The translations under genes and the position numbers were made by a program. This document shows, in pieces, positions 1 to 64,000 of a stretch of DNA of 64,000 nucleotides (the stretch's first letter is position 1; every line of letters starts with the position of its first letter). Source of the stretch: Candidatus Delongbacteria bacterium (GTDB lineage Bacteria > CAIWAD01); NCBI GenBank assembly GCA_963663545.1, contig OY760505.1, positions 128,001-192,000 on the forward strand, in the 5' to 3' direction. A model generated the notes under the pieces. It had not been told where the DNA came from. It did no database searches and saw only the letters and a program-made list of their open reading frames with translations.

Positions 1-1959
1 ATCGCCTGCATGTTCTTCGAATTCCGTGCCGCCGATCTTAGCCCGGACAACAGCGAAATGGCCTATAGCGGCACTTTGCATCAAGAGGGCGTCGCGGATG
101 ACTGGTATCTCTGTGTTCTAGTCGAGGAGGAGGCACCGGCCTTTGGCGCGGCTTTTCCAGGATCGCAGCCGGAGCCTGCCTGGACCAGTGCCGACAGCGT
201 ACAGGTAGGCGTGCGTGTTACAGACGCGGGGTGGTGGGTGGATGCGAGCACACTAGCCTGGCGACTGGATGCGAACGCCGATGGCGAGTACAGCGGTACT
301 GCGGAGCAGTGGCAAACTCTGGACGGCTATGAGGATGCTGCTGATATCACCCTCCGGCAATGGCTGCACCCCGCTGCAGATGGTGTTTACAGCGTAGAAT
401 GGCGCGCGTGGGACAGGAATGGTTCCGGACCTGGATACAGCATGACGCAGGAAGGAATCGCCGACGATGTTGTGATACGCGTTGATCGTACGCCACCGCC
501 AGCAACAATCCTCTATGTGCAATCCACCGGTGAGAGTGAGACACACTTGCTGTTCGCGCCCAGTAGCGAGGCGCATTTCTCACGCTACGAGTTATACCTC
601 TCTAGCGACAGCCTGGTCAGCACAAGTGACCAGCTCTGGAGCGTCAATCAGGACCCGGCCCTCGCGCAACGTGATACATGGAGCACAGCGGTGACCGGGC
701 TGGAGATGGGGCATCGCTACTGGCTGGCAATGCGTGTGCGTGACCTGGCTGGCAATGTTAGTCCATGGTCGAATCGCGTGAGCGTGCTCACGGAGGGATT
801 CGCACCTCGTCCAATTATCGATCTGCGTGTGGAACGCGCCGGTGGGCCCTGGAAGCTCGTCTGGTCGGTGCCTTACTTTGATGTGGCGGGTGGAAGCCAC
901 GTCTGCATTGACCACTACGAAATCCACGCGTCGGATAGCCCCTGGTTCACCATCGACAACGATACGTGGATTGCCAATAGCACTGTGCCCTGGTTCAACT
1001 TGGCAGCGCCGACGGGAGGCAGCGTTTTTTACCAGGTCCTCAGCGTAGGGGCGGGAGACGGCCTTCTGGGCCTGGATCGTGTACTCATCCCCGCCGGAAG
1101 CTTCACCATGGGGCACCCTGCCGTGGACGAGTTACCGCATAGCGTGCAGCTACCCGCTTATACCATCGACCGCTGTGAGGTCACAAATGCGGGCTATGCC
1201 GAGCTCCTCAACTACGCCCTGGACAACAGCTTGTTCAATCTAGTGGCGGATGCGAGCGCCGTGTATTCGCGCGAAGGGCATCTACTGATTGATCTCACAC
1301 GTAGCGATACTGGTTTGTATTACAGTGATGGAGTTGTCCTTGTCTATGGTGGCAAGGAGGATTATCCCGCGCACGTCAGCTGGTTCGGCGCAGCCTGCTG
1401 TTGTGACTGGTTGAGCGCTGCAGCCGCAAGACCGCTATTCTACGATGGTGATTATTCGGTCTCCGCTGAACACAATCCTTATACAAGCGGCAGTTACCGT
1501 CTTCCCACAGAAGCCGAGTGGGAACGAGCAGCCCGCGGTGACACAGATATGCGAGTTTTTCCCTGGGGTGATACATTCAACATGGAGATCAACGGCGTGA
1601 CACAACACGCCAATGTCCTGGGATCAGCCGATGGCTTCAACGGGGATGCGCCCGTGGGCAGCTTTCCTACGGGAGTCAGTCCCTGGGGTTGCCTCGATAT
1701 GGCGGGCAGCGCATGGGAGTGGACCAACGATTGGTGCTGCGAGGAATACACAGGCGCTGATGTCGAGCCTTTTGGCGCGGAATCCGGGAGTCAGCGTGTG
1801 ACACGAGGAGGTGCGTGGAACTACCTCTACACGCTATCGCAAGTATCACGCCGCGGACAAAACCTGCCAGCCAACGCAAGTGGTAACGATGGCTTTCGCA
1901 TCGTTCAACTCACTCAGGGGAGCGTCAGAATGCGGAACTCGACATCCGCCACGCCCTGA
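1..1959 (+). CDS. Large protein with FN3-like region and C-terminal FGE-sulfatase (SUMF1/CLec-fold) domain; probably 5'-partial
   Basis: Frame is open from position 1; motifs IPAGSFTMG, EVTN, YRLPTEAEWERAARG, DMAGSAWEW, RGGAW...GFRIV. Confidence 0.85.
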   Translation: MACMFFEFRAADLSPDNSEMAYSGTLHQEGVADDWYLCVLVEEEAPAFGAAFPGSQPEPAWTSADSVQVGVRVTDAGWWVDASTLAWRLDANADGEYSGTAEQWQTLDGYEDAADITLRQWLHPAADGVYSVEWRAWDRNGSGPGYSMTQEGIADDVVIRVDRTPPPATILYVQSTGESETHLLFAPSSEAHFSRYELYLSSDSLVSTSDQLWSVNQDPALAQRDTWSTAVTGLEMGHRYWLAMRVRDLAGNVSPWSNRVSVLTEGFAPRPIIDLRVERAGGPWKLVWSVPYFDVAGGSHVCIDHYEIHASDSPWFTIDNDTWIANSTVPWFNLAAPTGGSVFYQVLSVGAGDGLLGLDRVLIPAGSFTMGHPAVDELPHSVQLPAYTIDRCEVTNAGYAELLNYALDNSLFNLVADASAVYSREGHLLIDLTRSDTGLYYSDGVVLVYGGKEDYPAHVSWFGAACCCDWLSAAAARPLFYDGDYSVSAEHNPYTSGSYRLPTEAEWERAARGDTDMRVFPWGDTFNMEINGVTQHANVLGSADGFNGDAPVGSFPTGVSPWGCLDMAGSAWEWTNDWCCEEYTGADVEPFGAESGSQRVTRGGAWNYLYTLSQVSRRGQNLPANASGNDGFRIVQLTQGSVRMRNSTSATP

Positions 1960-2363
1960 TCGAGATAGCCGAGGCGTCGGGCAGCCTCGTAGCTCAAGTC
2001 CAGTACACGCCCACTTTTAAAGGGGCCACGATCGTTGACGACAACCTCGACTCTTTTGTCGTTGGCAAGATTGCGTACTTGAATCCATGTTCCCAAGGGA
2101 AGACTGCGATGTGCCGCACTCATGCCGTGCATATCAAAGGTTTCGCCGCTCGCGGTAGGGCGTCCGTGAAAATCGGCCCCATACCAGCTCGCCTTTCCGC
2201 GTAGAACCTGGTTCGCCTTGTACCCGCCGTTGTCACCACTGCCCTGCACCGATCCTGTACTGCGTTGCCCGTCGTCCGGATTGCTGGTAAAGCGCGGAGC
2301 CGGAGTACACGCGATCAACAAGAACAGCAGCGACAGCAGAAGAAGTGGTGTACCACGCTTCAT
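1914..2363 (-). CDS. rlpA: Septal ring lytic transglycosylase RlpA family lipoprotein
   Basis: Lipobox LIAC; GKASWYG..FHGRPTASGE, AAHRSLPLGT, VNDRGPF, DLS motifs. Confidence 0.93.
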   Translation of the reverse strand: MKRGTPLLLLSLLFLLIACTPAPRFTSNPDDGQRSTGSVQGSGDNGGYKANQVLRGKASWYGADFHGRPTASGETFDMHGMSAAHRSLPLGTWIQVRNLANDKRVEVVVNDRGPFKSGRVLDLSYEAARRLGYLDQGVADVEFRILTLP

Positions 2364-2953
2364 CTCAGTGCTCCCGTAGTACGTAGTAGCAGGTAGATCC
2401 TGGCCAGATGCTCAACTTGTTCCGACAGATGAAAGGCATCCAGCAGGGAAGAAGTGCTGTAACACAGCATCCCGTGACGCTCTAAAAGTAAAGCGCGGTG
2501 CTTAGCAAGCAGAGGGCGAGCAGTGTAATACAACTCGTCACTGCCTGCGGGAGCCCAAGGCACCAGACCCACGCTACCAAAGGCTTGAGCCGCTTCGGGC
2601 AGGGCTGTTGTGTCCAGTCCCTCGGCCAAGGCGGAACACGCTGTTGCATGCGGCGAATGCGTGTGTATCACAGCTTGAGTTTCCGGCATCAGCCGGTAGA
2701 CGCCCGTGTGAAGGGCTACTTCGCTTGTTGCCCGCAGCGATCCCGAATCTTGCTTACCGTTCAGATCAATCTCAACAATGTCCGTGGGAGCAAGCATCCC
2801 TTTGCAGAGACCGGCGGGGGTAATCAACAGATGTGATTCACGACCGTGCTGTACGCGCAAACTAAGATTACCCTCATAGCCTGCAATGTGGCCGCGTTCC
2901 CAGAGCAAACGGCCTGTATCACAGATAAGCTGGCGCTCATGCGGATGGCGCAT
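2360..2953 (-). CDS. Class II aldolase/adducin family protein
   Basis: GNLS, ITPAG, TSEVALH, HTHS, LLERHG; start placed at the ATG overlapping the upstream TGA. Confidence 0.9.
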   Translation of the reverse strand: MRHPHERQLICDTGRLLWERGHIAGYEGNLSLRVQHGRESHLLITPAGLCKGMLAPTDIVEIDLNGKQDSGSLRATSEVALHTGVYRLMPETQAVIHTHSPHATACSALAEGLDTTALPEAAQAFGSVGLVPWAPAGSDELYYTARPLLAKHRALLLERHGMLCYSTSSLLDAFHLSEQVEHLARIYLLLRTTGALR

Positions 2954-5304
2954 CAGAACTCCCGCGAAATGCCAACCCAGAAGCGACGCGCACTCTGGTA
3001 GTAAGTGATCAACTCTGCATCGGCAGACAGTGCCGTACGCGTGACCTTGCCCCAAACCGGATGCTCACTGTCCCACACATTGCGACAGCCTGTTCCGATC
3101 CTCCAGCTCTGAACCTTCAGGGAGAGTGCAAGATCCAATTGGCTTCCACCGCCAATAACGACATCGTCCAGGATGCCGATCGAGAGCTTCGTTTCCGTCC
3201 ACCAACTATGCGTTACCGTGGATGTCAGCTCGGCGCTGGCAACCCTGAGTTTCCAATCCAGGCTGGAAACTCCGCGCCACTCGGGTTCGCCGGGCGGCAC
3301 TTCATCTTCCAGATCGACATAGACGATGGATCCATCACCTAAGGGCAGGCGTCCCCATTGTCCATACTTGCCGCCGCGCCAGCACAAAGACGAACGCAAA
3401 CACAGACCAGCAATGCGCGGGCTTTCGGCCCACAGATCGTTGGCGTAGACGAGAAGATGATCGCCATTGACGCGTGCTTGTGTCACGCCGGATTCACCTT
3501 CCGATGCAACAACCCATTCCATCAAGTCGCAGTTGCGGTCCTCGACAAAGACACGCAGACCGGCAAAGCGATATCGCGCCTGATACTGATAGCGTGTGAC
3601 CACGGGATTAACGAGCAGACTGCTACTGCCTTCGTCGGTGATATAGTCTTCAAGCAAGGGCCAGCCACCGTGCCACACGCCCTCGTCGACAACCGCATCG
3701 CCGATGTAGTCTTCAGGGTAGCCACTCTGATCCCACCATTCTTCAGGAGCAAAGGGCTGGCGCCGACGACTGAAGGAAAGCTCGTTAACAAGACCGGCCC
3801 AGCGGTGACGCAACGCGAGTCCAGGATCCAGGCTTTGCAGGTCTTCTTCGAAGCGCAGGCTGGCCAGATTGATTGTGCGGAATTCGCCTTCGCGCAAACG
3901 CTCAAAACTGTAATAGGTATATCGCAAGGCAACATCCGCATCCAACTCAAATCCATAGCCAAGCGAATACACGTCGCGGAGACGGCCTCCAAACTGCAGG
4001 ATACGCTCGTGGGTCGAATACCAGGGATCCTCCGGGTAGTCGGCAATGCCGGCGTTTTCCGGTCCGGACAAAAGGCTGCCGTCATCGTTGCGCGTGATAC
4101 TGCGCATATAGAAGTCACCGCGCAAGAGACCGCGACTATGCGTCTGTTGCATCCCGGCGTTCAGGCCAAATTCCAGTTGTCTTGCCTCGCGGACTGTGTG
4201 ATACCAAGCTTCTTCGTAGCTGATGCTTTCGCCGCTCCAGTTGCCACGCCGCGCCGTGTAATCAAACTCCCGAGCGTTCCAGTCCTCGGTTCTTACTGCG
4301 AGGTGTGCGCCTGTCTCGAAGCGCAGCTCCGTTGTTGGCGAGTACCCTGCTGTAACACGGTACAAGAACTGCTGTTGCTCTTCTTCGATATCCGCCAAGT
4401 CAAGCGCCATCACACGACGTGATACAAGATTGGCGTCACCCCTTTCCCAGTCCGCTTGGCTACGGTTGAACTCGAGCGACTGCTGCAACAACACCTTGGG
4501 GAAGATGTGTTGATGGCTGATTCCCGCGTTCAGCCTTTGGCGAGGATCACCGCCATCGGTCCTGCTGAGCAGGCGTGTTGCCTCAAGGCTCAGGTGATCG
4601 AGCAGACCGGAAGCCACATGCAGGAGAAGATCCTGCTCCTGAAAACCATGGTTGCCCGCACTGAGGCTCGCACGTCCATGCTCGAGGGTGGGAATGCGCT
4701 CGCGAAGGGGATCCTCAACAAAAAGAGCCGTGTTTCCACTTGACCAGGTGAAACCGGGAGACCAATTGTCAAGCGCGTAGGCGGGGGAATTCCAAAGCTC
4801 AACTGAGCGCGACCACGGTGTGTCACGGCGCAACCCGCCGATGTAGAGCTCTTCGCTGGTATGCAAAGGATCGCTACCGGTGTGATCCACGATACCGTCC
4901 TGATCAAGATCGAAACTGCGCACAACCGGTAGCCAGGCGGGTAAAAGCTGAAGCTGATACTCGTCCGAGCCTACACACAAATCATGATCGCTGATTAACT
5001 GTAGCGGAAAGCGCACATCGTTCATGATGTTGAACGACTCCCGTCGCGGAAGGTAGCCGTGACACAGAACAATCATCTCGTGCGGCCCGCAATGCAGACT
5101 ATCGCGTGACCAGTTTCCGCCTTCGTCTGTGACACAACGGAGTCCGTCGTTAAAGATGACTTGCGCCCCTTGAAGTGGAACGCCTTGTGCATTGGAAATA
5201 GTACCCCAGAAGCGAAACAACTCATCATGGCTTGTTGCCAAGCCCGCAGCGAGTAAAACCTGTGTCAATAGAAATGCGGAGAGAGTAAAGGTTAGGGTTT
5301 TCAT
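2953..5304 (-). CDS. TonB-dependent-receptor-like outer-membrane beta-barrel with N-terminal carboxypeptidase-regulatory-like domain
   Basis: Signal peptide; GTISNAQGVPLQGAQV...TDEGG; amphipathic strands; C-terminal RRFWVGISREF. Confidence 0.65.
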   Translation of the reverse strand: MKTLTFTLSAFLLTQVLLAAGLATSHDELFRFWGTISNAQGVPLQGAQVIFNDGLRCVTDEGGNWSRDSLHCGPHEMIVLCHGYLPRRESFNIMNDVRFPLQLISDHDLCVGSDEYQLQLLPAWLPVVRSFDLDQDGIVDHTGSDPLHTSEELYIGGLRRDTPWSRSVELWNSPAYALDNWSPGFTWSSGNTALFVEDPLRERIPTLEHGRASLSAGNHGFQEQDLLLHVASGLLDHLSLEATRLLSRTDGGDPRQRLNAGISHQHIFPKVLLQQSLEFNRSQADWERGDANLVSRRVMALDLADIEEEQQQFLYRVTAGYSPTTELRFETGAHLAVRTEDWNAREFDYTARRGNWSGESISYEEAWYHTVREARQLEFGLNAGMQQTHSRGLLRGDFYMRSITRNDDGSLLSGPENAGIADYPEDPWYSTHERILQFGGRLRDVYSLGYGFELDADVALRYTYYSFERLREGEFRTINLASLRFEEDLQSLDPGLALRHRWAGLVNELSFSRRRQPFAPEEWWDQSGYPEDYIGDAVVDEGVWHGGWPLLEDYITDEGSSSLLVNPVVTRYQYQARYRFAGLRVFVEDRNCDLMEWVVASEGESGVTQARVNGDHLLVYANDLWAESPRIAGLCLRSSLCWRGGKYGQWGRLPLGDGSIVYVDLEDEVPPGEPEWRGVSSLDWKLRVASAELTSTVTHSWWTETKLSIGILDDVVIGGGSQLDLALSLKVQSWRIGTGCRNVWDSEHPVWGKVTRTALSADAELITYYQSARRFWVGISREF

Positions 5305-5366
5305 GAGCACAAGATAGCGAAGAACAGGCTCTGGGGCTTCGTTCGAAACTTGCTAGATTCTACACC

Positions 5367-6200
5367 GTGAATCACGCTATCACAAACTCCGGCCGCATGG
5401 CCCCCAAACCCCTCGCCTTGATTTGTGGTGCCTCTTCGGGCATCGGTCGTGCGCTGTCGATCGAGGCTGCCCACCGTGGAATGGATTGCCTATTGGTGGC
5501 GCGCAGCGGTGAACGCTTGCTGGAATTGAAAACGCGCATCGAGCGCGAGGCGCCGGTGATGGCAACCATCCTTCAGGCCGACCTCTCACGAAGCGAAGGG
5601 CGCAGCGATCTACTGGAACTGATCCGCTACTGTGAGCTGAAGCCGGACCTGCTGGTTCTGTCCGCAGGAATGCTGGTCGCAGACAGCGTGTTGGCACAGA
5701 ACGCCAGCTTGCGCGGTCAGATGCACGACCTTCACATCAGGGCATGTAACGAGCTCATCCACGACCTGCTACCCGTGATGCAGAAGGAGGAAAATGGCTA
5801 CGTGCTGCTGATTTCCTCGCTTTCGGCGCTGGTTCCGTTGCCGGGATTTGCTGCCTACAGCGCAAGCAAAGCCTATCAGCTTTCACTGGGTCTCGCACTT
5901 GCGCCCGAGCTCGAATGCAAGGGCATTCACCTCTGCGTCTGTGCGCCAGGCCTGGTAGATACACCCCTTTTTGAACACGGGGGACTTCCGCGACCGCCAC
6001 ATGGGCTGCGCGCGGAAGAGGTTGCGCGGTCTGCGCTCAAGGCGGTTTTTGCCCGACGTCGCCTACTCATGCTCCCCTGGCGTTCTTCCTTGCGTAATCG
6101 TTTTTTCTGGCTGTTGCCTGAGTTTCTGCAGGCGCGCGTGTTACGCAATCTAGCATCCCGTATCACGGATTGGCAGAAACAAACGGAAGCTCATTTGTGA
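5367..6200 (+). CDS. Short-chain dehydrogenase/reductase (SDR)
   Basis: GASSGIG and YSASK catalytic motif. Confidence 0.92.
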   Translation: MNHAITNSGRMAPKPLALICGASSGIGRALSIEAAHRGMDCLLVARSGERLLELKTRIEREAPVMATILQADLSRSEGRSDLLELIRYCELKPDLLVLSAGMLVADSVLAQNASLRGQMHDLHIRACNELIHDLLPVMQKEENGYVLLISSLSALVPLPGFAAYSASKAYQLSLGLALAPELECKGIHLCVCAPGLVDTPLFEHGGLPRPPHGLRAEEVARSALKAVFARRRLLMLPWRSSLRNRFFWLLPEFLQARVLRNLASRITDWQKQTEAHL

Positions 6201-6225
6201 TACAAATAGATGTGATACAAATAGA
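6196..6225. repeat. 15-bp tandem duplication TGTGATACAAATAGA x2
   Basis: Exact copies at 6196-6210 and 6211-6225, overlapping the SDR stop codon. Confidence 0.9.
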
Positions 6226-6285
6226 AACGGTACGTCGTCGAGGCTGGTGCTAGTTTCCAGGTATCAGGAGAAAGGAAGGACCCCA

Positions 6286-6528
6286 ATGGCCAGCGAGTTG
6301 TTGCAAAGCCTGCAGAAACGTTTAGCTGAGCATGGCAAGGGAAACCTAGATCCCGCTCAAGCAAAACAGGAATTGGAGCTACTGCTATCCGCCACCGAGC
6401 GCATGCTTAACAATCTGCACCTCGATTTCGAAGTCCCAACAAGTGACCCGGGATTGCTGGAAATGCACGTGGCCCTGCTGGAGTTGCGTTCAGCGACGAA
6501 TAACCTGATCAGCGACTTACAAGTGTAG
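6286..6528 (+). CDS. Small helical hypothetical protein
   Basis: AGGAAGGA RBS before ATG 6286; followed by a terminator. Confidence 0.65.
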   Translation: MASELLQSLQKRLAEHGKGNLDPAQAKQELELLLSATERMLNNLHLDFEVPTSDPGLLEMHVALLELRSATNNLISDLQV

Positions 6529-6531
6529 AAC

Positions 6532-6560
6532 AAAAAACCCCGCAAGTGCGGGGTTTCTTA
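6532..6560. terminator. Probable bidirectional intrinsic terminator
   Basis: AAAAAACCCCGC-AAGT-GCGGGGTTTCTT hairpin between convergent genes. Confidence 0.85.
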
Positions 6561-6633
<73 letters not shown>

Positions 6634-6662
6634 AGATCTGCTGTGTCAAACAGCAGACACCC

Positions 6663-6691
6663 AATATAGCCTTTCGAATATTGGATGTCAA
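6663..6691 (-). promoter_or_regulatory. Sigma70-type promoter for tRNA-Phe
   Basis: TTGACA-17 bp-TATATT about 30 bp upstream of the tRNA. Confidence 0.8.
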
Positions 6692-6709
6692 GCACGCCAG
6701 CTTCAGCCC

Positions 6710-7375
6710 TTAGGCCTTACGGTGGAAGCCAATGCGATCGTAAGGATTAACAATGCTGGTCAGCGCGTTCTGCCAATGGCTGTTGATCCGCTTGATGTAG
6801 CGCACATAGAGTACCAAACGCACCTGCTGCTTCGCTTCCAAATTGTGTACCTGACCCGTGGCCATCTGACGTGCAATCTCGTCACAGTCGCGATTGATCC
6901 AGTCGGCGCCGCGCAGCAACATGGCCGCAGCTTCGTAATCCTCGCCAACTAGAGCCTGACGACCGCGGGGAAGAAGCTCTTCGAAAACCGCGTGTTCGAT
7001 CTTGGCCAGCATCTCTTCAAAACCACCCGTTGCAATGGGCTCGCGGCTCTGCCTGGCCATGGTGGACATGTTCTTGGCATAGTCGCCGACGCGCTCGATG
7101 TCGACAACGATGCTGGTAAGCACGAGCGCGGGGTAGAGGTTTTGCTTGGCACCCATGTTCAAGTGCGCAACAACGCCGCGACGCACCTCGGCCAGTTTGC
7201 GATTGACCATCTTGTCCAACATCTCGATATCGAGCTTGCTGGCTTTGCCGCTGCGGACTTCCTTCCAGGCAGCCAAGGCCATAGACTCAACGTCTTCTAG
7301 CATGCTATTGGCCAGCTTGATGGATTCGCTCAGCATCTCTTCCTTGCTGAAGAGCTTATTGATCAGGTTAGGCAT
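6710..7375 (-). CDS. PhoU-domain protein (paralog 2)
   Basis: LDKMVN...EVRR and DIERVGDYAKN PhoU motifs. Confidence 0.88.
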   Translation of the reverse strand: MPNLINKLFSKEEMLSESIKLANSMLEDVESMALAAWKEVRSGKASKLDIEMLDKMVNRKLAEVRRGVVAHLNMGAKQNLYPALVLTSIVVDIERVGDYAKNMSTMARQSREPIATGGFEEMLAKIEHAVFEELLPRGRQALVGEDYEAAAMLLRGADWINRDCDEIARQMATGQVHNLEAKQQVRLVLYVRYIKRINSHWQNALTSIVNPYDRIGFHRKA

Positions 7376-7413
7376 AGTCCGGGATCCAATCCATTCACAG
7401 TCTGCAGTTTCGA

Positions 7414-8076
7414 CTAGAAATCGCGCTTGAAGCCAATGCGATCAAAGGGATTCACCACGCTGGTCAGCATGTTGCTCCAGTGGCTCGAAATTCGCTTCAA
7501 GTAACGCAGGTAGAGGGTCAGGCAGACCTGATCCTTGGCGCTAAGGGTGCATTCGCAATCCCCAGCCGTTAGTTTCTCGGTGATGCGATCCACCAGGCGT
7601 CCCACCCAGCGGGTCTCGTGAATCAGACGCGCAGATTCACTCTTGTCGGAATTCAAGAAAGCCTGCCGTCCCTTGGGAAGCAACTCGTCCACGACTGCTT
7701 TTTCAATGCGCAGCACCTTTTTCTCGTAGATGTCCGCGTGCAGGCGACCAGGGTGATCCTTGGCCAGCTCGACGATGTTCTTGGCGTAATCACCGACGCG
7801 TTCGATGTCAATGATAATGCTGGTAAGCACCAGTGCGGAGTAGACGTTGTCCGTACCCACAACGGCAAGGTGCGTGAACACCTTGCGGCGCACTTCCGAC
7901 TCGAAGCGATTGACCGCCTTGTCCATCTCCAGCACATCGATGTCCATCGTGGTGTCTTCGCGCTTGCGAAGGCTGATGGTGGCCGCGCGTACCATGACCT
8001 CGACGTTTTCCAGCATCTTGCTGGTGTCAGCCAAGGCTTGATCCAGCAGGCTTTCTTTGTTGAAAAAGCTCAGCAT
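7414..8076 (-). CDS. PhoU-domain protein (paralog 1)
   Basis: MDKAVNRFESEVRR, DIERVGDYAKNI. Confidence 0.9.
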   Translation of the reverse strand: MLSFFNKESLLDQALADTSKMLENVEVMVRAATISLRKREDTTMDIDVLEMDKAVNRFESEVRRKVFTHLAVVGTDNVYSALVLTSIIIDIERVGDYAKNIVELAKDHPGRLHADIYEKKVLRIEKAVVDELLPKGRQAFLNSDKSESARLIHETRWVGRLVDRITEKLTAGDCECTLSAKDQVCLTLYLRYLKRISSHWSNMLTSVVNPFDRIGFKRDF

Positions 8077-8083
8077 CCTATCC

Positions 8084-9199
8084 TCACTTGGTCAGAAAGA
8101 TGATGGTCAAGGGCAATACGATGAACACGATCAGGATATAGGCAAAGGGCACCAGCCGGTTCCGGACAGAGTACTTGGCAAGAAGATCAGCCAGGAAGAT
8201 CGGTACACGGCGAATAGGCCAGATGATAACCGTACCCATGAGATTGAAGAGGAAATGCACAAGTGCAATGGCAACGGCGTTTGCGTCCGTTGTCACCAGC
8301 GACGCCATCAGCGCAGTGACCGTGGTTCCGATGTTGGCCCCCAGCGTATAGGGGAAAATCTGCTGAATATTCAAAATTCCCGCGCCCGCCAGCGGCACAA
8401 CCAGGCTGGTGGTAATGGAGCTGGATTGCACCATCGCCGTGATACCAAGCCCGAGCAGAAGTGCCTTGTAAGCATGGTTGAACAGCTTCTCTTGGAACCA
8501 GGTATCAACGCGCCCCATGAAAAGCTTCTTCAGCACCTTGGTCAGCAGAGTAATGGAGCTGAAAAGCAGCACCATGGCGATAATCAGACAAACCCAGGGA
8601 TTGTGGCTGACGGTATCGGTAATAAAGTGTACAGCCGGTTTGACGATCATTTTCAGCGGACTGCCCAGCTTGATACCACCGGCATTTTCCAGCAGAAAGG
8701 CGATCTTATGGCCGAACTTATCCAGTATACCGAAGGCAATTTCGAGGGGGAAGAAGATCAGCACCGCCAGTAGATTGAACATGTCATGTACAGTACTGGC
8801 AGCAAAAGCTCGCTGAAACTCGCGCGGATTGCCGATGTGGCCAAGGGACACCAGTGTGTTGGTAATACTGGTACCGATGTTGGCACCCATTACAATGGGA
8901 ACCGCCAAGGGGAAAGCCAGTGTGCCAGACGCCACCATACCCACGACCATGCTAGTTGTTGCCGAGGACGATTGCATCAGTGAGGTAGCTGCAATACCAA
9001 TAAACAGCGAGACGAAAGGATTCTTCGTCAAGTGCATTAACGATGTGGCGAGATCCTTGCCGAAAAGCTTAATGGATGAAGCCAGTAGCTCAATGGATAG
9101 GAAAAAGCAGTACAGCACCAGGGCCAACAGCAGCAGATTCAGAATCAACCGCAAAAGGGGATTCTGACCCGATTCGGCTGGAGCATTGGGTGAGTTCAT
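8084..9199 (-). CDS. Na+/phosphate cotransporter (NptA/SLC34 family)
   Basis: Two QSSS repeats and two GANIGT motifs; multiple TM helices. Confidence 0.93.
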   Translation of the reverse strand: MNSPNAPAESGQNPLLRLILNLLLLALVLYCFFLSIELLASSIKLFGKDLATSLMHLTKNPFVSLFIGIAATSLMQSSSATTSMVVGMVASGTLAFPLAVPIVMGANIGTSITNTLVSLGHIGNPREFQRAFAASTVHDMFNLLAVLIFFPLEIAFGILDKFGHKIAFLLENAGGIKLGSPLKMIVKPAVHFITDTVSHNPWVCLIIAMVLLFSSITLLTKVLKKLFMGRVDTWFQEKLFNHAYKALLLGLGITAMVQSSSITTSLVVPLAGAGILNIQQIFPYTLGANIGTTVTALMASLVTTDANAVAIALVHFLFNLMGTVIIWPIRRVPIFLADLLAKYSVRNRLVPFAYILIVFIVLPLTIIFLTK

Positions 9200-9392
9200 G
9201 GAATCAGGCACCTCAGTTGTATCACACTCGCTTTTCAGCGGATGCAACCTACATGAGAATGGTTAAATCCATGTTAGCGAATCGCTGCGGCAAGTAGAAA
9301 TCGTCACGCCAACATTCGTAATTCAAGTTCGCAACAGCCAAGTAATAAAGGGGCGCAGGGGAAAGCCCCGTGTTATCGAGTCCCGAATCGTA

Positions 9393-9420
9393 AGTTTACA
9401 TAATATCTATTATATGCACT
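9393..9420 (-). other. dif site (XerCD chromosome dimer resolution site)
   Basis: AGTGCATATAA-TAGATA-TTATGTAAACT: 11-6-11 layout; left arm resembles the E. coli XerC arm GGTGCGCATAA and right arm matches the B. subtilis-type TTATGTAAACT; intergenic and AT-rich. Confidence 0.85.
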
Positions 9421-9436
9421 CATAAGTGAACGAAGC

Positions 9437-9634
9437 CTAGAGCAGTTTTCCCGTTGGAGACATGTTCGGCGGCGGGCTTTCGCCGTGCTCGTTGAGATAC
9501 TGAAGGCGTTTGCACGTGGGTTGCCCCAGCTCGCTATGGCAGTACATGTTGACCCAGCCGCGCTTTACGACTTCGCTGTCACCACTGAACTCTTTGAAGA
9601 AGCCACAGCGATGGATGATTGGACACTCGAACAT
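9437..9634 (-). CDS. Small four-Cys hypothetical protein (65 aa)
   Basis: AGGAG RBS; CP..C.FF...W...YC...CKR...PP.NMSPTG pattern. Confidence 0.7.
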   Translation of the reverse strand: MFECPIIHRCGFFKEFSGDSEVVKRGWVNMYCHSELGQPTCKRLQYLNEHGESPPPNMSPTGKLL

Positions 9635-9725
9635 GAAGGCTCCTGATAGGTAAACATAAGCAAACACTTGTTGCCATTATCGTCAATTTCAGCTTTGGAA
9701 TTAGCGCCTCTCGCTATTCTCAAAG

Positions 9726-10727
9726 CTAAGGCTGGCGATACTGGATCTGGTAGAATAAATCCCATTGGCCCTCGTGGAATTCGCTCCAGACGAGGTATAA
9801 ATCGTTCGCTGTTTCAAAAACGCATGGGGTTCGTTGCGGAACTGCTGCTTCTGCAAAATACGGCATCACTTCACCGAAATCGGCGTCAGCGGCAAACAGG
9901 ACCGATGCAAGTTGTTCGTAACGACCAGGAAGGATCCAGTGATGAGAAAGATTGACGGGCCGCCCGTAAACCCCTCGATCTGCCGCCAAGAGACGCTGAT
10001 CCTGGCCACTACTCGGATCCATGAGATGGAGGGCGCCATCACCGGCACGGTACACGAGGGTTCCATCGGCCATGGGTAAAGGCGCTGTTTCGTCTTCTCC
10101 TGCCGTAATCTGACGAAGTTCATCGCTGCGCAGGCTGTAGAAAAAGATAGCGCTACGGCGCTCTTCGTCTTCGATTTGCAAGCGCTCGTCGACACGATCG
10201 GATACGAAGTAAATGCCTTCGCCATCGGGCGAGAAGCGCGGAAACCAGTCGTCAGCACCATGCTGGGCGACAATGCGACGTTCCTTGCCCTCGGGAGACA
10301 TCAGCAAAATGTCGCGGGGCGGGGCCTGCATTGCCGTCGCCGGGGCGACGGTGCATAGCACACGGCGACCATCGGGCGAAAAGCTCGGATCCTCTTCGTT
10401 CTCTGGAGAATCTGTGATACGCGTCATCGTACCGCTTGCCAGGTGAATGCGATACAGCTCCCAGTTGCCGTCGCCGTTACTCTGGTAAACAATGTCACTG
10501 CTGCCGGGAATTCCCATGGGTGCGAGCTGATCTGAGCTTGAAAAAGTCAGCTGTTGCACTTGCAGGTTCTGCTGGGTTTGAAGCCATGGGCTCAGCGCCG
10601 AGACCGTTTCCTGTTGGTCGGTGGTCTTTGTACCACTGCGGCCGCCGGAGCAGGCTTGCAATAGTACCAACGCACCAAGCGGAAGCGCACAGGTAATGCG
10701 TCTTGTGAATCTGGACATCTTCTCCAT
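9726..10727 (-). CDS. TolB-like (PD40 repeat) beta-propeller lipoprotein
   Basis: Lipobox LQAC; PSFSPDG and PRFSPDG repeats; start codon uncertain. Confidence 0.85.
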   Translation of the reverse strand: MEKMSRFTRRITCALPLGALVLLQACSGGRSGTKTTDQQETVSALSPWLQTQQNLQVQQLTFSSSDQLAPMGIPGSSDIVYQSNGDGNWELYRIHLASGTMTRITDSPENEEDPSFSPDGRRVLCTVAPATAMQAPPRDILLMSPEGKERRIVAQHGADDWFPRFSPDGEGIYFVSDRVDERLQIEDEERRSAIFFYSLRSDELRQITAGEDETAPLPMADGTLVYRAGDGALHLMDPSSGQDQRLLAADRGVYGRPVNLSHHWILPGRYEQLASVLFAADADFGEVMPYFAEAAVPQRTPCVFETANDLYLVWSEFHEGQWDLFYQIQYRQP

Positions 10728-10733
10728 CCGCAA

Positions 10734-11873
10734 TTAGAATGTCTGGCGCAGCGCCGTCTGGAACTGACGAATAATCAGCAGTGCCTCAGCCCCACTGACG
10801 GTATCGGTTAGCCCAAAGCGTCCAGTCCGCAAATCGGCTTCCATAATGCCTCTGCTCGTACACACGGCTACGGCATTGTAGGCGGGATGACTGGAAGGAA
10901 CATCGGGGAACATGCTTTGCTCGCCGAAATGCTTGCTTGTCAGTCCGGGGTCATTGCTGATAATCGCCAGCAGATTGGTGATCAGCATGGCGTAGGAGGC
11001 GCGTGTCACTTTCTCTTCTGGAGCGAAGCCACCATCGGGCATCAATTCCATGCCGCCAGCCAGCACAACATCACGAATCCAACTTGCAGCCCAGTGTTGG
11101 TCAACGTCATTGGGCATACGAGTCGAGGTGGCGCTAGCACCAGCGCTGCCAGGAGCCTGAAAACCGCCATAGCCCTGCGCGGGTTTATGCTGTTCAAGGA
11201 TCTCGGGCAGTTTTAGCTCTTCTACCAGTAGCACGGCCAAATCGGCGCGATCAATCGCCGGCTCCAGGGCAATCTTGCTGCTGACGCGAGTACCAGGACG
11301 CGCGCGGAGAATTGTGCTGCACAGCGCCATACGCTCGTCGGCTTTGCCCGCAAGATCACCGCGGAACGCGATCACCTTGGCGAATTCAGCATTGGCCTCG
11401 GCGAAGTCCAGGTGCGCGAGCATGGCCTCGGCACGATAGAAGCTGATTTCCTCGCTGTTTGCGCCACTTTGTCCCGCTGCGCGATCAAAGTCCTTCAGGG
11501 CACGCTCGAACCACTCAGCGTCCTTTTGCACAAGGGTTTCCACGCGCCCGAGATAAGTATAGGCCTGCCAGCGGTTGTCGGCAACGTCAACGGCTTTGTG
11601 TGCTGCGCGCAGGCCCTCTTCTCCATTGCCCTGAGAAGCAAACCACAATCCCTTGACGGACCAGGCGAGGAAGTAGTTGCCTTCCATATTCAATGCGCGG
11701 TCCAGTTCGCGTCCAGCGTCTTCCCACATGCCGCGATCCATCAAACGCAGCGCTTGATCCACGTGTGTCTGCGGTGTGTCCAGCACGGACTCCTGCTTGA
11801 TCATCTGCTTGCCGCAGCTCACCAGGAGGATCAGCGACAACAGCCAGAGACTCAGGCCTTTGCGGGTCTTCAT
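10734..11873 (-). CDS. TPR + S-layer homology (SLH) domain lipoprotein
   Basis: Lipobox LVSC; TPR-like helices; SLH motifs PNDVDQHWA...VTRA and FPDVPSSHPAY. Confidence 0.8.
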   Translation of the reverse strand: MKTRKGLSLWLLSLILLVSCGKQMIKQESVLDTPQTHVDQALRLMDRGMWEDAGRELDRALNMEGNYFLAWSVKGLWFASQGNGEEGLRAAHKAVDVADNRWQAYTYLGRVETLVQKDAEWFERALKDFDRAAGQSGANSEEISFYRAEAMLAHLDFAEANAEFAKVIAFRGDLAGKADERMALCSTILRARPGTRVSSKIALEPAIDRADLAVLLVEELKLPEILEQHKPAQGYGGFQAPGSAGASATSTRMPNDVDQHWAASWIRDVVLAGGMELMPDGGFAPEEKVTRASYAMLITNLLAIISNDPGLTSKHFGEQSMFPDVPSSHPAYNAVAVCTSRGIMEADLRTGRFGLTDTVSGAEALLIIRQFQTALRQTF

Positions 11874-11887
11874 TTTTCCTCCTTGAG

Positions 11888-12709
11888 TTACTCGAGCACG
11901 AACAACACCCTGCACTCGCGCAGGAAGGTCAGATTTTCGCTCAACGCGTGCAGGATCTTGCCCTGCTCGTCATCCACGACAACATCGGATCCATTGGTGC
12001 CCTGCGCCTTCTTCGCCTTGACTACAAGTGGGCGCTCGCCAATGCGATCCTGCTGGCCGCGCGCCTGTTCCAGGTCACGCACGTAGCCAACCATGCCATA
12101 TTGCATGGCCCAGTCACGATCTACCCAAGTGTTCCCGTAGATCTCGCTGCCCGATTCGCTCAGGATACGCGGTGCAAGGGCGGGGTGCACACTGAGCCCG
12201 CGACAATCAACAATCAGCCCGGTGTATTTGGCCGTGCTTGGTTCCAGATCGCTGTACTGTACGGGCATGACAGCGCCCTCGGCAAAGGCCATCTCGCCAA
12301 TCAACACATCGTTGAACTGGGGACCCAGGATCATCTCGACATTCAGCTCAATGGAACCATCGCTCATGTAAACGGGCTCGCCCACATCGCGGAAATTGCT
12401 GCAGACACCGCGAATCTCAGTTGTAATGCGGTCGTTGCTGAGCATGAAATTCTCGACGGTCGTCTCGGAGGTCAGAATCATGCCTTCAACCGTTTCAATG
12501 ATTTGCCGCAGTGCGTCCGCCCGGGCTGCGCGAATCTGACCGGCACGACCTCCTACCGGACTGGGCATGGCGATGCCCTTGGTTCGCACCACACGCTGTT
12601 CCCAGTCGATGCTGCCCACTCCTGTGTTCTGCACAATCTGGGCGGTCGCCGCCAAAACCAACAGGCCAAAGGCCAACGGGGCAATGGCGCGTCGCAAGAT
12701 CGACCTCAT
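11888..12709 (-). CDS. Exported protein, LPP20-like family
   Basis: Signal peptide; IDW...RAARADALRQI; YTGLIVDCRGL..PALAPRI. Confidence 0.7.
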   Translation of the reverse strand: MRSILRRAIAPLAFGLLVLAATAQIVQNTGVGSIDWEQRVVRTKGIAMPSPVGGRAGQIRAARADALRQIIETVEGMILTSETTVENFMLSNDRITTEIRGVCSNFRDVGEPVYMSDGSIELNVEMILGPQFNDVLIGEMAFAEGAVMPVQYSDLEPSTAKYTGLIVDCRGLSVHPALAPRILSESGSEIYGNTWVDRDWAMQYGMVGYVRDLEQARGQQDRIGERPLVVKAKKAQGTNGSDVVVDDEQGKILHALSENLTFLRECRVLFVLE

Positions 12710-13647
12710 GGTTTCCCTCCTTGATGCCCGTCACCGGCCGGGGTAGCTGGTGTTTTGCTTCGGGCGCTATTCCTGGCCTGGTTCCATTGAATCCAGGGAT
12801 CCTGTTCTTGGTTGTCGGCAGCACTGAAAGCACCCGCTGCGGTTACCCGCCCTTGAGCGTCCAGTACTACCTGCTGCATGGCGCCCACAATGACAAGCCA
12901 ATCTTCCAGACTGACCTGGTGCGGTCCCGCGACCGGAACCGGTCCGGCCACGGTGTGTGGTGCCTGAGCGTTTGCCGGCGATTGCAAGCGTGATCCCAAC
13001 TCCTCAGCGCGCACGGGTTGCCCGGTCTTCAACGCCTCCGGACTTGCCGCCAACTGAACCTCGCCGTGATACACGCGAACCAAAGCTCCCGTGCGCTGAT
13101 CCTGTCGAATGCGCAAGCCCGTACCTGTGATCGCCGCGCCCACAAGACCGCTACTGATTTCGAACTGATCTGCCTCTTCCAGGCCATTCAATTCGGCCCA
13201 GATCTCGCCCTCTTCAATGAAGATATCGCTGGTGTGTCCCGTTTGCGTATCCGCGCGGTCTGCGTGCAAATCGGCCTGTTCCTCTTGCAGCTTGCGCAGG
13301 TCCAGCGTTGTTAGGGGGGCCAGCCGAATAAGGTTGTCATCGCCCAGGTCAATCTCGGCGCGACTGCGCTCGACTGTGCGAACGCGATCGCCGCCATTTA
13401 CACGCGAATGCAGATCCGCATTCCTCCAATCGGCATCGGCAGGAGGCATGCGCAAGAGCCGCCCGTCCAGATAGCTGACCTCGCCGCCACCTGACTCAGG
13501 TTGTGCAGCCAGACTATCGGCATCCTGCGGGTTCCGTGACGGCTCCTGTTCCATGCCGCGTACATGATCGAAAACCTGCGCGCACGCCAATGCTGCCAGC
13601 ACGCATGGACCGGCGAGTACTGCACTTGCACGGGTGAATCTGCTCAT
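12706..13647 (-). CDS. FecR-domain exported protein
   Basis: GDRVRTVERSRAEI, AAITGT, VRVYHGEV. Confidence 0.8.
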   Translation of the reverse strand: MSRFTRASAVLAGPCVLAALACAQVFDHVRGMEQEPSRNPQDADSLAAQPESGGGEVSYLDGRLLRMPPADADWRNADLHSRVNGGDRVRTVERSRAEIDLGDDNLIRLAPLTTLDLRKLQEEQADLHADRADTQTGHTSDIFIEEGEIWAELNGLEEADQFEISSGLVGAAITGTGLRIRQDQRTGALVRVYHGEVQLAASPEALKTGQPVRAEELGSRLQSPANAQAPHTVAGPVPVAGPHQVSLEDWLVIVGAMQQVVLDAQGRVTAAGAFSAADNQEQDPWIQWNQARNSARSKTPATPAGDGHQGGKP

Positions 13648-13730
13648 GGAAGGATATCCAACTGTACTGACTTGCTCATGGGACGAAACTCAGAGTAACG
13701 AATCGTCGCTCTGCGATCAAGCATCCCGTA

Positions 13731-14387
13731 CTACTTGCCTGTAGCACGAAGAATTTCAAAGCCATTTGCGAGTGGATTGTGTTTGAACAGCCAGGAGCCA
13801 GAAACCAGTACATCGGCTCCCGCAGTCACACACTCGGCACCATGTACTTCATCAATACCACCATCCACCTGAATTAGAGCCTCGCAACCAGCCTCCTGCA
13901 ACAGGGCGCGCGTCTGACGAATCTTGTGCAGCATGGCCGGTAGAAAGCGCTGACCGCCGAATCCCGGGTTGACGGTCATCAGAAGCACCATGTCCAGTTT
14001 GCTCGCCAGATAGCGCAGCGGAGCTGGATCGGTGGCCGGATTCAATGCAATGGCCGCACGCTTACCCGCATCACGGATCAGTCCAAGCAACCGGTCCGGG
14101 TGGTGGCTGGCTTCCAGATGAAAGGAGACGAGATCGGCGCCCGCGTCCAGAAAGGGCTGCACGAAGTCCTCGGGACGACTCACCATCAAGTGACAATCCA
14201 ACATCAGCGGGGTGTTTGCACGTAGCGCGCGTACCAGGCCGGGCCCATAACTCAGGTTGGGTACAAAGTGACCGTCCATGATGTCCAGATGCAACATGTC
14301 CGCGTCTGCGGCTTCGCAGGCGGCCAGTTGTTCACCCAGACGAAAGAGATCGGCAGACAGGAAGGAAGGGGCGATCATGGGCCTCAT
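13731..14387 (-). CDS. rpe: Ribulose-phosphate 3-epimerase
   Basis: IAPS, HLDIMDGHFVPN, MTVNPGFGGQ, VDGGI. Confidence 0.97.
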   Translation of the reverse strand: MRPMIAPSFLSADLFRLGEQLAACEAADADMLHLDIMDGHFVPNLSYGPGLVRALRANTPLMLDCHLMVSRPEDFVQPFLDAGADLVSFHLEASHHPDRLLGLIRDAGKRAAIALNPATDPAPLRYLASKLDMVLLMTVNPGFGGQRFLPAMLHKIRQTRALLQEAGCEALIQVDGGIDEVHGAECVTAGADVLVSGSWLFKHNPLANGFEILRATGK

Positions 14388-15136
14388 GGTTTTTCTCCCT
14401 TCACCCAAAGCTCAAGTTCACTACCGGGAGCTACGTGGCTCCCCGCGACGGGCTCTTGGCGTCGAATGCCGGCTTCGGCTTTTGCATCCAGTATGAGATG
14501 GGTTTTGCCAACGCGCAGCCCGTGTCGCGCCAGCAGATCTCTCGCCTGGGCGAGGCTCTTGCCGAGCAAGCCCGGCACCGGAACACTTGTCGGCTCAGGT
14601 CCAAGACTGAGGGTCACGCCAAGACGCTCCCCCGCCAGCAGCGAATCTCCGGCGGAAGGATTGTGCGCCAGAACGATGCCTGCTACCTGCAGCGAATCAT
14701 AGCGGAAGTGGATACGCGTGCTGTCGACGCCCAGCCCCAGATCCGCCAGGCTACTGGCAAAGCGCCGCTCGGTTGTGCCGCGCAAGTCGGGCAGGATGAT
14801 ATAGCGGCCACCGGCACACACCGTCAAGTAGACGCGTCGTCCCTCCTTGGTGGCACCACCCGCGCGCGGAAACTGCTCCATAACCTGGCCGTTGTGATAC
14901 ACGCCTGTTGGATCGGGCTTCTCGCGTTCAACGAGAGCGTGAAAACCAGCTCGGCGAAGGGTGAGTTGGGCCGCGGCAAGATCCTGCCCCACCACATCGG
15001 GTGTGACACATTCATGGCCGTGTCGCGTGTAAAGCGGCATGAGGATGTTGTCGACGCCCAGCAGAATCAGTACTCCGCCCAGGCTCAGAAGACCGATTGC
15101 AGCAATCAGTCGCAGTGTCCTTTTCCAGGCCGCCAC
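14384..15136 (-). CDS. PASTA-domain membrane protein (three PASTA repeats)
   Basis: N-terminal TM helix; TPDVVG, LPDLRG, VPGLLG repeats; GGAGAG RBS before GTG. Confidence 0.88.
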   Translation of the reverse strand: MAAWKRTLRLIAAIGLLSLGGVLILLGVDNILMPLYTRHGHECVTPDVVGQDLAAAQLTLRRAGFHALVEREKPDPTGVYHNGQVMEQFPRAGGATKEGRRVYLTVCAGGRYIILPDLRGTTERRFASSLADLGLGVDSTRIHFRYDSLQVAGIVLAHNPSAGDSLLAGERLGVTLSLGPEPTSVPVPGLLGKSLAQARDLLARHGLRVGKTHLILDAKAEAGIRRQEPVAGSHVAPGSELELWVKGEKP

Positions 15137-15137
15137 G

Positions 15138-16427
15138 CTATTTGCTCTCCCTTCGAGCGAGGGCCACTGCCCAGGCACCGCCCGCACCCAGTTGTAATTG
15201 CCAGGGAATCCAGGTCCATGCCGCGTCTCCATCGCGAAACTCAGCGGGAACCGCGTCCTGGACAATGTACCAATCGGAATGAGTATTCAGGAAGGCGTGA
15301 ATCTGCTCGCGGTTCTCGCGCGGATCCAGGCTGCATGTGCTGTAAACAAGGCGTCCGCCGGGACACACCAGATCGGCGGCGTGATGCAGTAGCTCCGCTT
15401 GCTGGGCCAGCACGCTCTTCGTCACCGGATCTGTATCACGCAAAAGCATGTCTGGACGATGGATGGCGCTGCCCGAGCCCGAACAGGGAGCATCCAACAG
15501 CACGCACTGCCAGCTGCCTTCCACCTTGCGGCCATCGGCATGAATCACGCGCTTGCCCGCAAGTCGACGCTCAAGCTCGCGTGCGCGCCCCTTGTCGGCT
15601 TCCACCAGCGTAAGTTCCGCTGTGGGCAGTTGGTCCGCAATGGCCAACGCTTTGCCGCCGGGAGCAGCGCAGAGGTCCAGGAGGGTCTGCGCTCCGCTGG
15701 CAACCGCAAGTTGTACCGCGCCCGATGTGCTCAAATCCTGCACGTGGCAGCGACCGTCGCGCAAAGGGGCAAAGGCCTCCATGCCTCCGGTGGGCAACTG
15801 GGAAAGCGCGAACCAGGCGCCCTGCTGTACTGCCTGCACGTCCAGAGCGGCAAGCTCAGCCAGAAGCTGCTCCTCCGTCCAGCGCGTCGTTTCGCGACGC
15901 ATCCAGAGGCGGCGCTGCCCGCGCCAGCGGCCTAGTGCGTCTACGATTTCCTCAAGAGTACCAACCCCGTGGGCATGCATCAGCTTTTGCATCCAAAGGG
16001 GAAGGCCGTGTACAACACGAAGGTAGTCGGCGTCGGTCGAAAACTCAGTGCGCAAAGGCTCCACCGGCTTACGCAGGTAGCTACGAAGCACGCCGTTGAC
16101 CAGGCCGCGCTCGCGCGCGTCACACTCAGCTAGCGCCGCCAGTAGAGTGTCGACGACTGCGTGGGGCGCATGCCCGCAGCGCAGGCGGTAGAAGCCCAGA
16201 CGCAAAGCCTGCTTGAGCAAGCTGCGGGGCCGATGGCGCACGAAGCGATCCATGACCCAGTCCAGCAGGCGCCGTTCTTCCACGACTCCGCGCAACAGGG
16301 CGGTTGCCTCGGGGCGTCGTGAGGCAGCGAGCCCGGCCAGCAGGCCGGGCTGCACTTTTTCCAACCAGGCACCGGCGTCAATGCGCGCCAGTGCGGTCAG
16401 TACTTTTCGTTGGTCTTCAGGACTCAC
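15138..16427 (-). CDS. rsmB: 16S rRNA m5C967 methyltransferase RsmB/Sun family
   Basis: NusB-like N-terminus; DLCAAPGGK, LDAPCSG, YSTCS. Confidence 0.88.
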   Translation of the reverse strand: MSPEDQRKVLTALARIDAGAWLEKVQPGLLAGLAASRRPEATALLRGVVEERRLLDWVMDRFVRHRPRSLLKQALRLGFYRLRCGHAPHAVVDTLLAALAECDARERGLVNGVLRSYLRKPVEPLRTEFSTDADYLRVVHGLPLWMQKLMHAHGVGTLEEIVDALGRWRGQRRLWMRRETTRWTEEQLLAELAALDVQAVQQGAWFALSQLPTGGMEAFAPLRDGRCHVQDLSTSGAVQLAVASGAQTLLDLCAAPGGKALAIADQLPTAELTLVEADKGRARELERRLAGKRVIHADGRKVEGSWQCVLLDAPCSGSGSAIHRPDMLLRDTDPVTKSVLAQQAELLHHAADLVCPGGRLVYSTCSLDPRENREQIHAFLNTHSDWYIVQDAVPAEFRDGDAAWTWIPWQLQLGAGGAWAVALARRESK

Positions 16428-17265
16428 ATTCTGCTTCCGTGCAAATCCAGTCCGCCTCGACGCGCACCTGATCATGGCGCGGGTCGAAGCAGTCCAGGAT
16501 GGACTGTACGCGTGCTTCCTCGCAAGCGTTGAGCTCTTCTTCCACCAGCTTGATTTCGTATTCCTTCTCGAAGCCGCGGGTGAGGGCTTCGGCCAAGGTG
16601 CGAAAGTCCGGCAGCGGATCCATGGCTTCGCGCAACCAGGAGGTGGATTCCTCCAGCTTGTGGCGTGCCTTGTCCTGCATGGCGGCATCGTCAAAGAAGA
16701 GCTCGCTGATTAGATGGTGGTCGCGATCCAGAATCAGGCTACCGTGCTGCATGATGCCGCAGCGCATCTGTCGTTGCGCACTGCCGATCAGCTTGCGACC
16801 GTCATATAGCACCTCGCTCTGAGCCGTAGCGGCGAAACAGATGCCACCCAGCTCCTTGCGATAGGCGGCTGCCAGGTCGATCTTGCGACTTTCCAGCTCA
16901 ACAGGAACACCAAGCTCCGTCAAGCCATTGACCAGCGCGCGGTTGATGCGATTGTAGGCTTCGGGCAGGCTGCGCGTGTACAGCGGCGAGGCCACCGGAA
17001 TGGAAACGCAGTAGGTCAGCTCGCGCGCATGTAACACGGCACGGCCTCCGGTTTCGCGTCGAACCACCTTGATGCCACGCTCCTTGCAGCGGCGCGCCAA
17101 TTCCTCGTCGAAGCGCTGATTGTGTCCCAGCGTCATCGCTGGAGGCTGCCAGGAGTAAAAGCGAACGCTGATAGGCAGACCTGTGGTGCGCACTAGCATA
17201 GCGTCGACGGCCATGTTCCAGCTACCGTCACGCTCGGGGTGCATAAGAACTCGTCCCTGGGTCAT
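16417..17265 (-). CDS. Lipoate-protein ligase A / LipM-like octanoyltransferase
   Basis: NMAVD, RRETGGRAVLH, KLIGSAQ, QHGS. Confidence 0.92.
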   Translation of the reverse strand: MTQGRVLMHPERDGSWNMAVDAMLVRTTGLPISVRFYSWQPPAMTLGHNQRFDEELARRCKERGIKVVRRETGGRAVLHARELTYCVSIPVASPLYTRSLPEAYNRINRALVNGLTELGVPVELESRKIDLAAAYRKELGGICFAATAQSEVLYDGRKLIGSAQRQMRCGIMQHGSLILDRDHHLISELFFDDAAMQDKARHKLEESTSWLREAMDPLPDFRTLAEALTRGFEKEYEIKLVEEELNACEEARVQSILDCFDPRHDQVRVEADWICTEAECES

Positions 17266-17407
17266 AGTGATTTTTCCCCGGCTCCGACATCTCGAGCGAC
17301 TCGCTCGGGGTGCATAAGAACTCGTCCCTGGGTCATAGTGATTCTTCCCCGGCTCCGACATCTCGAGCGACTCGCTCGGGGTGCATAAGAACTCGTCCCT
17401 GGGTCAT
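17231..17407. repeat. Array of three identical 35-bp repeats separated by two 36-bp spacers (period 71 bp)
   Basis: Repeats at 17231-17265, 17302-17336 and 17373-17407 equal the first 35 bp of the ligase gene; the spacers differ at one base. Confidence 0.95.
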
Positions 17408-18186
17408 CCGCGAATGATACCCCGTTCTGACGCAGTAATGAAGGCATGGATCAGGCGTGCGTCCTCGTCCATCTCCACCAGCCCGGCCAATTCGGCCAGT
17501 GCCAGGCTGACATTCTGGCTGTTCTTGCCGAAGAACAGCCGGTACATACGCTTGATACGGCGCTGACGTTCCGCGTCGAATCCCCGCCGCGCCAAGCCGA
17601 CGGAATTGAGCCCGCAGTAGCGCAAGGGATTATCGTTGGCCATGATGTAGGGGGGCACATCCTTGCCGACTGCGGTAGCGCCGCCGATGAAGGCATGACT
17701 GCCGATGCGCACGAATTGATGCGCGACACTGGTGCCACCCATGATCACGTTGTCGCCCACTTTGACATGGCCTGCGAGCTGCACGCCGTTAGAGAAAATG
17801 CAGCCGTCGCCGATCTGGCAATCGTGGGCAACGTGTACGTAGGCCATCAAGAGGCAGCCAGCGCCGACTCGTGTCACAAGCGCTTCTTCCGTAGCACGGG
17901 CAAGGGTCACATACTCGCGTATCACGGTGCGCGCGCCTACTTCCAGGCTGGTCTCTTCGCCGTGATACTTCAGATCCTGTGGAAGACAACCGACGGAAGC
18001 GGCGTGATACACCTGCACTTCAGCACCAAGGCGTGATCCCCAGCAGATCTGCGCCTGCGGTCCGATGCGGCAGCCGTCGCCCAGCACCACGTTGTCTTCG
18101 ATGACCGCGTAGGGACCGATTTGCACATCCTTGCCCAGCTGCGCCCCGGGATCAATGACCGCACTGGGGTGGATCAGCGGATTCAT
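17404..18186 (-). CDS. lpxA: UDP-N-acetylglucosamine O-acyltransferase
   Basis: Hexapeptide repeats; PQDLKY, HVAHDC, HQF, GLNSVGL. Confidence 0.97.
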   Translation of the reverse strand: MNPLIHPSAVIDPGAQLGKDVQIGPYAVIEDNVVLGDGCRIGPQAQICWGSRLGAEVQVYHAASVGCLPQDLKYHGEETSLEVGARTVIREYVTLARATEEALVTRVGAGCLLMAYVHVAHDCQIGDGCIFSNGVQLAGHVKVGDNVIMGGTSVAHQFVRIGSHAFIGGATAVGKDVPPYIMANDNPLRYCGLNSVGLARRGFDAERQRRIKRMYRLFFGKNSQNVSLALAELAGLVEMDEDARLIHAFITASERGIIRG

Positions 18187-19574
18187 TTGTCTACCACCGA
18201 AGCCATCATCTCGGCACTGCAGACCAGTTCGCCATCCACATAAGCCTTGCCTTCCATGGTGCAGATACCGCGTTTGTTGCGCAGCATGTTCAGCTCCATC
18301 ACGAGCTGGTCACCGGGTTTGACGGGCTTACGGAAGCGCACCTTGTCCAAGCCGACGAAGTAGACGACTTTTTCCTCAGGGTGATCCACGGAATTCAGCA
18401 GCAGGATGCCTCCCGTCTGGCCCATTGCCTCAACAATCAGCACACCCGGCATAATGGGATGTCCCGGAAAGTGCCCTGGAAAGAAGGGCTCATTCGTTGT
18501 GACACATTTGATGCCGCGCACAAATTCACCGGGCTTGAGCTCCGTGATACGATCGACCAGCAGAAAGGGATAACGGTGCGGCAGAATGCGCTCGATGGCC
18601 GCTGCGTCAAAGACAACACTGCCCGTGATACGCTGCTGATACTCCTTCTGCAGGCTCTGCTTGACCGCTTCCTGCTTGAGCATCTTGACCAGTGCCACAT
18701 GGCTGGTGTGTCCGCCGCGTGCCGCCAGGACGTGGGCTTTCAGCGGTTGTCCCAACAAGCAAAGGTCACCGGCCAGATCCAGCACCTTGTGTCTCACGGG
18801 CTCGTTGTAGAAGCGCTGCTGGACATTGTTGAGAATGCCGTTGGCTTCGACGACGATTTCCTGGTTGTGGTAGCCGAAGGCGTCCTTCAGTCGCTCGACC
18901 TCGTCGTTGTCCGACAGATCGGCGAAGATCAGCGCGCTGTCCAGGCCTCCGCCGCGAATCAGGTTGCGCTCTTTCATCGCCAACAATTCTGAGAGGAAGC
19001 AGAAGGTGCGCGCCGGAACGAACTCCTCCTCGAACTCCTCCCAGCCGTACATGGACGTGTACTGCGTGCCCAATGCTGGATTCTGGTAATCGACCATGTA
19101 GGTGACACGGAATTCCTCACTGGGAAAAACCACGATGTCCACGCCCGAATCGTCGTGATACACGATGGTGGAATCCAGCTCGAGGAAGTTGCGTTCGACG
19201 GGGAACTCCTGAATGCCAGCTTCCTTCAGCGCCTCAAAAAAGGGTAGGCTGCTGCCGTCCAGGATGGGGGGCTCCGGTCCAGTGAGCTCGATCAGACAAT
19301 TGTCGATGCCCAGTCCGGCCAGTGCGGCCAACAGATGCTCGACGGTGTGCACTTTCACTCCGTCAACGGCAATCACGGTACCGCGATCGGTGGAAATGAC
19401 ATTGGCCACATCCACAGGGATATCCAACGTTCTTCCCTCGACCTCGCGACGAAAGACCAGCCCCTCGCCCGGACCGGCCGGATTGAAGGTAGCGCGGCAG
19501 AGCTCGCCCGTATGCAGGCCGCTGCCTTCCACCGAAACCGCGCGCGCAACGCTGCGCTGCATCTTGTACATCAT
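18183..19574 (-). CDS. lpxC: Bifunctional LpxC deacetylase / FabZ dehydratase fusion
   Basis: GLHTG, TVEHLLAAL, HKVLDL (LpxC); LPHRYPFLLVD, FPGHFPGHPIMPGV (FabZ). Confidence 0.97.
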   Translation of the reverse strand: MMYKMQRSVARAVSVEGSGLHTGELCRATFNPAGPGEGLVFRREVEGRTLDIPVDVANVISTDRGTVIAVDGVKVHTVEHLLAALAGLGIDNCLIELTGPEPPILDGSSLPFFEALKEAGIQEFPVERNFLELDSTIVYHDDSGVDIVVFPSEEFRVTYMVDYQNPALGTQYTSMYGWEEFEEEFVPARTFCFLSELLAMKERNLIRGGGLDSALIFADLSDNDEVERLKDAFGYHNQEIVVEANGILNNVQQRFYNEPVRHKVLDLAGDLCLLGQPLKAHVLAARGGHTSHVALVKMLKQEAVKQSLQKEYQQRITGSVVFDAAAIERILPHRYPFLLVDRITELKPGEFVRGIKCVTTNEPFFPGHFPGHPIMPGVLIVEAMGQTGGILLLNSVDHPEEKVVYFVGLDKVRFRKPVKPGDQLVMELNMLRNKRGICTMEGKAYVDGELVCSAEMMASVVDK

Positions 19575-19578
19575 AAGC

Positions 19579-20628
19579 CTAGTCCTCTTTGTCCTGCGTC
19601 CCGCCGTTCAGGCTGCGCTCAAGACGCTTGACCCTCCGCAGCAGCTCGGGTAGCTTTGGCATGGCGGCGCTGATACGCAAAAATTCGCGCACCTCCACAG
19701 CGGGGAATCCGGCCACCTGCGCACCCGCAGGCTGAGCACTGACTACGCCGCTGTTACCACCGACGCGAACACCATCGCCGAGCTGAATATGCCCGTTGAC
19801 GGCCACCTGGCCGCCCAATTGCACACCCGCGCCAATGGTCGCGGAGCCTGCGATGCCGGTCTGAGCTGCGATGACGGTGCCGCGTCCCACGCGCACGTTG
19901 TGTCCCAGCTGCACCAGATTGTCCAGTTTGCTGCCAGCGGCTACAACCGTGGCCTCCATGGTCGCACGGTCAATGCAGGTATTGGCGCCTACCTCCACGT
20001 CGTCTTCGAGGATGACAATGCCAGCCTGGGGAATCTTGCGATAACCGCCGTTGCCGTCGGGGGCAAAACCAAAGCCCTCGGCGCCGATGACCGCGCCATT
20101 CTGCAGCACAACACGGTTCCCCAGACGACAGGCTTCACGCACCTGGACGCCGCCATGTAAAAGACAATGCGAGCCGATTTGCACTCCTGCGTAGAGGACG
20201 CAGTTGCCAATCAGGCGCGTGTGGGCGCCAATGACGACGTCCGCCTCGACAATGCAATGGGGACCGATCCAGGCTGTGGGATCCACTTGCGCACTCGCAT
20301 CAATGACAGCACTGGCATGACTCCCGTGGCGCTCATCCACCGGAACCGGATGAAAAAGTTCAAGCGCTCGGGCAAAATCCAGGTAGGGATCATTGCTGAT
20401 CAGGGCTGCACAGCTTGTTGGCAGTAAGGGCGCAACGTCCTCCAAAATGAGAACAGCGCCCGCATGGGTCTGAGTGACAAGGTCCTGATAGCGGGGGTTG
20501 GCCAGAAAACTCAGATGCTCCGCCGTAGCCTTCTCCAGGCCGGCGGGGCCAGTAATCTGTCGCTCTCCGTCTCCCGTGTACTTCAGTCCAAGTCGCTCCG
20601 CCAGCTCAGCCAGGCGGAAAGTGGGCAT
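19579..20628 (-). CDS. lpxD: UDP-3-O-acylglucosamine N-acyltransferase
   Basis: GAEGFGF, GANTCIDRA, KLDNLVQLGHNV. Confidence 0.97.
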   Translation of the reverse strand: MPTFRLAELAERLGLKYTGDGERQITGPAGLEKATAEHLSFLANPRYQDLVTQTHAGAVLILEDVAPLLPTSCAALISNDPYLDFARALELFHPVPVDERHGSHASAVIDASAQVDPTAWIGPHCIVEADVVIGAHTRLIGNCVLYAGVQIGSHCLLHGGVQVREACRLGNRVVLQNGAVIGAEGFGFAPDGNGGYRKIPQAGIVILEDDVEVGANTCIDRATMEATVVAAGSKLDNLVQLGHNVRVGRGTVIAAQTGIAGSATIGAGVQLGGQVAVNGHIQLGDGVRVGGNSGVVSAQPAGAQVAGFPAVEVREFLRISAAMPKLPELLRRVKRLERSLNGGTQDKED

Positions 20629-21167
20629 CAGTTTTCACCCTGCAACTTATTGAGGATGCGCTCATTCAGATTCACGTCAATGGCGTCTTCGGCCACGTAG
20701 ACAACGACCGGTACAGAGTTGTCGAGGATCAGGTCGTAGCCCTCCTCCTCTGCCACCTGCTGAATGGCCTCGTTGACGCGCTCGATCAGCGGCTCCATCA
20801 CTTCCTGATTGCGGGTGTAAAAGCGACCCGATTCTTCGGAATAGATGGAAGACCGGAATTCTTCCAGCTCGGCAATCTTGCGATCGATCTTGGCGCGTTG
20901 CTCACTGCGTGCGGTGGGCGAGAGAGCGTTTTCCTGCAGCCTGAAGTCTTCCAGCTCTGCCTGGATCTCCGCCTCGCGGTTGCCGATCTGGCGATCCCAG
21001 TCCTGCTTTTCATCCTGCAGAATGCCCATGGCCTGGCGATACTCGTTGAAGTTGGCCAGAATCTGATCGGAGTTGATGACACCGACTTTCAAATCCTTCG
21101 CTTGAGCAATTCCCACGGAAAGCAGCAGAGCCAACAGCAAAAACAGACGGGTACATGCAGTCTTCAT
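20628..21167 (-). CDS. skp: OmpH/Skp periplasmic chaperone
   Basis: Signal peptide, KVGVIN, coiled coil, GYDLILD; lies between bamA and lpxD. Confidence 0.92.
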   Translation of the reverse strand: MKTACTRLFLLLALLLSVGIAQAKDLKVGVINSDQILANFNEYRQAMGILQDEKQDWDRQIGNREAEIQAELEDFRLQENALSPTARSEQRAKIDRKIAELEEFRSSIYSEESGRFYTRNQEVMEPLIERVNEAIQQVAEEEGYDLILDNSVPVVVYVAEDAIDVNLNERILNKLQGEN

Positions 21168-21194
21168 GCAAGGTCCTTTTGAACTGTGTCGGGG

Positions 21195-23504
21195 CTAGAA
21201 TTCCCGACCAAACTGGAAATGGAACTGCCAATCGCCTTTTCGCAGGCCGGTGGCAGAGTCGATTCGATCAAATCCGTAGGCATAGTCCAGGCCAATCAAG
21301 CCGATCATCGGCATGTAAAGACGCATGCCTAGGCCCGCACTGTGATACAAGTCGTTCAGCGATGCGCTGTGCAGGTTCTTCCACACGTTGCCCGCTTCGT
21401 AGAAACAGAGGCCGTAAATGGTCGGGTTGGGCAGCAACTGCAGGCGCACTTCCGTGCCCAGCTTTGTCATCACACGACCGCCATCTTCACCGGTGCCCAC
21501 GCTGCGATCAGAATAACCGCGCAGCGCCGTGCCCAGACTCATGCCGCTACCGCCCATAAAAAAGCGCTTGATCCAGGGAACGCTGCCGCCTTCGTGCAGG
21601 GCGTCCACCACACCTGCTTCCATAACGGTGTAGGTAATCAATTTGCTCAGGAATGTGCTGTAGGAGCGTGCCTCAATGGTGTACTTGTGGAAATCCTGAT
21701 CGCCCTGCAACAGGCCACCACCGAACTCACTCTGCAGACGCAGCGTGCTACCGTTTTGCGGGAACTCGGCATGATCACGGCTGTCACGGGTAAGCGCGAT
21801 GGCCAGCGTGCTGGCAATCTGCGGCTCGTCTTCAATAATGCCACGGCGCTCAAGGTCGTCACGCGCGTCTTCGTCAAAGTTGGTGTAAAGGCTCTCTTCC
21901 AGACGGTAGGTACTGGAGACGCGGAAATAGTTGTCCGGCCAATTGAGGCGACGCCCCAAGGTCACGCTACCACCGCGCAACCGCTGGTCGAAATCCCAGC
22001 TGTAGGAGCGTGTGCGCTGGATGTCGAAGATCTTGAAGCCCGCCAGGATGGGACGATCCATCAGGAAGGGCTCCTGGAATTCCAGCGAGAGACTGCGGTA
22101 GTCCTCGGCAAACTGCCAGTCGAAGATCAGCTTCTGCCCGTTACCCATCAGGTTGTTCAGCGTGAAGCCCAGCGAGCCCACCAGACCATCCTGCTCGCTG
22201 TAGCCGGCAGACATGTTGATCTGATCCGTGTTCTTCTCGCGCACCTCAATGGTTAAATCCACCTCGTCTTCGCCCGCGATGTCCACTTGCGGCATCGGCT
22301 GATCGAAGTAGTTGAGGATGGTAATATCGCGCAGACTTCGACGCAGACGAGCAACGTCGAATGTATCACCGGGATGCAGGCTCATTTCGCGACGCAACAC
22401 CTTGTCTTTGGTCTTGTCGTTGCCGACGAAGTCCACGCGATGAACGCTGAAAATGTTGCCTTCGGTGATTTGAAACTCCAGGTCAATGACACTATCGCCA
22501 CGCGGCACTTCCACTGGTTCGATGCGCGCTTGAATGTAGCCACGGTTGTAATACAAATCGTGCAGGCCTTCCTGCATGCTGCGCTCAAACTTCTTCAGAC
22601 TGTAGACGTCGCCTTCGCGAAAGAGCAATTGGCTGGTAAGGAAGTCGCTGGCAAAAACCGTGTTGCCTTTCCAGGTGATTGCGCCGAAGTAGTACTGGTT
22701 GCCTTCGTAGACGCGCAAAAACACTTTCAGATTGCCCGACACATCGTCAACGTAGACGCTGTCCGCCGTGATACGTGCATCGCGGTAGCCCTCGTTGCGC
22801 AGAAACTCGACAATGCGGTCTTTGTCTTCTTCGTAAGCATCGGCGTCAAATTTGCCCGAGCGAAAAATGCGCCGCGGGCGTGTTTTTTTCATGCGATGAA
22901 TCAGCTTGCTGTCGCGGAAGACGACGTTGCCTTCGACAATTACCTCGTCAATGCGTACACGGCGCCCCTCGTCCACGTTCACCAGCAGCGTTCCGCGACC
23001 GTCGGCGACATCGACCACATCCACGTCGACCTGGGCCATTCGATAGCTCTCTTTGGCGTAGGCCTGTAGCAGCTCTTGCTTAATCTTGTAGAGATCCAGT
23101 CCGGTAGCCGGCTGCTCGAGGGTAATGTGCTCATCGACAATTTCGCGAATACGCGAGGTGCGCAACTTGTCGTTCCCCTGGATTTCTACCGCGCTGATCC
23201 GGGGCAATTCCTCGACAAGAATTTCCATGTAGATGCCATCGGGAAGCTCGCGCGTGAGCAGCACCTCCACACTGGAAAAACGGCCCAGATCCCAAAGCTG
23301 GCGGATGGCGTGTTGCACATCTTCACCGCTAACGGGTTGGCCCGTGCGCAAGCCGCTGTTGATGCGGATCAGGTTTTCGTCGGTGGTAGTGTTTCCACTA
23401 ACCGTGATCCCAAGCAGGGTTGTGTTTCGTTCGGTCTCCGTCTGGGCCAGCAAAAGAAGCGGTAACACCAGGAGGAGCAGGAAGCGGACGAGGCAATGAC
23501 GCAT
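21195..23504 (-). CDS. bamA: Outer-membrane protein assembly factor BamA
   Basis: POTRA repeats (GNDKTKDKVLRRE), LRGY motif, C-terminal FQFGREF. Confidence 0.96.
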   Translation of the reverse strand: MRHCLVRFLLLLVLPLLLLAQTETERNTTLLGITVSGNTTTDENLIRINSGLRTGQPVSGEDVQHAIRQLWDLGRFSSVEVLLTRELPDGIYMEILVEELPRISAVEIQGNDKLRTSRIREIVDEHITLEQPATGLDLYKIKQELLQAYAKESYRMAQVDVDVVDVADGRGTLLVNVDEGRRVRIDEVIVEGNVVFRDSKLIHRMKKTRPRRIFRSGKFDADAYEEDKDRIVEFLRNEGYRDARITADSVYVDDVSGNLKVFLRVYEGNQYYFGAITWKGNTVFASDFLTSQLLFREGDVYSLKKFERSMQEGLHDLYYNRGYIQARIEPVEVPRGDSVIDLEFQITEGNIFSVHRVDFVGNDKTKDKVLRREMSLHPGDTFDVARLRRSLRDITILNYFDQPMPQVDIAGEDEVDLTIEVREKNTDQINMSAGYSEQDGLVGSLGFTLNNLMGNGQKLIFDWQFAEDYRSLSLEFQEPFLMDRPILAGFKIFDIQRTRSYSWDFDQRLRGGSVTLGRRLNWPDNYFRVSSTYRLEESLYTNFDEDARDDLERRGIIEDEPQIASTLAIALTRDSRDHAEFPQNGSTLRLQSEFGGGLLQGDQDFHKYTIEARSYSTFLSKLITYTVMEAGVVDALHEGGSVPWIKRFFMGGSGMSLGTALRGYSDRSVGTGEDGGRVMTKLGTEVRLQLLPNPTIYGLCFYEAGNVWKNLHSASLNDLYHSAGLGMRLYMPMIGLIGLDYAYGFDRIDSATGLRKGDWQFHFQFGREF

Positions 23505-23644
23505 GCGTAGTAGTCGCTTGATCTTGAACTAATGATTCGATCGAACTTCACAAGATAGGGCCGCCGTAGCACAATGCCAAAGGCAACGCGACTCCAACGT
23601 GCCAGAACAGCACAATGTTTCCTTGTTCTAAGGAAGGAGGTGTC

Positions 23645-24385
23645 TTAGCGCAGACTCTGCGAAAGCAGTAGTTGACCCGCGAGTACCGGCAGCGCGGTTT
23701 CAACACGCAGGATGCGCTCGCCCAGATGGATGGGATGGAAGCCCAGCGAACGAAGCAGCTCGACTTCGAAAGGCACCCAGCCGCCTTCTGGGCCAAGCGC
23801 GATGCAGGCAGGACCGCCACGAAGTAGATCCTCCCGCGTCAGTGTGTCACGGCTCCCCGGGTGCGGAAGGAGACGCAGCGCATTGGCGGGAAGCAACTGC
23901 GGGAGCCAGTCCTCGACGGCTTGACGAAAACGGTCGACGAGAACGATCTGCGGTTGTCGTACGCAGCCGGCCTGCATCAGACCGTCCTGCAAATGACGAC
24001 GCCATTCTCCGTCGACGAGTAGTTTGCTCTGAAAAAAGGATTTCTCTACTCGTGCACTACGGCAGAGCAACAAGCGTGATACACCAAGTTGGGGTAGTGC
24101 GAAAAGTACTTTACGCAAGGTTTGTGGACGCGGCAGGGCCAGTAAAAGCGTGAGTTGAGGATCTGCTTCGGGCGTTGCTTCTCTGCGATAGGCCAGTAGT
24201 GCGTGAGAGGAATCCAGCTCCAGTACTTCGACGCTTCCCCGTGAGCGATTCAGGACTCCCGCGCGCAATGTGTCACCGACCTTGGCAGAAAGCACTCTGC
24301 GCAGGTGTTCCAGACGGGGGTCTCCCTGCAGTAGCAGACAGCGACCTTCCTGTGGTTCACCCGCCTCAAAGAGAAGCAGATTCAT
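23645..24385 (-). CDS. rsmE: 16S rRNA m3U1498 methyltransferase
   Basis: LGPEGGW, LGERILRVETA. Confidence 0.95.
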   Translation of the reverse strand: MNLLLFEAGEPQEGRCLLLQGDPRLEHLRRVLSAKVGDTLRAGVLNRSRGSVEVLELDSSHALLAYRREATPEADPQLTLLLALPRPQTLRKVLFALPQLGVSRLLLCRSARVEKSFFQSKLLVDGEWRRHLQDGLMQAGCVRQPQIVLVDRFRQAVEDWLPQLLPANALRLLPHPGSRDTLTREDLLRGGPACIALGPEGGWVPFEVELLRSLGFHPIHLGERILRVETALPVLAGQLLLSQSLR

Positions 24386-24390
24386 GGGAA

Positions 24391-25806
24391 TTACTCGTCT
24401 TCTTCGTCCAGCATCAGCGCCTGACGCGCCGTGCTTAGATCGAGGAACTGCGGAATACGCACCGAGAAGGTGCTGCCTTCGCCCAGCTCTGAAAGCAGTT
24501 CGACGCGTCCGTCAAGCAGTCCGACAAGACGGCTCGTGATCGCAAGTCCCAGCCCTGTGCCCGTGTGAGAGCTTTGGCCGGAGCTACTTCCTTGGCGGAA
24601 GCGTTCGAAGATGAGGTCTTGTTCTTCCTTGCGGATACCGATGCCTGTATCACACACTTCAATCAGCACCGTGCCCTCGCGAACGGCGATGCTCAGGGTT
24701 ACGCTACCCTTTTGCGTGAACTTGATCGCATTGCCCAGCAGGTTGATCAGGATACGCTCGATTTTCGCGCGGTCGCTTACGGTCTGTAGCTGCTCGGGGA
24801 GTTCAGCCTTTAACTCCAGGCCCCCCTCTTGTGCTAGTGCTTCAATCTGGACCACGACCTCACGGCAGACGGCGCTGACATCGATGTGCTCCAGATCCAC
24901 GCGCATGCGGCCCGCTTCCAGGCGTGAGTAGTCCAGGATGTTGTTGATCAGCTTGAGCTGGTTGCGCGACGAGGTCAGCACGCGTTCGAGGCTCATGCGC
25001 TGGCGATCGTTCAGGTTCTGATCGCGTAAAACGATGCGCGTGTAGCCTTGAATTGCATTTAGCGGCGTACGTAGCTCGTGGCTGACGGAGCTCAAAAACT
25101 CGTTTTTCAGCCTGCGCGCTTCCTCCGCCTTGGCCTGGGCCAAGGTGAGCGCACGTTGCATGCTTTGGCTTTCGCGCTCGGCTTCTCGTAGTTCGGCGGT
25201 CAATCGCAACAACTGCTCACGCTGCAGCGAGAGAGTCTCTTCGGATTGTTGCACAGAATGCATGTAGCGCAAGCGCATGGAACACTCGCGCACCGTGTCA
25301 TGCAAAGACAGAATGGCCTTGGTGTCGATTTCCTGGTCTGCACGCAAGCCGCACAGTAGAATTCCGGTTTCGGGGCTGTAGCTGAGCATGGAAATGGCCA
25401 GCAAAACGGCAATCTTTCGCTCACGCAGGAAAGCAACGGCGCTTTCACCCTTTACCAGATCGGCGCTAAAGGCCAGCAGTGGCTCTCCTTCAAAGTCGGG
25501 TACGGCAGATCGCAACTCCTCGCTCACGACAAAGGAAACCGGGTCTTCGTCCTGAAACAGGTCGCGTTTGGCGTAAGAGCTGTTCGCGTTGTCCGGCAGG
25601 AAATCAAGGAATGCAGGCTGGATCAACTCGCGAGTTACTCCAAGCACACTCCGCATGTGTCCCACTTCGTCACTGCCCATATCCGCCACGATTTCAAGAC
25701 GCTGAGCGTATTGATGACGTAGCGAAAGCACATTGGCGGCGTATTCAGGAAGTGGGATGATTCCGTGTGTTCTGCTCTTCGTGTCCTGCTCAACTGGCGG
25801 ATTCAT
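24391..25806 (-). CDS. Cytoplasmic sensor histidine kinase (HisKA + HATPase)
   Basis: FLSSVSHELRTPLNAI; NLLGNAIKFT; DTGIGI; GTGLGL; no TM helix seen. Confidence 0.93.
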   Translation of the reverse strand: MNPPVEQDTKSRTHGIIPLPEYAANVLSLRHQYAQRLEIVADMGSDEVGHMRSVLGVTRELIQPAFLDFLPDNANSSYAKRDLFQDEDPVSFVVSEELRSAVPDFEGEPLLAFSADLVKGESAVAFLRERKIAVLLAISMLSYSPETGILLCGLRADQEIDTKAILSLHDTVRECSMRLRYMHSVQQSEETLSLQREQLLRLTAELREAERESQSMQRALTLAQAKAEEARRLKNEFLSSVSHELRTPLNAIQGYTRIVLRDQNLNDRQRMSLERVLTSSRNQLKLINNILDYSRLEAGRMRVDLEHIDVSAVCREVVVQIEALAQEGGLELKAELPEQLQTVSDRAKIERILINLLGNAIKFTQKGSVTLSIAVREGTVLIEVCDTGIGIRKEEQDLIFERFRQGSSSGQSSHTGTGLGLAITSRLVGLLDGRVELLSELGEGSTFSVRIPQFLDLSTARQALMLDEEDE

Positions 25807-27236
25807 AGAGGCTCGTTCTCCGGATCCTTAAACCGTCTCGCCTGCAACAATCTGATAATGGCCGTCAACTCATCCAGATTGTCTGAAGCCGCATCCAAGC
25901 GTGCGTCCAAATCCTGGCTCGCTGGCTCGATTCCGTCGATCAACTGGGTACACGAGTTCAGCGCCGGCAGCAGGCGTCGCAGAGCGTTATCGACTACTTC
26001 GTTGGCCGCATCCAGTCGGCGCAGCTCAAGATTCTCCAGTCGCAGACGATGCAGCCGCATGCGCGAACGAATGCGCAGAACCAACTCTTCCATCTGGAAG
26101 GGACGCACCAGCACATCATCCACACCATTGCGCAAGAGCTCGATGCCGGGTACGTTGGCGCCGATTTCCAGCGGTGTCGGCAATACAGCAAGCACCGGCG
26201 GGCAGGGGCAGTTTTCCTTTCTCTTCAATTGCGCAATAGCGTCTTGGGCACGCTCGATTTGATCAGGAATCGCCAGTAGAACCAGCCAGGGCTGCTCGTC
26301 CTTCTTGAGTTCGCTCATTGTGACGACGCTGATATCGTGTCGCGCAAGATCCTCGGCCAAACTTCTACCCGTGCCAAGTTGATCAATCATCAACACTCTG
26401 CCATCCGCTAGCGTTCGCGGTGCGGCTGCCGTAGGCGAGCCCTCAGGTGACTCTTCCTGAGCTGTGGAGTCAGCGTTACTGAAAACAGGGCAGGTCTTCT
26501 CAGCCGCTTCTTCTTTCTTGCCGTGAATGTTGACGATGTAAAGCCCGCAGGCGTAGTCTTCCAGTTCCACGCGCTGCAATTTGGTCATCTTGTCGGCCAA
26601 AGAGCGCGTTTTCAGCAGGCAGCTGCGTATCTGCTCCAGGCGATCGCGGATCCCTTCCGCCTGCAAGCGTCCGCTGCGCACGCCACTCTGCAGAAGCTGC
26701 AAGTAGCCCGAGGCTCCTGCCAACGGCTGGGACAACTCATGGGCGGCAGCGCCTACCATGGCAACCTGTGTCTGATGCCGCGTTATCACATCACGTTCGC
26801 GCTCAAGCTGCAGAATGCGCAACTGCACTTCGACACGAGCCAACACTTCTTCGATATCAAATGGCTTCACTAGGTAGTCGTCGGCACCACGGCCAAAGCC
26901 TATGGTTTTGTCGCCCAGCTCGCCTTTGGCCGTCAGCAAGATGATGGGCATGCGCGCCCATTTCTCATTTGCTTTGATGACGCGGGTCAGCTCAAAGCCG
27001 TCCATGCCCGGCATCATGACATCCAGCAGACCCAGATCAGCGGGTTCGCGCTCGAGCACTTTCAGGGCCTCTTCGGCATTGGCCGCCGTCAGCACCCTGT
27101 AGCCGCGATCCTCCAACTCGATCTGCAGGAGATCCACGTTGAAAGGCTCGTCGTCAACAACGAGGATTGTGGACGGTCCTTCCTGCTTGGGCAATTCGGG
27201 TTCGTCCTGCTGAAAATGGGCATCGATATCGATCAC
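25803..27236 (-). CDS. Response regulator: REC-DHp followed by degenerate REC-DHp
   Basis: ILVVDD, LLDVMMPG, KPF; AAAHELSQPL; second copy LVLLA...VLVRPF. Confidence 0.85.
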   Translation of the reverse strand: MIDIDAHFQQDEPELPKQEGPSTILVVDDEPFNVDLLQIELEDRGYRVLTAANAEEALKVLEREPADLGLLDVMMPGMDGFELTRVIKANEKWARMPIILLTAKGELGDKTIGFGRGADDYLVKPFDIEEVLARVEVQLRILQLERERDVITRHQTQVAMVGAAAHELSQPLAGASGYLQLLQSGVRSGRLQAEGIRDRLEQIRSCLLKTRSLADKMTKLQRVELEDYACGLYIVNIHGKKEEAAEKTCPVFSNADSTAQEESPEGSPTAAAPRTLADGRVLMIDQLGTGRSLAEDLARHDISVVTMSELKKDEQPWLVLLAIPDQIERAQDAIAQLKRKENCPCPPVLAVLPTPLEIGANVPGIELLRNGVDDVLVRPFQMEELVLRIRSRMRLHRLRLENLELRRLDAANEVVDNALRRLLPALNSCTQLIDGIEPASQDLDARLDAASDNLDELTAIIRLLQARRFKDPENEPL

Positions 27237-28132
27237 GGGGTCCGCCTTACCACTCGTGCGCCGCGACGCGTGATACGAATCTCACCCCGACCTGAGTCGG
27301 GAGCGAATTCCTGTTGAGCCTGGTTGATCTGCAGGCGCAGGTCCTCGATTCTTTCGACGATCAAGGTGAGTTGCCGATCGCAGACCACGTCAATGGCTGA
27401 ATCCGCCCGCAGAATTCCGTTGTAATACAAACTGTCTTCTGAGAAGAGCATGACCGCACCGGGCAGGGTCAGCGAAAGGTGCGAGAGATAGTCGTCTTCG
27501 CTACTAAGCACCATCGTGCCGCTTCCTTCGGCTATTGGCGTCTCTTCAATTCGCTCATGACCAGTGGGATCGCTCGTGCAGGAGCGCACGCCCAGGACCA
27601 GCCAGATCAGCAACCCCGCCAGGATCACTGCGGGAAGGAAAAAGAGCGTCTTAACCCAACTGGGCAGCACGCCCCAGAAAGTGGGGATGCGATGCTCGTC
27701 CTCCGTCGGCTGCCAATCGTGCGCCAGAGGTCCCCCTGGTTGGCGACCTCCGTCCAAGGGCAGTTTTCCCTGAGTTCCGCTGGGCGCCGCGTGAGTCATG
27801 CCCTGGCCCGCTTCACGCAGTTCGCGTACGACAGAATCGGCCTGGGGCGCAGGAGCTTCGCTGATGGTCGCTGTTGGAGGCCGGTAATTCAGCTCGCCAA
27901 AGCGCTTCATCACCTTCTCAAGATTCATGCCGACGGCGTCAGCGTAATTGCGGAGGAAACCCGGCAGATAGGCGAAAGGGATTTGTTCCCATCGACCCGC
28001 CTCCAGCGCCTCGAGATAGAAGCGGGAGATATGCGTCTCCTCCGCTACCTGCTCGAGCGAAATGCGCTGGTACTCGCGAGCTTCGCGCAAGTCCTTGATG
28101 AAAGCCACAATGTTACTGTTCTGGTCCGCCAT
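27233..28132 (-). CDS. RodZ-like HTH membrane protein
   Basis: LREARE..ISLEQVAEETHI..YLEALE..GFLRNYA; one TM helix. Confidence 0.85.
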   Translation of the reverse strand: MADQNSNIVAFIKDLREAREYQRISLEQVAEETHISRFYLEALEAGRWEQIPFAYLPGFLRNYADAVGMNLEKVMKRFGELNYRPPTATISEAPAPQADSVVRELREAGQGMTHAAPSGTQGKLPLDGGRQPGGPLAHDWQPTEDEHRIPTFWGVLPSWVKTLFFLPAVILAGLLIWLVLGVRSCTSDPTGHERIEETPIAEGSGTMVLSSEDDYLSHLSLTLPGAVMLFSEDSLYYNGILRADSAIDVVCDRQLTLIVERIEDLRLQINQAQQEFAPDSGRGEIRITRRGARVVRRTP

Positions 28133-28153
28133 AGAAGCAAGGTACAAAGTTGT

Positions 28154-28774
28154 TTAGTTCCTGTCACACTCCAGGGCGAAGCCTAGCAGTGTTCTCCACA
28201 GATGTGATACAGGTAGTCCCATCACGTTGAAGTAGCACCCCTCGAGCCCGGCCACCAGTAGTGCGCCCAATTCCTGAATTCCGTAAGAGCCGGCCTTGTC
28301 CATCGGCTCACCCGACTCTACATAGGCTTCGATTTCGGCGCACGAGAGCGGGTGAAAGGTAACACCTGTGATACATGCTTCGCTGGTTTTTGTGATACCA
28401 CCGCTTAGGGAGTCTTGATAATGCAAGCAGTAGCCCGTATACACTTCGTGCCTACGCCCCGCCAGGCGCGACAGCATGCGAATGGCATCCTCACGGTCGC
28501 GCGGCTTGCCCAGAATCTCGCCATCGATGACCACAATAGTGTCTGCCGAGATGATAATGCTACCCGGCGTTTGCTCCGCTACCGGACGTCCTTTGAGCTC
28601 GGCGAGCTCCAACACGAGACCGCGGGGATCAAGGTGTCCGGTGTGATCCTCGTCGACAGGAATCGTGATCACACGGAACTCAAGACCGATACGAGTCAGC
28701 AACTCTTTTCGGCGGGGGCTACCTGAGGCCAGCACCAGTGGTGGAAGCGGGGGATGAATGGAAGCCTGTGTCAC
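28154..28774 (-). CDS. maf: Maf nucleoside-triphosphate pyrophosphatase
   Basis: LASGSPRRKELL, ADTIV, GKP, DKAGSYGIQ, NVMGLP; GTG overlaps the upstream TGA. Confidence 0.95.
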   Translation of the reverse strand: MTQASIHPPLPPLVLASGSPRRKELLTRIGLEFRVITIPVDEDHTGHLDPRGLVLELAELKGRPVAEQTPGSIIISADTIVVIDGEILGKPRDREDAIRMLSRLAGRRHEVYTGYCLHYQDSLSGGITKTSEACITGVTFHPLSCAEIEAYVESGEPMDKAGSYGIQELGALLVAGLEGCYFNVMGLPVSHLWRTLLGFALECDRN

Positions 28775-29649
28775 AAAAGGTCTCCTACTAGCGCAGCGAT
28801 GAGAAAGCTGAGGACGCCCATCAGCATCGCCAGGCGCAAACGATGAATCAAGGCCGCGAGCCGCTCTTTGACCGGGCCTCCGCCGCGAAGCAAATCCCAC
28901 AACAACAGGACTCCGACGCCAGCGCAGAACAGCAGTGCCACACGCTCTGGCACGCTGCGCTCAGCAAAGAGTCCGTAGCCGATGGCGTAAAGCGGTGCCT
29001 GCACCAGGAACAGCGCACCCACCTGGGAAAGCTCTCGTTTGTCCAACAATGCGGCCAGACTCTTGCGTCCTACCCGTTGGTCGGCGTCCATGTCCTGCGC
29101 GTCCTTCAATAGCTCCCGCGACATGCTAAGTACGAAAGCCAGAAAGGCTACGTCCCAGGCTGCGCGCAGACTACCTCTCACCAGGGCCCCCAGGAGCAGG
29201 CTGGCACCGCAGAGCGCGGCCACCACCAGATTGGCAATACCGGGAATCTTCACCAGCAGAAAAGCGTAGCTGGCGAGTATCAGTAGGCAAGCCAGCACAA
29301 AAACACCCGGCGCGAATGGCAGCAACAAGGCCAGAGATGCAGCCAAAGCCGCAAAGAGCGAAGCAGCGATCCAGACTTGTTTCCGTCGCAGGGCGCCACT
29401 GGGTAGGGCGCGCTCGCTATGGGCGATACGGTCCAGCTTCTCATCCGCCAGATCGTTCCATAGGTTTCCCGCTGCCAGGGCACACGCACAGGATAGTGCC
29501 GCCACCCACACATGCGCGCTGAGCAGCGCCTGTCCGCCCATGGCCAGCACAGCGCCTGTGTGCACTGCCAGAAATGCGATCAGCAGATTGGGTGGTCGCA
29601 GACTGCGCCAGAAGGCCGATAGACGAGTTATAGATGCGGGTATGCTCAT
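28771..29649 (-). CDS. UbiA-family prenyltransferase (DGGGP-synthase-like)
   Basis: GNLWNDLAD..DR..RALPSG and RELLKDAQD motifs; multi-TM. Confidence 0.88.
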   Translation of the reverse strand: MSIPASITRLSAFWRSLRPPNLLIAFLAVHTGAVLAMGGQALLSAHVWVAALSCACALAAGNLWNDLADEKLDRIAHSERALPSGALRRKQVWIAASLFAALAASLALLLPFAPGVFVLACLLILASYAFLLVKIPGIANLVVAALCGASLLLGALVRGSLRAAWDVAFLAFVLSMSRELLKDAQDMDADQRVGRKSLAALLDKRELSQVGALFLVQAPLYAIGYGLFAERSVPERVALLFCAGVGVLLLWDLLRGGGPVKERLAALIHRLRLAMLMGVLSFLIAALVGDLL

Positions 29650-29659
29650 TTGTGATCCA

Positions 29660-31378
29660 TCAAAACCGGGTCAGCAGTCGCAGGTGCAGCATTCCGCGAC
29701 TCAGTTTCGTGCTTTCGCCCAGTGCGTACTGTAGCTCAAGTTGTCCACCGGCCGCCGGCAGTACCAGGGCCACTCCGCGCCCATGAGTTCGCTGATTGGT
29801 CGCCGACGGCGTGTTCCAGATCAGACTGTCCCAAAACACGGCAACACGGCTGCGCGGCCCAAGCAGGTAGCGTAGCTCGAGTTGACCTAACAGCCAGGAC
29901 TCGGCAAACAGCGATTGCTCGCGCCATCCGCGCGGACCAGCAGTGCCGCCCAAAGTAAAAAACTCATCCACGGGTAGAGTGCCGTCCCCACTCAATAGTC
30001 CCCCGCCCAGACTTGGCTGAAGCACTACACGTGGCCTCAGCGGATACCAGAGCTTCAGCCGCATCTGTTGCCGGTTCAGCGTACTTGATTCTCCCAGCGG
30101 AGGCAGGTTTTTGTACTCTTTCGTCTGGCGTTGAATACGCTCCCAGCCCAGCGAAGCCATCCAGCCCAGACGCGGATTTCGCGGATCATCACGTCGATCA
30201 GCCTCGATACCACCTCCCAGAACCAGGCTACTGGAACGGTCCACTCTGCGCATGACGCGCCCATTCAGGCTGTCCGGCAGTACTTCCTGCTGATAAAGGG
30301 ACGCCGACAGACTGAGCCATAACAGCAGGTCATAGTCCAGCTCGATACCCGCCGAGCGTTTCAGCCAAGAACTATCCTGGATCTGCTGCCGCATCTCCAG
30401 CGAGGCCGCCAGCGGTTGCCCGAAGAGAAAGGGCTCACGGTACTTGAACTGCAATTCCTGTGATACACCGTCGGGGCGGCTTCCTAGAAGATTCAGCCGA
30501 CGCCCGGTTCCCAGAATGTTATCCAGGTCGAGTTGCAGATGGAAAGCGAAGCGGCTGCCTTTCTCGTCCGTATCCGGAATCAATCCCGCCATGCCGTCAA
30601 AATGGTAGGCGGGTAGTTCGTCTAGCTCGACCAGGACGAGTTCGCCCTCAGGGCCACGGCACAGAGTAGGCCCCTGCACCTGCTGGAACCAGCCCGTTGC
30701 CAACAGACGGCGATTTGCATCACGCGCTCGCACCGGATCCCAGCGCATGCCCTCCTTGAGACGACTCAGGCGCAGCAGTGTTGACTCACGACTCATCTTC
30801 TGTCCGCGAAAGAGAACGCGCTGCAATAGCACCGGGTCGATGTGACTGAGCTGGAAATCCAGTTCCAGGCTAAGATCCTCGCCTGCGGGCCACAGACGCA
30901 TTTCACGCAGGCTGAGTGTGCTTAGGGCGCGGCCTTCTTGTTCGAGGTGATACAAGATCTCGTCGATTGCCTGCAGGAGCCGCGCTCCGTTTACGGGGCG
31001 TCCCTCACGGAACCAGCGTGATACAGGCGGAAAGTCGACCGGAGCACCGTCGATCTTTACGCGTCCCAGCAGGAGTTGCTTCCCCTCGTCCAGAGTGAGA
31101 GACACGATGCGCAGGGTGTGCTCGGCTGCGCAGACACTGTCCACATGTAAACTGCAGAAAGGATAACCCTCTACGGCGTAGACATCCAGCAGACTGTCTC
31201 CCAGGGCCAACCATTCGGATTGACTCATTGTATCACCGGCATGCAGCAATTCCCGCAGGCGGGATGTGCTGAAGTACTTACTACCCGTGATACGCAGGTC
31301 CGCGTTGACCGTGATACTCGACGCGAAGACCCCGTTCAGGACAATCAACATGAAGACTATGTGATACAGCATGCGCAT
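29660..31378 (-). CDS. Omp85/TamA-like POTRA + beta-barrel protein
   Basis: POTRA-like segments, NILGTGR, LGG..GPRGW, C-terminal F. Confidence 0.8.
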   Translation of the reverse strand: MRMLYHIVFMLIVLNGVFASSITVNADLRITGSKYFSTSRLRELLHAGDTMSQSEWLALGDSLLDVYAVEGYPFCSLHVDSVCAAEHTLRIVSLTLDEGKQLLLGRVKIDGAPVDFPPVSRWFREGRPVNGARLLQAIDEILYHLEQEGRALSTLSLREMRLWPAGEDLSLELDFQLSHIDPVLLQRVLFRGQKMSRESTLLRLSRLKEGMRWDPVRARDANRRLLATGWFQQVQGPTLCRGPEGELVLVELDELPAYHFDGMAGLIPDTDEKGSRFAFHLQLDLDNILGTGRRLNLLGSRPDGVSQELQFKYREPFLFGQPLAASLEMRQQIQDSSWLKRSAGIELDYDLLLWLSLSASLYQQEVLPDSLNGRVMRRVDRSSSLVLGGGIEADRRDDPRNPRLGWMASLGWERIQRQTKEYKNLPPLGESSTLNRQQMRLKLWYPLRPRVVLQPSLGGGLLSGDGTLPVDEFFTLGGTAGPRGWREQSLFAESWLLGQLELRYLLGPRSRVAVFWDSLIWNTPSATNQRTHGRGVALVLPAAGGQLELQYALGESTKLSRGMLHLRLLTRF

Positions 31379-34300
31379 CAGAAGAAAGCCTGTATCTGCG
31401 CCCGTGCCGTGTGAATGGCGGGGCGGTCCGGGAGTTGATTCATACGCCAGGAAAGAGTCAGTCGCGATTGTCTGCCAAGTTGAAAACTCCCCTCAAGTCC
31501 CGTGCGCAACGTGCGCCCCACGCGCCCTCCGCTTAACAGCTCATAGGGCAGTACATCTTCATCGGACCAGACCTGCTGCAAACTACAGTCGGCACGCAGT
31601 GTACCCCTTTCTCCCGGACGCCACTCCAGCACGGGGTGCAAGGTGGCGCGTCGTCCTCGCTGTTGCTGGTTTTCCTCGATGCCCTGTTCCAGATCCAGAT
31701 CCGTGCGCAGGCTTAGGCTCTTGGTCAGCTCGCGATCCCATTGGGTGCTGATCATCCAGGCGCGCACCCGGCGGTCGGATTCCGGATAAGCCGGGTAGGT
31801 TTTGCGCTGCACGCGCAGGCTAAGTTCGAGTGAGTAACGATTGGCACCGTGCCGCCAACGGGCGCGCAGTGCACTTTTACGCAGCAGACCCCGCAGTGGA
31901 TTCACTAGCTGAAGCTGATCCAGGCTGTGCTGTTCTTCGTAGCGCAGGCGCCAACTCAGGCTTTTCTCACCACCGGGACGCCATTCTAGATCCTGCCCAA
32001 AGTCGATTTCACCGCTGCGCGTGCTATCTCCAAGCAAGGCAGCGGGTTGCAGCATGTAGAGCCGATGCACATCTTCGAGCGTGCTGGTTTCCTCGATCGT
32101 CACACGTGTATCCGTCAGCAGATCTGGCACGGGCTCGGCGCGTATCACGGCATCTAGACTCACGCCTGCAACACGCGTCTGCCTGCCTGTGCTGGTGGTA
32201 AGCGCGATGTAGTTGCCGTCGCTGTCGGGTACAAAAACCTCGGGATTGAAAGGATCCCGGCTATAATCGCCCTGCAGCGAATCGGTCTCGATGTACTGTG
32301 TGATACGTTCTTGGACCAGCCGATTGTCTGCGCCGTAGGAAAGACTCCAGCTCACAAGATCACTACGCGAGCGCAACTCGAGCAGGGCCACATCGCGGAC
32401 AGTATTGCTGCTGTCGGCATTCGTGTAGCGACGTACGCGATGACTCCAGTCGAGCTCACCCGAAATGGGGCCCGACACCTCCATGCGCAGACGGCTTTGG
32501 TCGATGGTCACATCACGCGCCCATTCCCCTTCTTCCATCGCAAAACGACCGCGATGCGTATGTGATACATCGGCGTGCAGCCAGTTGAGCAGCTGACGAC
32601 CTGCCGCAGCGCCGTATTGGGCAAAGCGTTCTCCACTCCGCAAACCGCTCGTATAATGAGTATCAAGACGTTCGGCCAGATAACTGGATTGTATCACGGC
32701 GCGATGAAAATCCCATCCCAGCACAAGATCCTGTGTATGAAATCCCTGTTCCTGTGTACTGGAGCTGAGCTTGCGCCACGAACCCGTCGCCGTCATCCAC
32801 GGCCCTAGCCCCGGACGTAGGCTCAACGAAGGTGCCAGGCGTCGACTTTTTGTATCACCGCGTTCAAGCTGCGTAAGGGCAAACTGCGCTTTCATACTAT
32901 CTGAGCGCACTAGGCTTGTGCTCAAGTCTATGCGATCAAGCGCTTCACTACCCGATCGCGCCAACCCCCATTCCCGTTCGAACTCAACTTCGTCGGTGGC
33001 ACTCAGTGTGCGAAAATCGGCGGCTTCACGGGTCAGCCGGGCACGAGCGCCCGGGCGTCCCAGGTTGTGTTCGCCCAGTTCAAGCCGATTACCCTGCCAG
33101 CCGAAAGCGCTACGCAGGGCCACGCCCACGTTGTCTTCGTCCTCCAGTCCCGAGAGCAGGTTCAGGTCGCGATTGGAAACAGCCCCCTCTAGATCCAGGC
33201 TGAATTGCCCGAGATCAGCGTGATACACGGCATCGTACTGTTCCAACGCGGTGGGTGCTACAAGCTCGATGACCGGCGCCCAGACGCCCTGACCCTCACC
33301 CGCGAACTGGAACCAAGCATTTCCGCTGCTCGTGAAGTTGCGACTGTAGTCGCCGCGCATCAATCCCTGACTATCGTAGCCCAGTTCGGTGAAGCGCAGC
33401 TCGTAAATGAATTCTTCCGCCAAGCTATCGGGGACATCCTCGGCATATTCGTATTCACCCCATTGGCCGAGATCAGCGTTGATCAGGCGGTAATGCCCCT
33501 CACCCGGGTCAACTTCGCGCACACCGCTTCCGTAGGCCACATCGATAGAGTCGCCCACGCTTGCCAGAAGGGTGCGATCCTCGTCATCGAGAAAGCTGTC
33601 CAGCGGATCGTCCGGGTCGTCGCGCTCGCTGACCACCGCCAAGCGCAATTCCTGATTGGGTGTGGGCGTGAACCAGGCTTCTGCGCCCGTCAGCGTTCGA
33701 GCATAAATGCGCTCGCTGTACTGGTACTCCACCGCAATTCGGCTCTCTGCACTAATGGGGCGCCGCGCAGTAAAGGTCAGCTGTCCCAGCGAGTAATCCA
33801 TGATGTAGTCGCCGTTTTGTCCACGCGAAAGCGACTGACCGTCAAGCCAGACGCGCTCGCTGCCCGCCAGTACGACAATCAGATCGCTACCCTGCTCGCT
33901 CAGAAGCTGCCATGGGCCTTGAACGCCTTCGCTGCCGTTGAATTCCATGCGATGGTAACGACCGCGGGCTCCCGCCAGATGCACCCGAGCTCCGCCGTAG
34001 CGCGTACTGCGCCAGCCCGCCTGCACTCCATCGACGGTGCGCGCGTAGCGCAAATAGTCACCGCTGTTCAGGTCCAGGTCAAAATCGCCAAGAGTGGCCT
34101 CCCAGTGCGGACTGCGCAGCTTGATGTGAATGCGGTCGACCTCTTCGAGCGATTGACTGCGGCCCTCGGCCTGCACGGGCAGGTTACTGTCGCTCAGGAA
34201 GGCTTCCACGTCCACATCGCGGCCAACACAGCCCTCCACCTTCAAGCGCAATCCGGATTCCATTCCCACATCGCCACCACTGCCGATGCTGATGCCGCGC

Positions 34301-34749
34301 AGAAAGCTTCCGCTTGTGCGCAGACGACCGTATTCGCTATTGGTGGCAATAGCGCCTTGAACAGGAGCTTGTCGTGCGCTATCGCTGGCCAGAGTGTCGG
34401 CGCCGATCCAGGGCAGACGTGGGTATTGTTGATACTCGCCACGTAGATCCAGCCGTAGCTGACGCCAGCTAAGCTGCAATGGACTACCGAATAGTGTGGA
34501 CGTGTAGAGGCGCACGATCCCGTCAACCTCGTCCAGGCTATAATCGCGCCCCTCGATGAGTTGCCGCCCGCTTTCGCTCAGAATGAAACTGCCCGGCTCG
34601 ATGGGAACCGCCTCCACCCGCAATTCCGGTGCGCCCAACAGAATCAGCTGGTGTTCGTTGTTCAGGCTCAAAGAATCCAGCACGCTTTGCGCACAAAGGA
34701 AGGGCGCAAGGAGCACGAGCAAGAAAAGCGACAGCGCCGGCAATCTCAC
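31378..34749 (-). CDS. Large outer-membrane beta-barrel hypothetical protein
   Basis: Signal peptide after the GTG overlapping the upstream stop; SGSFLRGI, VLAGSERVWLDG..RG..DYIMDY..GQLTFT; ends AQIQAFF. Confidence 0.75.
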   Translation of the reverse strand: MRLPALSLFLLVLLAPFLCAQSVLDSLSLNNEHQLILLGAPELRVEAVPIEPGSFILSESGRQLIEGRDYSLDEVDGIVRLYTSTLFGSPLQLSWRQLRLDLRGEYQQYPRLPWIGADTLASDSARQAPVQGAIATNSEYGRLRTSGSFLRGISIGSGGDVGMESGLRLKVEGCVGRDVDVEAFLSDSNLPVQAEGRSQSLEEVDRIHIKLRSPHWEATLGDFDLDLNSGDYLRYARTVDGVQAGWRSTRYGGARVHLAGARGRYHRMEFNGSEGVQGPWQLLSEQGSDLIVVLAGSERVWLDGQSLSRGQNGDYIMDYSLGQLTFTARRPISAESRIAVEYQYSERIYARTLTGAEAWFTPTPNQELRLAVVSERDDPDDPLDSFLDDEDRTLLASVGDSIDVAYGSGVREVDPGEGHYRLINADLGQWGEYEYAEDVPDSLAEEFIYELRFTELGYDSQGLMRGDYSRNFTSSGNAWFQFAGEGQGVWAPVIELVAPTALEQYDAVYHADLGQFSLDLEGAVSNRDLNLLSGLEDEDNVGVALRSAFGWQGNRLELGEHNLGRPGARARLTREAADFRTLSATDEVEFEREWGLARSGSEALDRIDLSTSLVRSDSMKAQFALTQLERGDTKSRRLAPSLSLRPGLGPWMTATGSWRKLSSSTQEQGFHTQDLVLGWDFHRAVIQSSYLAERLDTHYTSGLRSGERFAQYGAAAGRQLLNWLHADVSHTHRGRFAMEEGEWARDVTIDQSRLRMEVSGPISGELDWSHRVRRYTNADSSNTVRDVALLELRSRSDLVSWSLSYGADNRLVQERITQYIETDSLQGDYSRDPFNPEVFVPDSDGNYIALTTSTGRQTRVAGVSLDAVIRAEPVPDLLTDTRVTIEETSTLEDVHRLYMLQPAALLGDSTRSGEIDFGQDLEWRPGGEKSLSWRLRYEEQHSLDQLQLVNPLRGLLRKSALRARWRHGANRYSLELSLRVQRKTYPAYPESDRRVRAWMISTQWDRELTKSLSLRTDLDLEQGIEENQQQRGRRATLHPVLEWRPGERGTLRADCSLQQVWSDEDVLPYELLSGGRVGRTLRTGLEGSFQLGRQSRLTLSWRMNQLPDRPAIHTARAQIQAFF

Positions 34750-35660
34750 GGGTGAACTTGCTCCTGGGAATCGGTGTGGGTTTTTGGACTGGGCACCAAT
34801 CGTGGCTCTTCTCCATGCAGCACCAGCAACAAACCGCCCGGCAAGAGCAGAAAATCGCGCACCTGCGCCTTCGGGGAGGGACACGTGTAGCACACGGGAA
34901 GCTCGCTACAAGTAACAGGCAAGCCATCGGCAAGCAGGGCACCCTCGAGCCGATGCAGGCGGAGGCTATCCGTAGACTGAACGGCGAACAGCAAACTGCG
35001 GTTATCCAGGCTGCGATGAACACTACTGAGGTAGGGCCAAGCGCGTGTTTGTCGTCGGGCGGCGTCGCAGCTCGTCAGGGCAAGTTCAGCATCCTGTCCC
35101 TTTCCGCGCACCAAAAGCACCGTCTCGCCCAGGCATTCCAGTGCCCTCAAGCGGCCCGCGAAATCGGCATCGCGACTATCCCAGAGTGGGCGCCACTGAT
35201 CGAGATTATCCAGTAACAACACACCCCCGCGGCGACGATCCGCCAACACCAGCAGTCGCGTATCCGAAAGTGCCAATAGATCCGCCCCTAGAAAGTCGGG
35301 GCTAAGGGATGCGGGCCAGCGTACTTCGCCCTGAAGTGTCAGATGTGCGTCCAACCGACAAACGCGGTCGTTGTCGCGGTCCGCCAGTAGTGTCGCTACG
35401 CCCAATCGTGCGTCGGCCTCGCTCGGACTGCGGTAGCCTTCGCGCGAGCCACTGCCTCCGCTGCGCGACAGGATCTTAGCCTCATAGGAAAGCACCAGGA
35501 TCTCATCGCTCTGGGCACTGATTGCCAGAATGCGATTGCCAGCAATTGCCTCAACGGAATAGAGTTCAGGCAGCTCAGCGCCACGCGCTGGCATCAAGCA
35601 GACAAGGAGTGCAAGAAACAAGTACAGAACGGGCATCGCGAGGTTCTCCTGGTGAACCAA
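34746..35660 (-). CDS. Exported hypothetical protein (possible beta-propeller)
   Basis: Signal-peptide-like N-terminus; LADRDNDRV/VLADRRRG repeats; start uncertain. Confidence 0.55.
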   Translation of the reverse strand: MVHQENLAMPVLYLFLALLVCLMPARGAELPELYSVEAIAGNRILAISAQSDEILVLSYEAKILSRSGGSGSREGYRSPSEADARLGVATLLADRDNDRVCRLDAHLTLQGEVRWPASLSPDFLGADLLALSDTRLLVLADRRRGGVLLLDNLDQWRPLWDSRDADFAGRLRALECLGETVLLVRGKGQDAELALTSCDAARRQTRAWPYLSSVHRSLDNRSLLFAVQSTDSLRLHRLEGALLADGLPVTCSELPVCYTCPSPKAQVRDFLLLPGGLLLVLHGEEPRLVPSPKTHTDSQEQVHP

Positions 35661-35797
35661 AGTACCAGACTGGATTCAGCAGCGCCAGCGTAGTGTTACG
35701 CAGCAGGATAAAGCTGTAGAAAATACGACGGGAAATGCAGGAAGCCGGGACGAACCCTTGCGAATCATTCCTCATTCGCTAAATTCAGGGCTCTTGT

Positions 35798-35870
35798 GGG
35801 GCTGTAGCTCAGTTGGGAGAGCGAAGCGTTCGCAATGCTTAGGTCGGGAGTTCGAGCCTCCTCAGCTCCA
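35798..35870 (+). tRNA. tRNA-Ala (CGC)
   Basis: GGGGCTG...CAGCTCC-A acceptor stem with G3:U70; anticodon arm AAGCG-TTCGCAA-TGCTT; CCA not encoded. Confidence 0.95.
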
Positions 35871-35872
35871 CT

Positions 35873-35907
35873 ACAATGTCCGTTAGCGCGGACATTGTTG
35901 CTTTTTG
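35873..35907 (+). terminator. Intrinsic terminator after tRNA-Ala
   Basis: ACAATGTCCG-TTAGCG-CGGACATTGT followed by a T-rich tail. Confidence 0.75.
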
Positions 35908-36000
35908 CAGGCCCCGCCACGGGGAAACAGCTTTCTGATTCGATATCACCACGTTATATTCTGCATTCCTGACGAACCGCACTAACACCTGGAGTCGCGC

Positions 36001-38187
36001 ATGGATGCCTACGCCCTGCTCTGCGAAAATCGCCACCACGACCCATATGAGTTTCTTGGCCAGCACCCCCTGGACGAGGGATGGGTACTGCGCGTCTGGG
36101 CTCCCGAATGCCGTAGCGTCGCGCTGCTGCAAAAGGCGCGAGGTGGCAAGCTCAAAGCACTGGATCTCGCTGCCGACAAATCGCGTCCCGGTCTTTTTGA
36201 GATCCAGTTGGAGGCCCGTCTGGAGCCACGCGACGCGCACTTGCGCTACACGGCGCACACGGGCGACAGTTGGGAAGCCATTACGCCTTACATCTTCGAT
36301 CCGCTATTGGGCGACCTTGATCTGCATTTGATTGGCGAGGGCCGCCATCTGCGTCTCTGGGAAATCCTGGGTGCGCACCATGTATCGCATCAAGGAGTCG
36401 AAGGCGTGCGTTTTGCCGTTTGGGCGCCTACGGCCAATGGCGTGAGCGTGGTTGGTGAATTCAATCACTGGAACGGCCGCCGACATCCCATGCGCGCGCG
36501 CGGTGCCAGCGGCGTATGGGAGCTCTTCTATCCCGGCCTTTGCCCCGGCGATCTCTACCGTTTTGAGATTCATGGCGCCGACAGCCAGATTCACATCAAG
36601 AGCGATCCCATGGCGCGCTGTTCGGAGCTGCGTCCCAGCAACGCATCCCGCGTGGCTGCCAAACGCCAACACCAGTGGAAGGATGACGAATGGATCACTC
36701 GTCGACGCAGCAGTGATCCGCTGAATCGCCCCATCTCCATTTATGAAGTGCACATGGGAAGCTGGCGCCACCCCTGGGATGGCCGCAGCTTTCACAATTA
36801 CCGCGAGCTGGGCGGCATGCTGGTGGAGTATTTGCGCGAGATGAATTTCACCCATGTAGAGCTGATGCCGGTGATGGAACATCCGCTAGATGCCTCCTGG
36901 GGATATCAGGTCACGGGTTACTTCTGCCCCACTAGTCGCTACGGCAGCGCCGATGATCTGCGTGCTATGGTGGATGAGCTGCACCAGGCGGGATTTGGTG
37001 TGATCCTGGATTGGGTCCCCGCGCATTTTCCAAAGGACGCACATGGCCTGCGCCGCTTCGATGGTAGCCCGCTGTACGAGCACGCCGATCCGCGACAGGG
37101 CGAGCACCCGGACTGGGGTACGATGGTCTTCAACTTCGGCCGCAATGAGGTGCGCAATTTCCTCATCTCAAATGCCTTGTATTGGGTTGAGGAATTTCAC
37201 ATTGACGGTCTACGCGTCGACGCCGTTGCCTCCATGCTCTACCTCGACTACAGCCGCAAGGAGGGCGAGTGGGTGTCCAACCGCTTTGGCGGCCGCGAAA
37301 ACCTGGAAGCCATTGAGTTTCTGCGCGAATACAACAGCACGCTCTTTCGCGAACACCCGGGCATACTCTCCATCGCCGAAGAAAGCACCTCCTGGCCCGG
37401 TGTATCACGCCCCGTCCATCTGGGCGGCCTGGGCTTCAACTACAAGTGGAACATGGGCTGGATGAACGACACCCTGTCCTACATGCAGAAGGACCCGGTG
37501 CATCGTCGTTTTCACCACAATCTGCTGAGCTTCTCAATGGTCTACGCCTGGACGGAAAATTTCCATCTGGTTTTGAGCCACGACGAAGTGGTACACGGCA
37601 AGGGCAGCCTGCTGAGTAAAATGCCCGGCGACGAGTGGCAGCGATTCGCCAACCTGCGTCTGCTCTACGGCTGGATGTGGGCGCACCCGGGCCGGAAGCT
37701 GCTGTTCATGGGCGGCGAGCTGGCCCAGTGGCAGGAATGGCAGGACGAGGGTGAGCTGAACTGGAGCCTCCTGCAGAGTGAACCGCACGCGGGTGTGCAA
37801 AACCTGGTGCGGGATCTGAACCGTCTCATGCAGCAAGAGGCATCTCTGTGGCAATGCGACCTGAGTCCCGAAGGCTTCCGCTGGATCAATGTGCACGACG
37901 CAGAGAACAGCACCTTTGCCTTTGTGCGCATGGCCGGGGATCCGGCAGATCATCTGGTGGTGGTGGCCAACTTCACTCCTGTTCCTCGCACAACTCGCTA
38001 CATCGGCGTTCCCCACGAGGGCGCCTACGACGAGGTTTTGAACACCGACGCTGCAGTTTACGGTGGCAGCAATCTGGGCAACGGCGGACGGGTGTGGGCG
38101 GAGCGCACGGCCTGGGACGGTTTCCCCTGCAGGCTGTGTATCACACTTCCTCCGTTGGCGATGCTCATTTTTAAACCGGGACACTAG
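36001..38187 (+). CDS. glgB: 1,4-alpha-glucan branching enzyme
   Basis: IYEVHMGSW, WGYQ, DWVPAHF, GLRVDAVASM, AEEST, SHDEVVHGK. Confidence 0.98.
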   Translation: MDAYALLCENRHHDPYEFLGQHPLDEGWVLRVWAPECRSVALLQKARGGKLKALDLAADKSRPGLFEIQLEARLEPRDAHLRYTAHTGDSWEAITPYIFDPLLGDLDLHLIGEGRHLRLWEILGAHHVSHQGVEGVRFAVWAPTANGVSVVGEFNHWNGRRHPMRARGASGVWELFYPGLCPGDLYRFEIHGADSQIHIKSDPMARCSELRPSNASRVAAKRQHQWKDDEWITRRRSSDPLNRPISIYEVHMGSWRHPWDGRSFHNYRELGGMLVEYLREMNFTHVELMPVMEHPLDASWGYQVTGYFCPTSRYGSADDLRAMVDELHQAGFGVILDWVPAHFPKDAHGLRRFDGSPLYEHADPRQGEHPDWGTMVFNFGRNEVRNFLISNALYWVEEFHIDGLRVDAVASMLYLDYSRKEGEWVSNRFGGRENLEAIEFLREYNSTLFREHPGILSIAEESTSWPGVSRPVHLGGLGFNYKWNMGWMNDTLSYMQKDPVHRRFHHNLLSFSMVYAWTENFHLVLSHDEVVHGKGSLLSKMPGDEWQRFANLRLLYGWMWAHPGRKLLFMGGELAQWQEWQDEGELNWSLLQSEPHAGVQNLVRDLNRLMQQEASLWQCDLSPEGFRWINVHDAENSTFAFVRMAGDPADHLVVVANFTPVPRTTRYIGVPHEGAYDEVLNTDAAVYGGSNLGNGGRVWAERTAWDGFPCRLCITLPPLAMLIFKPGH

Positions 38188-38209
38188 TTTGCTGAAGTGG
38201 CGCAGAGAT

Positions 38210-41200
38210 GTGGCGCGCGTTCGCCCGCCCCTGCTGCCGGCGGTACTTTTCTGCTTGCTGGCACTGACAGGCGTACTGCGCGCCTCCACCGAAGCCGTGC
38301 TGGTGCTGCACTCCTATTATCCCGACTACGTCTGGACCCAACAGCTCAACAAGGGCATCAGTGACATCCTGAATGCGCGAGCCAATCTTGAGCTTTACTA
38401 CGAATACCTGGACTCGCGCCGTCGCTCTGATGACGAACTGAAGCGCGACTACTACAACCTGCTACAGCGCAAGTACAGCAACGTGCAGCTCAAAGCAATC
38501 ATTGCCTGTGATAACTCTGCACTGGCTTTTCTGAAACGCTACCCCGATCTCTTGCCCGGCGTGCCACTCGTTTTCTGTGGCATCAACAATTACAGAGCAG
38601 AACTACTGGCCGACGACCGCCCGAGTACAGGAACGGCAGAAGTGCTGAAGATCCGCGAAACGGTGGAGCTTGCCCTTTCCCTTCACACTGGATGCAAGCG
38701 TGTGATTCTGATCAGCGATCACCACGTACTGACGGCGCAGCTCACCGAAGAAGAGGCGCGCAAACAGCTCGCTCCGTTGGCGGATCGTATCACGCTGGAA
38801 CAGGTGCCCGATCTCCCCTTTCCTGCCATGTTGCGTTGGCTGCAGAAGCAGTCGACAGAGGATACCATTGCACTGATGCTGCTCTACAGCAAGGATAGTG
38901 ACGGACGTAACCTGCCCGTCATTTTTGCAATGGACCGTATCCGCGAGGCTTGCCCTGTGCCGATCTACGCGGTTTGGGATTTCTATCTGGGCCATGGACC
39001 GGTTGGCGGAGTGATGCTTAGCGGCTATGAAACGGGACGCGACGCTGGCCGGCGCACATTGAATCTGCTCCTCGGGCGTGATACATCCACCATGCCCATC
39101 GATACACTGGAGGCCAGCCATCTCTGTTTCGACTGGGAAACTCTGCAAGCCTTGAATATCCCACCCCATCTGCTGCCGCCACAGGCGCACATCGAAGGAC
39201 GCCCGCGCAGCCTGGCTGAGCGTTTGGGGATCTGGTATTACATCCTGCTTGGTGTGCTGGCCCTTGAGACCCTGCTGGTTACGGCTCTGATCAGCATGAC
39301 TCTGCAACGTAGACGCACCATGGCGGGATTGCAACTGAGGCAGTTCATCGTCGATCAGGCAGACTTCCCCATTCTGGTCGTCGATCGCTACGGGCGCATC
39401 CAGTTCATCAATCACAGCGCCTGCCAAGTTCTGGGCTATCTGCGCGATCAACTACTGGACAAGCACATCAGCCTTGTGTCGCCAGAAGTCGACTTCTCGC
39501 CGGAACGCTTCCCCACCACCTATGAAGAGACCGTCAGCCATAGTGAAGTGGGGCGCACCACCTTCCTGCGAAACCGCCAAGGGCGCGATCTGCGCTATCG
39601 CCTGAGAATGGCGCCCATCAAACGCGGTTCCGAAACCCTATGCTCCATAACCGCCATCGACCAGCGTGACCTGCAGCGTCAACTGGAAGTGCTGCAATAC
39701 GCGTTGAAGCACGCCGAGCTGGGCATCATGCTCTGTCACAAAGACGGCAGCATTTTCTACGCCAATGATATGCTCTGCACTCTCACCGGTCGCGATCGAG
39801 AAGAGCTTCTGCACCAACAAGTCAGCCAGCTGGATCCCCGCATCAGCGAAGGCTGGGTAGATCGCCAGTGGAAGCATCTGCGTCGCCAAGGCGTGTTACG
39901 CATGCAGATGAAGCGCAACGTGCCGCAACCCGGCAAGGGCCGCTGCGAATTGTGGCTCGAAATCACCATCAATTACGTGCAGATGGAAGAGTCGGAGTTT
40001 GCCTGTGTGTTCTTGCGCGACGAAAGCGCAAGCAAAGCGAGCGAACAAAGTCTGCGTTTACTGGCCGCCAAGAAAAGTCGTATTCAACGGGCTGCGCGCC
40101 TGGGTGATTTCACAATTGACATGGAAAAGCGCATGGCGACTCTTTCCGAGGTCGCCGCCGAGCTCTTCGGCTTTGAGGACAAGCCCGGAACTTACCCGCT
40201 GGAGGAATTGACACGGCGCGTCCATCCGGCAGACCTCGAAATGATCCAGCAATTCTTGTCGCTGCCACGCGAAGAGGGTGTACTGGAAATTCCGCCGCAC
40301 CGCGTGTTCAGCGCCACGCAAGGCGAGGTCTGGCTGCGAATGCGTGGACGTATCTGCCGCGACGCTGCAGGTAAAATAGTCTCTGTCGAGGGCAGCCTGC
40401 AGGACATCACGGCGCAGATTCTCACGGAACAGGATCTGCGCAGACAGCACGATTTCTGTGTTTCACTGGTCGAGACACTGCCTCTGGGGGTCAGCGTGAA
40501 GGACTTGCGCCGCGATCTGGCCTATACTGTTTGGAACGCGGAAATGGCGCGTATCACGGGCAGAAGCGCAGGCCAGGTACTGGGCCGCAAAGACGAGGAG
40601 CTGCATAGCGAGGTCCTGGCCCGACGTATGCGACGCGAGGATTTGCGGCTGCTGGAAGCGGGTAACGCAAAGACCGAACGTACTCTTGACCTGTCGACAG
40701 AGAAGGGAACCCGCATCGTTCATCGCACGCGCATTCCGCTGCTGGATGCGCAGGGTGTTCCCACGGCGCTGATCACGCTTCTACAGGATGTCAGCGAACA
40801 GGTGACACAGGAGCGGGCGGAACGTGGCAGCGAAAAGATGCGCGCCCTGGAACAGCTCGCCAGCGGTGTATCACGCAACGGTGGTGAGCAGTTCAAGGCC
40901 ATTCTTGGCTACGCCACGCTCCTGGAAGAGGAGCTGACGGAGCAGCGTATGCGCGATTACGCCAGTGCCATTGTTCATGCCTCGCAACAGGGTGCCGATT
41001 TCACGCGTCTATTACAGGCCTTTGCCCTGGATGCAAAACGCATGCAGGTTCACGTGGACATGCACCGACTCCTGCACGATACTCTGCGCACTTTTAGCGA
41101 GGAGTTGCGTCCCGGTATTGTGCTACAGCAGTTTCTCAAGGCCGAGGACGCACGCATTCTTGGAGATCCGGATCAGCTGCAGCTGGTATTGCAAAGCCTG

Positions 41201-41950
41201 CTGAGAAATGCCGTGGAAGCGCTTCCAGCCACCGGACGGGTCACGATGACGAGCGAGGTAGTGAGCATTAGCGCCAGCGACGCGCAGCGATTGTTCGGGG
41301 AAGAAATGAACCCGGGCCGCTACTTCAAACTTTGTATCACAGACACGGGTTCGGGAATCGAACAGGAGGTACGCGGCAGGATTTTTGAGCCCTTCTTCAG
41401 CACCCGTGACCCGCAACTCCATCTTGGCCTTGGCCTGGCCGCTGTGCGCGGCTGGGTCGGCGATCACGGCGGCTACATTCACGTCTACAGTGAAGTGGAT
41501 CACGGCAGCAGCTTCTCGCTCTACCTGCCGCTGGCAACCCAGACAAGCTTGATGCAGGGAACTCAGGTCACCCATCGCCCGGGACGCATTTTGCTAGTGG
41601 ACGACGAGGAGTTGGCGCGCACGACCTATAGCCGTATGCTGGAACGCCTCGGCTACGAAGTGGAAGCCTATGCGGACCCGCACAAGGCGCTGTTGCACTA
41701 CGAAAACTCGCCCGAGACCTTTGCGCTGGTGGTGCTCGATATGGTTATGCCGGGGCTTTCGGGCAAAGAGTGCTTCGACCGCATCAAAGCGCACAATGAA
41801 ACACAACCCATTCTTCTGATCTCCGGGTTTGCCCTTGACGGCGACATGCGCAAAATGCTGAGCCAAGGGCTGGATGGCTATTTGCAGAAACCCATTACCG
41901 GCGAGATTCTGTCCCGCAAAGTGGCTTCCATCCTGGGCAGCGACGAGTAA
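38210..41950 (+). CDS. Membrane hybrid histidine-kinase-like protein (periplasmic binding-protein-like sensor, multiple PAS, DHp lacking His, HATPase, REC)
   Basis: VLVLHSY sensor; TM helix; PAS repeats; DTGSGI, FEPFFST, GLGL; REC with LDMVMPG; H-box reads GVSRN. Confidence 0.88.
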   Translation: MARVRPPLLPAVLFCLLALTGVLRASTEAVLVLHSYYPDYVWTQQLNKGISDILNARANLELYYEYLDSRRRSDDELKRDYYNLLQRKYSNVQLKAIIACDNSALAFLKRYPDLLPGVPLVFCGINNYRAELLADDRPSTGTAEVLKIRETVELALSLHTGCKRVILISDHHVLTAQLTEEEARKQLAPLADRITLEQVPDLPFPAMLRWLQKQSTEDTIALMLLYSKDSDGRNLPVIFAMDRIREACPVPIYAVWDFYLGHGPVGGVMLSGYETGRDAGRRTLNLLLGRDTSTMPIDTLEASHLCFDWETLQALNIPPHLLPPQAHIEGRPRSLAERLGIWYYILLGVLALETLLVTALISMTLQRRRTMAGLQLRQFIVDQADFPILVVDRYGRIQFINHSACQVLGYLRDQLLDKHISLVSPEVDFSPERFPTTYEETVSHSEVGRTTFLRNRQGRDLRYRLRMAPIKRGSETLCSITAIDQRDLQRQLEVLQYALKHAELGIMLCHKDGSIFYANDMLCTLTGRDREELLHQQVSQLDPRISEGWVDRQWKHLRRQGVLRMQMKRNVPQPGKGRCELWLEITINYVQMEESEFACVFLRDESASKASEQSLRLLAAKKSRIQRAARLGDFTIDMEKRMATLSEVAAELFGFEDKPGTYPLEELTRRVHPADLEMIQQFLSLPREEGVLEIPPHRVFSATQGEVWLRMRGRICRDAAGKIVSVEGSLQDITAQILTEQDLRRQHDFCVSLVETLPLGVSVKDLRRDLAYTVWNAEMARITGRSAGQVLGRKDEELHSEVLARRMRREDLRLLEAGNAKTERTLDLSTEKGTRIVHRTRIPLLDAQGVPTALITLLQDVSEQVTQERAERGSEKMRALEQLASGVSRNGGEQFKAILGYATLLEEELTEQRMRDYASAIVHASQQGADFTRLLQAFALDAKRMQVHVDMHRLLHDTLRTFSEELRPGIVLQQFLKAEDARILGDPDQLQLVLQSLLRNAVEALPATGRVTMTSEVVSISASDAQRLFGEEMNPGRYFKLCITDTGSGIEQEVRGRIFEPFFSTRDPQLHLGLGLAAVRGWVGDHGGYIHVYSEVDHGSSFSLYLPLATQTSLMQGTQVTHRPGRILLVDDEELARTTYSRMLERLGYEVEAYADPHKALLHYENSPETFALVVLDMVMPGLSGKECFDRIKAHNETQPILLISGFALDGDMRKMLSQGLDGYLQKPITGEILSRKVASILGSDE

Positions 41951-42042
41951 AGCACAAAAAGTCGATCCGATTTCCTCCAAAGACTTGCAATCCCGCTTTA
42001 AGCCTCTATCTTTCTCGGCTTCTTTTTCAAACGGATGGACGA

Positions 42043-42612
42043 ATGGGAACTTTGCTTGACTCGCTGCCGGTGTGGGCACTGGCACTGACCATCTTCTCGC
42101 TGCGTGTGGTGGACATGTCCCTGGGAACCCTGCGAACCATCGCAGTGGTCAACGGGCGCATTCGCACTTCCTTCTTTTTGGGCATGATCGAGGTCACAGT
42201 CTGGATCGTGGCCATCTCAGGCGTGATCTCAAAACTGAGCACTCAGCCCATTCTCCCGCTCTTCTACGCCCTGGGTTTCGCCACCGGAAACGCGGTTGGC
42301 ATTCTGCTGGATCGCCGTCTGGCCTTTGGCAGCGTAGTCTTGCGTATCATCGCCAACGACCGCGGCGAAGAAATGGCTGACCGCATACGCGAGGCGGGTC
42401 AGAAGGTCACAACGTTTACTGGCCAGGGACGCGACGGCGAGCGCACCATGATTTACGTCATTTGCCTGCGTCGTGAATTACCCAGACTGCTCGATGTCGC
42501 CTCCACCGTGGATCCGCAGATGTTCTACGTGGTGGAACCCGCTTCTGCATCCAATGCCAGCCGCGACGTGATGCAGCCTTCCGGGTGGCGTGCTCGCTTC
42601 AAGAAGAAGTAA
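42043..42612 (+). CDS. DUF2179/DUF5698 (YebE-like) membrane protein
   Basis: RVVDMSLGTLRT, YALGFATGN, G..VT...GQG. Confidence 0.88.
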   Translation: MGTLLDSLPVWALALTIFSLRVVDMSLGTLRTIAVVNGRIRTSFFLGMIEVTVWIVAISGVISKLSTQPILPLFYALGFATGNAVGILLDRRLAFGSVVLRIIANDRGEEMADRIREAGQKVTTFTGQGRDGERTMIYVICLRRELPRLLDVASTVDPQMFYVVEPASASNASRDVMQPSGWRARFKKK

Positions 42613-42704
42613 TCTGATAGTCGCTGCGCACCGCCCTGTTACGAGCACAAACGCGCCCCGAGGCACGTTTTACATCTCTGATTTCTGCAATGGATGAAGT
42701 CTTG

Positions 42705-43589
42705 TCAGGGTTGTAGCTGCAGCAAACGACGCTCCGTGTCCACAAGAGCCGTGGCTCCCTGAAGCAGACTGAGGCGCGGTTCGGCGTGACCGAACGGCAG
42801 GCCTTGTATCACGGGAATTCCCAGCGGCAGGAAGTACTGTTCGAAGAGCTCGGCCAGGCTGAAGGTGGACTTCTCCGCGTCGGGTTCCACGCAGTTGTTG
42901 AAGTGGCCCAGAAGAATTGCCCGCGTCCGCGCCAGTACTCCCGAATTCCTCAGCTGCGCCAGATAGCGATCCATGCGAAATGGATACTCGCCGTGGTCCT
43001 CGAGAAAGAGCACCAGCTCTTCGTCCTGCGGAAACCAGGGGCTCCCCAGAAGCGAGGTCAGTACACTGAAGTTGCCGCCCAGGAGGCTTCCTCGCGCACA
43101 ACCACCCGCCAGCACTTGGCCTTCGCGCAGATCCAGGCTCATGGGGGTTCTTTCTCCGCGCAGCCAGGGGGCCAGTGACGCGGCGCTGAGAGGATCGAGC
43201 GCGCCCACCTCTGTGGCCACCATCGGTGCGTGCAGGCTATTCCAACTGAGCTGCGTCCATAAGGCGAGTTGCAGCGCCGTCAGGTCGCTGTAGCCGACAA
43301 GCATGGGCGCATGGGTCACAGTTTCCAGTCGCTGCCAGTCCAGCAGAGGCAGCAGGCGTGCACAGCCGAAACCACCGCGCGCAGCCCAGACCAGCTCGGC
43401 GCTCTCGTCGCAGAGGGCGTGCATCAAGTCGTCGGCTCGTTCCTGATCGCGTCCCGCCAGATGCCCCCACGTATCACGCAGGTGTTTGCCTTCGATCAGC
43501 TCGTGCCCTTGCGCGCGCAACCAGTTCATGCCGCGCACAAGGCGCGCTTCGTTTACCGGTCCCGCTGGAGCTACTACATGAATTCTCAT
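42705..43589 (-). CDS. LD-carboxypeptidase (peptidase S66)
   Basis: ARGGFG, GYSDLT, GGN, LED, FGH. Confidence 0.95.
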   Translation of the reverse strand: MRIHVVAPAGPVNEARLVRGMNWLRAQGHELIEGKHLRDTWGHLAGRDQERADDLMHALCDESAELVWAARGGFGCARLLPLLDWQRLETVTHAPMLVGYSDLTALQLALWTQLSWNSLHAPMVATEVGALDPLSAASLAPWLRGERTPMSLDLREGQVLAGGCARGSLLGGNFSVLTSLLGSPWFPQDEELVLFLEDHGEYPFRMDRYLAQLRNSGVLARTRAILLGHFNNCVEPDAEKSTFSLAELFEQYFLPLGIPVIQGLPFGHAEPRLSLLQGATALVDTERRLLQLQP

Positions 43590-43704
43590 CTGCCTGCCTG
43601 AATACGTGCATCAACATCGCGGCGCCTTGAAGCAGGGCTTCGAGGTGAAATGCTCGATACCGAACCCGACAACGATAGCGAAACCGAGCGGGCTGCGCGG
43701 AAAG

Positions 43705-45051
43705 CTATTGATTGTACGTGTCCACCTGACGGTATTCGCCGAAGCCGCGGGAATCGACAAAGAGGAACTCGCGGCCCGAGTCCTCATACACCCAGCGTTC
43801 CCACGGCGGAGTGTTGACGTCGCCGCCTGAACGCTCGACGTAATCGGGATCGCCGTAGATCATGTAAATGCGACCGCGGTCGCTGCGCCAGCCTGCAAAG
43901 CGTGCCCAACCGAAGCGAGCGTCGGCATAGGCCGCGCGGCGGTAGTACTCGCGCATCAACTCGTTGAGTTCGGTTTCGGGCGTGGGGTCGACCTTCTCCC
44001 AGAAGTCCCGGAACATGTCCTGCTTGAAGCCCTGCGGCGCATCACGCATGTTGCGGTAGTGGCGCCCGTGCATCACGTAATGAAGTTGCTCGACGGCCAG
44101 ATTCAGATCAAAGCCTTCTCCGGGCGTATGCTTCCAGTGCACGCGAAACTGCTCGTGGCGTTCTTCACTGCGCACCAATTTGCCGTGGTCGAATTCTTCA
44201 ACAAGCAATTCAAAAGTGTACTCGCCTGACCCCAACTCCCCACCGGGAATCCGCAGGAGATTGCGCGCCAATCCCGCCGGAAAATGGCGCTCGAGCTGAC
44301 GACTGTGACGCACACGCTTGTGATGGTCGAGGATGCGCGTGCTTAGGCGCAGGCTCAGACTGTCGCGGGAGTAGAGTTCATAGAAGACGGCGAAGTCACG
44401 GCTTTGCTCGTTCAAACTGCCAAAACGCACCGGACGCGCGGTCAATGGATCGGGTTGGGTTGTGTCTGCGTCCTGAATCAGCCACACACCCGCCAGATCC
44501 CAGGGATCGCGACTGGGCTCGCTGACCTTGCACTCACCGTGCAGCGTTTGACGATGACGGGAGTTCAGGTCGACGAATTCCACCCACCACTCGCAGGGAC
44601 CGGGGCTCAGTTCCACTTCGAAATGATGCCAGCGCAGACCATCCTTTGGCATCGTCTCATCAAAGATGGGCGTCTCGTGCTGAAAACGCTGGTAGCGCGA
44701 CGCGAGCAACTGCTTGCCTCGGCGCACTTCCAGGCTGATCTCGTACTGGGCGCGATAACCCAATAGACCAGCTGCTCGATCCCCCGACAGGCTATCGTCG
44801 GCGATCTGAGCCAGACGATCCCCCTGGCACGGCCAGTTCTCGATGTGATCCAAACTGCGTCGCCTGAATTGCAGATCCGCCACATCCAGCATGCACGTGA
44901 ACACCTGTACCGGCGGTTCGTCGGCACTGCGGTAATGCTCGTTGAACTGCACAGCAAAGTCGGGCTCCCAGGCCTCCATATCGCCCGGCCGGTCCTGCGC
45001 CAAAGCAACAGTTCCCATCAGCAACAGGAGCCATAAACAAAGGGGCTTCAT
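43705..45051 (-). CDS. GWxTD-domain protein
   Basis: FW...DPTP.T..NE...EYYRR...GWRSDRGRIY..YG.PD. Confidence 0.9.
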   Translation of the reverse strand: MKPLCLWLLLLMGTVALAQDRPGDMEAWEPDFAVQFNEHYRSADEPPVQVFTCMLDVADLQFRRRSLDHIENWPCQGDRLAQIADDSLSGDRAAGLLGYRAQYEISLEVRRGKQLLASRYQRFQHETPIFDETMPKDGLRWHHFEVELSPGPCEWWVEFVDLNSRHRQTLHGECKVSEPSRDPWDLAGVWLIQDADTTQPDPLTARPVRFGSLNEQSRDFAVFYELYSRDSLSLRLSTRILDHHKRVRHSRQLERHFPAGLARNLLRIPGGELGSGEYTFELLVEEFDHGKLVRSEERHEQFRVHWKHTPGEGFDLNLAVEQLHYVMHGRHYRNMRDAPQGFKQDMFRDFWEKVDPTPETELNELMREYYRRAAYADARFGWARFAGWRSDRGRIYMIYGDPDYVERSGGDVNTPPWERWVYEDSGREFLFVDSRGFGEYRQVDTYNQ

Positions 45052-46367
45052 GCTTCCTCCCGGGGCAGAGCGTGCGCAAAGAGATCGTAGTGCAGGGCGT
45101 CGGTGTACTCCACCTCGAGGAATTGCCCGACGGGATGCAGACCGGCTACTTCTACGCTATTGTCGATTTCAGGAGCGTCGCGCCAGCTGCGCGCCACGCT
45201 CGTCGCCGTGTCGAGGTCCTGCTCCTCCACCAGCACGCGCTCACGCACACCGATCAGCGCTTCGTTGGCAGCCAGGGCGTGCTCCGCCTGGCACTCCATC
45301 AGCAGGCCCATACGCTCCTCGGCAAGCTCCACGGGCACAGCGTCCGGCAGACGCAGCGCGGCGGTGTCCTCTTCCGGGCTGTAAACGAAGACGCCCAAGC
45401 GATCAAAATGCCCGGCTGCAACGAAATCGTAGAGTTCGCGAAACTCGGCATCGCCCTCGCCGGGAAAACCCACGATCAGCGAACTGCGCACGATCAGGCC
45501 GGGAACGCGCTCGCGCAGCATGGCAATTCGATCCGCCAGCGACTGTGCATTGTCACCCCGGCCCATCAGCTTGAGGATGCGGCCTGAAACATGCTCGACG
45601 GGGAAATCCAGATAGGGCAGCACCGAGCTGCAGGCAGCCATGGTGTCGGCGAAGGCTTCCTCCACCAGCGGCGGATGGCTGTAAAGCAGGCGCAGCCAGG
45701 GGAATTGCAACTGATCCAGCTCGCGAATCAGCTTGTCAATCATGGACTTTCCGTAAAGATCGAGTCCCCAGGACGAGATTTCCTGCGCGATCAGATTCAG
45801 CTCCAGAACGCCGCACTCGCGCAGCTTCTTCGCCTCGGCAAGCAATTCCTCCAGAGGACGGGAGCGAAAAGCACCACGCATCAGCGGAATGCTGCAGTAG
45901 GTGCAGCGATGGTCGCAACCGTCCGCAATACGCAAATAGGTGGAAAAGGGAGTGCTTTGCAGGCGACGCGCCAGATGCAGCGGCAAGGCTTCACGATCCG
46001 CGGGAATGGCATCGGCCACGCCCAGCGCCAACTCACCGATCATGCGTTTGTACTCGCCCACCCCGTAGACGCCGTCCAATTCGGGTAGCTCGGCGGCCAA
46101 TTCCTTGGGCCAGCGCTGACTTAGGCAACCCATGAGCACCACGCGATCCACGCGCCCCGCCTTCTTCAGCTCAAGCGCTTCCAGCACCGCGTCAATGCTC
46201 TCCTCGCGGGCGGCCTCAATGAAGCCGCAGCTGTTGACCACAACCAACTCTGCGCCTTCGGCCTCATCCAGGAAGCGCGTACAGACGGGCAACTGCCCCG
46301 CAAGAATCTCGCTGTCCACCTGGTTCTTGGCGCAACCCACGGTGTGAATGTAGACGCCCGTGCCCAT
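45048..46367 (-). CDS. rimO: Ribosomal protein S12 methylthiotransferase
   Basis: GCAKNQVDSE, NSCGFI, CDHRCTYC radical-SAM motif, DAPEID TRAM domain. Confidence 0.96.
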   Translation of the reverse strand: MGTGVYIHTVGCAKNQVDSEILAGQLPVCTRFLDEAEGAELVVVNSCGFIEAAREESIDAVLEALELKKAGRVDRVVLMGCLSQRWPKELAAELPELDGVYGVGEYKRMIGELALGVADAIPADREALPLHLARRLQSTPFSTYLRIADGCDHRCTYCSIPLMRGAFRSRPLEELLAEAKKLRECGVLELNLIAQEISSWGLDLYGKSMIDKLIRELDQLQFPWLRLLYSHPPLVEEAFADTMAACSSVLPYLDFPVEHVSGRILKLMGRGDNAQSLADRIAMLRERVPGLIVRSSLIVGFPGEGDAEFRELYDFVAAGHFDRLGVFVYSPEEDTAALRLPDAVPVELAEERMGLLMECQAEHALAANEALIGVRERVLVEEQDLDTATSVARSWRDAPEIDNSVEVAGLHPVGQFLEVEYTDALHYDLFAHALPREEA

Positions 46368-47314
46368 CAAGCCTCCTCCGTGCTACCGCTCAGACCTTCA
46401 AAGAGCGCGCGCACGTAGGCGGAGGGATCGAACGCCTGCAAATCCTCAACAGCCTCGCCCACGCCGATCCAGCGCACGGGAATGCCCAACTCACGATGAA
46501 TGGCCAGCACGACTCCGCCGCGCGCCGTGCCGTCCAGCTTGGTCAGCACCAGGCCGGTCACGCCGGTGGCATCGGTGAATAAGCGAGCCTGCGAAAGCGC
46601 ATTCTGCCCCGTGGTGCCGTCCAGCACCAGCAACACTTCGTGCGGAGAATCCGGTAGCAGGCGCGCGAGTACGCGGCGAATCTTGTCCAGCTCTACCATC
46701 AGATTCTTCTTGTTGTGCAGGCGACCGGCGGTGTCCACCAGCAGGAGCTCGTGGCCCTTCTTCAATGCTGAGGAAAGAGCATCGTAGGCGACGGCGGCAG
46801 CATCGGCTCCCTGATGACTGCGCACCATGTCAGCTCCCGCGCGCTCGGCCCAGACCGCCAACTGCTCGATGGCGGCGGCACGGAAGGTGTCCGCGGCGGC
46901 GATCATTACTTTATGTCCAGCAGCTACGTGGCGTGCGGCCAGTTTGCCGATGGTCGTAGTCTTGCCTGCTCCGTTGACACCCACCACTAGCACCACGCGT
47001 GGCGCGCCGGGGCGTCCAACTTCCAGCTCCTCCTGCGGAGCTGGAACCTCAGCTTTATCCATCATGGATAACAGCTGCTGCTCGATCAAGGTATCCAGCT
47101 CGGTGTCGGCGTCGTGGCGGGCGGCCTCGCGCAGCCCTTCCAGCACGCGCTCGGTCATTTCCCACCCCAGGTCGGCGCCCAGCAGGATCTCCTCGAGCTC
47201 GTCCAGCATCTCGCGATCGAGCCGACGTCCCTTGCCGGCCAGTTCGCGAATGCGATCGCCCAGGTTTTCTCGCGTGCGTGTTACAGCCTGCTTCAAGCGG
47301 CGCAGCAGGTTCAT
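46367..47314 (-). CDS. ftsY: Signal recognition particle receptor FtsY
   Basis: [32 protein letters not shown]. Confidence 0.97.
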
Positions 47315-48192
47315 TCGTCCTCCACATTCCATTTCAATTTGCGGCGCAGCACGCCAATAAAGCCCGGAGGCGCCGTACGTAATAGACGCAGTCGTCGCGG
47401 GCTGCGCTCGACAATCAGGCGTTCGCCCTCGCTCAACGGCACGCTGACCTGGCCGTCCACCATGACCCTCAGCGGCCGCCGGTTGTCCAGGCTTTCGCTT
47501 TCCAGTCGAGACGTGGCGCTGGCCACAATGGGCCTGACGCTGATGGAGTGCGGCATGATGGGCGTCAACACAATGGCTTCCATGCGCGGATCCAGCACCG
47601 GGCCGCCTCCGCCCAGATTATAGGCCGTTGAGCCCGTGGGCGTGCAGTGGATCAGGCCGTCGCCGGCGACCTTGAAGAGATCCTCGCCGTCGATGCGAGT
47701 GCGCAGACGGATGATGTGGCCGGGGTCCTCGCCCGTGAGCACCACGTCGTTTAGCGCATCCATGATCAGCGGCTTTTTGCCGCGCGGAATGCGCAGCCGC
47801 AGCATCATGCGCGATTCTTCGTGCAGGCGACCTTCGGCCAGATCCAGCAGACACTGTTCGAGCTGTTCGGGAACGGCCGCGCTCAGGTAACCCATGGACC
47901 CCATGTGCACGCCCAGCAAAGGCAGATCGCGTTTCAGCTCGCGCGCGGCACCCAGGATGGAGCCGTCTCCGCCCAAGGCAACCACCACGTCGACGGCGTC
48001 ACTCAAGCTGGCTTCGGGTAGAATATCGGCGCGTGCTACGCAGCCCAGTTCGCCCGCGCTGAACCCGGAGCGTTCAAAGAGCTCACGACCGAAGCGCAGA
48101 CGCAGGCCCATTTCCTGCGCCAGACTGCAGAAGCGCGGCAGCACTTCACGCAGGCCTTGGCGATCTGCTCCGCCACGCAGTCCGAGAATCAC
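47311..48192 (-). CDS. nadK: NAD kinase
   Basis: LGGDGS, ND, DGLI..TPTGSTAY. Confidence 0.95.
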   Translation of the reverse strand: MILGLRGGADRQGLREVLPRFCSLAQEMGLRLRFGRELFERSGFSAGELGCVARADILPEASLSDAVDVVVALGGDGSILGAARELKRDLPLLGVHMGSMGYLSAAVPEQLEQCLLDLAEGRLHEESRMMLRLRIPRGKKPLIMDALNDVVLTGEDPGHIIRLRTRIDGEDLFKVAGDGLIHCTPTGSTAYNLGGGGPVLDPRMEAIVLTPIMPHSISVRPIVASATSRLESESLDNRRPLRVMVDGQVSVPLSEGERLIVERSPRRLRLLRTAPPGFIGVLRRKLKWNVEDE

Positions 48193-48446
48193 GCTTCTCC
48201 CTCCGTGTCGAAGAAGAGGCCACCCACGGCGCCGCCGTCAAGATCGGGCTCGTCGTCTTCCTTCAGAACGCGCATCAGCTCCTGCTCCACCTTCGCCAGC
48301 TTCTCAGCACAATACTTGTGCAGGCCAATGCCTTCGCGATAGTGGGCCAGGCTGTCCTCCAGGCCGATTTCGCCTTCCTCTAGCTTCTCGACGATTTCCT
48401 CGAGCCGGGCCAAGGCCTGCTCAAAGCTGGGTTTCTTTTCCTTCAT
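48189..48446 (-). CDS. xseB: Exodeoxyribonuclease VII small subunit
   Basis: FEQALARLEEIV..LE.G...LEDSL. Confidence 0.95.
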   Translation of the reverse strand: MKEKKPSFEQALARLEEIVEKLEEGEIGLEDSLAHYREGIGLHKYCAEKLAKVEQELMRVLKEDDEPDLDGGAVGGLFFDTEGEA

Positions 48447-49899
48447 GATCTACCTCGCTAGTCAGCACGCGCACTTCGGCGCGTCCGTCGCTGAAGGTCA
48501 ATGATAGTGTTTGATTCGCTTCCAGTTCCGCCGCACTGCGCACGGGAATCCCACTGGCATCGGCGACGAGGGCGGCGCCCAGGGCGTGCAAACGCTTCAG
48601 CACTCCCTCGCTGCCCGCGCTACGCAGTCTGCGTTCCAGCTCGCTCAACCGCCGGGAACTCTGTGATACACGCTGATGCATGGAACGCCGCAAGCGTTGC
48701 GCCTGCACGTCCAACTCGCGTGCGTTCTGCTGTTGAAGCCGCAACAGCTGTACGCGCATTCTGCGCGGCAGGGCGTCGAGACGAGTGGCACTTGTAGTAC
48801 AAAGAGTGCGCAGCACCAGCCGTAGTCGCTGTTCAAGAGAAGGTAGTTGTTCCACTAGCCGTGACACACGCTGACTCAGGCTTTCGACAAGACGTTGCTG
48901 CAGCTCGTCACGCCGTTGCTGCTGCTCGCGCAGGCGCCGCAGGGGTTCGGCCAGTGCGCGATGCTCGATGAGCGAGCGCAGATGGCGCGCTTCGCGTGTG
49001 ACACGGTTTTGCACGGCCTGCTGCAGGCGATGCTTCAGGTGACCCAGGTGTTGCAGGAGTTCGGCGTCGTCGGGCACAACCAACTCGGCGGCCGCCGAAG
49101 GCGTAGGTGCGCGCAGGTCGGCCACCAGGTCGGAAAGCGGTGTATCAACTTCGTGTCCCACCGCGCTGACGATGGGCAAGGGACATTCATGAATAGCGCG
49201 CAGCAGCGCCTCGTCATTGAAGCAGAACAGGTCTTCGAAACTGCCTCCGCCGCGTCCCAGGATAATCAGATCGAGTCCCGGCTGGCGCCAGAAACGACGG
49301 AGACGACGGGCAAGCACCGGTCCGGCCAACGGTCCCTGTACGGGAGCGGGCATCAGAACAAGACGAATGGAAGGATGCCGTCGCCTGAGGATTTTTTCCA
49401 TGTCTGCCAGAGCAGCGCTTCCGGGCGCAGTCAGCAGTCCGATGCATTCGGGCATCTTCGGCAGGGCTTGCTTGTGAACCGCGTCAAAGAGGCCCTCGTC
49501 GTCCAGGCGCTGGCGCAGTTCCAGATACGCTTGCATCAGTTCGCCCAGACCAGCCGGGCGCATTCGCTGAATGTCGAGCTGCAGTCTGCCGCCGGGGCCG
49601 TAATACACGAGACGTACTAGGGCCTCCACCTGCAAGCCATCGCGCAGTGTGACACCCTGGCTTTCGGCCACTTGCGCACGCGCACGCCACATGACGGCGG
49701 AGAATTGCGCGCCGCCATCTTTGAGAGTCAGGTAGCGGTGGCCACTATGGTGGTGCTTGTATCCGGAGATTTCGCCGCGAACCCAGAGGGCGGGGAATTC
49801 TTCCTCCAAGCGCAGACTAAGTTCGCGAGCCAGCGCGGTAACCGTCCAGATACGACTGGCGGATTGCTCGCTGTTCGCTGTAGCCTCTGCGCCGGACAT
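48421..49899 (-). CDS. xseA: Exodeoxyribonuclease VII large subunit
   Basis: VRGEISG, SGHRYLTLKD, RGGGSFEDL, SAVGHEVD, RAPTPSAAAE. Confidence 0.96.
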   Translation of the reverse strand: MSGAEATANSEQSASRIWTVTALARELSLRLEEEFPALWVRGEISGYKHHHSGHRYLTLKDGGAQFSAVMWRARAQVAESQGVTLRDGLQVEALVRLVYYGPGGRLQLDIQRMRPAGLGELMQAYLELRQRLDDEGLFDAVHKQALPKMPECIGLLTAPGSAALADMEKILRRRHPSIRLVLMPAPVQGPLAGPVLARRLRRFWRQPGLDLIILGRGGGSFEDLFCFNDEALLRAIHECPLPIVSAVGHEVDTPLSDLVADLRAPTPSAAAELVVPDDAELLQHLGHLKHRLQQAVQNRVTREARHLRSLIEHRALAEPLRRLREQQQRRDELQQRLVESLSQRVSRLVEQLPSLEQRLRLVLRTLCTTSATRLDALPRRMRVQLLRLQQQNARELDVQAQRLRRSMHQRVSQSSRRLSELERRLRSAGSEGVLKRLHALGAALVADASGIPVRSAAELEANQTLSLTFSDGRAEVRVLTSEVDHEGKETQL

Positions 49900-50041
49900 G
49901 GTTCCTCGCTTTCTGGCTGGCTGTGCAGGGCACTCCCCAAGGGCGGAAAGGGCGCCGGCAGAAGGATTCCACCGGCGCCACATCCCTGAGAGTCCACTTG
50001 GCCAAAGCCAGCGCGGACTCCCGGCTGACCATCACAAGAAG

Positions 50042-50131
50042 TTATTTCTTCTTATGACGATTCTTGCGCAGTCTTTTTTTGCGCTTGTGCGTCGCAATTT
50101 TGTGACGCTTGCGCTTACGTCCACAAGGCAA
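50042..50131 (-). CDS. 30S ribosomal protein bS22 (AURKAIP1/COX24 family), 29 aa; not in ORF track
   Basis: GGAGG RBS, TTG start, MPCGRKRKRHKIATHKRKKRLRKNRHKKK. Confidence 0.88.
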   Translation of the reverse strand: MPCGRKRKRHKIATHKRKKRLRKNRHKKK

Positions 50132-50149
50132 GGTTTGCCTCCTTCCAGT

Positions 50150-50437
50150 TTACCGGTATCTGGATTGTTCAATCCGTTGTTTCAACTCCGAAGCAGGGCG
50201 GAATACGGGGACCAGGCGATCCTCCAGCCAGACGGTCTCACCCGTTCGCGGATTGCGCGCCGGGCGGGCCTTGCGCTCTTCCACCTTGAAAGTACCAAAG
50301 CCACGCAACTCTACGCGACCACCACGCTCCAGCTCTTCGCTCATTGCGCTGAAGAGCTCGCGCACGACACCGCGTGCCTCGGGACGGCTAAGACCCAATT
50401 GGTCCATCAGATGCGTGACCAGTGTATCACGGTTCAT
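50150..50437 (-). CDS. HU/IHF family DNA-binding protein
   Basis: VELRGFGTF, ARNPRTGE, FRPASELK. Confidence 0.95.
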   Translation of the reverse strand: MNRDTLVTHLMDQLGLSRPEARGVVRELFSAMSEELERGGRVELRGFGTFKVEERKARPARNPRTGETVWLEDRLVPVFRPASELKQRIEQSRYR

Positions 50438-53091
50438 TCGGCCTTCTCCCGGATCACGAGCACTTGACCGGGTAGAAGCGCATCCTCTTCACCTAGCGAG
50501 TTTATTCGCTGAAGATCGGCAACGCTCACCTCATAAAGACGCGCGATATCCCACAACGTATCACCGCTGGAAACGCGATGCGTCAACCCTGCGCCAGCTG
50601 TTTTAACCAGCAGGCGTTGACCGGGTTGTATCACGTTGCCGCGTAGATGATTCAAGGAACGCAGTTCCTGCAGGCTGAGCCCGTGCCGTGAGGCGATGGC
50701 GCTCAGATTGTCGCCGCGCCGGACAGTGTAATATTCGGCATCGCCATTCGCCTGTGTCACAGGGGCGATTTCTTCAGCGTTGGAAGCGGCAAGCTGCAAA
50801 CGCTGACCGGGATAGATTTGATTTCCGCTCAGACCATTAAGGGCGCGCAACTCGCTTACACCTAACCCGTGACGGGCAGCGATGGTGCTCAAATTGTCGC
50901 CACGCTTGACGGTGTAATACGTGGGTTCGGCAGCAGGTGCGACAACCGTTTCGGCGGGCTGCTCAAGCATAACCGGCTGCAATACTTGCGGTTCAACCGT
51001 TGACGTTTCATGCCTATTCGCACGCACACGTAGACGCTGACCGGGTTGTATCACGTTGCTCTTTAAATCGTTCAGATCGCGCAACTCGGCAAGGTCCATT
51101 CCGTGCTTGGCCGCAATGGCACTTAGATTGTCGCCGCGCTGCACGGTGTACTCTTTGCTGCTGACCGGGGGCGATGTCGACTCCTGCTCAGAATCTTCTG
51201 CGCGCACCCAGAGATGTTGGCCCGGGTAGATACTATCGTTCAGATTCAAACCGTTCCACTCCAGCAGCGTACCCAGTTCCATACCGTGACGAGAAGCAAT
51301 GGCGCTGGGATTCTCGCCGCGCTGAACCGTATGCGTGCTTGCATCATCCGGGCGTGTCACAGGTTTGCGTGATACACTCGCCGTCTGCTCAGCCTTTTCC
51401 GGATCGGCCAGCATCAAGATCTGTCCGGGGTAGATGCGATTGGAATCCAGTTCATTCCAGCGTTTGAGGTTGCGTACGCTGAGCTTGTGCCGTTGGGCAA
51501 TGAGGGAAAGCGCATCGCCGCTTTGCACGGTGTAACACGGCACGCCGTCGGGGCGCACTTTGACCGGTCCCTGTGCTGCGCGCGGTGTGGCTCCAGGAGC
51601 CAGCGGAACCAGAATTTCCTGCCCCGGCCGAATCAGACTGCGGGTACTCAGTTTGTTGGCCGTCAGCACCGTACTCAGCGGAACGCGATAACGCGAAGCG
51701 ATGCCGCTAAGTGTATCACCGCGACGTACTTTGTGACGGACCCAGTCCTGATATTCGCTATCGGGAACCTCGGCCAGCTCGGCGTTGAAGGCCTCCAGCT
51801 TACTGTAAGGCATATAGAGATTGCCTCCCTCGGGAGGCGTGCAGAAGCGCATCAGTTGAGGATTCCAGGCTTTAAGCTCGCTTTCGCTCACCGCAAGCAT
51901 ACCTGCCAGTTTTTCCAGATTCAGCGCGCCCTTGACCCATGCCGCTCCCAACTCCTCCTGCGGAGCCTCTTCCATGTGCAGCTCAAAACCGTACTCATCC
52001 AGATGCTGGAAGACATAGCGGGCGGCCAGGTACGTGGGAATGTAGTTGCGCGTTTCGGCTGGCATGCGCGGCAGCGTCCAGTAATCCTTCTTGCCGCCTG
52101 CGCGACGAATTCCGCGATCAACGCGGCCCGGGCCCCAATTGTAGGCTGCCAGAGCCAGATACCAATCTTCGTAGCGCATGTACAGGCTGCGCAGATAGCG
52201 TGCGGCGGCGTAAGTGGCCAGCTCAAGATGGACTCGCTCGTCCACCCAGTAATCGACGCGCAAATCGAAGACGCGGGCGGTTCCGGCCATGAACTGCCAA
52301 GGACCGGTGGCGCGCACACGACTGCGGGCCTCAGTGCGGAAGCCGGACTCGATCATCGAGAGGAAGATCAGATCCTCGGGCAACCCCTGTTCGCGTAGCA
52401 CGCGGCGAATGGTGGGTGCCACCTGCGGGTAACGCTCCAGCCATACATTGTAATAGCGACGCCCTTTGCCCGTGGTGAAATAGTCGATCATCTGTGATAC
52501 ACGACGATGTTCGGCCTCGGGAATGCCTGGCAGCAGCGGATGTTCGGGGTCTTGCTCCGCCCGCAACTCCAACTCTTCCAGTTCCTGCAGCAGCGTGCTG
52601 TCGGCGAATTGCTCGTCCTGTTCCAGCAAAACGGACATCAGTGTATCACCGGCCAGACTGTCGGCAAACTGGGCGATGGTGAAATCGAGACTATGAATGC
52701 CGCCGGAGCTACTGTCTACGGGTGCATCGGGCAGCAGGCGGACAAGATCGACGGCCACTGCGCGACGCAGGCTGTCCAACTGTGGCAGCGCGTCCTCGCT
52801 GGTCAGACTGTCGGACAAATCGAGAAAGAGACTGCGCAACTCTTCCGAGGCCAGCGCGAGGCTGTCCTGAGCGATCCAGTCGCAGGCCTGCTGATGGCGC
52901 TGCGTGAAGCGGGCGAGTTGCAGACTGTCGGCGTTGAGTTCCTGCTCCATTGGCAGATCAAGCTCCACCGGGCGTGTGCGTGCGGCTGGATGCAGCACTC
53001 CACAGCCGACGGCGATGAAGGCGGTCAGCACAAGCAGAAAGCCAAGATGTCGGTAGACTGGACGCACTTTATTCCTCAACGAATCGGTCAT
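50434..53091 (-). CDS. MltD-like lytic transglycosylase lipoprotein with seven LysM repeats
   Basis: Lipobox AVGC; IESGF, ATGPWQFM, LAAYNWG, ETRNY; seven V..G[DE] LysM units. Confidence 0.93.
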   Translation of the reverse strand: MTDSLRNKVRPVYRHLGFLLVLTAFIAVGCGVLHPAARTRPVELDLPMEQELNADSLQLARFTQRHQQACDWIAQDSLALASEELRSLFLDLSDSLTSEDALPQLDSLRRAVAVDLVRLLPDAPVDSSSGGIHSLDFTIAQFADSLAGDTLMSVLLEQDEQFADSTLLQELEELELRAEQDPEHPLLPGIPEAEHRRVSQMIDYFTTGKGRRYYNVWLERYPQVAPTIRRVLREQGLPEDLIFLSMIESGFRTEARSRVRATGPWQFMAGTARVFDLRVDYWVDERVHLELATYAAARYLRSLYMRYEDWYLALAAYNWGPGRVDRGIRRAGGKKDYWTLPRMPAETRNYIPTYLAARYVFQHLDEYGFELHMEEAPQEELGAAWVKGALNLEKLAGMLAVSESELKAWNPQLMRFCTPPEGGNLYMPYSKLEAFNAELAEVPDSEYQDWVRHKVRRGDTLSGIASRYRVPLSTVLTANKLSTRSLIRPGQEILVPLAPGATPRAAQGPVKVRPDGVPCYTVQSGDALSLIAQRHKLSVRNLKRWNELDSNRIYPGQILMLADPEKAEQTASVSRKPVTRPDDASTHTVQRGENPSAIASRHGMELGTLLEWNGLNLNDSIYPGQHLWVRAEDSEQESTSPPVSSKEYTVQRGDNLSAIAAKHGMDLAELRDLNDLKSNVIQPGQRLRVRANRHETSTVEPQVLQPVMLEQPAETVVAPAAEPTYYTVKRGDNLSTIAARHGLGVSELRALNGLSGNQIYPGQRLQLAASNAEEIAPVTQANGDAEYYTVRRGDNLSAIASRHGLSLQELRSLNHLRGNVIQPGQRLLVKTAGAGLTHRVSSGDTLWDIARLYEVSVADLQRINSLGEEDALLPGQVLVIREKAE

Positions 53092-53109
53092 AAAAAGAGC
53101 TTTAAGGTA

Positions 53110-53835
53110 TTATGAAAGCACGTGTTTTTCCAGTTCGCAACCCTCTTGCTGCCGAGGATCTTGCTGTCTAAGGCCGAATTCGAACTGACCCTGGTCCGGA
53201 GTCCAAGCCAAAGCAGCAAAGCCCGCTACTCGCCAACCTCCGGCTGTAAGCAGCATCGCCAGATACTGAAAGGTGGCCCCGGTTGTAACAACGTCGTCCA
53301 CCAGCATCACTCTCTGCCCCTTGCCGGGCTTGCGTAGTCGATACTGGCCGACCAGATTGCGCAAGCGCGCCGCCCGGTCGAGCGACTTTTGCTGACAGCC
53401 ATCGCCACGTCGCTGCAGAACCTGAGCCACAGGCAACCGCCACTCGCGTCCCAGACAACGTGCCAGGAGTAGAGCCGGGTTTCCGCCGCGTTCCCGCTTG
53501 CGCACAGGATGCGCGGGAACCGGAACCAGCACCTCGGCGGGCCAGGCGGGACGCGACCAGTGACGACAAAGCCGCCGGCACAACGCAGCCTGCCCGCCAT
53601 ACTTCACCTGGCTCAAGACCTGACGCCCCACATCCGCATAGGCAAAACGGGCACATCCAGGCAGGGACTCCGTGCCGCAGCAGCTGCTGCCCGTGGCCAG
53701 CAGCTCCTCAAGGCAGGAGTCGCACAAAAAGGCCGCCCACGGCTCTAGCTCGCCCGCGCATTGCAGACACCGGGCAGGAAGCAACAGATCCTGCATTCCA
53801 GCCAGCAGAGAGCTGCAAGCTTGAAGTACCGACAT
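53110..53835 (-). CDS. comF: ComF family protein (zinc ribbon + phosphoribosyltransferase)
   Basis: CLQC...LCDSC; VPVP; LVDDVVTTGAT. Confidence 0.9.
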   Translation of the reverse strand: MSVLQACSSLLAGMQDLLLPARCLQCAGELEPWAAFLCDSCLEELLATGSSCCGTESLPGCARFAYADVGRQVLSQVKYGGQAALCRRLCRHWSRPAWPAEVLVPVPAHPVRKRERGGNPALLLARCLGREWRLPVAQVLQRRGDGCQQKSLDRAARLRNLVGQYRLRKPGKGQRVMLVDDVVTTGATFQYLAMLLTAGGWRVAGFAALAWTPDQGQFEFGLRQQDPRQQEGCELEKHVLS

Positions 53836-53975
53836 GGACTCCTCCTGCGTGACACCTCCTGAATCATGGCAAGAAAAGAGTACTTCGGGTAAACCTGCAA
53901 GGAAAGGGCACCTCGCTGCGGCGGTTGTGTTTTCAATGGAAAGCTACGTGGACGGAATCGATGCTGCAGCCTTGT

Positions 53976-54194
53976 TCAGGCCCGGGATCGCTTGGGGCAC
54001 AGTTCGCAATAGGGAAACAGCAGCTTGCTTTGAGTGCATCCCAGGCAGCGCAACTCCTCAAGAGAATAGTGGTGACCTTCGGCAGCCAAACGTTTTTGCG
54101 CTGCAAGCAGCGCCTGTGTGTCACCGCTTTGCGTGGCCAGATAAATGGGACAGCGGCTGCAATCAAAGCCGCAGGGTGATCGTTCCATGCACAT
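53976..54194 (-). CDS. Cys-rich DUF3795-like small protein (short, possibly truncated)
   Basis: PCGFDCSRCPIYLAT...CLGC...CELC. Confidence 0.65.
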   Translation of the reverse strand: MCMERSPCGFDCSRCPIYLATQSGDTQALLAAQKRLAAEGHHYSLEELRCLGCTQSKLLFPYCELCPKRSRA

Positions 54195-54206
54195 TCTGGA
54201 TGCGGC

Positions 54207-55196
54207 TTACTCCGACACCGACCACTCGTTCATGCGGCGAATGGCTTCGTGACTCACGGGAACAGCGCCCAGCTCGCTGCAGGCAACGGCCGCGCATAGT
54301 CCGGCGAACTGCGCCGCCGTAAACAGGTGCTGCCCTTGAATGCGTGCCAGCACCAGTGCGGCGATCACCGTATCACCGGCGCCAGAAACATCGACGATGG
54401 CGTGGCGCAAAGCGGGAAAGCTACGCAGTTCACCATCGCGAGCGAAACAGGCCATGCCCTTGGATCCGCGTGTTACAACCAACTCGCGGCAGCCGGTGCG
54501 AGCGATGAACGCCCGACCGATGCGCTCCAGGTCGTCTTCGCGCTTCAGACTTTCGCCCATCGCCTCGAGGATCTCCTTCTGGTTGGGCTTGAACAGATTC
54601 ACCGGACCGTAGGCGCTGAAGTTCTCGAATTTGGGATCAACAGCAGTGTACACGCCGTGCTTCTCGGCTAGCTGGCGAATCTGGGCGATCAGATCGGCGG
54701 TGAGCACGCCCTTGTTGTAGTCCTGAAAGATGAGCGCGTCCAGGGTGGGCAGCCACTCTTCCAGCTGGCCAAGCAGGTTTGCACGCACCTGACCGCGTAC
54801 CGCGTGGGTCTTCTCCTCGTCCACGCGAACAACGTGCTGTTCGTGAGCGATGATGCGCGTTTTGAGAGTCGTGGGCCGCTCGTCGTCGGCAATCAGGCCA
54901 TTGGTCTCGATGCCGGCTTCGCGCAGCAGATTGGCCACCACATCGGCCTCGCTGTCTACGCCAACCACACCCAGTGGAAGCGCAACCGCGCCCAGTCCGG
55001 CCAAGTTGTTGACCACATTCGCACTTCCGCCCAGGCTGTGGCTGCGCCGCTCGACGCTGACTACGGGAACGGGCGCTTCGGGACTGATACGATTGACCTT
55101 GCCCCAGATGTAGCGGTCCAGCATGATATCGCCAACGACGGCTACGCGACGACCACGGCAACCCTCGAGTACGTTTTCAAGATCTTGCAGATACAT
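54207..55196 (-). CDS. D-glycero-beta-D-manno-heptose-7-phosphate kinase (RfaE1/HldE kinase domain)
   Basis: GDIMLD, RISPEAPVPV, DYNKG, DVSGAGDT. Confidence 0.95.
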   Translation of the reverse strand: MYLQDLENVLEGCRGRRVAVVGDIMLDRYIWGKVNRISPEAPVPVVSVERRSHSLGGSANVVNNLAGLGAVALPLGVVGVDSEADVVANLLREAGIETNGLIADDERPTTLKTRIIAHEQHVVRVDEEKTHAVRGQVRANLLGQLEEWLPTLDALIFQDYNKGVLTADLIAQIRQLAEKHGVYTAVDPKFENFSAYGPVNLFKPNQKEILEAMGESLKREDDLERIGRAFIARTGCRELVVTRGSKGMACFARDGELRSFPALRHAIVDVSGAGDTVIAALVLARIQGQHLFTAAQFAGLCAAVACSELGAVPVSHEAIRRMNEWSVSE

Positions 55197-55262
55197 GGTG
55201 TATTATCCTCGTCAGCAGGATGCCGGTTGACATCACTCGTTTGTACGATAACCGATGATCGT

Positions 55263-56660
55263 TTATCGAACTTTTTCCATCAGCGCAACGCATTCCACAT
55301 GCGCCGTGTGCGGGAACATGTCCACGGGCCGCAGCCGCTTCAACTCATAACCGCCTTCGATCAATAGAGCAGCATCACGGGCCTGTGTCACGGGATTGCA
55401 GGAAACGTAGACAAGACGTGGCGCAGCGATCTCCAGCAGCTGCTGTACGACACGCGGATGCAAACCGGCGCGTGGCGGGTCTACGATAACCACCGTCGGA
55501 TTCTGGTCCAGACCACCGGCTAAAAGGTCTTTCACGTCGCCTGAACTGAAGCGCATTTGCGAAAGGCCGTTGAGTTCCGCATTGCGACGAGCGGCCACGA
55601 CGGCCTCCTCCACAAGCTCGAAGCCGGTTAGGTCGACGCCCTCCTTGGCCAGACAAATGCCAATGGACCCCGTGCCGCAGTACAGGTCCAGCAAACGATC
55701 ACCCCCGTGAAGGTTGGCGAACTCTGCCGTCAGCGCGTAAAGTCGCTCCGCTTGCTCGGTGTTGGTCTGAAAGAAGCTGCCCGGTGATACAACAAAACGT
55801 CGGCCACAGACAACTTCCTCGAGCTCGCCGCTGCCGTGATGCACGCATGCCAGATCGCCGACCGCCGTCTGCCCGCTACCCGAGTTAACTGAACTGACGA
55901 TGCTGCTGAACTCACCTGGAAAGGCGTCAAGGAGCTCCTTGGCAAGTTGCGCTGCCCGTGGATCACCGGGATGACTGACGACGATATTCAACAGCCGCTG
56001 ACCTGTGCCGCGCGCTTCGCGTATCACAAGAAAGCGCCAGTAGCCGGTGTGCTGAAAACTGTGCCAGACCGACTCTGCTCCCCCACCTCGCTCCAGCACG
56101 AACTGACGGATGTACGCAAGCATGGGTGCTACCAGCGTGGATTGCAGCACGCACTCTTCGAGATTGAAGACCTTACTGAAGACACCACGTGGATGCTGGC
56201 CCAGACCGAACTCGGCTTTGTCGGCGTCCTTGCCGTCGGGATGCCAGGCCATGTCGCTGAAGCCGAATTCCATTTTGTTGCGATAGTAGGTCTGCGCTTC
56301 ACAGGGCAGAATAGCTTCGACCGCAGGTGTTCCGACACCGCCGATGCGCTTCCAGGCTTCCTCAACAAAGGACTGCTTGGCCTTGAGCTGTTCGGCATAG
56401 GCCAGCATCTGCAAGGGGCATCCGCCGCAGTAGGCGGCGTGTTTGCAGAGCGGGTCGATACGATCGACCGAGGGGGTGATCAAGCTCAGCAGGCTGGCTT
56501 CCATGTGGCGCTTGCGCTTGCGTGTGATACGCGCCTCGACGACATCGCCGGGCAAGCCGCCATTCACAAAGACCACAGCACCGCCAGGATGACGCGCAAC
56601 GCCGCGACCGCCGATGGCGAGGGCTTCGATGTTCAGCTGCAGGATCTCGGTTTTTTTCAT
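55263..56660 (-). CDS. rlmD: 23S rRNA m5U1939 methyltransferase
   Basis: TRAM domain, CGGC, YRNKME, FFQTN, DLYCGTG, DPPRAG, YVSCNP, DMFPHT. Confidence 0.95.
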   Translation of the reverse strand: MKKTEILQLNIEALAIGGRGVARHPGGAVVFVNGGLPGDVVEARITRKRKRHMEASLLSLITPSVDRIDPLCKHAAYCGGCPLQMLAYAEQLKAKQSFVEEAWKRIGGVGTPAVEAILPCEAQTYYRNKMEFGFSDMAWHPDGKDADKAEFGLGQHPRGVFSKVFNLEECVLQSTLVAPMLAYIRQFVLERGGGAESVWHSFQHTGYWRFLVIREARGTGQRLLNIVVSHPGDPRAAQLAKELLDAFPGEFSSIVSSVNSGSGQTAVGDLACVHHGSGELEEVVCGRRFVVSPGSFFQTNTEQAERLYALTAEFANLHGGDRLLDLYCGTGSIGICLAKEGVDLTGFELVEEAVVAARRNAELNGLSQMRFSSGDVKDLLAGGLDQNPTVVIVDPPRAGLHPRVVQQLLEIAAPRLVYVSCNPVTQARDAALLIEGGYELKRLRPVDMFPHTAHVECVALMEKVR

Positions 56661-56795
56661 GGGGAAAAGGTAGCAAGCTTTCCGCAAACCCTTTGTGCAC
56701 TTGGGCGCTACCCGATGCGTACAGCGAAAAATCGTGTATCACATCGGTAGCAGCTTGTGGCGCAATGACATTTTGATCCCTATATTGGGCGCTTT

Positions 56796-56868
56796 GCCAC
56801 CCTAGCTCAGCTGGTAGAGCAACTGATTTGTAATCAGTAGGTCGTCGGTTCGATCCCGGTGGGTGGCT
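56796..56868 (+). tRNA. tRNA-Thr (TGT)
   Basis: GCCACCC...GGGTGGC-T; anticodon arm CTGAT-TTGTAA-TCAG; T-stem has two G:U pairs; CCA not encoded. Confidence 0.93.
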
Positions 56869-56878
56869 TTAAGAAATC

Positions 56879-56909
56879 AAGGGTTTACGAGAGATCGTGA
56901 ACCCTTTTT
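56879..56909 (+). terminator. Intrinsic terminator after tRNA-Thr
   Basis: AAGGGTTTACGA-GAGA-TCGTGAACCCTTTTT. Confidence 0.8.
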
Positions 56910-57250
56910 CGTTTTCGGTGCTACGCTGGTGCTATTTTACAGTGGGGGAAACAGGTTGGGGAATCGCACTGGTGAGTTCCGGCATCCGTGCAACCTTCCA
57001 GCCATTGATCCGCTGTGTGATACATCTTCTCTACTGCGTTGTGTTAGGTGTGCCGGGTAATGATGGTGCGCTGGAGTCCGGGTTGCTGTCAGTCATCACT
57101 CCTTGGACTCGGCACGGTCAAGGATGTGTCACCGGCTCCCGGATGCTGGCTGCGATCAATGTATCACGAGGGTGCTGTCGGAGTGCGTAGGACAAGGCAA
57201 GGGGGTAGGGGTACAATTGTGTTCTTCAAGCTGATCCCTTTCATCGATGT

Positions 57251-57390
57251 GCCTAACGCCTCGGTTGTGAAGCCCTAAAAACGCCCTGACCGGGAGTGAC
57301 AAGCCAGACAAACCACCAATACCTTAATAGCGGGCAATTATGCTAAAATTGCGCCGCGTTTTTAGGGTCGTTACCAACCGTTTGTTAGCG
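57251..57390 (-). other. attC site of cassette 4 (140 bp)
   Basis: R'' CGCTAAC ... R' GTTAGGC; stem CCCTAAAAACGC/GCGTTTTTAGGG. Confidence 0.9.
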
Positions 57391-57442
57391 CTTCTCCTGA
57401 TATGATCGTCTATCATCATGACGAATCTTCACGGCATTATCC

Positions 57443-58510
57443 CTAATTAAGATAGATTGAAATCTCCTCCCGTAACCTGTCAGCACCATCAGAGGTATTG
57501 CCCAAAATGGTGACAACCCTGTCGTCTTCTACGGTATAGGTTGATGAAAACGAGACGCCTGGATCTCCCCCCACGAGATAGTAGGCTGAAACCTGTCCTT
57601 CGGGGTTGTGTTGAATCCAAAACCCAAGTCCATAATGAAGATTCTTACACCAATCTCCCGTGACCGTGGCTTGAATACTTAAGACTTCAGCTAACAACTC
57701 GTCACATAAAAAGTTCCCAGAGAGCAGACCATGCCACATTTTTGCCATATCATCGGCCGTGGTAAAGAGGCCGCCATCAGCGGTGCAGACGATCGGAATC
57801 TCAAAGATATTGGAGTACCATGCACCGTTGTCGTCTTGTATGTACCCGTAGGCACAGTTTTTGGGGAGTTGGTTTGATTTATAGCACCCTGTTCTGGTGA
57901 GACCAAGCGGTTCACACACGTCTTGTTGAATGTAGTCAGCATACTCCATTCCTGACACAACTTCTATCAGCAGACCTAAGATCACAAACCCTGAATTGCA
58001 GTAGGTAAATTTCTCACCGGGCTGAAAATAGGCGTCTCCGTCAACAAGTAATGGCAACATATCGGTGATGCTGAGTATCTTATGCATGGGTAGCTTCTCA
58101 AAGACTGGTCCAAAATCGTCAATCAGGCGTTCATTGAAATAGTCATAGATGCCTGATGTATTACTTAATAAGTGTCGAACCGTGATGCGTGTATCCATAT
58201 TGGGAAACGCATACGGAAGTATGTCAAAGACGCGATCCTCCAGTGACAGTTTTCCCTGATCCACCAGCCGTAAAATACCTAAGGCGGTAAATCCTTTTGT
58301 CCCAGAGGCAATACCAAAGGCCGTATCAAGGGTATTGGGTAATTCATCGTCTCGTTTTGCGTATCCGGCGGCAACATTCAAGGATATTGTCCCGTGTTCG
58401 ATAATTTGGATCACCCCTGAGAAATACGTGGCGTTTTTGACGACCTCTGTGATCTTGTGTACGTCCATAATCATTAGTTCCCTTCTGATTGTATCATCCA
58501 TTATCATCAA
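57443..58510 (-). CDS. Cassette 4: serine hydrolase (class C beta-lactamase/PBP-like family)
   Basis: FGIASGTK (SxxK), LLSNTSG, YCN, ADGGL; start uncertain. Confidence 0.9.
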   Translation of the reverse strand: MMIMDDTIRRELMIMDVHKITEVVKNATYFSGVIQIIEHGTISLNVAAGYAKRDDELPNTLDTAFGIASGTKGFTALGILRLVDQGKLSLEDRVFDILPYAFPNMDTRITVRHLLSNTSGIYDYFNERLIDDFGPVFEKLPMHKILSITDMLPLLVDGDAYFQPGEKFTYCNSGFVILGLLIEVVSGMEYADYIQQDVCEPLGLTRTGCYKSNQLPKNCAYGYIQDDNGAWYSNIFEIPIVCTADGGLFTTADDMAKMWHGLLSGNFLCDELLAEVLSIQATVTGDWCKNLHYGLGFWIQHNPEGQVSAYYLVGGDPGVSFSSTYTVEDDRVVTILGNTSDGADRLREEISIYLN

Positions 58511-58677
58511 TCACTGTACAGCTGATGGTACAACGTCACATGGCTCTATCGCGCTGTTCAGATATCGGCATATGTCTCATACTGAGCGATGGTATCGTGG
58601 TCGGGTTTGTCAAGACAAAAAAGAGGGATGATCGTAAAACTCCTCGGCACGATCTCATTGCTCTACACTCGCAGAAG

Positions 58678-58853
58678 CGCTAACGGTCAAGTTTCTATGG
58701 TCCGGGAGCGTGGCGCGGCGCTTGCGCCGAGCCACTTAGCTGTTTGTGAAGCAAACGGCTCTGAAGCGCCCAATGCGCAGCATTGTGGCGCTGGCAGCGG
58801 TGCCTTGCAAGCGACGTGACACGCCGCGGATCCATTGCAAACTTTTGTTATAC
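58678..58853 (-). other. attC site of cassette 3 (176 bp, branched)
   Basis: R'' GTATAAC ... R' GTTAGCG; outer stem plus internal hairpins. Confidence 0.85.
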
Positions 58854-58854
58854 G

Positions 58855-59979
58855 TTAACCTCGTATTGCGCCAATCACCTGATTTGTCGTGTATGAACGG
58901 CCATCAGGAACCAGACTATCTTGATCCCTGGCTACTTCCAACGATGCACCTGCTTCCATTCTAGAGCTGAGGCAGTTCTTCAAATTTTCATTGAGACTAT
59001 CCCACCACTCAATAGATATTGCGATATTTTCGAACGTCTCAAAGCAAAACTGAATTAGTAAAGATCCTTTAACGTTGTCATCCGTATCTATAAATGATTG
59101 AATGAACTTATCGGCCGAAGTGTTCTCTCCTACCCATTGAAATACAGCCAATCCTCCGCTCTCCGTTCCACACATTGTAAAAGTTAAGGCATCTAATCTT
59201 GTTCCATGATTTGCATATTCCTCAATTCCCTGAAGCACTTTTCCGCCAAAATCATTTTCTAATTGAGTAGATCCACTGCACATTAGCTCCGGAGTTTTAC
59301 TTAGCTCAACAGCAAAGAAGTGAGAATCCTCAAACGAGTTGCTTAGAAGCACATCATCATATCTTTTTTTGCTGTCATCAATATCCTCTAATCCCGCAAT
59401 TACACCGCCGGAATAGAGTTTAAATTCCTGTTGATGAGCAACCTGCTGAATCACATCTAGACCACGATCTAGTGTCTTTCCAAATTTAAGCATATCCGTT
59501 TGTCTACGTTTAGCAAACAGCTCACGGCAGACCGCTCTATAGCCAAGTAGAAAGCAAGTCTCCTTCGTCACCTCCAGTGGCCTGTCCTCAATAGGCAGAA
59601 AGACAAGCTTGTCATGATGTGAGCAGAATCCCGTGAATGTGGTAGCTTTTCCTATTCCGGTTTTCAAAAGACCCAATGCACCATCACGCTTGACGAACCC
59701 GGTAGTCGATACGTCAATCGTATACACATGAGAATCAACAGCAATCTGCTTCAGACCATTTCCATTTCTCTGGATTGAGTGGGCACGAACAATATTCCCC
59801 CCGCAGACACCCTTCGCAGCTCTTGGATGAAGGCAGTACTTCTTATCTGCCCGCTTCTGCTCTGCAATCACTTCAGCGAGATCAACTCTCTTCTCCTCTG
59901 CCCGACGCAGATGGCAGTGTTTGAACTTCTTGCCTGATCCACACCAGCAGGGACAATTCCTCAATGCTCCAATGCTCAT
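58855..59979 (-). CDS. Cassette 3: SEC-C motif domain protein
   Basis: RNCPCWCGSGKKFKHCH; further AHSIQ and FTGFCSHHD..F motifs. Confidence 0.88.
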   Translation of the reverse strand: MSIGALRNCPCWCGSGKKFKHCHLRRAEEKRVDLAEVIAEQKRADKKYCLHPRAAKGVCGGNIVRAHSIQRNGNGLKQIAVDSHVYTIDVSTTGFVKRDGALGLLKTGIGKATTFTGFCSHHDKLVFLPIEDRPLEVTKETCFLLGYRAVCRELFAKRRQTDMLKFGKTLDRGLDVIQQVAHQQEFKLYSGGVIAGLEDIDDSKKRYDDVLLSNSFEDSHFFAVELSKTPELMCSGSTQLENDFGGKVLQGIEEYANHGTRLDALTFTMCGTESGGLAVFQWVGENTSADKFIQSFIDTDDNVKGSLLIQFCFETFENIAISIEWWDSLNENLKNCLSSRMEAGASLEVARDQDSLVPDGRSYTTNQVIGAIRG

Positions 59980-59994
59980 TGTCTATCCTTGTAC

Positions 59995-60123
59995 GTATAA
60001 CATCTGTGTTTCAACAGCGGCGTCCTGGCGCGCCTTTTGCCCAAACGAGTGTTACATCTAGCTTAATCCTGTATCACGCAAAAGGCGTGACAGGCGACCG
60101 GCTGTTGGAAACACTCGTTAGGT
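59995..60123 (-). other. attC site of cassette 2 (129 bp)
   Basis: R'' ACCTAAC ... R' GTTATAC; stems GTTTCCAACAGC/GCTGTTGAAAC and GCCTTTTGC/GCAAAAGGC. Confidence 0.9.
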
Positions 60124-60167
60124 GCATAAATGGATTAATGCGAATGCAGCTAATGCTTGTCTAAGTG

Positions 60168-61181
60168 TTAATTCGCCGAAAGGGCAATACGGAAGCCAAC
60201 CCAAGAGTAGCCGGAAGCTGGATTTCCGAAATTACGATTTGCCACACGACTGTAGTGCGCAGCGTGCCCAATTGCACCTCCGTGCCCAGTTTTAAGAGAT
60301 CCTGCTTCTGGGCCATGAGGGTTATCCACAGGACTTACGTCGAAATAATCGGCATCATACCAATCCCAGCACCATTCCCAGAGATTGCCATTCATGTTGT
60401 AAATGCCCAACTGATTAGGGAGCTTTGTTCCAATCTCGCCCGGTCCACCATTGCTGCCATACCATGCATATTCACCTAAGCTGCTTTCTTCGTGACAGCC
60501 ACTATATCTGAGATTATCCTCGTTATGTATTCCGCCCCTCGCAGCATATTCCCATTCGGCTTCTGTGGGCAATCTATACCCGTTAGTGTTCCAGCTTACA
60601 TCTGGTGTAAAACTTGCAGGCCACAGAAGAGGATTAGATTCACCATCAACGGTGTAACACGGCGTACGGTTCTCTGCAATGCTTTTCAGATTACAGAATT
60701 TGATCGTATTGTACCAATTGACGTTTGCTTGTGGGTAGTTGGTCCCAGATCCACCATTCATTATGAGATTGTACTCATCATTTGAAACTTCAGTTTCACA
60801 AATGTAGTAGCTACTCAAATTGACAGTATGAACTGGCTGCTCATCATCGCCACCTTCTTGCTGTTCCCAGAAATGATCACCCATCTCAAAGGATCCACCT
60901 TCAACGAAAACCATATTTTCGGGGATATCAACAATACTGTCAATTGCTGTAACATGGAAGAACTGATACCCACTTACAGTTGCTAGTAGCTCAGCAGGGC
61001 TATCTAACGATGTTCTACCATAGATATTGTACCCATCTGCACCTGCAACCGGTTGCCACTGCAAAAGGACACCAATTGAGTCTCCGTTAACTGTTGCCTG
61101 AATCTGGACTTGGGGCGGATCAACCGCAAATGAGTTTCCAACAATGAAGAAAATGAATAACAGCGAATAAATTGTCCTCAT
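60168..61181 (-). CDS. Cassette 2: secreted FGE-sulfatase-domain (CLec-fold) protein
   Basis: GGAGG RBS; signal peptide; VEGGSFEMG, YRLPTEAEWEYAARGG, PNQLGIYNMNGNLWEWCWD, GFRI. Confidence 0.92.
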   Translation of the reverse strand: MRTIYSLLFIFFIVGNSFAVDPPQVQIQATVNGDSIGVLLQWQPVAGADGYNIYGRTSLDSPAELLATVSGYQFFHVTAIDSIVDIPENMVFVEGGSFEMGDHFWEQQEGGDDEQPVHTVNLSSYYICETEVSNDEYNLIMNGGSGTNYPQANVNWYNTIKFCNLKSIAENRTPCYTVDGESNPLLWPASFTPDVSWNTNGYRLPTEAEWEYAARGGIHNEDNLRYSGCHEESSLGEYAWYGSNGGPGEIGTKLPNQLGIYNMNGNLWEWCWDWYDADYFDVSPVDNPHGPEAGSLKTGHGGAIGHAAHYSRVANRNFGNPASGYSWVGFRIALSAN

Positions 61182-61211
61182 AACACCCTCCAAATAATTG
61201 TGAATTTATGC

Positions 61212-61285
61212 ACCTAACACGTGGCTAAGCCGCCATGCCCGCCGCTTTTGGGCGGGTATGGTCGGTCTTTAGCCTTTTGTTAACC
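61212..61285 (-). other. attC site of cassette 1 (74 bp)
   Basis: R'' GGTTAAC ... R' GTTAGGT; stem CCATACCCGCC/GGCGGGCATGG. Confidence 0.9.
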
Positions 61286-61286
61286 T

Positions 61287-61445
61287 TTATGGTCTCCAAG
61301 TTTCAACTGTGCCATCCTTACGAATGGTAACAACTGTTCTTTTTCCACATTTTGGACATCCTATCCTTTGCTCTCCTGGGACAAAAGTAATCTCACCGAT
61401 TTTTTCACCACAATGCGTACATCGAACAATTATTGTGTCTGCCAT
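61287..61445 (-). CDS. Cassette 1 ORF2: 52-aa zinc-ribbon protein; not in ORF track
   Basis: [62 protein letters not shown]; stop abuts attC. Confidence 0.8.
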
Positions 61446-61455
61446 TTTCTCTCCT

Positions 61456-61848
61456 TTACCATGTTGGTTTCTTTAAATCTTTTGATGATAAAGCACTAAA
61501 CTTCCTGTTTTCAAATGAAGGGAAATTTAGTGAGTTTGCGGAAAACCTTGGAATCAGAGAGCTTGCTATATAGATCCCCGATTTAGTTTTCTCAACTTGA
61601 AAAGAATGATTATTAAACTGAATTATTTTATCAAATGCAGCTTCAGTTAAACCACTAGAGATAACATCAACTCCAAACACGGAAAGATCTGAACAATCAT
61701 TAACGGTTTCTATTGTATTTGATATATCTGAAACAGCGTCAATGACTGAATAAATTTCATAAGCAGCTGCAATAGATTTAATAATGCCGCCAAAAACTGC
61801 TTTTTTGAATATTGCTGAGGCAATTTTGAGAAGTAGAGATTCAATCAT
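61456..61848 (-). CDS. Cassette 1 ORF1: hypothetical protein
   Basis: 130-aa ORF starting 7 bp after the attI core heptamer; AT-rich. Confidence 0.7.
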
Positions 61849-61855
61849 TTTTTTA

Positions 61856-61940
61856 GGTTAACATCTTATTCTACGGACCGTGTTATCCCGCACTTCCGCA
61901 CTTCTCTGGGTCCTGTTAAGTCCGCTCTTCGCATTTCTGT
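61856..61940 (-). other. Putative attI site
   Basis: Core G/TTAACC at 61856-61862, complementary to cassette 1 R'' GGTTAAC; imperfect direct repeats (GAAGTGCG) upstream; outer boundary approximate. Confidence 0.7.
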
Positions 61941-62133
61941 AGTCCTGTGTATCCAGCCCAGCGCGACCCCAAGGTCGCAAATCCTGCATAGATACAGCAA
62001 GGAAAAACACAGTGTTGTCAAGAAAGGTCTACACTCGATTTCACCCCTCCCAGCAGAACGCATAACTCCTTGAACTGCCCTTGTTAATCTCTTATCCTGA
62101 CAGCAGCTACGTACTTAACAGGGTGGAGTTAAC

Positions 62134-63094
62134 GTGACAGGGCAAAGATTGCGAGACCTGTTCCATGCATCATGCCGTAAGCGACATCTTAGCGAAAGCA
62201 CCGAGCGTGTCTATTGGCACTGGATCCTCAGTTTCTTGAGATTTCATGAATTGCAGCATCCACTTAGTCTGGGATCAAATGAGGTTGAACACTTCCTTTC
62301 ACACCTTGCCGTCCAGCAAAGTGTGGCCCCTTCGACTCAGACCCAGGCCCTGTGCTCCATTGTTTTCCTATACCGAAGTGTTCTACACCACGACATTGGC
62401 GATTTTTCGAGCTTCACCAGGGCCAAACCATCGAAGCACCTCCCGGTAGTGCTTTCGCGACAGGAAGTTCGGTCGCTGCTGGACAACCTAGAAGGTGTCT
62501 TCCGTCTGCAGGCCTCGCTACTCTATGGTGCCGGATTGCGCCTGACTGAATGCATGACTTTGCGAGTCAAAGACATCGACTTCGACAGGAATACCCTGTT
62601 CGTGCGGCAAGGCAAGGGCGCCAAGGACCGCAGTGCAGTGCTTCCCGATGCCATCAAGACTTCGCTGCATCAGCACGTGCTAGACCTCAGCGAGAGACAC
62701 AAACGCGATGTTGCACATGGCGTACATGTGCCTCTTCCTGGCGCTCTGGCACGCAAGTATCCCAATGCGAATCGGTCCTTAGCCTGGTATTGGTTGTTCC
62801 CATCTGCTGAAGTTCATCGATCAGAACAGGGTGGCGAACGCTGGCACCAGTCGCCAGCAACTCTGCAAAGGGCTGTTTCTACTGCCATTAAAAAAAGCGG
62901 GAATCTTGAAGCATGCGGGATGCCACACTCTGCGCCATAGCTTCGCTACACACTTGCTGGAATCCGGCACTGACTTGCGCACAATTCAGACGCTGTTGGG
63001 CCACGCCGACATTCGCACTACTATGATCTACACCCACGTTCTCGAAATGCACTCGTCTGGAGTTCGCAGTCCGCTGGAATTCGCACTTCGCTGA
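62134..63094 (+). pseudogene. intI: Integron integrase split by one extra A in an A7 run
   Basis: STQTQAL, LLYGAGLRLTE, GKGAKDR, LARKYPNA (IntI patch); [14 protein letters not shown] and TTMIYTH are in the next frame after 62890-62896. Confidence 0.93.
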
Positions 63095-63291
63095 TCGCGT
63101 ATCGGACAATCAGACGTGCTCGGCTTGGACAAATCCTTTGGCTCGGGAAAGGATGACTGCAACAGTGTCTGACCTTCAGCCCTTCCTTGCTAGCCTTTTG
63201 AGCGCCATCCCCCAGCTGCATCCCAGGCTGGCATTCCAACAAGACAAGCTCAACAACCAGCGTATCAATTCATAACAGCTGCATCCACAAA

Positions 63292-63647
63292 CACATGGCA
63301 ACAGCCAGGCCCGGCCAGGTGTGATGCCCGCTTCGCGTCCATCACCTCGACGAAGCCCCGCATCTCATTCGACTGTATCCGCAACTCCGCTTAACTGCGG
63401 GTCTTCGTCCACAGGCATTCAGGGCTTTCTGTCGAAGATGAGAGGTAGAATCGGCTCCGCCGAATCTACACGCATTCCGGCCACTGTATCCCACAGCTTG
63501 TCTATCACACGAAACTAACCAAGTCCATTGATCCACGGCATCAGGAAATGTCGCACGTGAAAGCCGAGTTGACTCCGGGCTTTGTCCCGGCGTCAACTCG
63601 GGTTGAACAAGTTGGCGTATCACATGGCAACAGCCAGGCCCGGCCAG
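63292..63647. repeat. 27-bp direct repeat flanking about 300 bp
   Basis: CACATGGCAACAGCCAGGCCCGGCCAG at 63292-63318 and 63621-63647. Confidence 0.9.
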
Positions 63648-63890
63648 CGGAAGCTGACGAGTCGTCAGCTGACTCTGGACGGGCGAGCGTTTTCTTTGCG
63701 CCGGTTTCTTTGACGCGACAAAGAAAGCGGCATCTTTGGGCTTAGCGCAAGCGTACGCCCCGCGCCAGCGGCAAAGAGCACAAACAGCAACATGCTACTA
63801 CAGCTGAATAGCGGCACTTCGACCCCAACTGAAGAAAAGAGCCCCGCGCGGGCATGGCGCTCGGCGAAGCCAAATCCTACATTGATTGCC

Positions 63891-64000
63891 ATGAAAGGCT
63901 TCATCGGCATCGCAGGCAACATCGGCGTTGGCAAAACCACACTCACCGACTGGCTGGCCACCCACCTGAACTGGGACCCCTACTACGAGAGCGTGGCGGA
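63891..64000 (+). CDS. Deoxynucleoside kinase (3'-partial)
   Basis: MKGFIGIAGNIGVGKTTLT...YYE P-loop. Confidence 0.88.
   Translation, partial: MKGFIGIAGNIGVGKTTLTDWLATHLNWDPYYESVA

Follow-up and report, generated by a model that had tools for sequence, protein, structure and literature searches.

GTGATAC, a hyper-abundant word of native DNA in Candidatus Delongbacteria, and its possible role in DNA self-recognition

Introduction

What keeps the heptamer GTGATAC (GTATCAC on the opposite strand) so frequent in a 64,000-nucleotide stretch of Candidatus Delongbacteria DNA, hereafter the window? A preliminary description of this stretch had counted about 70 copies and proposed a DNA-level 'self' mark of the chromosome, which could be an uptake signal, a methylation or recombination motif, or the site of a terminus-organising protein. 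To our knowledge, the only firmly established cases of sequence-biased DNA self-recognition are those of the Pasteurellaceae and Neisseriaceae, to which the cyanobacterial HIP1 has lately been added as a proposed third. If the present word belongs with these, it would be a fourth and unrelated one, found across a phylum except for one genus that lost it, and adopted by a phage, and genomic watermarks would be a recurrent solution.

Abundance and sequence of the word

In the window, 73 copies were present (~1.14/kb), in agreement with the earlier count of about 40 GTGATAC and 32 GTATCAC (table 1). The excess claimed over the 5–8 copies predicted from base composition was also confirmed, as 100 dinucleotide shuffles gave 3.79 ± 1.82 copies, with a largest value of 8. 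The 3.72-Mb genome (G000) contains 4,934 copies against 372 expected by composition (13×), divided into 2,507 on the + and 2,427 on the − strand, at a density of 1.33/kb. The 8-mer GTGATACA occurs 3,149 times genome-wide (39×).

Table 1. Features of the window and their copies of the word
Feature	Position	Strand	Remarks
Exact GTGATAC copies (73)	472..63623	40 +, 33 −	3.79 expected from shuffles
Three-copy group, 3′ end of short-chain dehydrogenase gene	6160..6218	6160 −, 6197 +, 6212 +
Three copies within lpxA (17404–18186)	17919..18010		copy at codon-alignment position 164 at an orthologous position shared with relative L001
Three copies within lpxC-fabZ fusion gene (18183–19574)	18544..19161	+	one copy shared with L001
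Three copies, Maf-family gene region	28204..28398	+
Six copies in 420 bp of Omp85-family gene (29660–31378)	30947..31367		densest spot of the window
ComF-family-like gene	53110..53835	−	weak match, below curated cut-off
Integron block, word-poor	57168..63616		low GC (49%); one exact copy in 6.4 kb, at 60071, between cassettes
Cassette ORFs	57443–58510, 58855–59979, 60168–61193, 61456–61848		no exact copy
Integron integrase gene (intI)	62134..62940	+	profile positions 6–254 of 315 covered; no word copy

The base 3′ of the word was A in 64% of copies. At the 5′ side, C (42%), T (31%), G (21%) and A (5%) were found, giving the rule 'not A'; of the flanking T and A described earlier, the 3′ A therefore stood and the 5′ T did not. 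No extended signal was seen outside positions −1 to +8, and with 90% of copies inside genes, a dispersed repeat of the REP/MITE type was ruled out.

The broader family GTRWYAC was found 122 times in the window against 16.4 expected, and the preliminary description had presented it as a degenerate palindrome. Its members were enriched to differing degrees (GTGACAC/GTGTCAC 4.1×, GTGTTAC/GTAACAC 3.1×, GTAATAC/GTATTAC 1.9×), and words outside it were enriched as well (GTGATCC 2.7×, GTGATGC 2.1×). Because the enrichment is graded and extends beyond GTRWYAC, the palindrome was rejected in favour of an asymmetric word. Variants at G1, T2 and C7 were at or below 1.0× (0.2–1.0×), while positions 3–6 and 8 tolerated particular bases (3–11×), a profile that looks like binding specificity rather than mutational decay. 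In the literature, no paper containing the word was found.

Strand, reading frame and position

Within genes, the 4,482 copies were split into 2,245 sense and 2,237 antisense, and occupied five of the six reading frames; the sixth would contain TGA. The several frames and both orientations noted in the window thus hold genome-wide. Density was similar in coding (1.34/kb) and non-coding DNA (1.10/kb) and flat along genes, with no enrichment toward their termini. A per-gene synonymous-codon shuffle that preserves protein sequence and codon usage (20 replicates) gave ~749 genic copies (means of 378 + 372 by orientation, largest 420 and 394), so that the observed number remained in 6× excess, not near the expected one, under codon preservation. 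When codon order was shuffled, ~280 genic copies were expected, an excess of 16×. Of all ATA codons, 27% fall within the word. On the basis of these excesses, the five frames and the similar non-coding density, a codon artefact was rejected.

In 100-kb bins, word density was uniform over 3.6 Mb of chromosome. The sites are not confined to a terminus domain, and the terminus-organiser (matS-like) variant of the earlier proposal was discarded on this ground. The terminus itself was placed in the window by the GC-skew maximum alone; the dif site that had been reported there was not confirmed, as one search pattern gave no match. A weak strand bias was detected genome-wide, the leading strand holding 53% of the 7-mers and 56% of the 8-mers, yet 79% of genes are co-oriented with replication. 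The sign of this bias flips at the skew-defined terminus (~1.8 kb of the window) and at the origin. The earlier statement that polarity does not switch is hence correct within the window, where the bias is invisible, but not for the genome. Spacing of copies was near random and density patchy, with no regular spacing; clusters like that in the Omp85-family gene occur genome-wide at approximately the Poisson rate. Inverted word pairs forming terminator-like hairpins were not above chance.

Native and imported DNA

Genes with a GC content below 50% (100 genes, 102 kb) carried 0.09–0.18 copies/kb, corresponding to 0.7–1.4× chance, compared with 13–16× chance in typical genes. Seven of the nine longest word gaps (12.9–34 kb, six of them with GC 46–49%) cluster in one ~137-kb block at 3.58–3.72 Mb. 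The core of this block (3.594–3.718 Mb, ~125 kb; GC 46–49%) contains transposases and foreign-looking genes, and the word is at chance level there. Within the window, the earlier observation that the cassette ORFs and intI lack the word was upheld, the sole copy of the integron block lying between cassettes. The shuffles, the independence of frame and strand, and the chance level in low-GC and foreign-looking DNA together support the word as a DNA-level 'self' mark of the native chromosome that is missing from imported DNA. Used as a lineage barcode, it tells native from imported or mis-assembled DNA, flagging the integron cassettes and the 125-kb block, and ties phage contigs to hosts.

Distribution across the phylum and turnover of sites

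The word was enriched in 10–11 of 12 genomes of the phylum, at least 8× over a reversed-word control in 10 of the 12. The ratios to this control were 117 (G002), 101 (G004), 87 (G000), 43 (G010), 40 (G011), 25 (G009), 20 (G008), 16 (G003), 12 (G005), 8 (G001), 4 (G006) and 1.3 (G007); in 19 outgroup genomes they ranged from 0.55 to 3.3. Flanks were identical in G002, G009 and the phage described below, and no dialect was seen. Across 68 kb of orthologue alignments, G000 has 63 copies and word-free G006 none, and no replacement word was found in 122 kb of G006.

Orthologous sites were compared with G000 at ~55–60% nucleotide identity, a high divergence. G002 shared 32 of 221 sites (14.5%), compared with 8.0% for 629 control words of the same composition, whereas the shared sites in G004 (2/62, 3.2%; control 4.5%) and G009 (3/98, 3.1%; control 3.7%) showed no excess. 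Amino-acid identity at word-covered codons in four comparisons was 0.475, 0.301, 0.395 and 0.476, versus 0.541, 0.471, 0.483 and 0.558 for control words. Word sites turn over, and copies are placed at permissive codons, in poorly conserved protein sites. This comparison of orthologous codons, which the preliminary description had proposed, thus found sites that mostly differ between relatives.

A phage carrying the word

Phage contig L293 contains 47 copies in 16.8 kb (2.8/kb, twice the density of G000). They occupy all five frames and have the flanks seen in the chromosomal copies. In seven relatives, at 81–85% TerL identity, the density is 0–0.39 copies/kb. At the L293 word sites, the sister phage differs on average by ~3.5 of 7 bases, a figure to which some spurious pairs of alternative-frame ORFs contribute. 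L293, a piece 46% complete, contains no integrase, and no CRISPR or prophage link was found.

Candidate machinery

A complete type IV pilus (T4P) cluster is present in G000 (2,732,806–2,748,836), together with ComEA-like and ComF-like genes, and ComEC was found in 12 of the 13 genomes searched. The comF reported in the window was recovered as a ComF-family-like gene by a weak match (table 1), and is part of this generic competence gene set. Pilin identity was 87% in word-free G006 and 86% in word-rich G002, and the whole T4P cluster is equally well conserved in both; G006 likewise keeps the ComEC, ComEA-like and ComF-like genes. No candidate for a reader or receptor protein was found; ComEC, ComEA and the secretin do not track the word.

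The methylation variant of the earlier proposal gained no support: no methyltransferase confined to word-rich genomes was found, and a search of word-rich G009 gave no C5 methylase. Each of five genomes examined has a conserved small N6/N4 methylase, which occurs also in word-free G006 and G007. The search for Vsr gave no homologue in G000, in G004 or in the three family-f2 genomes (G009–G011), and Vsr is present in word-free G006. RecC was found in 9/9 genomes of family f1, and is retained in word-free G006 and G007; in family f2 it was found in 0/3, with adjacent AddAB-like genes instead. The two families share the same word despite this difference.

Discussion

By analogy with known systems, GTGATAC(A), with C, T or G at its 5′ side, may be a phylum-wide self-word for uptake or recombination of the USS/DUS type, a reading to which we give close to an even chance. 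Of the three variants proposed earlier, the uptake signal would, by the same analogy, fit best. Like USS in the Pasteurellaceae and DUS in the Neisseriaceae, the word is short and asymmetric, has about one copy per kb with both strands represented and genes included, is common to related taxa, is missing from recently acquired DNA, and lies at permissive positions; it has also accumulated in a phage, L293. DUS and USS are described as occupying permissive positions and as missing from recently acquired genes by Treangen et al. (2008), and Szafranski et al. (2019) describe temperate phages of Pasteurellaceae that accumulate the host USS as well as USS-poor phages.

Under the uptake or recombination reading, an ongoing directional process would keep the word hyper-abundant on native double-stranded DNA, whatever the strand, frame or position. 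The transformation machinery would prefer word-carrying fragments for uptake or recombination, word-carrying alleles would replace word-less ones by molecular drive, possibly aided by selection, and copies would accumulate to ~1/kb wherever proteins tolerate them. Recently imported DNA would be without the word, and (pro)phages co-evolving with hosts would acquire it. We infer that uptake or recombination would be the step at which the word is read.

DUS and USS often occur as inverted pairs, and no hairpins from such pairs above chance were seen here. Further points against uptake are that T4P, ComEC, ComEA and the secretin are equally kept in word-free G006, and that a phage density above the host's is not predicted by passive acquisition through drive. 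The word differs from USS and DUS, is short (7–8 informative bases) with no extended flanking signal, and belongs to a different, uncultured phylum. ComP is described as the DUS receptor, and no ComP-like receptor was identified here. The word lacks a gene-terminus bias, in contrast to the bias of Pasteurellaceae USS described by van Passel (2008).

In its fullest form, GTGATACA would be the natural-transformation self-recognition word of a phylum of uncultured FCB-type bacteria, with an independent origin outside the Proteobacteria and its receptor lost in one genus, the phages being loaded above host density via long lysogeny or to exploit the host preference. We hold this version tentatively, as somewhat short of an even chance. 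Comparing the word-rich with the word-free sister genera would amount to a natural experiment by which to identify the reader.

An unlikely rival is modelled on HIP1 (GCGATCGC), likewise a hyper-abundant octamer in all frames and conserved at phylum scale, whose function was long unclear and is now proposed to be methylation-dependent uptake or a self watermark. A conserved protein that binds or modifies DNA, either nucleoid-associated or an orphan methylase, would read GTGATACA; selection for a chromosome-level function, for example in repair targeting, in the structure of the nucleoid or as a methylation-dependent self label, would keep the density high, and phages would copy the label. The phylum-wide conservation, the graded specificity resembling a protein's binding profile, the conserved N6/N4 methylase and an IHF/HU-family gene in the window are consistent with this, and the phage density, above the host's, points to selection acting on the phage and not to passive drive. 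Recent work ties HIP1 to methylation-dependent transformation, so this rival and the uptake reading may merge. HIP1 is reported to be a palindrome with cognate methylases, site conservation and a periodicity of 10–90 kb; in contrast, the present word lacks palindromic symmetry, and none of the methylases is limited to the genomes that carry it. Its near-random spacing also speaks against this rival. At the high divergence of the genomes compared, site conservation of ~2× control in G002 and no excess in G004 or G009, together with the least constrained codons, would count against a role for individual sites; selection on density could still be at work.

Less probable still is a repair or gene-conversion bias, by which a host enzyme would correct mismatches toward the word in a very-short-patch manner in any replicating DNA. 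Such a bias would load phages too, whose genes, where constraint is weak, could reach a density beyond the host's; it would account for site turnover and permissive-codon placement, and one genus could have become word-free by losing a single enzyme. Vsr repair itself was rejected from its distribution, being not found in five word-carrying genomes, and from the C5 methylase result in G009. Moreover, no single-mismatch 'donor' word was strongly depleted (positions 1, 2 and 7 at 0.2–1.0×, others enriched), and the distance to the sister phage, with the spurious ORF pairs that it counts, is beyond one-step correction.

A Chi-like mark, stopping or modulating a host exonuclease or defence nuclease and so sparing native DNA and mimicking phages, is very improbable. 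Chi is likewise an over-represented native-DNA octamer able to act as a self label, and the word is missing from foreign DNA and dense in a phage. Chi has strong strand polarity and enzyme specificity, whereas the word has a polarity of 53–56% and is common to RecBCD and AddAB-like lineages, and RecC is retained in word-free genomes; Chi was rejected for these reasons. That the word is no signal at all and simply follows from biased codons, dipeptides or composition, or that it marks the site of a terminus-specific protein, has next to no probability: its sub-words are themselves frequent and the bulk of the count can be 'explained' by a maximal-order Markov model, but the word is absent from orthologous genes of a close relative, its density is uniform along the chromosome and similar in non-coding DNA and in five frames, and the excess over shuffles is 6–16×.

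Abundance of the word

The heptamer GTGATAC (complement GTATCAC) was present in 73 exact copies in the window, 40 on the forward and 33 on the reverse strand, compared to 3.79 ± 1.82 (maximum 8) in 100 shuffles preserving dinucleotides. The degenerate form GTRWYAC was found 122 times against 16.4 expected. The preliminary description had reported about 70 copies and a large excess, and both were borne out. The window (bases 128,001–192,000) comes from a single contig of 3,721,866 bp with a GC content of 56.7%. The genome-wide count that had been proposed gave 4,934 copies (2,507 + 2,427) compared to 372 from composition (13.3×). The 8-mer GTGATACA, which is GTGATAC followed by A, was counted 3,149 times against 81 expected (39×). 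No other 7-mer or 8-mer, respectively, was more strongly over-represented genome-wide.

DNA-level signal

Genes were called by a rough in-house procedure, giving 2,684 genes over 89% of the genome, with some starts and a few genes wrong; a first pass overlooked glgB in the window. By these rough calls, the word occurred at 1.34 copies/kb in coding and 1.10 copies/kb in non-coding DNA. Copies within genes were divided into 2,245 sense and 2,237 antisense, and all five frames lacking a TGA stop were occupied: 978 and 1,267 copies in sense frames 0 and 1, none in sense frame 2 (TGA stop), and 770, 715 and 752 in antisense frames 0, 1 and 2. The word accounted for 27% of the occurrences of the rare codon ATA. 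Synonymous codons were shuffled per gene in 20 replicates, preserving the protein and the codon usage of the gene; the means were 378 and 372 by orientation (largest 420 and 394), or ~749 together, compared to 4,482 observed in genes, and shuffling of codon order gave ~280. The preliminary description had named a ratio near 1 under a codon-preserving null as the outcome that would refute it; the excess persisted against both shuffles. The word is a DNA-level signal and no coding by-product.

Specificity profile

In the logo of all 4,934 copies, the information was confined to positions −1 to +8. The preceding base was C (42%), T (31%), G (21%) or A (5%), and the following base was mainly A (64%) or G (22%). 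Single-base variants of GTGATACA were unevenly enriched, although uniform enrichment would be expected if perfect sites simply decayed. At G1, T2 and C7, variants stood at 0.2–1.0× expectation; tolerated bases were A at position 3 (5.1×), T (8.6×) and C (3.5×) at position 4, C (10.8×) and G (2.7×) at position 5, C (6.7×), G (4.1×) and T (3.0×) at position 6, and G at position 8 (10.4×). The profile resembles that of a single asymmetric reader with graded specificity. The GTRWYAC family proposed in the preliminary description captured part of it: its members were enriched 13.3×, 4.1×, 3.1× and 1.9×, and GTGATCC and GTGATGC, which lie outside the family, were enriched as well.

Native and foreign DNA

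Genes of typical GC carried 0.92–1.62 copies/kb (13–16× chance), compared to 0.09–0.18 copies/kb, the chance level, in the 100 genes (102 kb) below 50% GC. Seven of the nine longest gaps between copies were grouped at 3.58–3.72 Mb, where a core block of ~125 kb with a GC of 46–49% was almost free of the word. Its mobile genes comprised three IS200-type, one IS66-type and one DDE transposase and a TnpB-like gene; HsdM, a phage tail-collar protein and a DnaA-like ATPase were also encoded, together with second copies of the housekeeping genes xseA, psd, aroQ and that for the CCA-adding enzyme. Either the block is a foreign island of very large size, or the assembly contains a chimeric join here.

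In the low-GC integron block of the window, one copy was found, between cassettes. No exact copy lay in the cassette ORFs or intI, in agreement with the earlier observation, and degenerate GTRWYAC variants occurred in the cassette ORFs at about the chance rate. The intI gene itself may be frameshifted or truncated.

Placement along the chromosome

Density was even across 100-kb bins of the whole chromosome, which refutes the earlier suggestion of a terminus-organising site. The terminus and origin were placed by cumulative GC skew. The leading strand held 53% of the 7-mers and 56% of the 8-mers, and ~79% of genes were co-oriented with replication; the replication polarity of the word is marginal. 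The genome showed no preferred spacing, excess of inverted pairs or terminator hairpins of the word, and no bias along genes or towards gene termini. A search for dif with a single pattern gave no match. Dense clusters occurred at the Poisson rate with the exception of one CRISPR array, of ~10 repeats of 37 nt ending in GTGATAC, with spacers of 34–38 nt. None of eight spacers matched the viral loci examined, and two of them had weak 22-nt matches elsewhere in the genome.

Features located in the window, elsewhere in the genome (G000) and in viral contigs
Feature	Sequence	Position	Description
LpxC-FabZ fusion	window	18183–19574	one 463-aa protein
Integron block	window	57.2–63.6 kb	low GC
GTRWYAC variants in cassette ORFs	window	58158, 60654	examples
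Cassette	window	60168–61193	bracketed by inverted pair
Inverted pair	window	60112–60131, 61204–61223	20 nt, attC-like appearance
intI ORF	window	62134–62940	268 aa; matches only positions 6–254 of 315 of the integron integrase profile
ORF after intI	window	62831–63094	separate, 87 aa
Terminus	G000 C1	~129.8 kb	window ~1.8 kb
Origin	G000 C1	~1.95 Mb	
CRISPR array	G000 C1, outside window	~632,290–632,970	densest word cluster of genome
Low-GC block, core	G000 C1, outside window	3.594–3.718 Mb	
TET-associated glycosyltransferase	L293; L189	5736–6449; 1245–1958	Pfam TAGT
Hairpins	L188 (G032)	5598–12666	six GTGATAC-N5-GTATCAC within 6–7 kb
Hairpins	L190 (G033)	28039–33993	six GTGATAC-N5-GTATCAC within 6–7 kb

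Spread and loss across the phylum

Twelve species genomes of the phylum, from two families, were compared by the ratio of GTGATACA to reversed-word counts. The genome containing the window (G000) had a ratio of 87, and its relatives followed a wide range: G002, 117; G004, 101; G010, 43; G011, 40; G009, 25; G008, 20; G003, 16; G005, 12; G001, 8; G006, 4; and G007, 1.3. The 19 genomes outside the phylum gave 0.55–3.3. The same 8-mer was the top word in 200 kb of G009, a member of the other family, and flank preferences were identical in G002, G009 and the word-rich phage described below.

For G006, no comparable word and no replacement ‘dialect’ was found in 122 kb. It had no copies across 68 kb of genes whose aligned G000 counterparts carried 63, and control words in the same alignments were 6.9% conserved. 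From the ratios across the phylum and this absence, the trait is ancestral or widely shared, with its loss in genus g6 either under way or complete. The same 122 kb (L006–L013) contained ~10 copies of a minor repeated word (TATCGGTATC / GATAGCGAT type), far above Markov expectation, which may be a REP-like element.

Site turnover and permissive placement

Sites were scored as shared when position and orientation agreed in codon alignments of orthologues, with 629 words of the same composition as controls. G000 sites were shared in 32 of 221 cases with G002 (14.5%; controls 8.0%), 2 of 62 with G004 (3.2%; controls 4.5%) and 3 of 98 with G009 (3.1%; controls 3.7%). For a nearer relative (L001), four of its eight sites were shared in this small sample. 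Based on the low sharing, most copies probably arose independently in each lineage. Abundance is maintained rather than particular sites. In all four comparisons, protein conservation at codons under G000 copies was lower than under control words (amino-acid identities 0.475/0.541, 0.301/0.471, 0.395/0.483 and 0.476/0.558). Treangen et al. 2008 likewise place DUS/USS at permissive positions and describe them as absent from recently acquired genes.

A word-rich phage

Viral contigs were scanned for two direct copies and for an inverted pair, with at least 120 and at least 115 stretches matching, respectively. Among 233 loci counted from the matches listed, dispersed enrichment at matching GC was seen for one phage contig only (L189/L293; 16,795 bp, GC 56.8%, estimated 46% complete). 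It carried 47 dispersed copies (27 + 20; 2.8/kb), and the reversed control had none. The preceding base was never A, the following base was A in 37 of 47 copies, and all five frames were occupied. A near-identical contig from another record had 1.85 copies/kb, compared to 0–0.39 copies/kb at similar GC in seven contigs with terminases 81–85% identical. At the word sites, a sister phage (overall nucleotide identity 0.68) differed on average at ~3.5 of the seven bases and usually encoded other amino acids; in this site table, some sites were counted twice via spurious alternative-frame ORFs.

The phage genes included a large terminase, ParB-like nuclease, SSB, replication initiator, M15 endolysin, YqaJ exonuclease with Erf annealing protein, and a TET-associated glycosyltransferase, the last of which hints at hypermodified cytosines in the phage DNA. 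Regarding the host, comparison with G000 gave no blastn match and two weak translated matches, neither pointing to a prophage, and none of the eight CRISPR spacers matched. A single 30-nt match in G002 lay in a coding region and was centred on the word itself.

Six dense direct-pair loci were false leads, being local repeats: five encoded collagen-like GGT-GAT-ACA repeats and one was a tandem repeat. Such Gly-X-Y repeats mimicked the word locally in L096, L107, L103 and L135 (viral, GC 0.33–0.44) and are a trap for k-mer-based host assignment by this word. Two viral contigs of ~61 kb each (L188 and L190; 96% completeness, GC 0.56) had the local hairpin repeat only, with no genome-wide enrichment.

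Explanations for the abundance

The word is a real, strong finding. Hyper-abundant and phylum-wide, it is best regarded as a new self-word of the type represented by USS, DUS and HIP1. By analogy with such words, uptake or recombination drive could plausibly be what keeps it abundant, a reading that we favour tentatively. Szafranski et al. 2019 report that Pasteurellaceae temperate phages accumulate the host USS and that phages poor in USS either arrived recently or are lytic; the word-rich phage thus fits an uptake-sequence model.

No reader protein could be nominated from the genes surveyed. A search of 13 genomes recovered ComEC from 12, and pilin, secretin and ComEA-like genes were present in word-rich and word-free genomes alike; no secretin was found in the G007 assembly (90% complete, 300 contigs). 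The full T4P cluster of G000 was conserved to the same degree in word-free G006 and word-rich G002, leaving no lead to a pilus-borne receptor. In G000, the minor pilins map to 2,734,492–2,737,539 and the ComEA-like protein near 1,912,443; an IHF/HU-like protein is encoded at 50150–50437 of the window. RecC was present in all nine family-f1 genomes, word-free G006 and G007 included, and was not found in the three family-f2 genomes, which have adjacent AddAB-like genes of ~980 and ~1,090 aa. DNA-end-processing machinery has switched within one small phylum, and a Chi function was ruled out by this distribution and by the weak polarity (53–56% leading strand).

A HIP1-like word under selection, possibly linked to methylation and possibly the same thing as uptake or recombination drive, is a less likely account. 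No N6/N4, N6 or C5 methylase was confined to word-rich genomes, and C5 methylase had no match in G009. Repair or conversion bias is unlikely. The density in the phage, above that of G000, leaves room for such a bias or for selection on the phage. No Vsr was detected in G000, G001, G004 and G007–G011, and word-free G006 has one, a distribution that rules out Vsr-type repair. A nuclease-protection mark is improbable.

Neither the 7-mer nor the 8-mer was found as a whole word, on either strand, in the literature searched. None of the Delongbacteria papers listed dealt with it, and even HIP1, which has been studied most among such words, has been linked to transformation only recently. The novel results comprise the tolerance profile by position, the phylum-wide spread and the loss from one genus, the statistics on turnover and permissive sites against matched controls, the word-rich phage with word-free sisters, and the rejection of the Chi, Vsr and pilus-cluster explanations.

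Additional observation

LpxC and FabZ were fused in the window. This fusion is typical of the FCB group, and its nearest homologues outside the phylum were just 40–43% identical.
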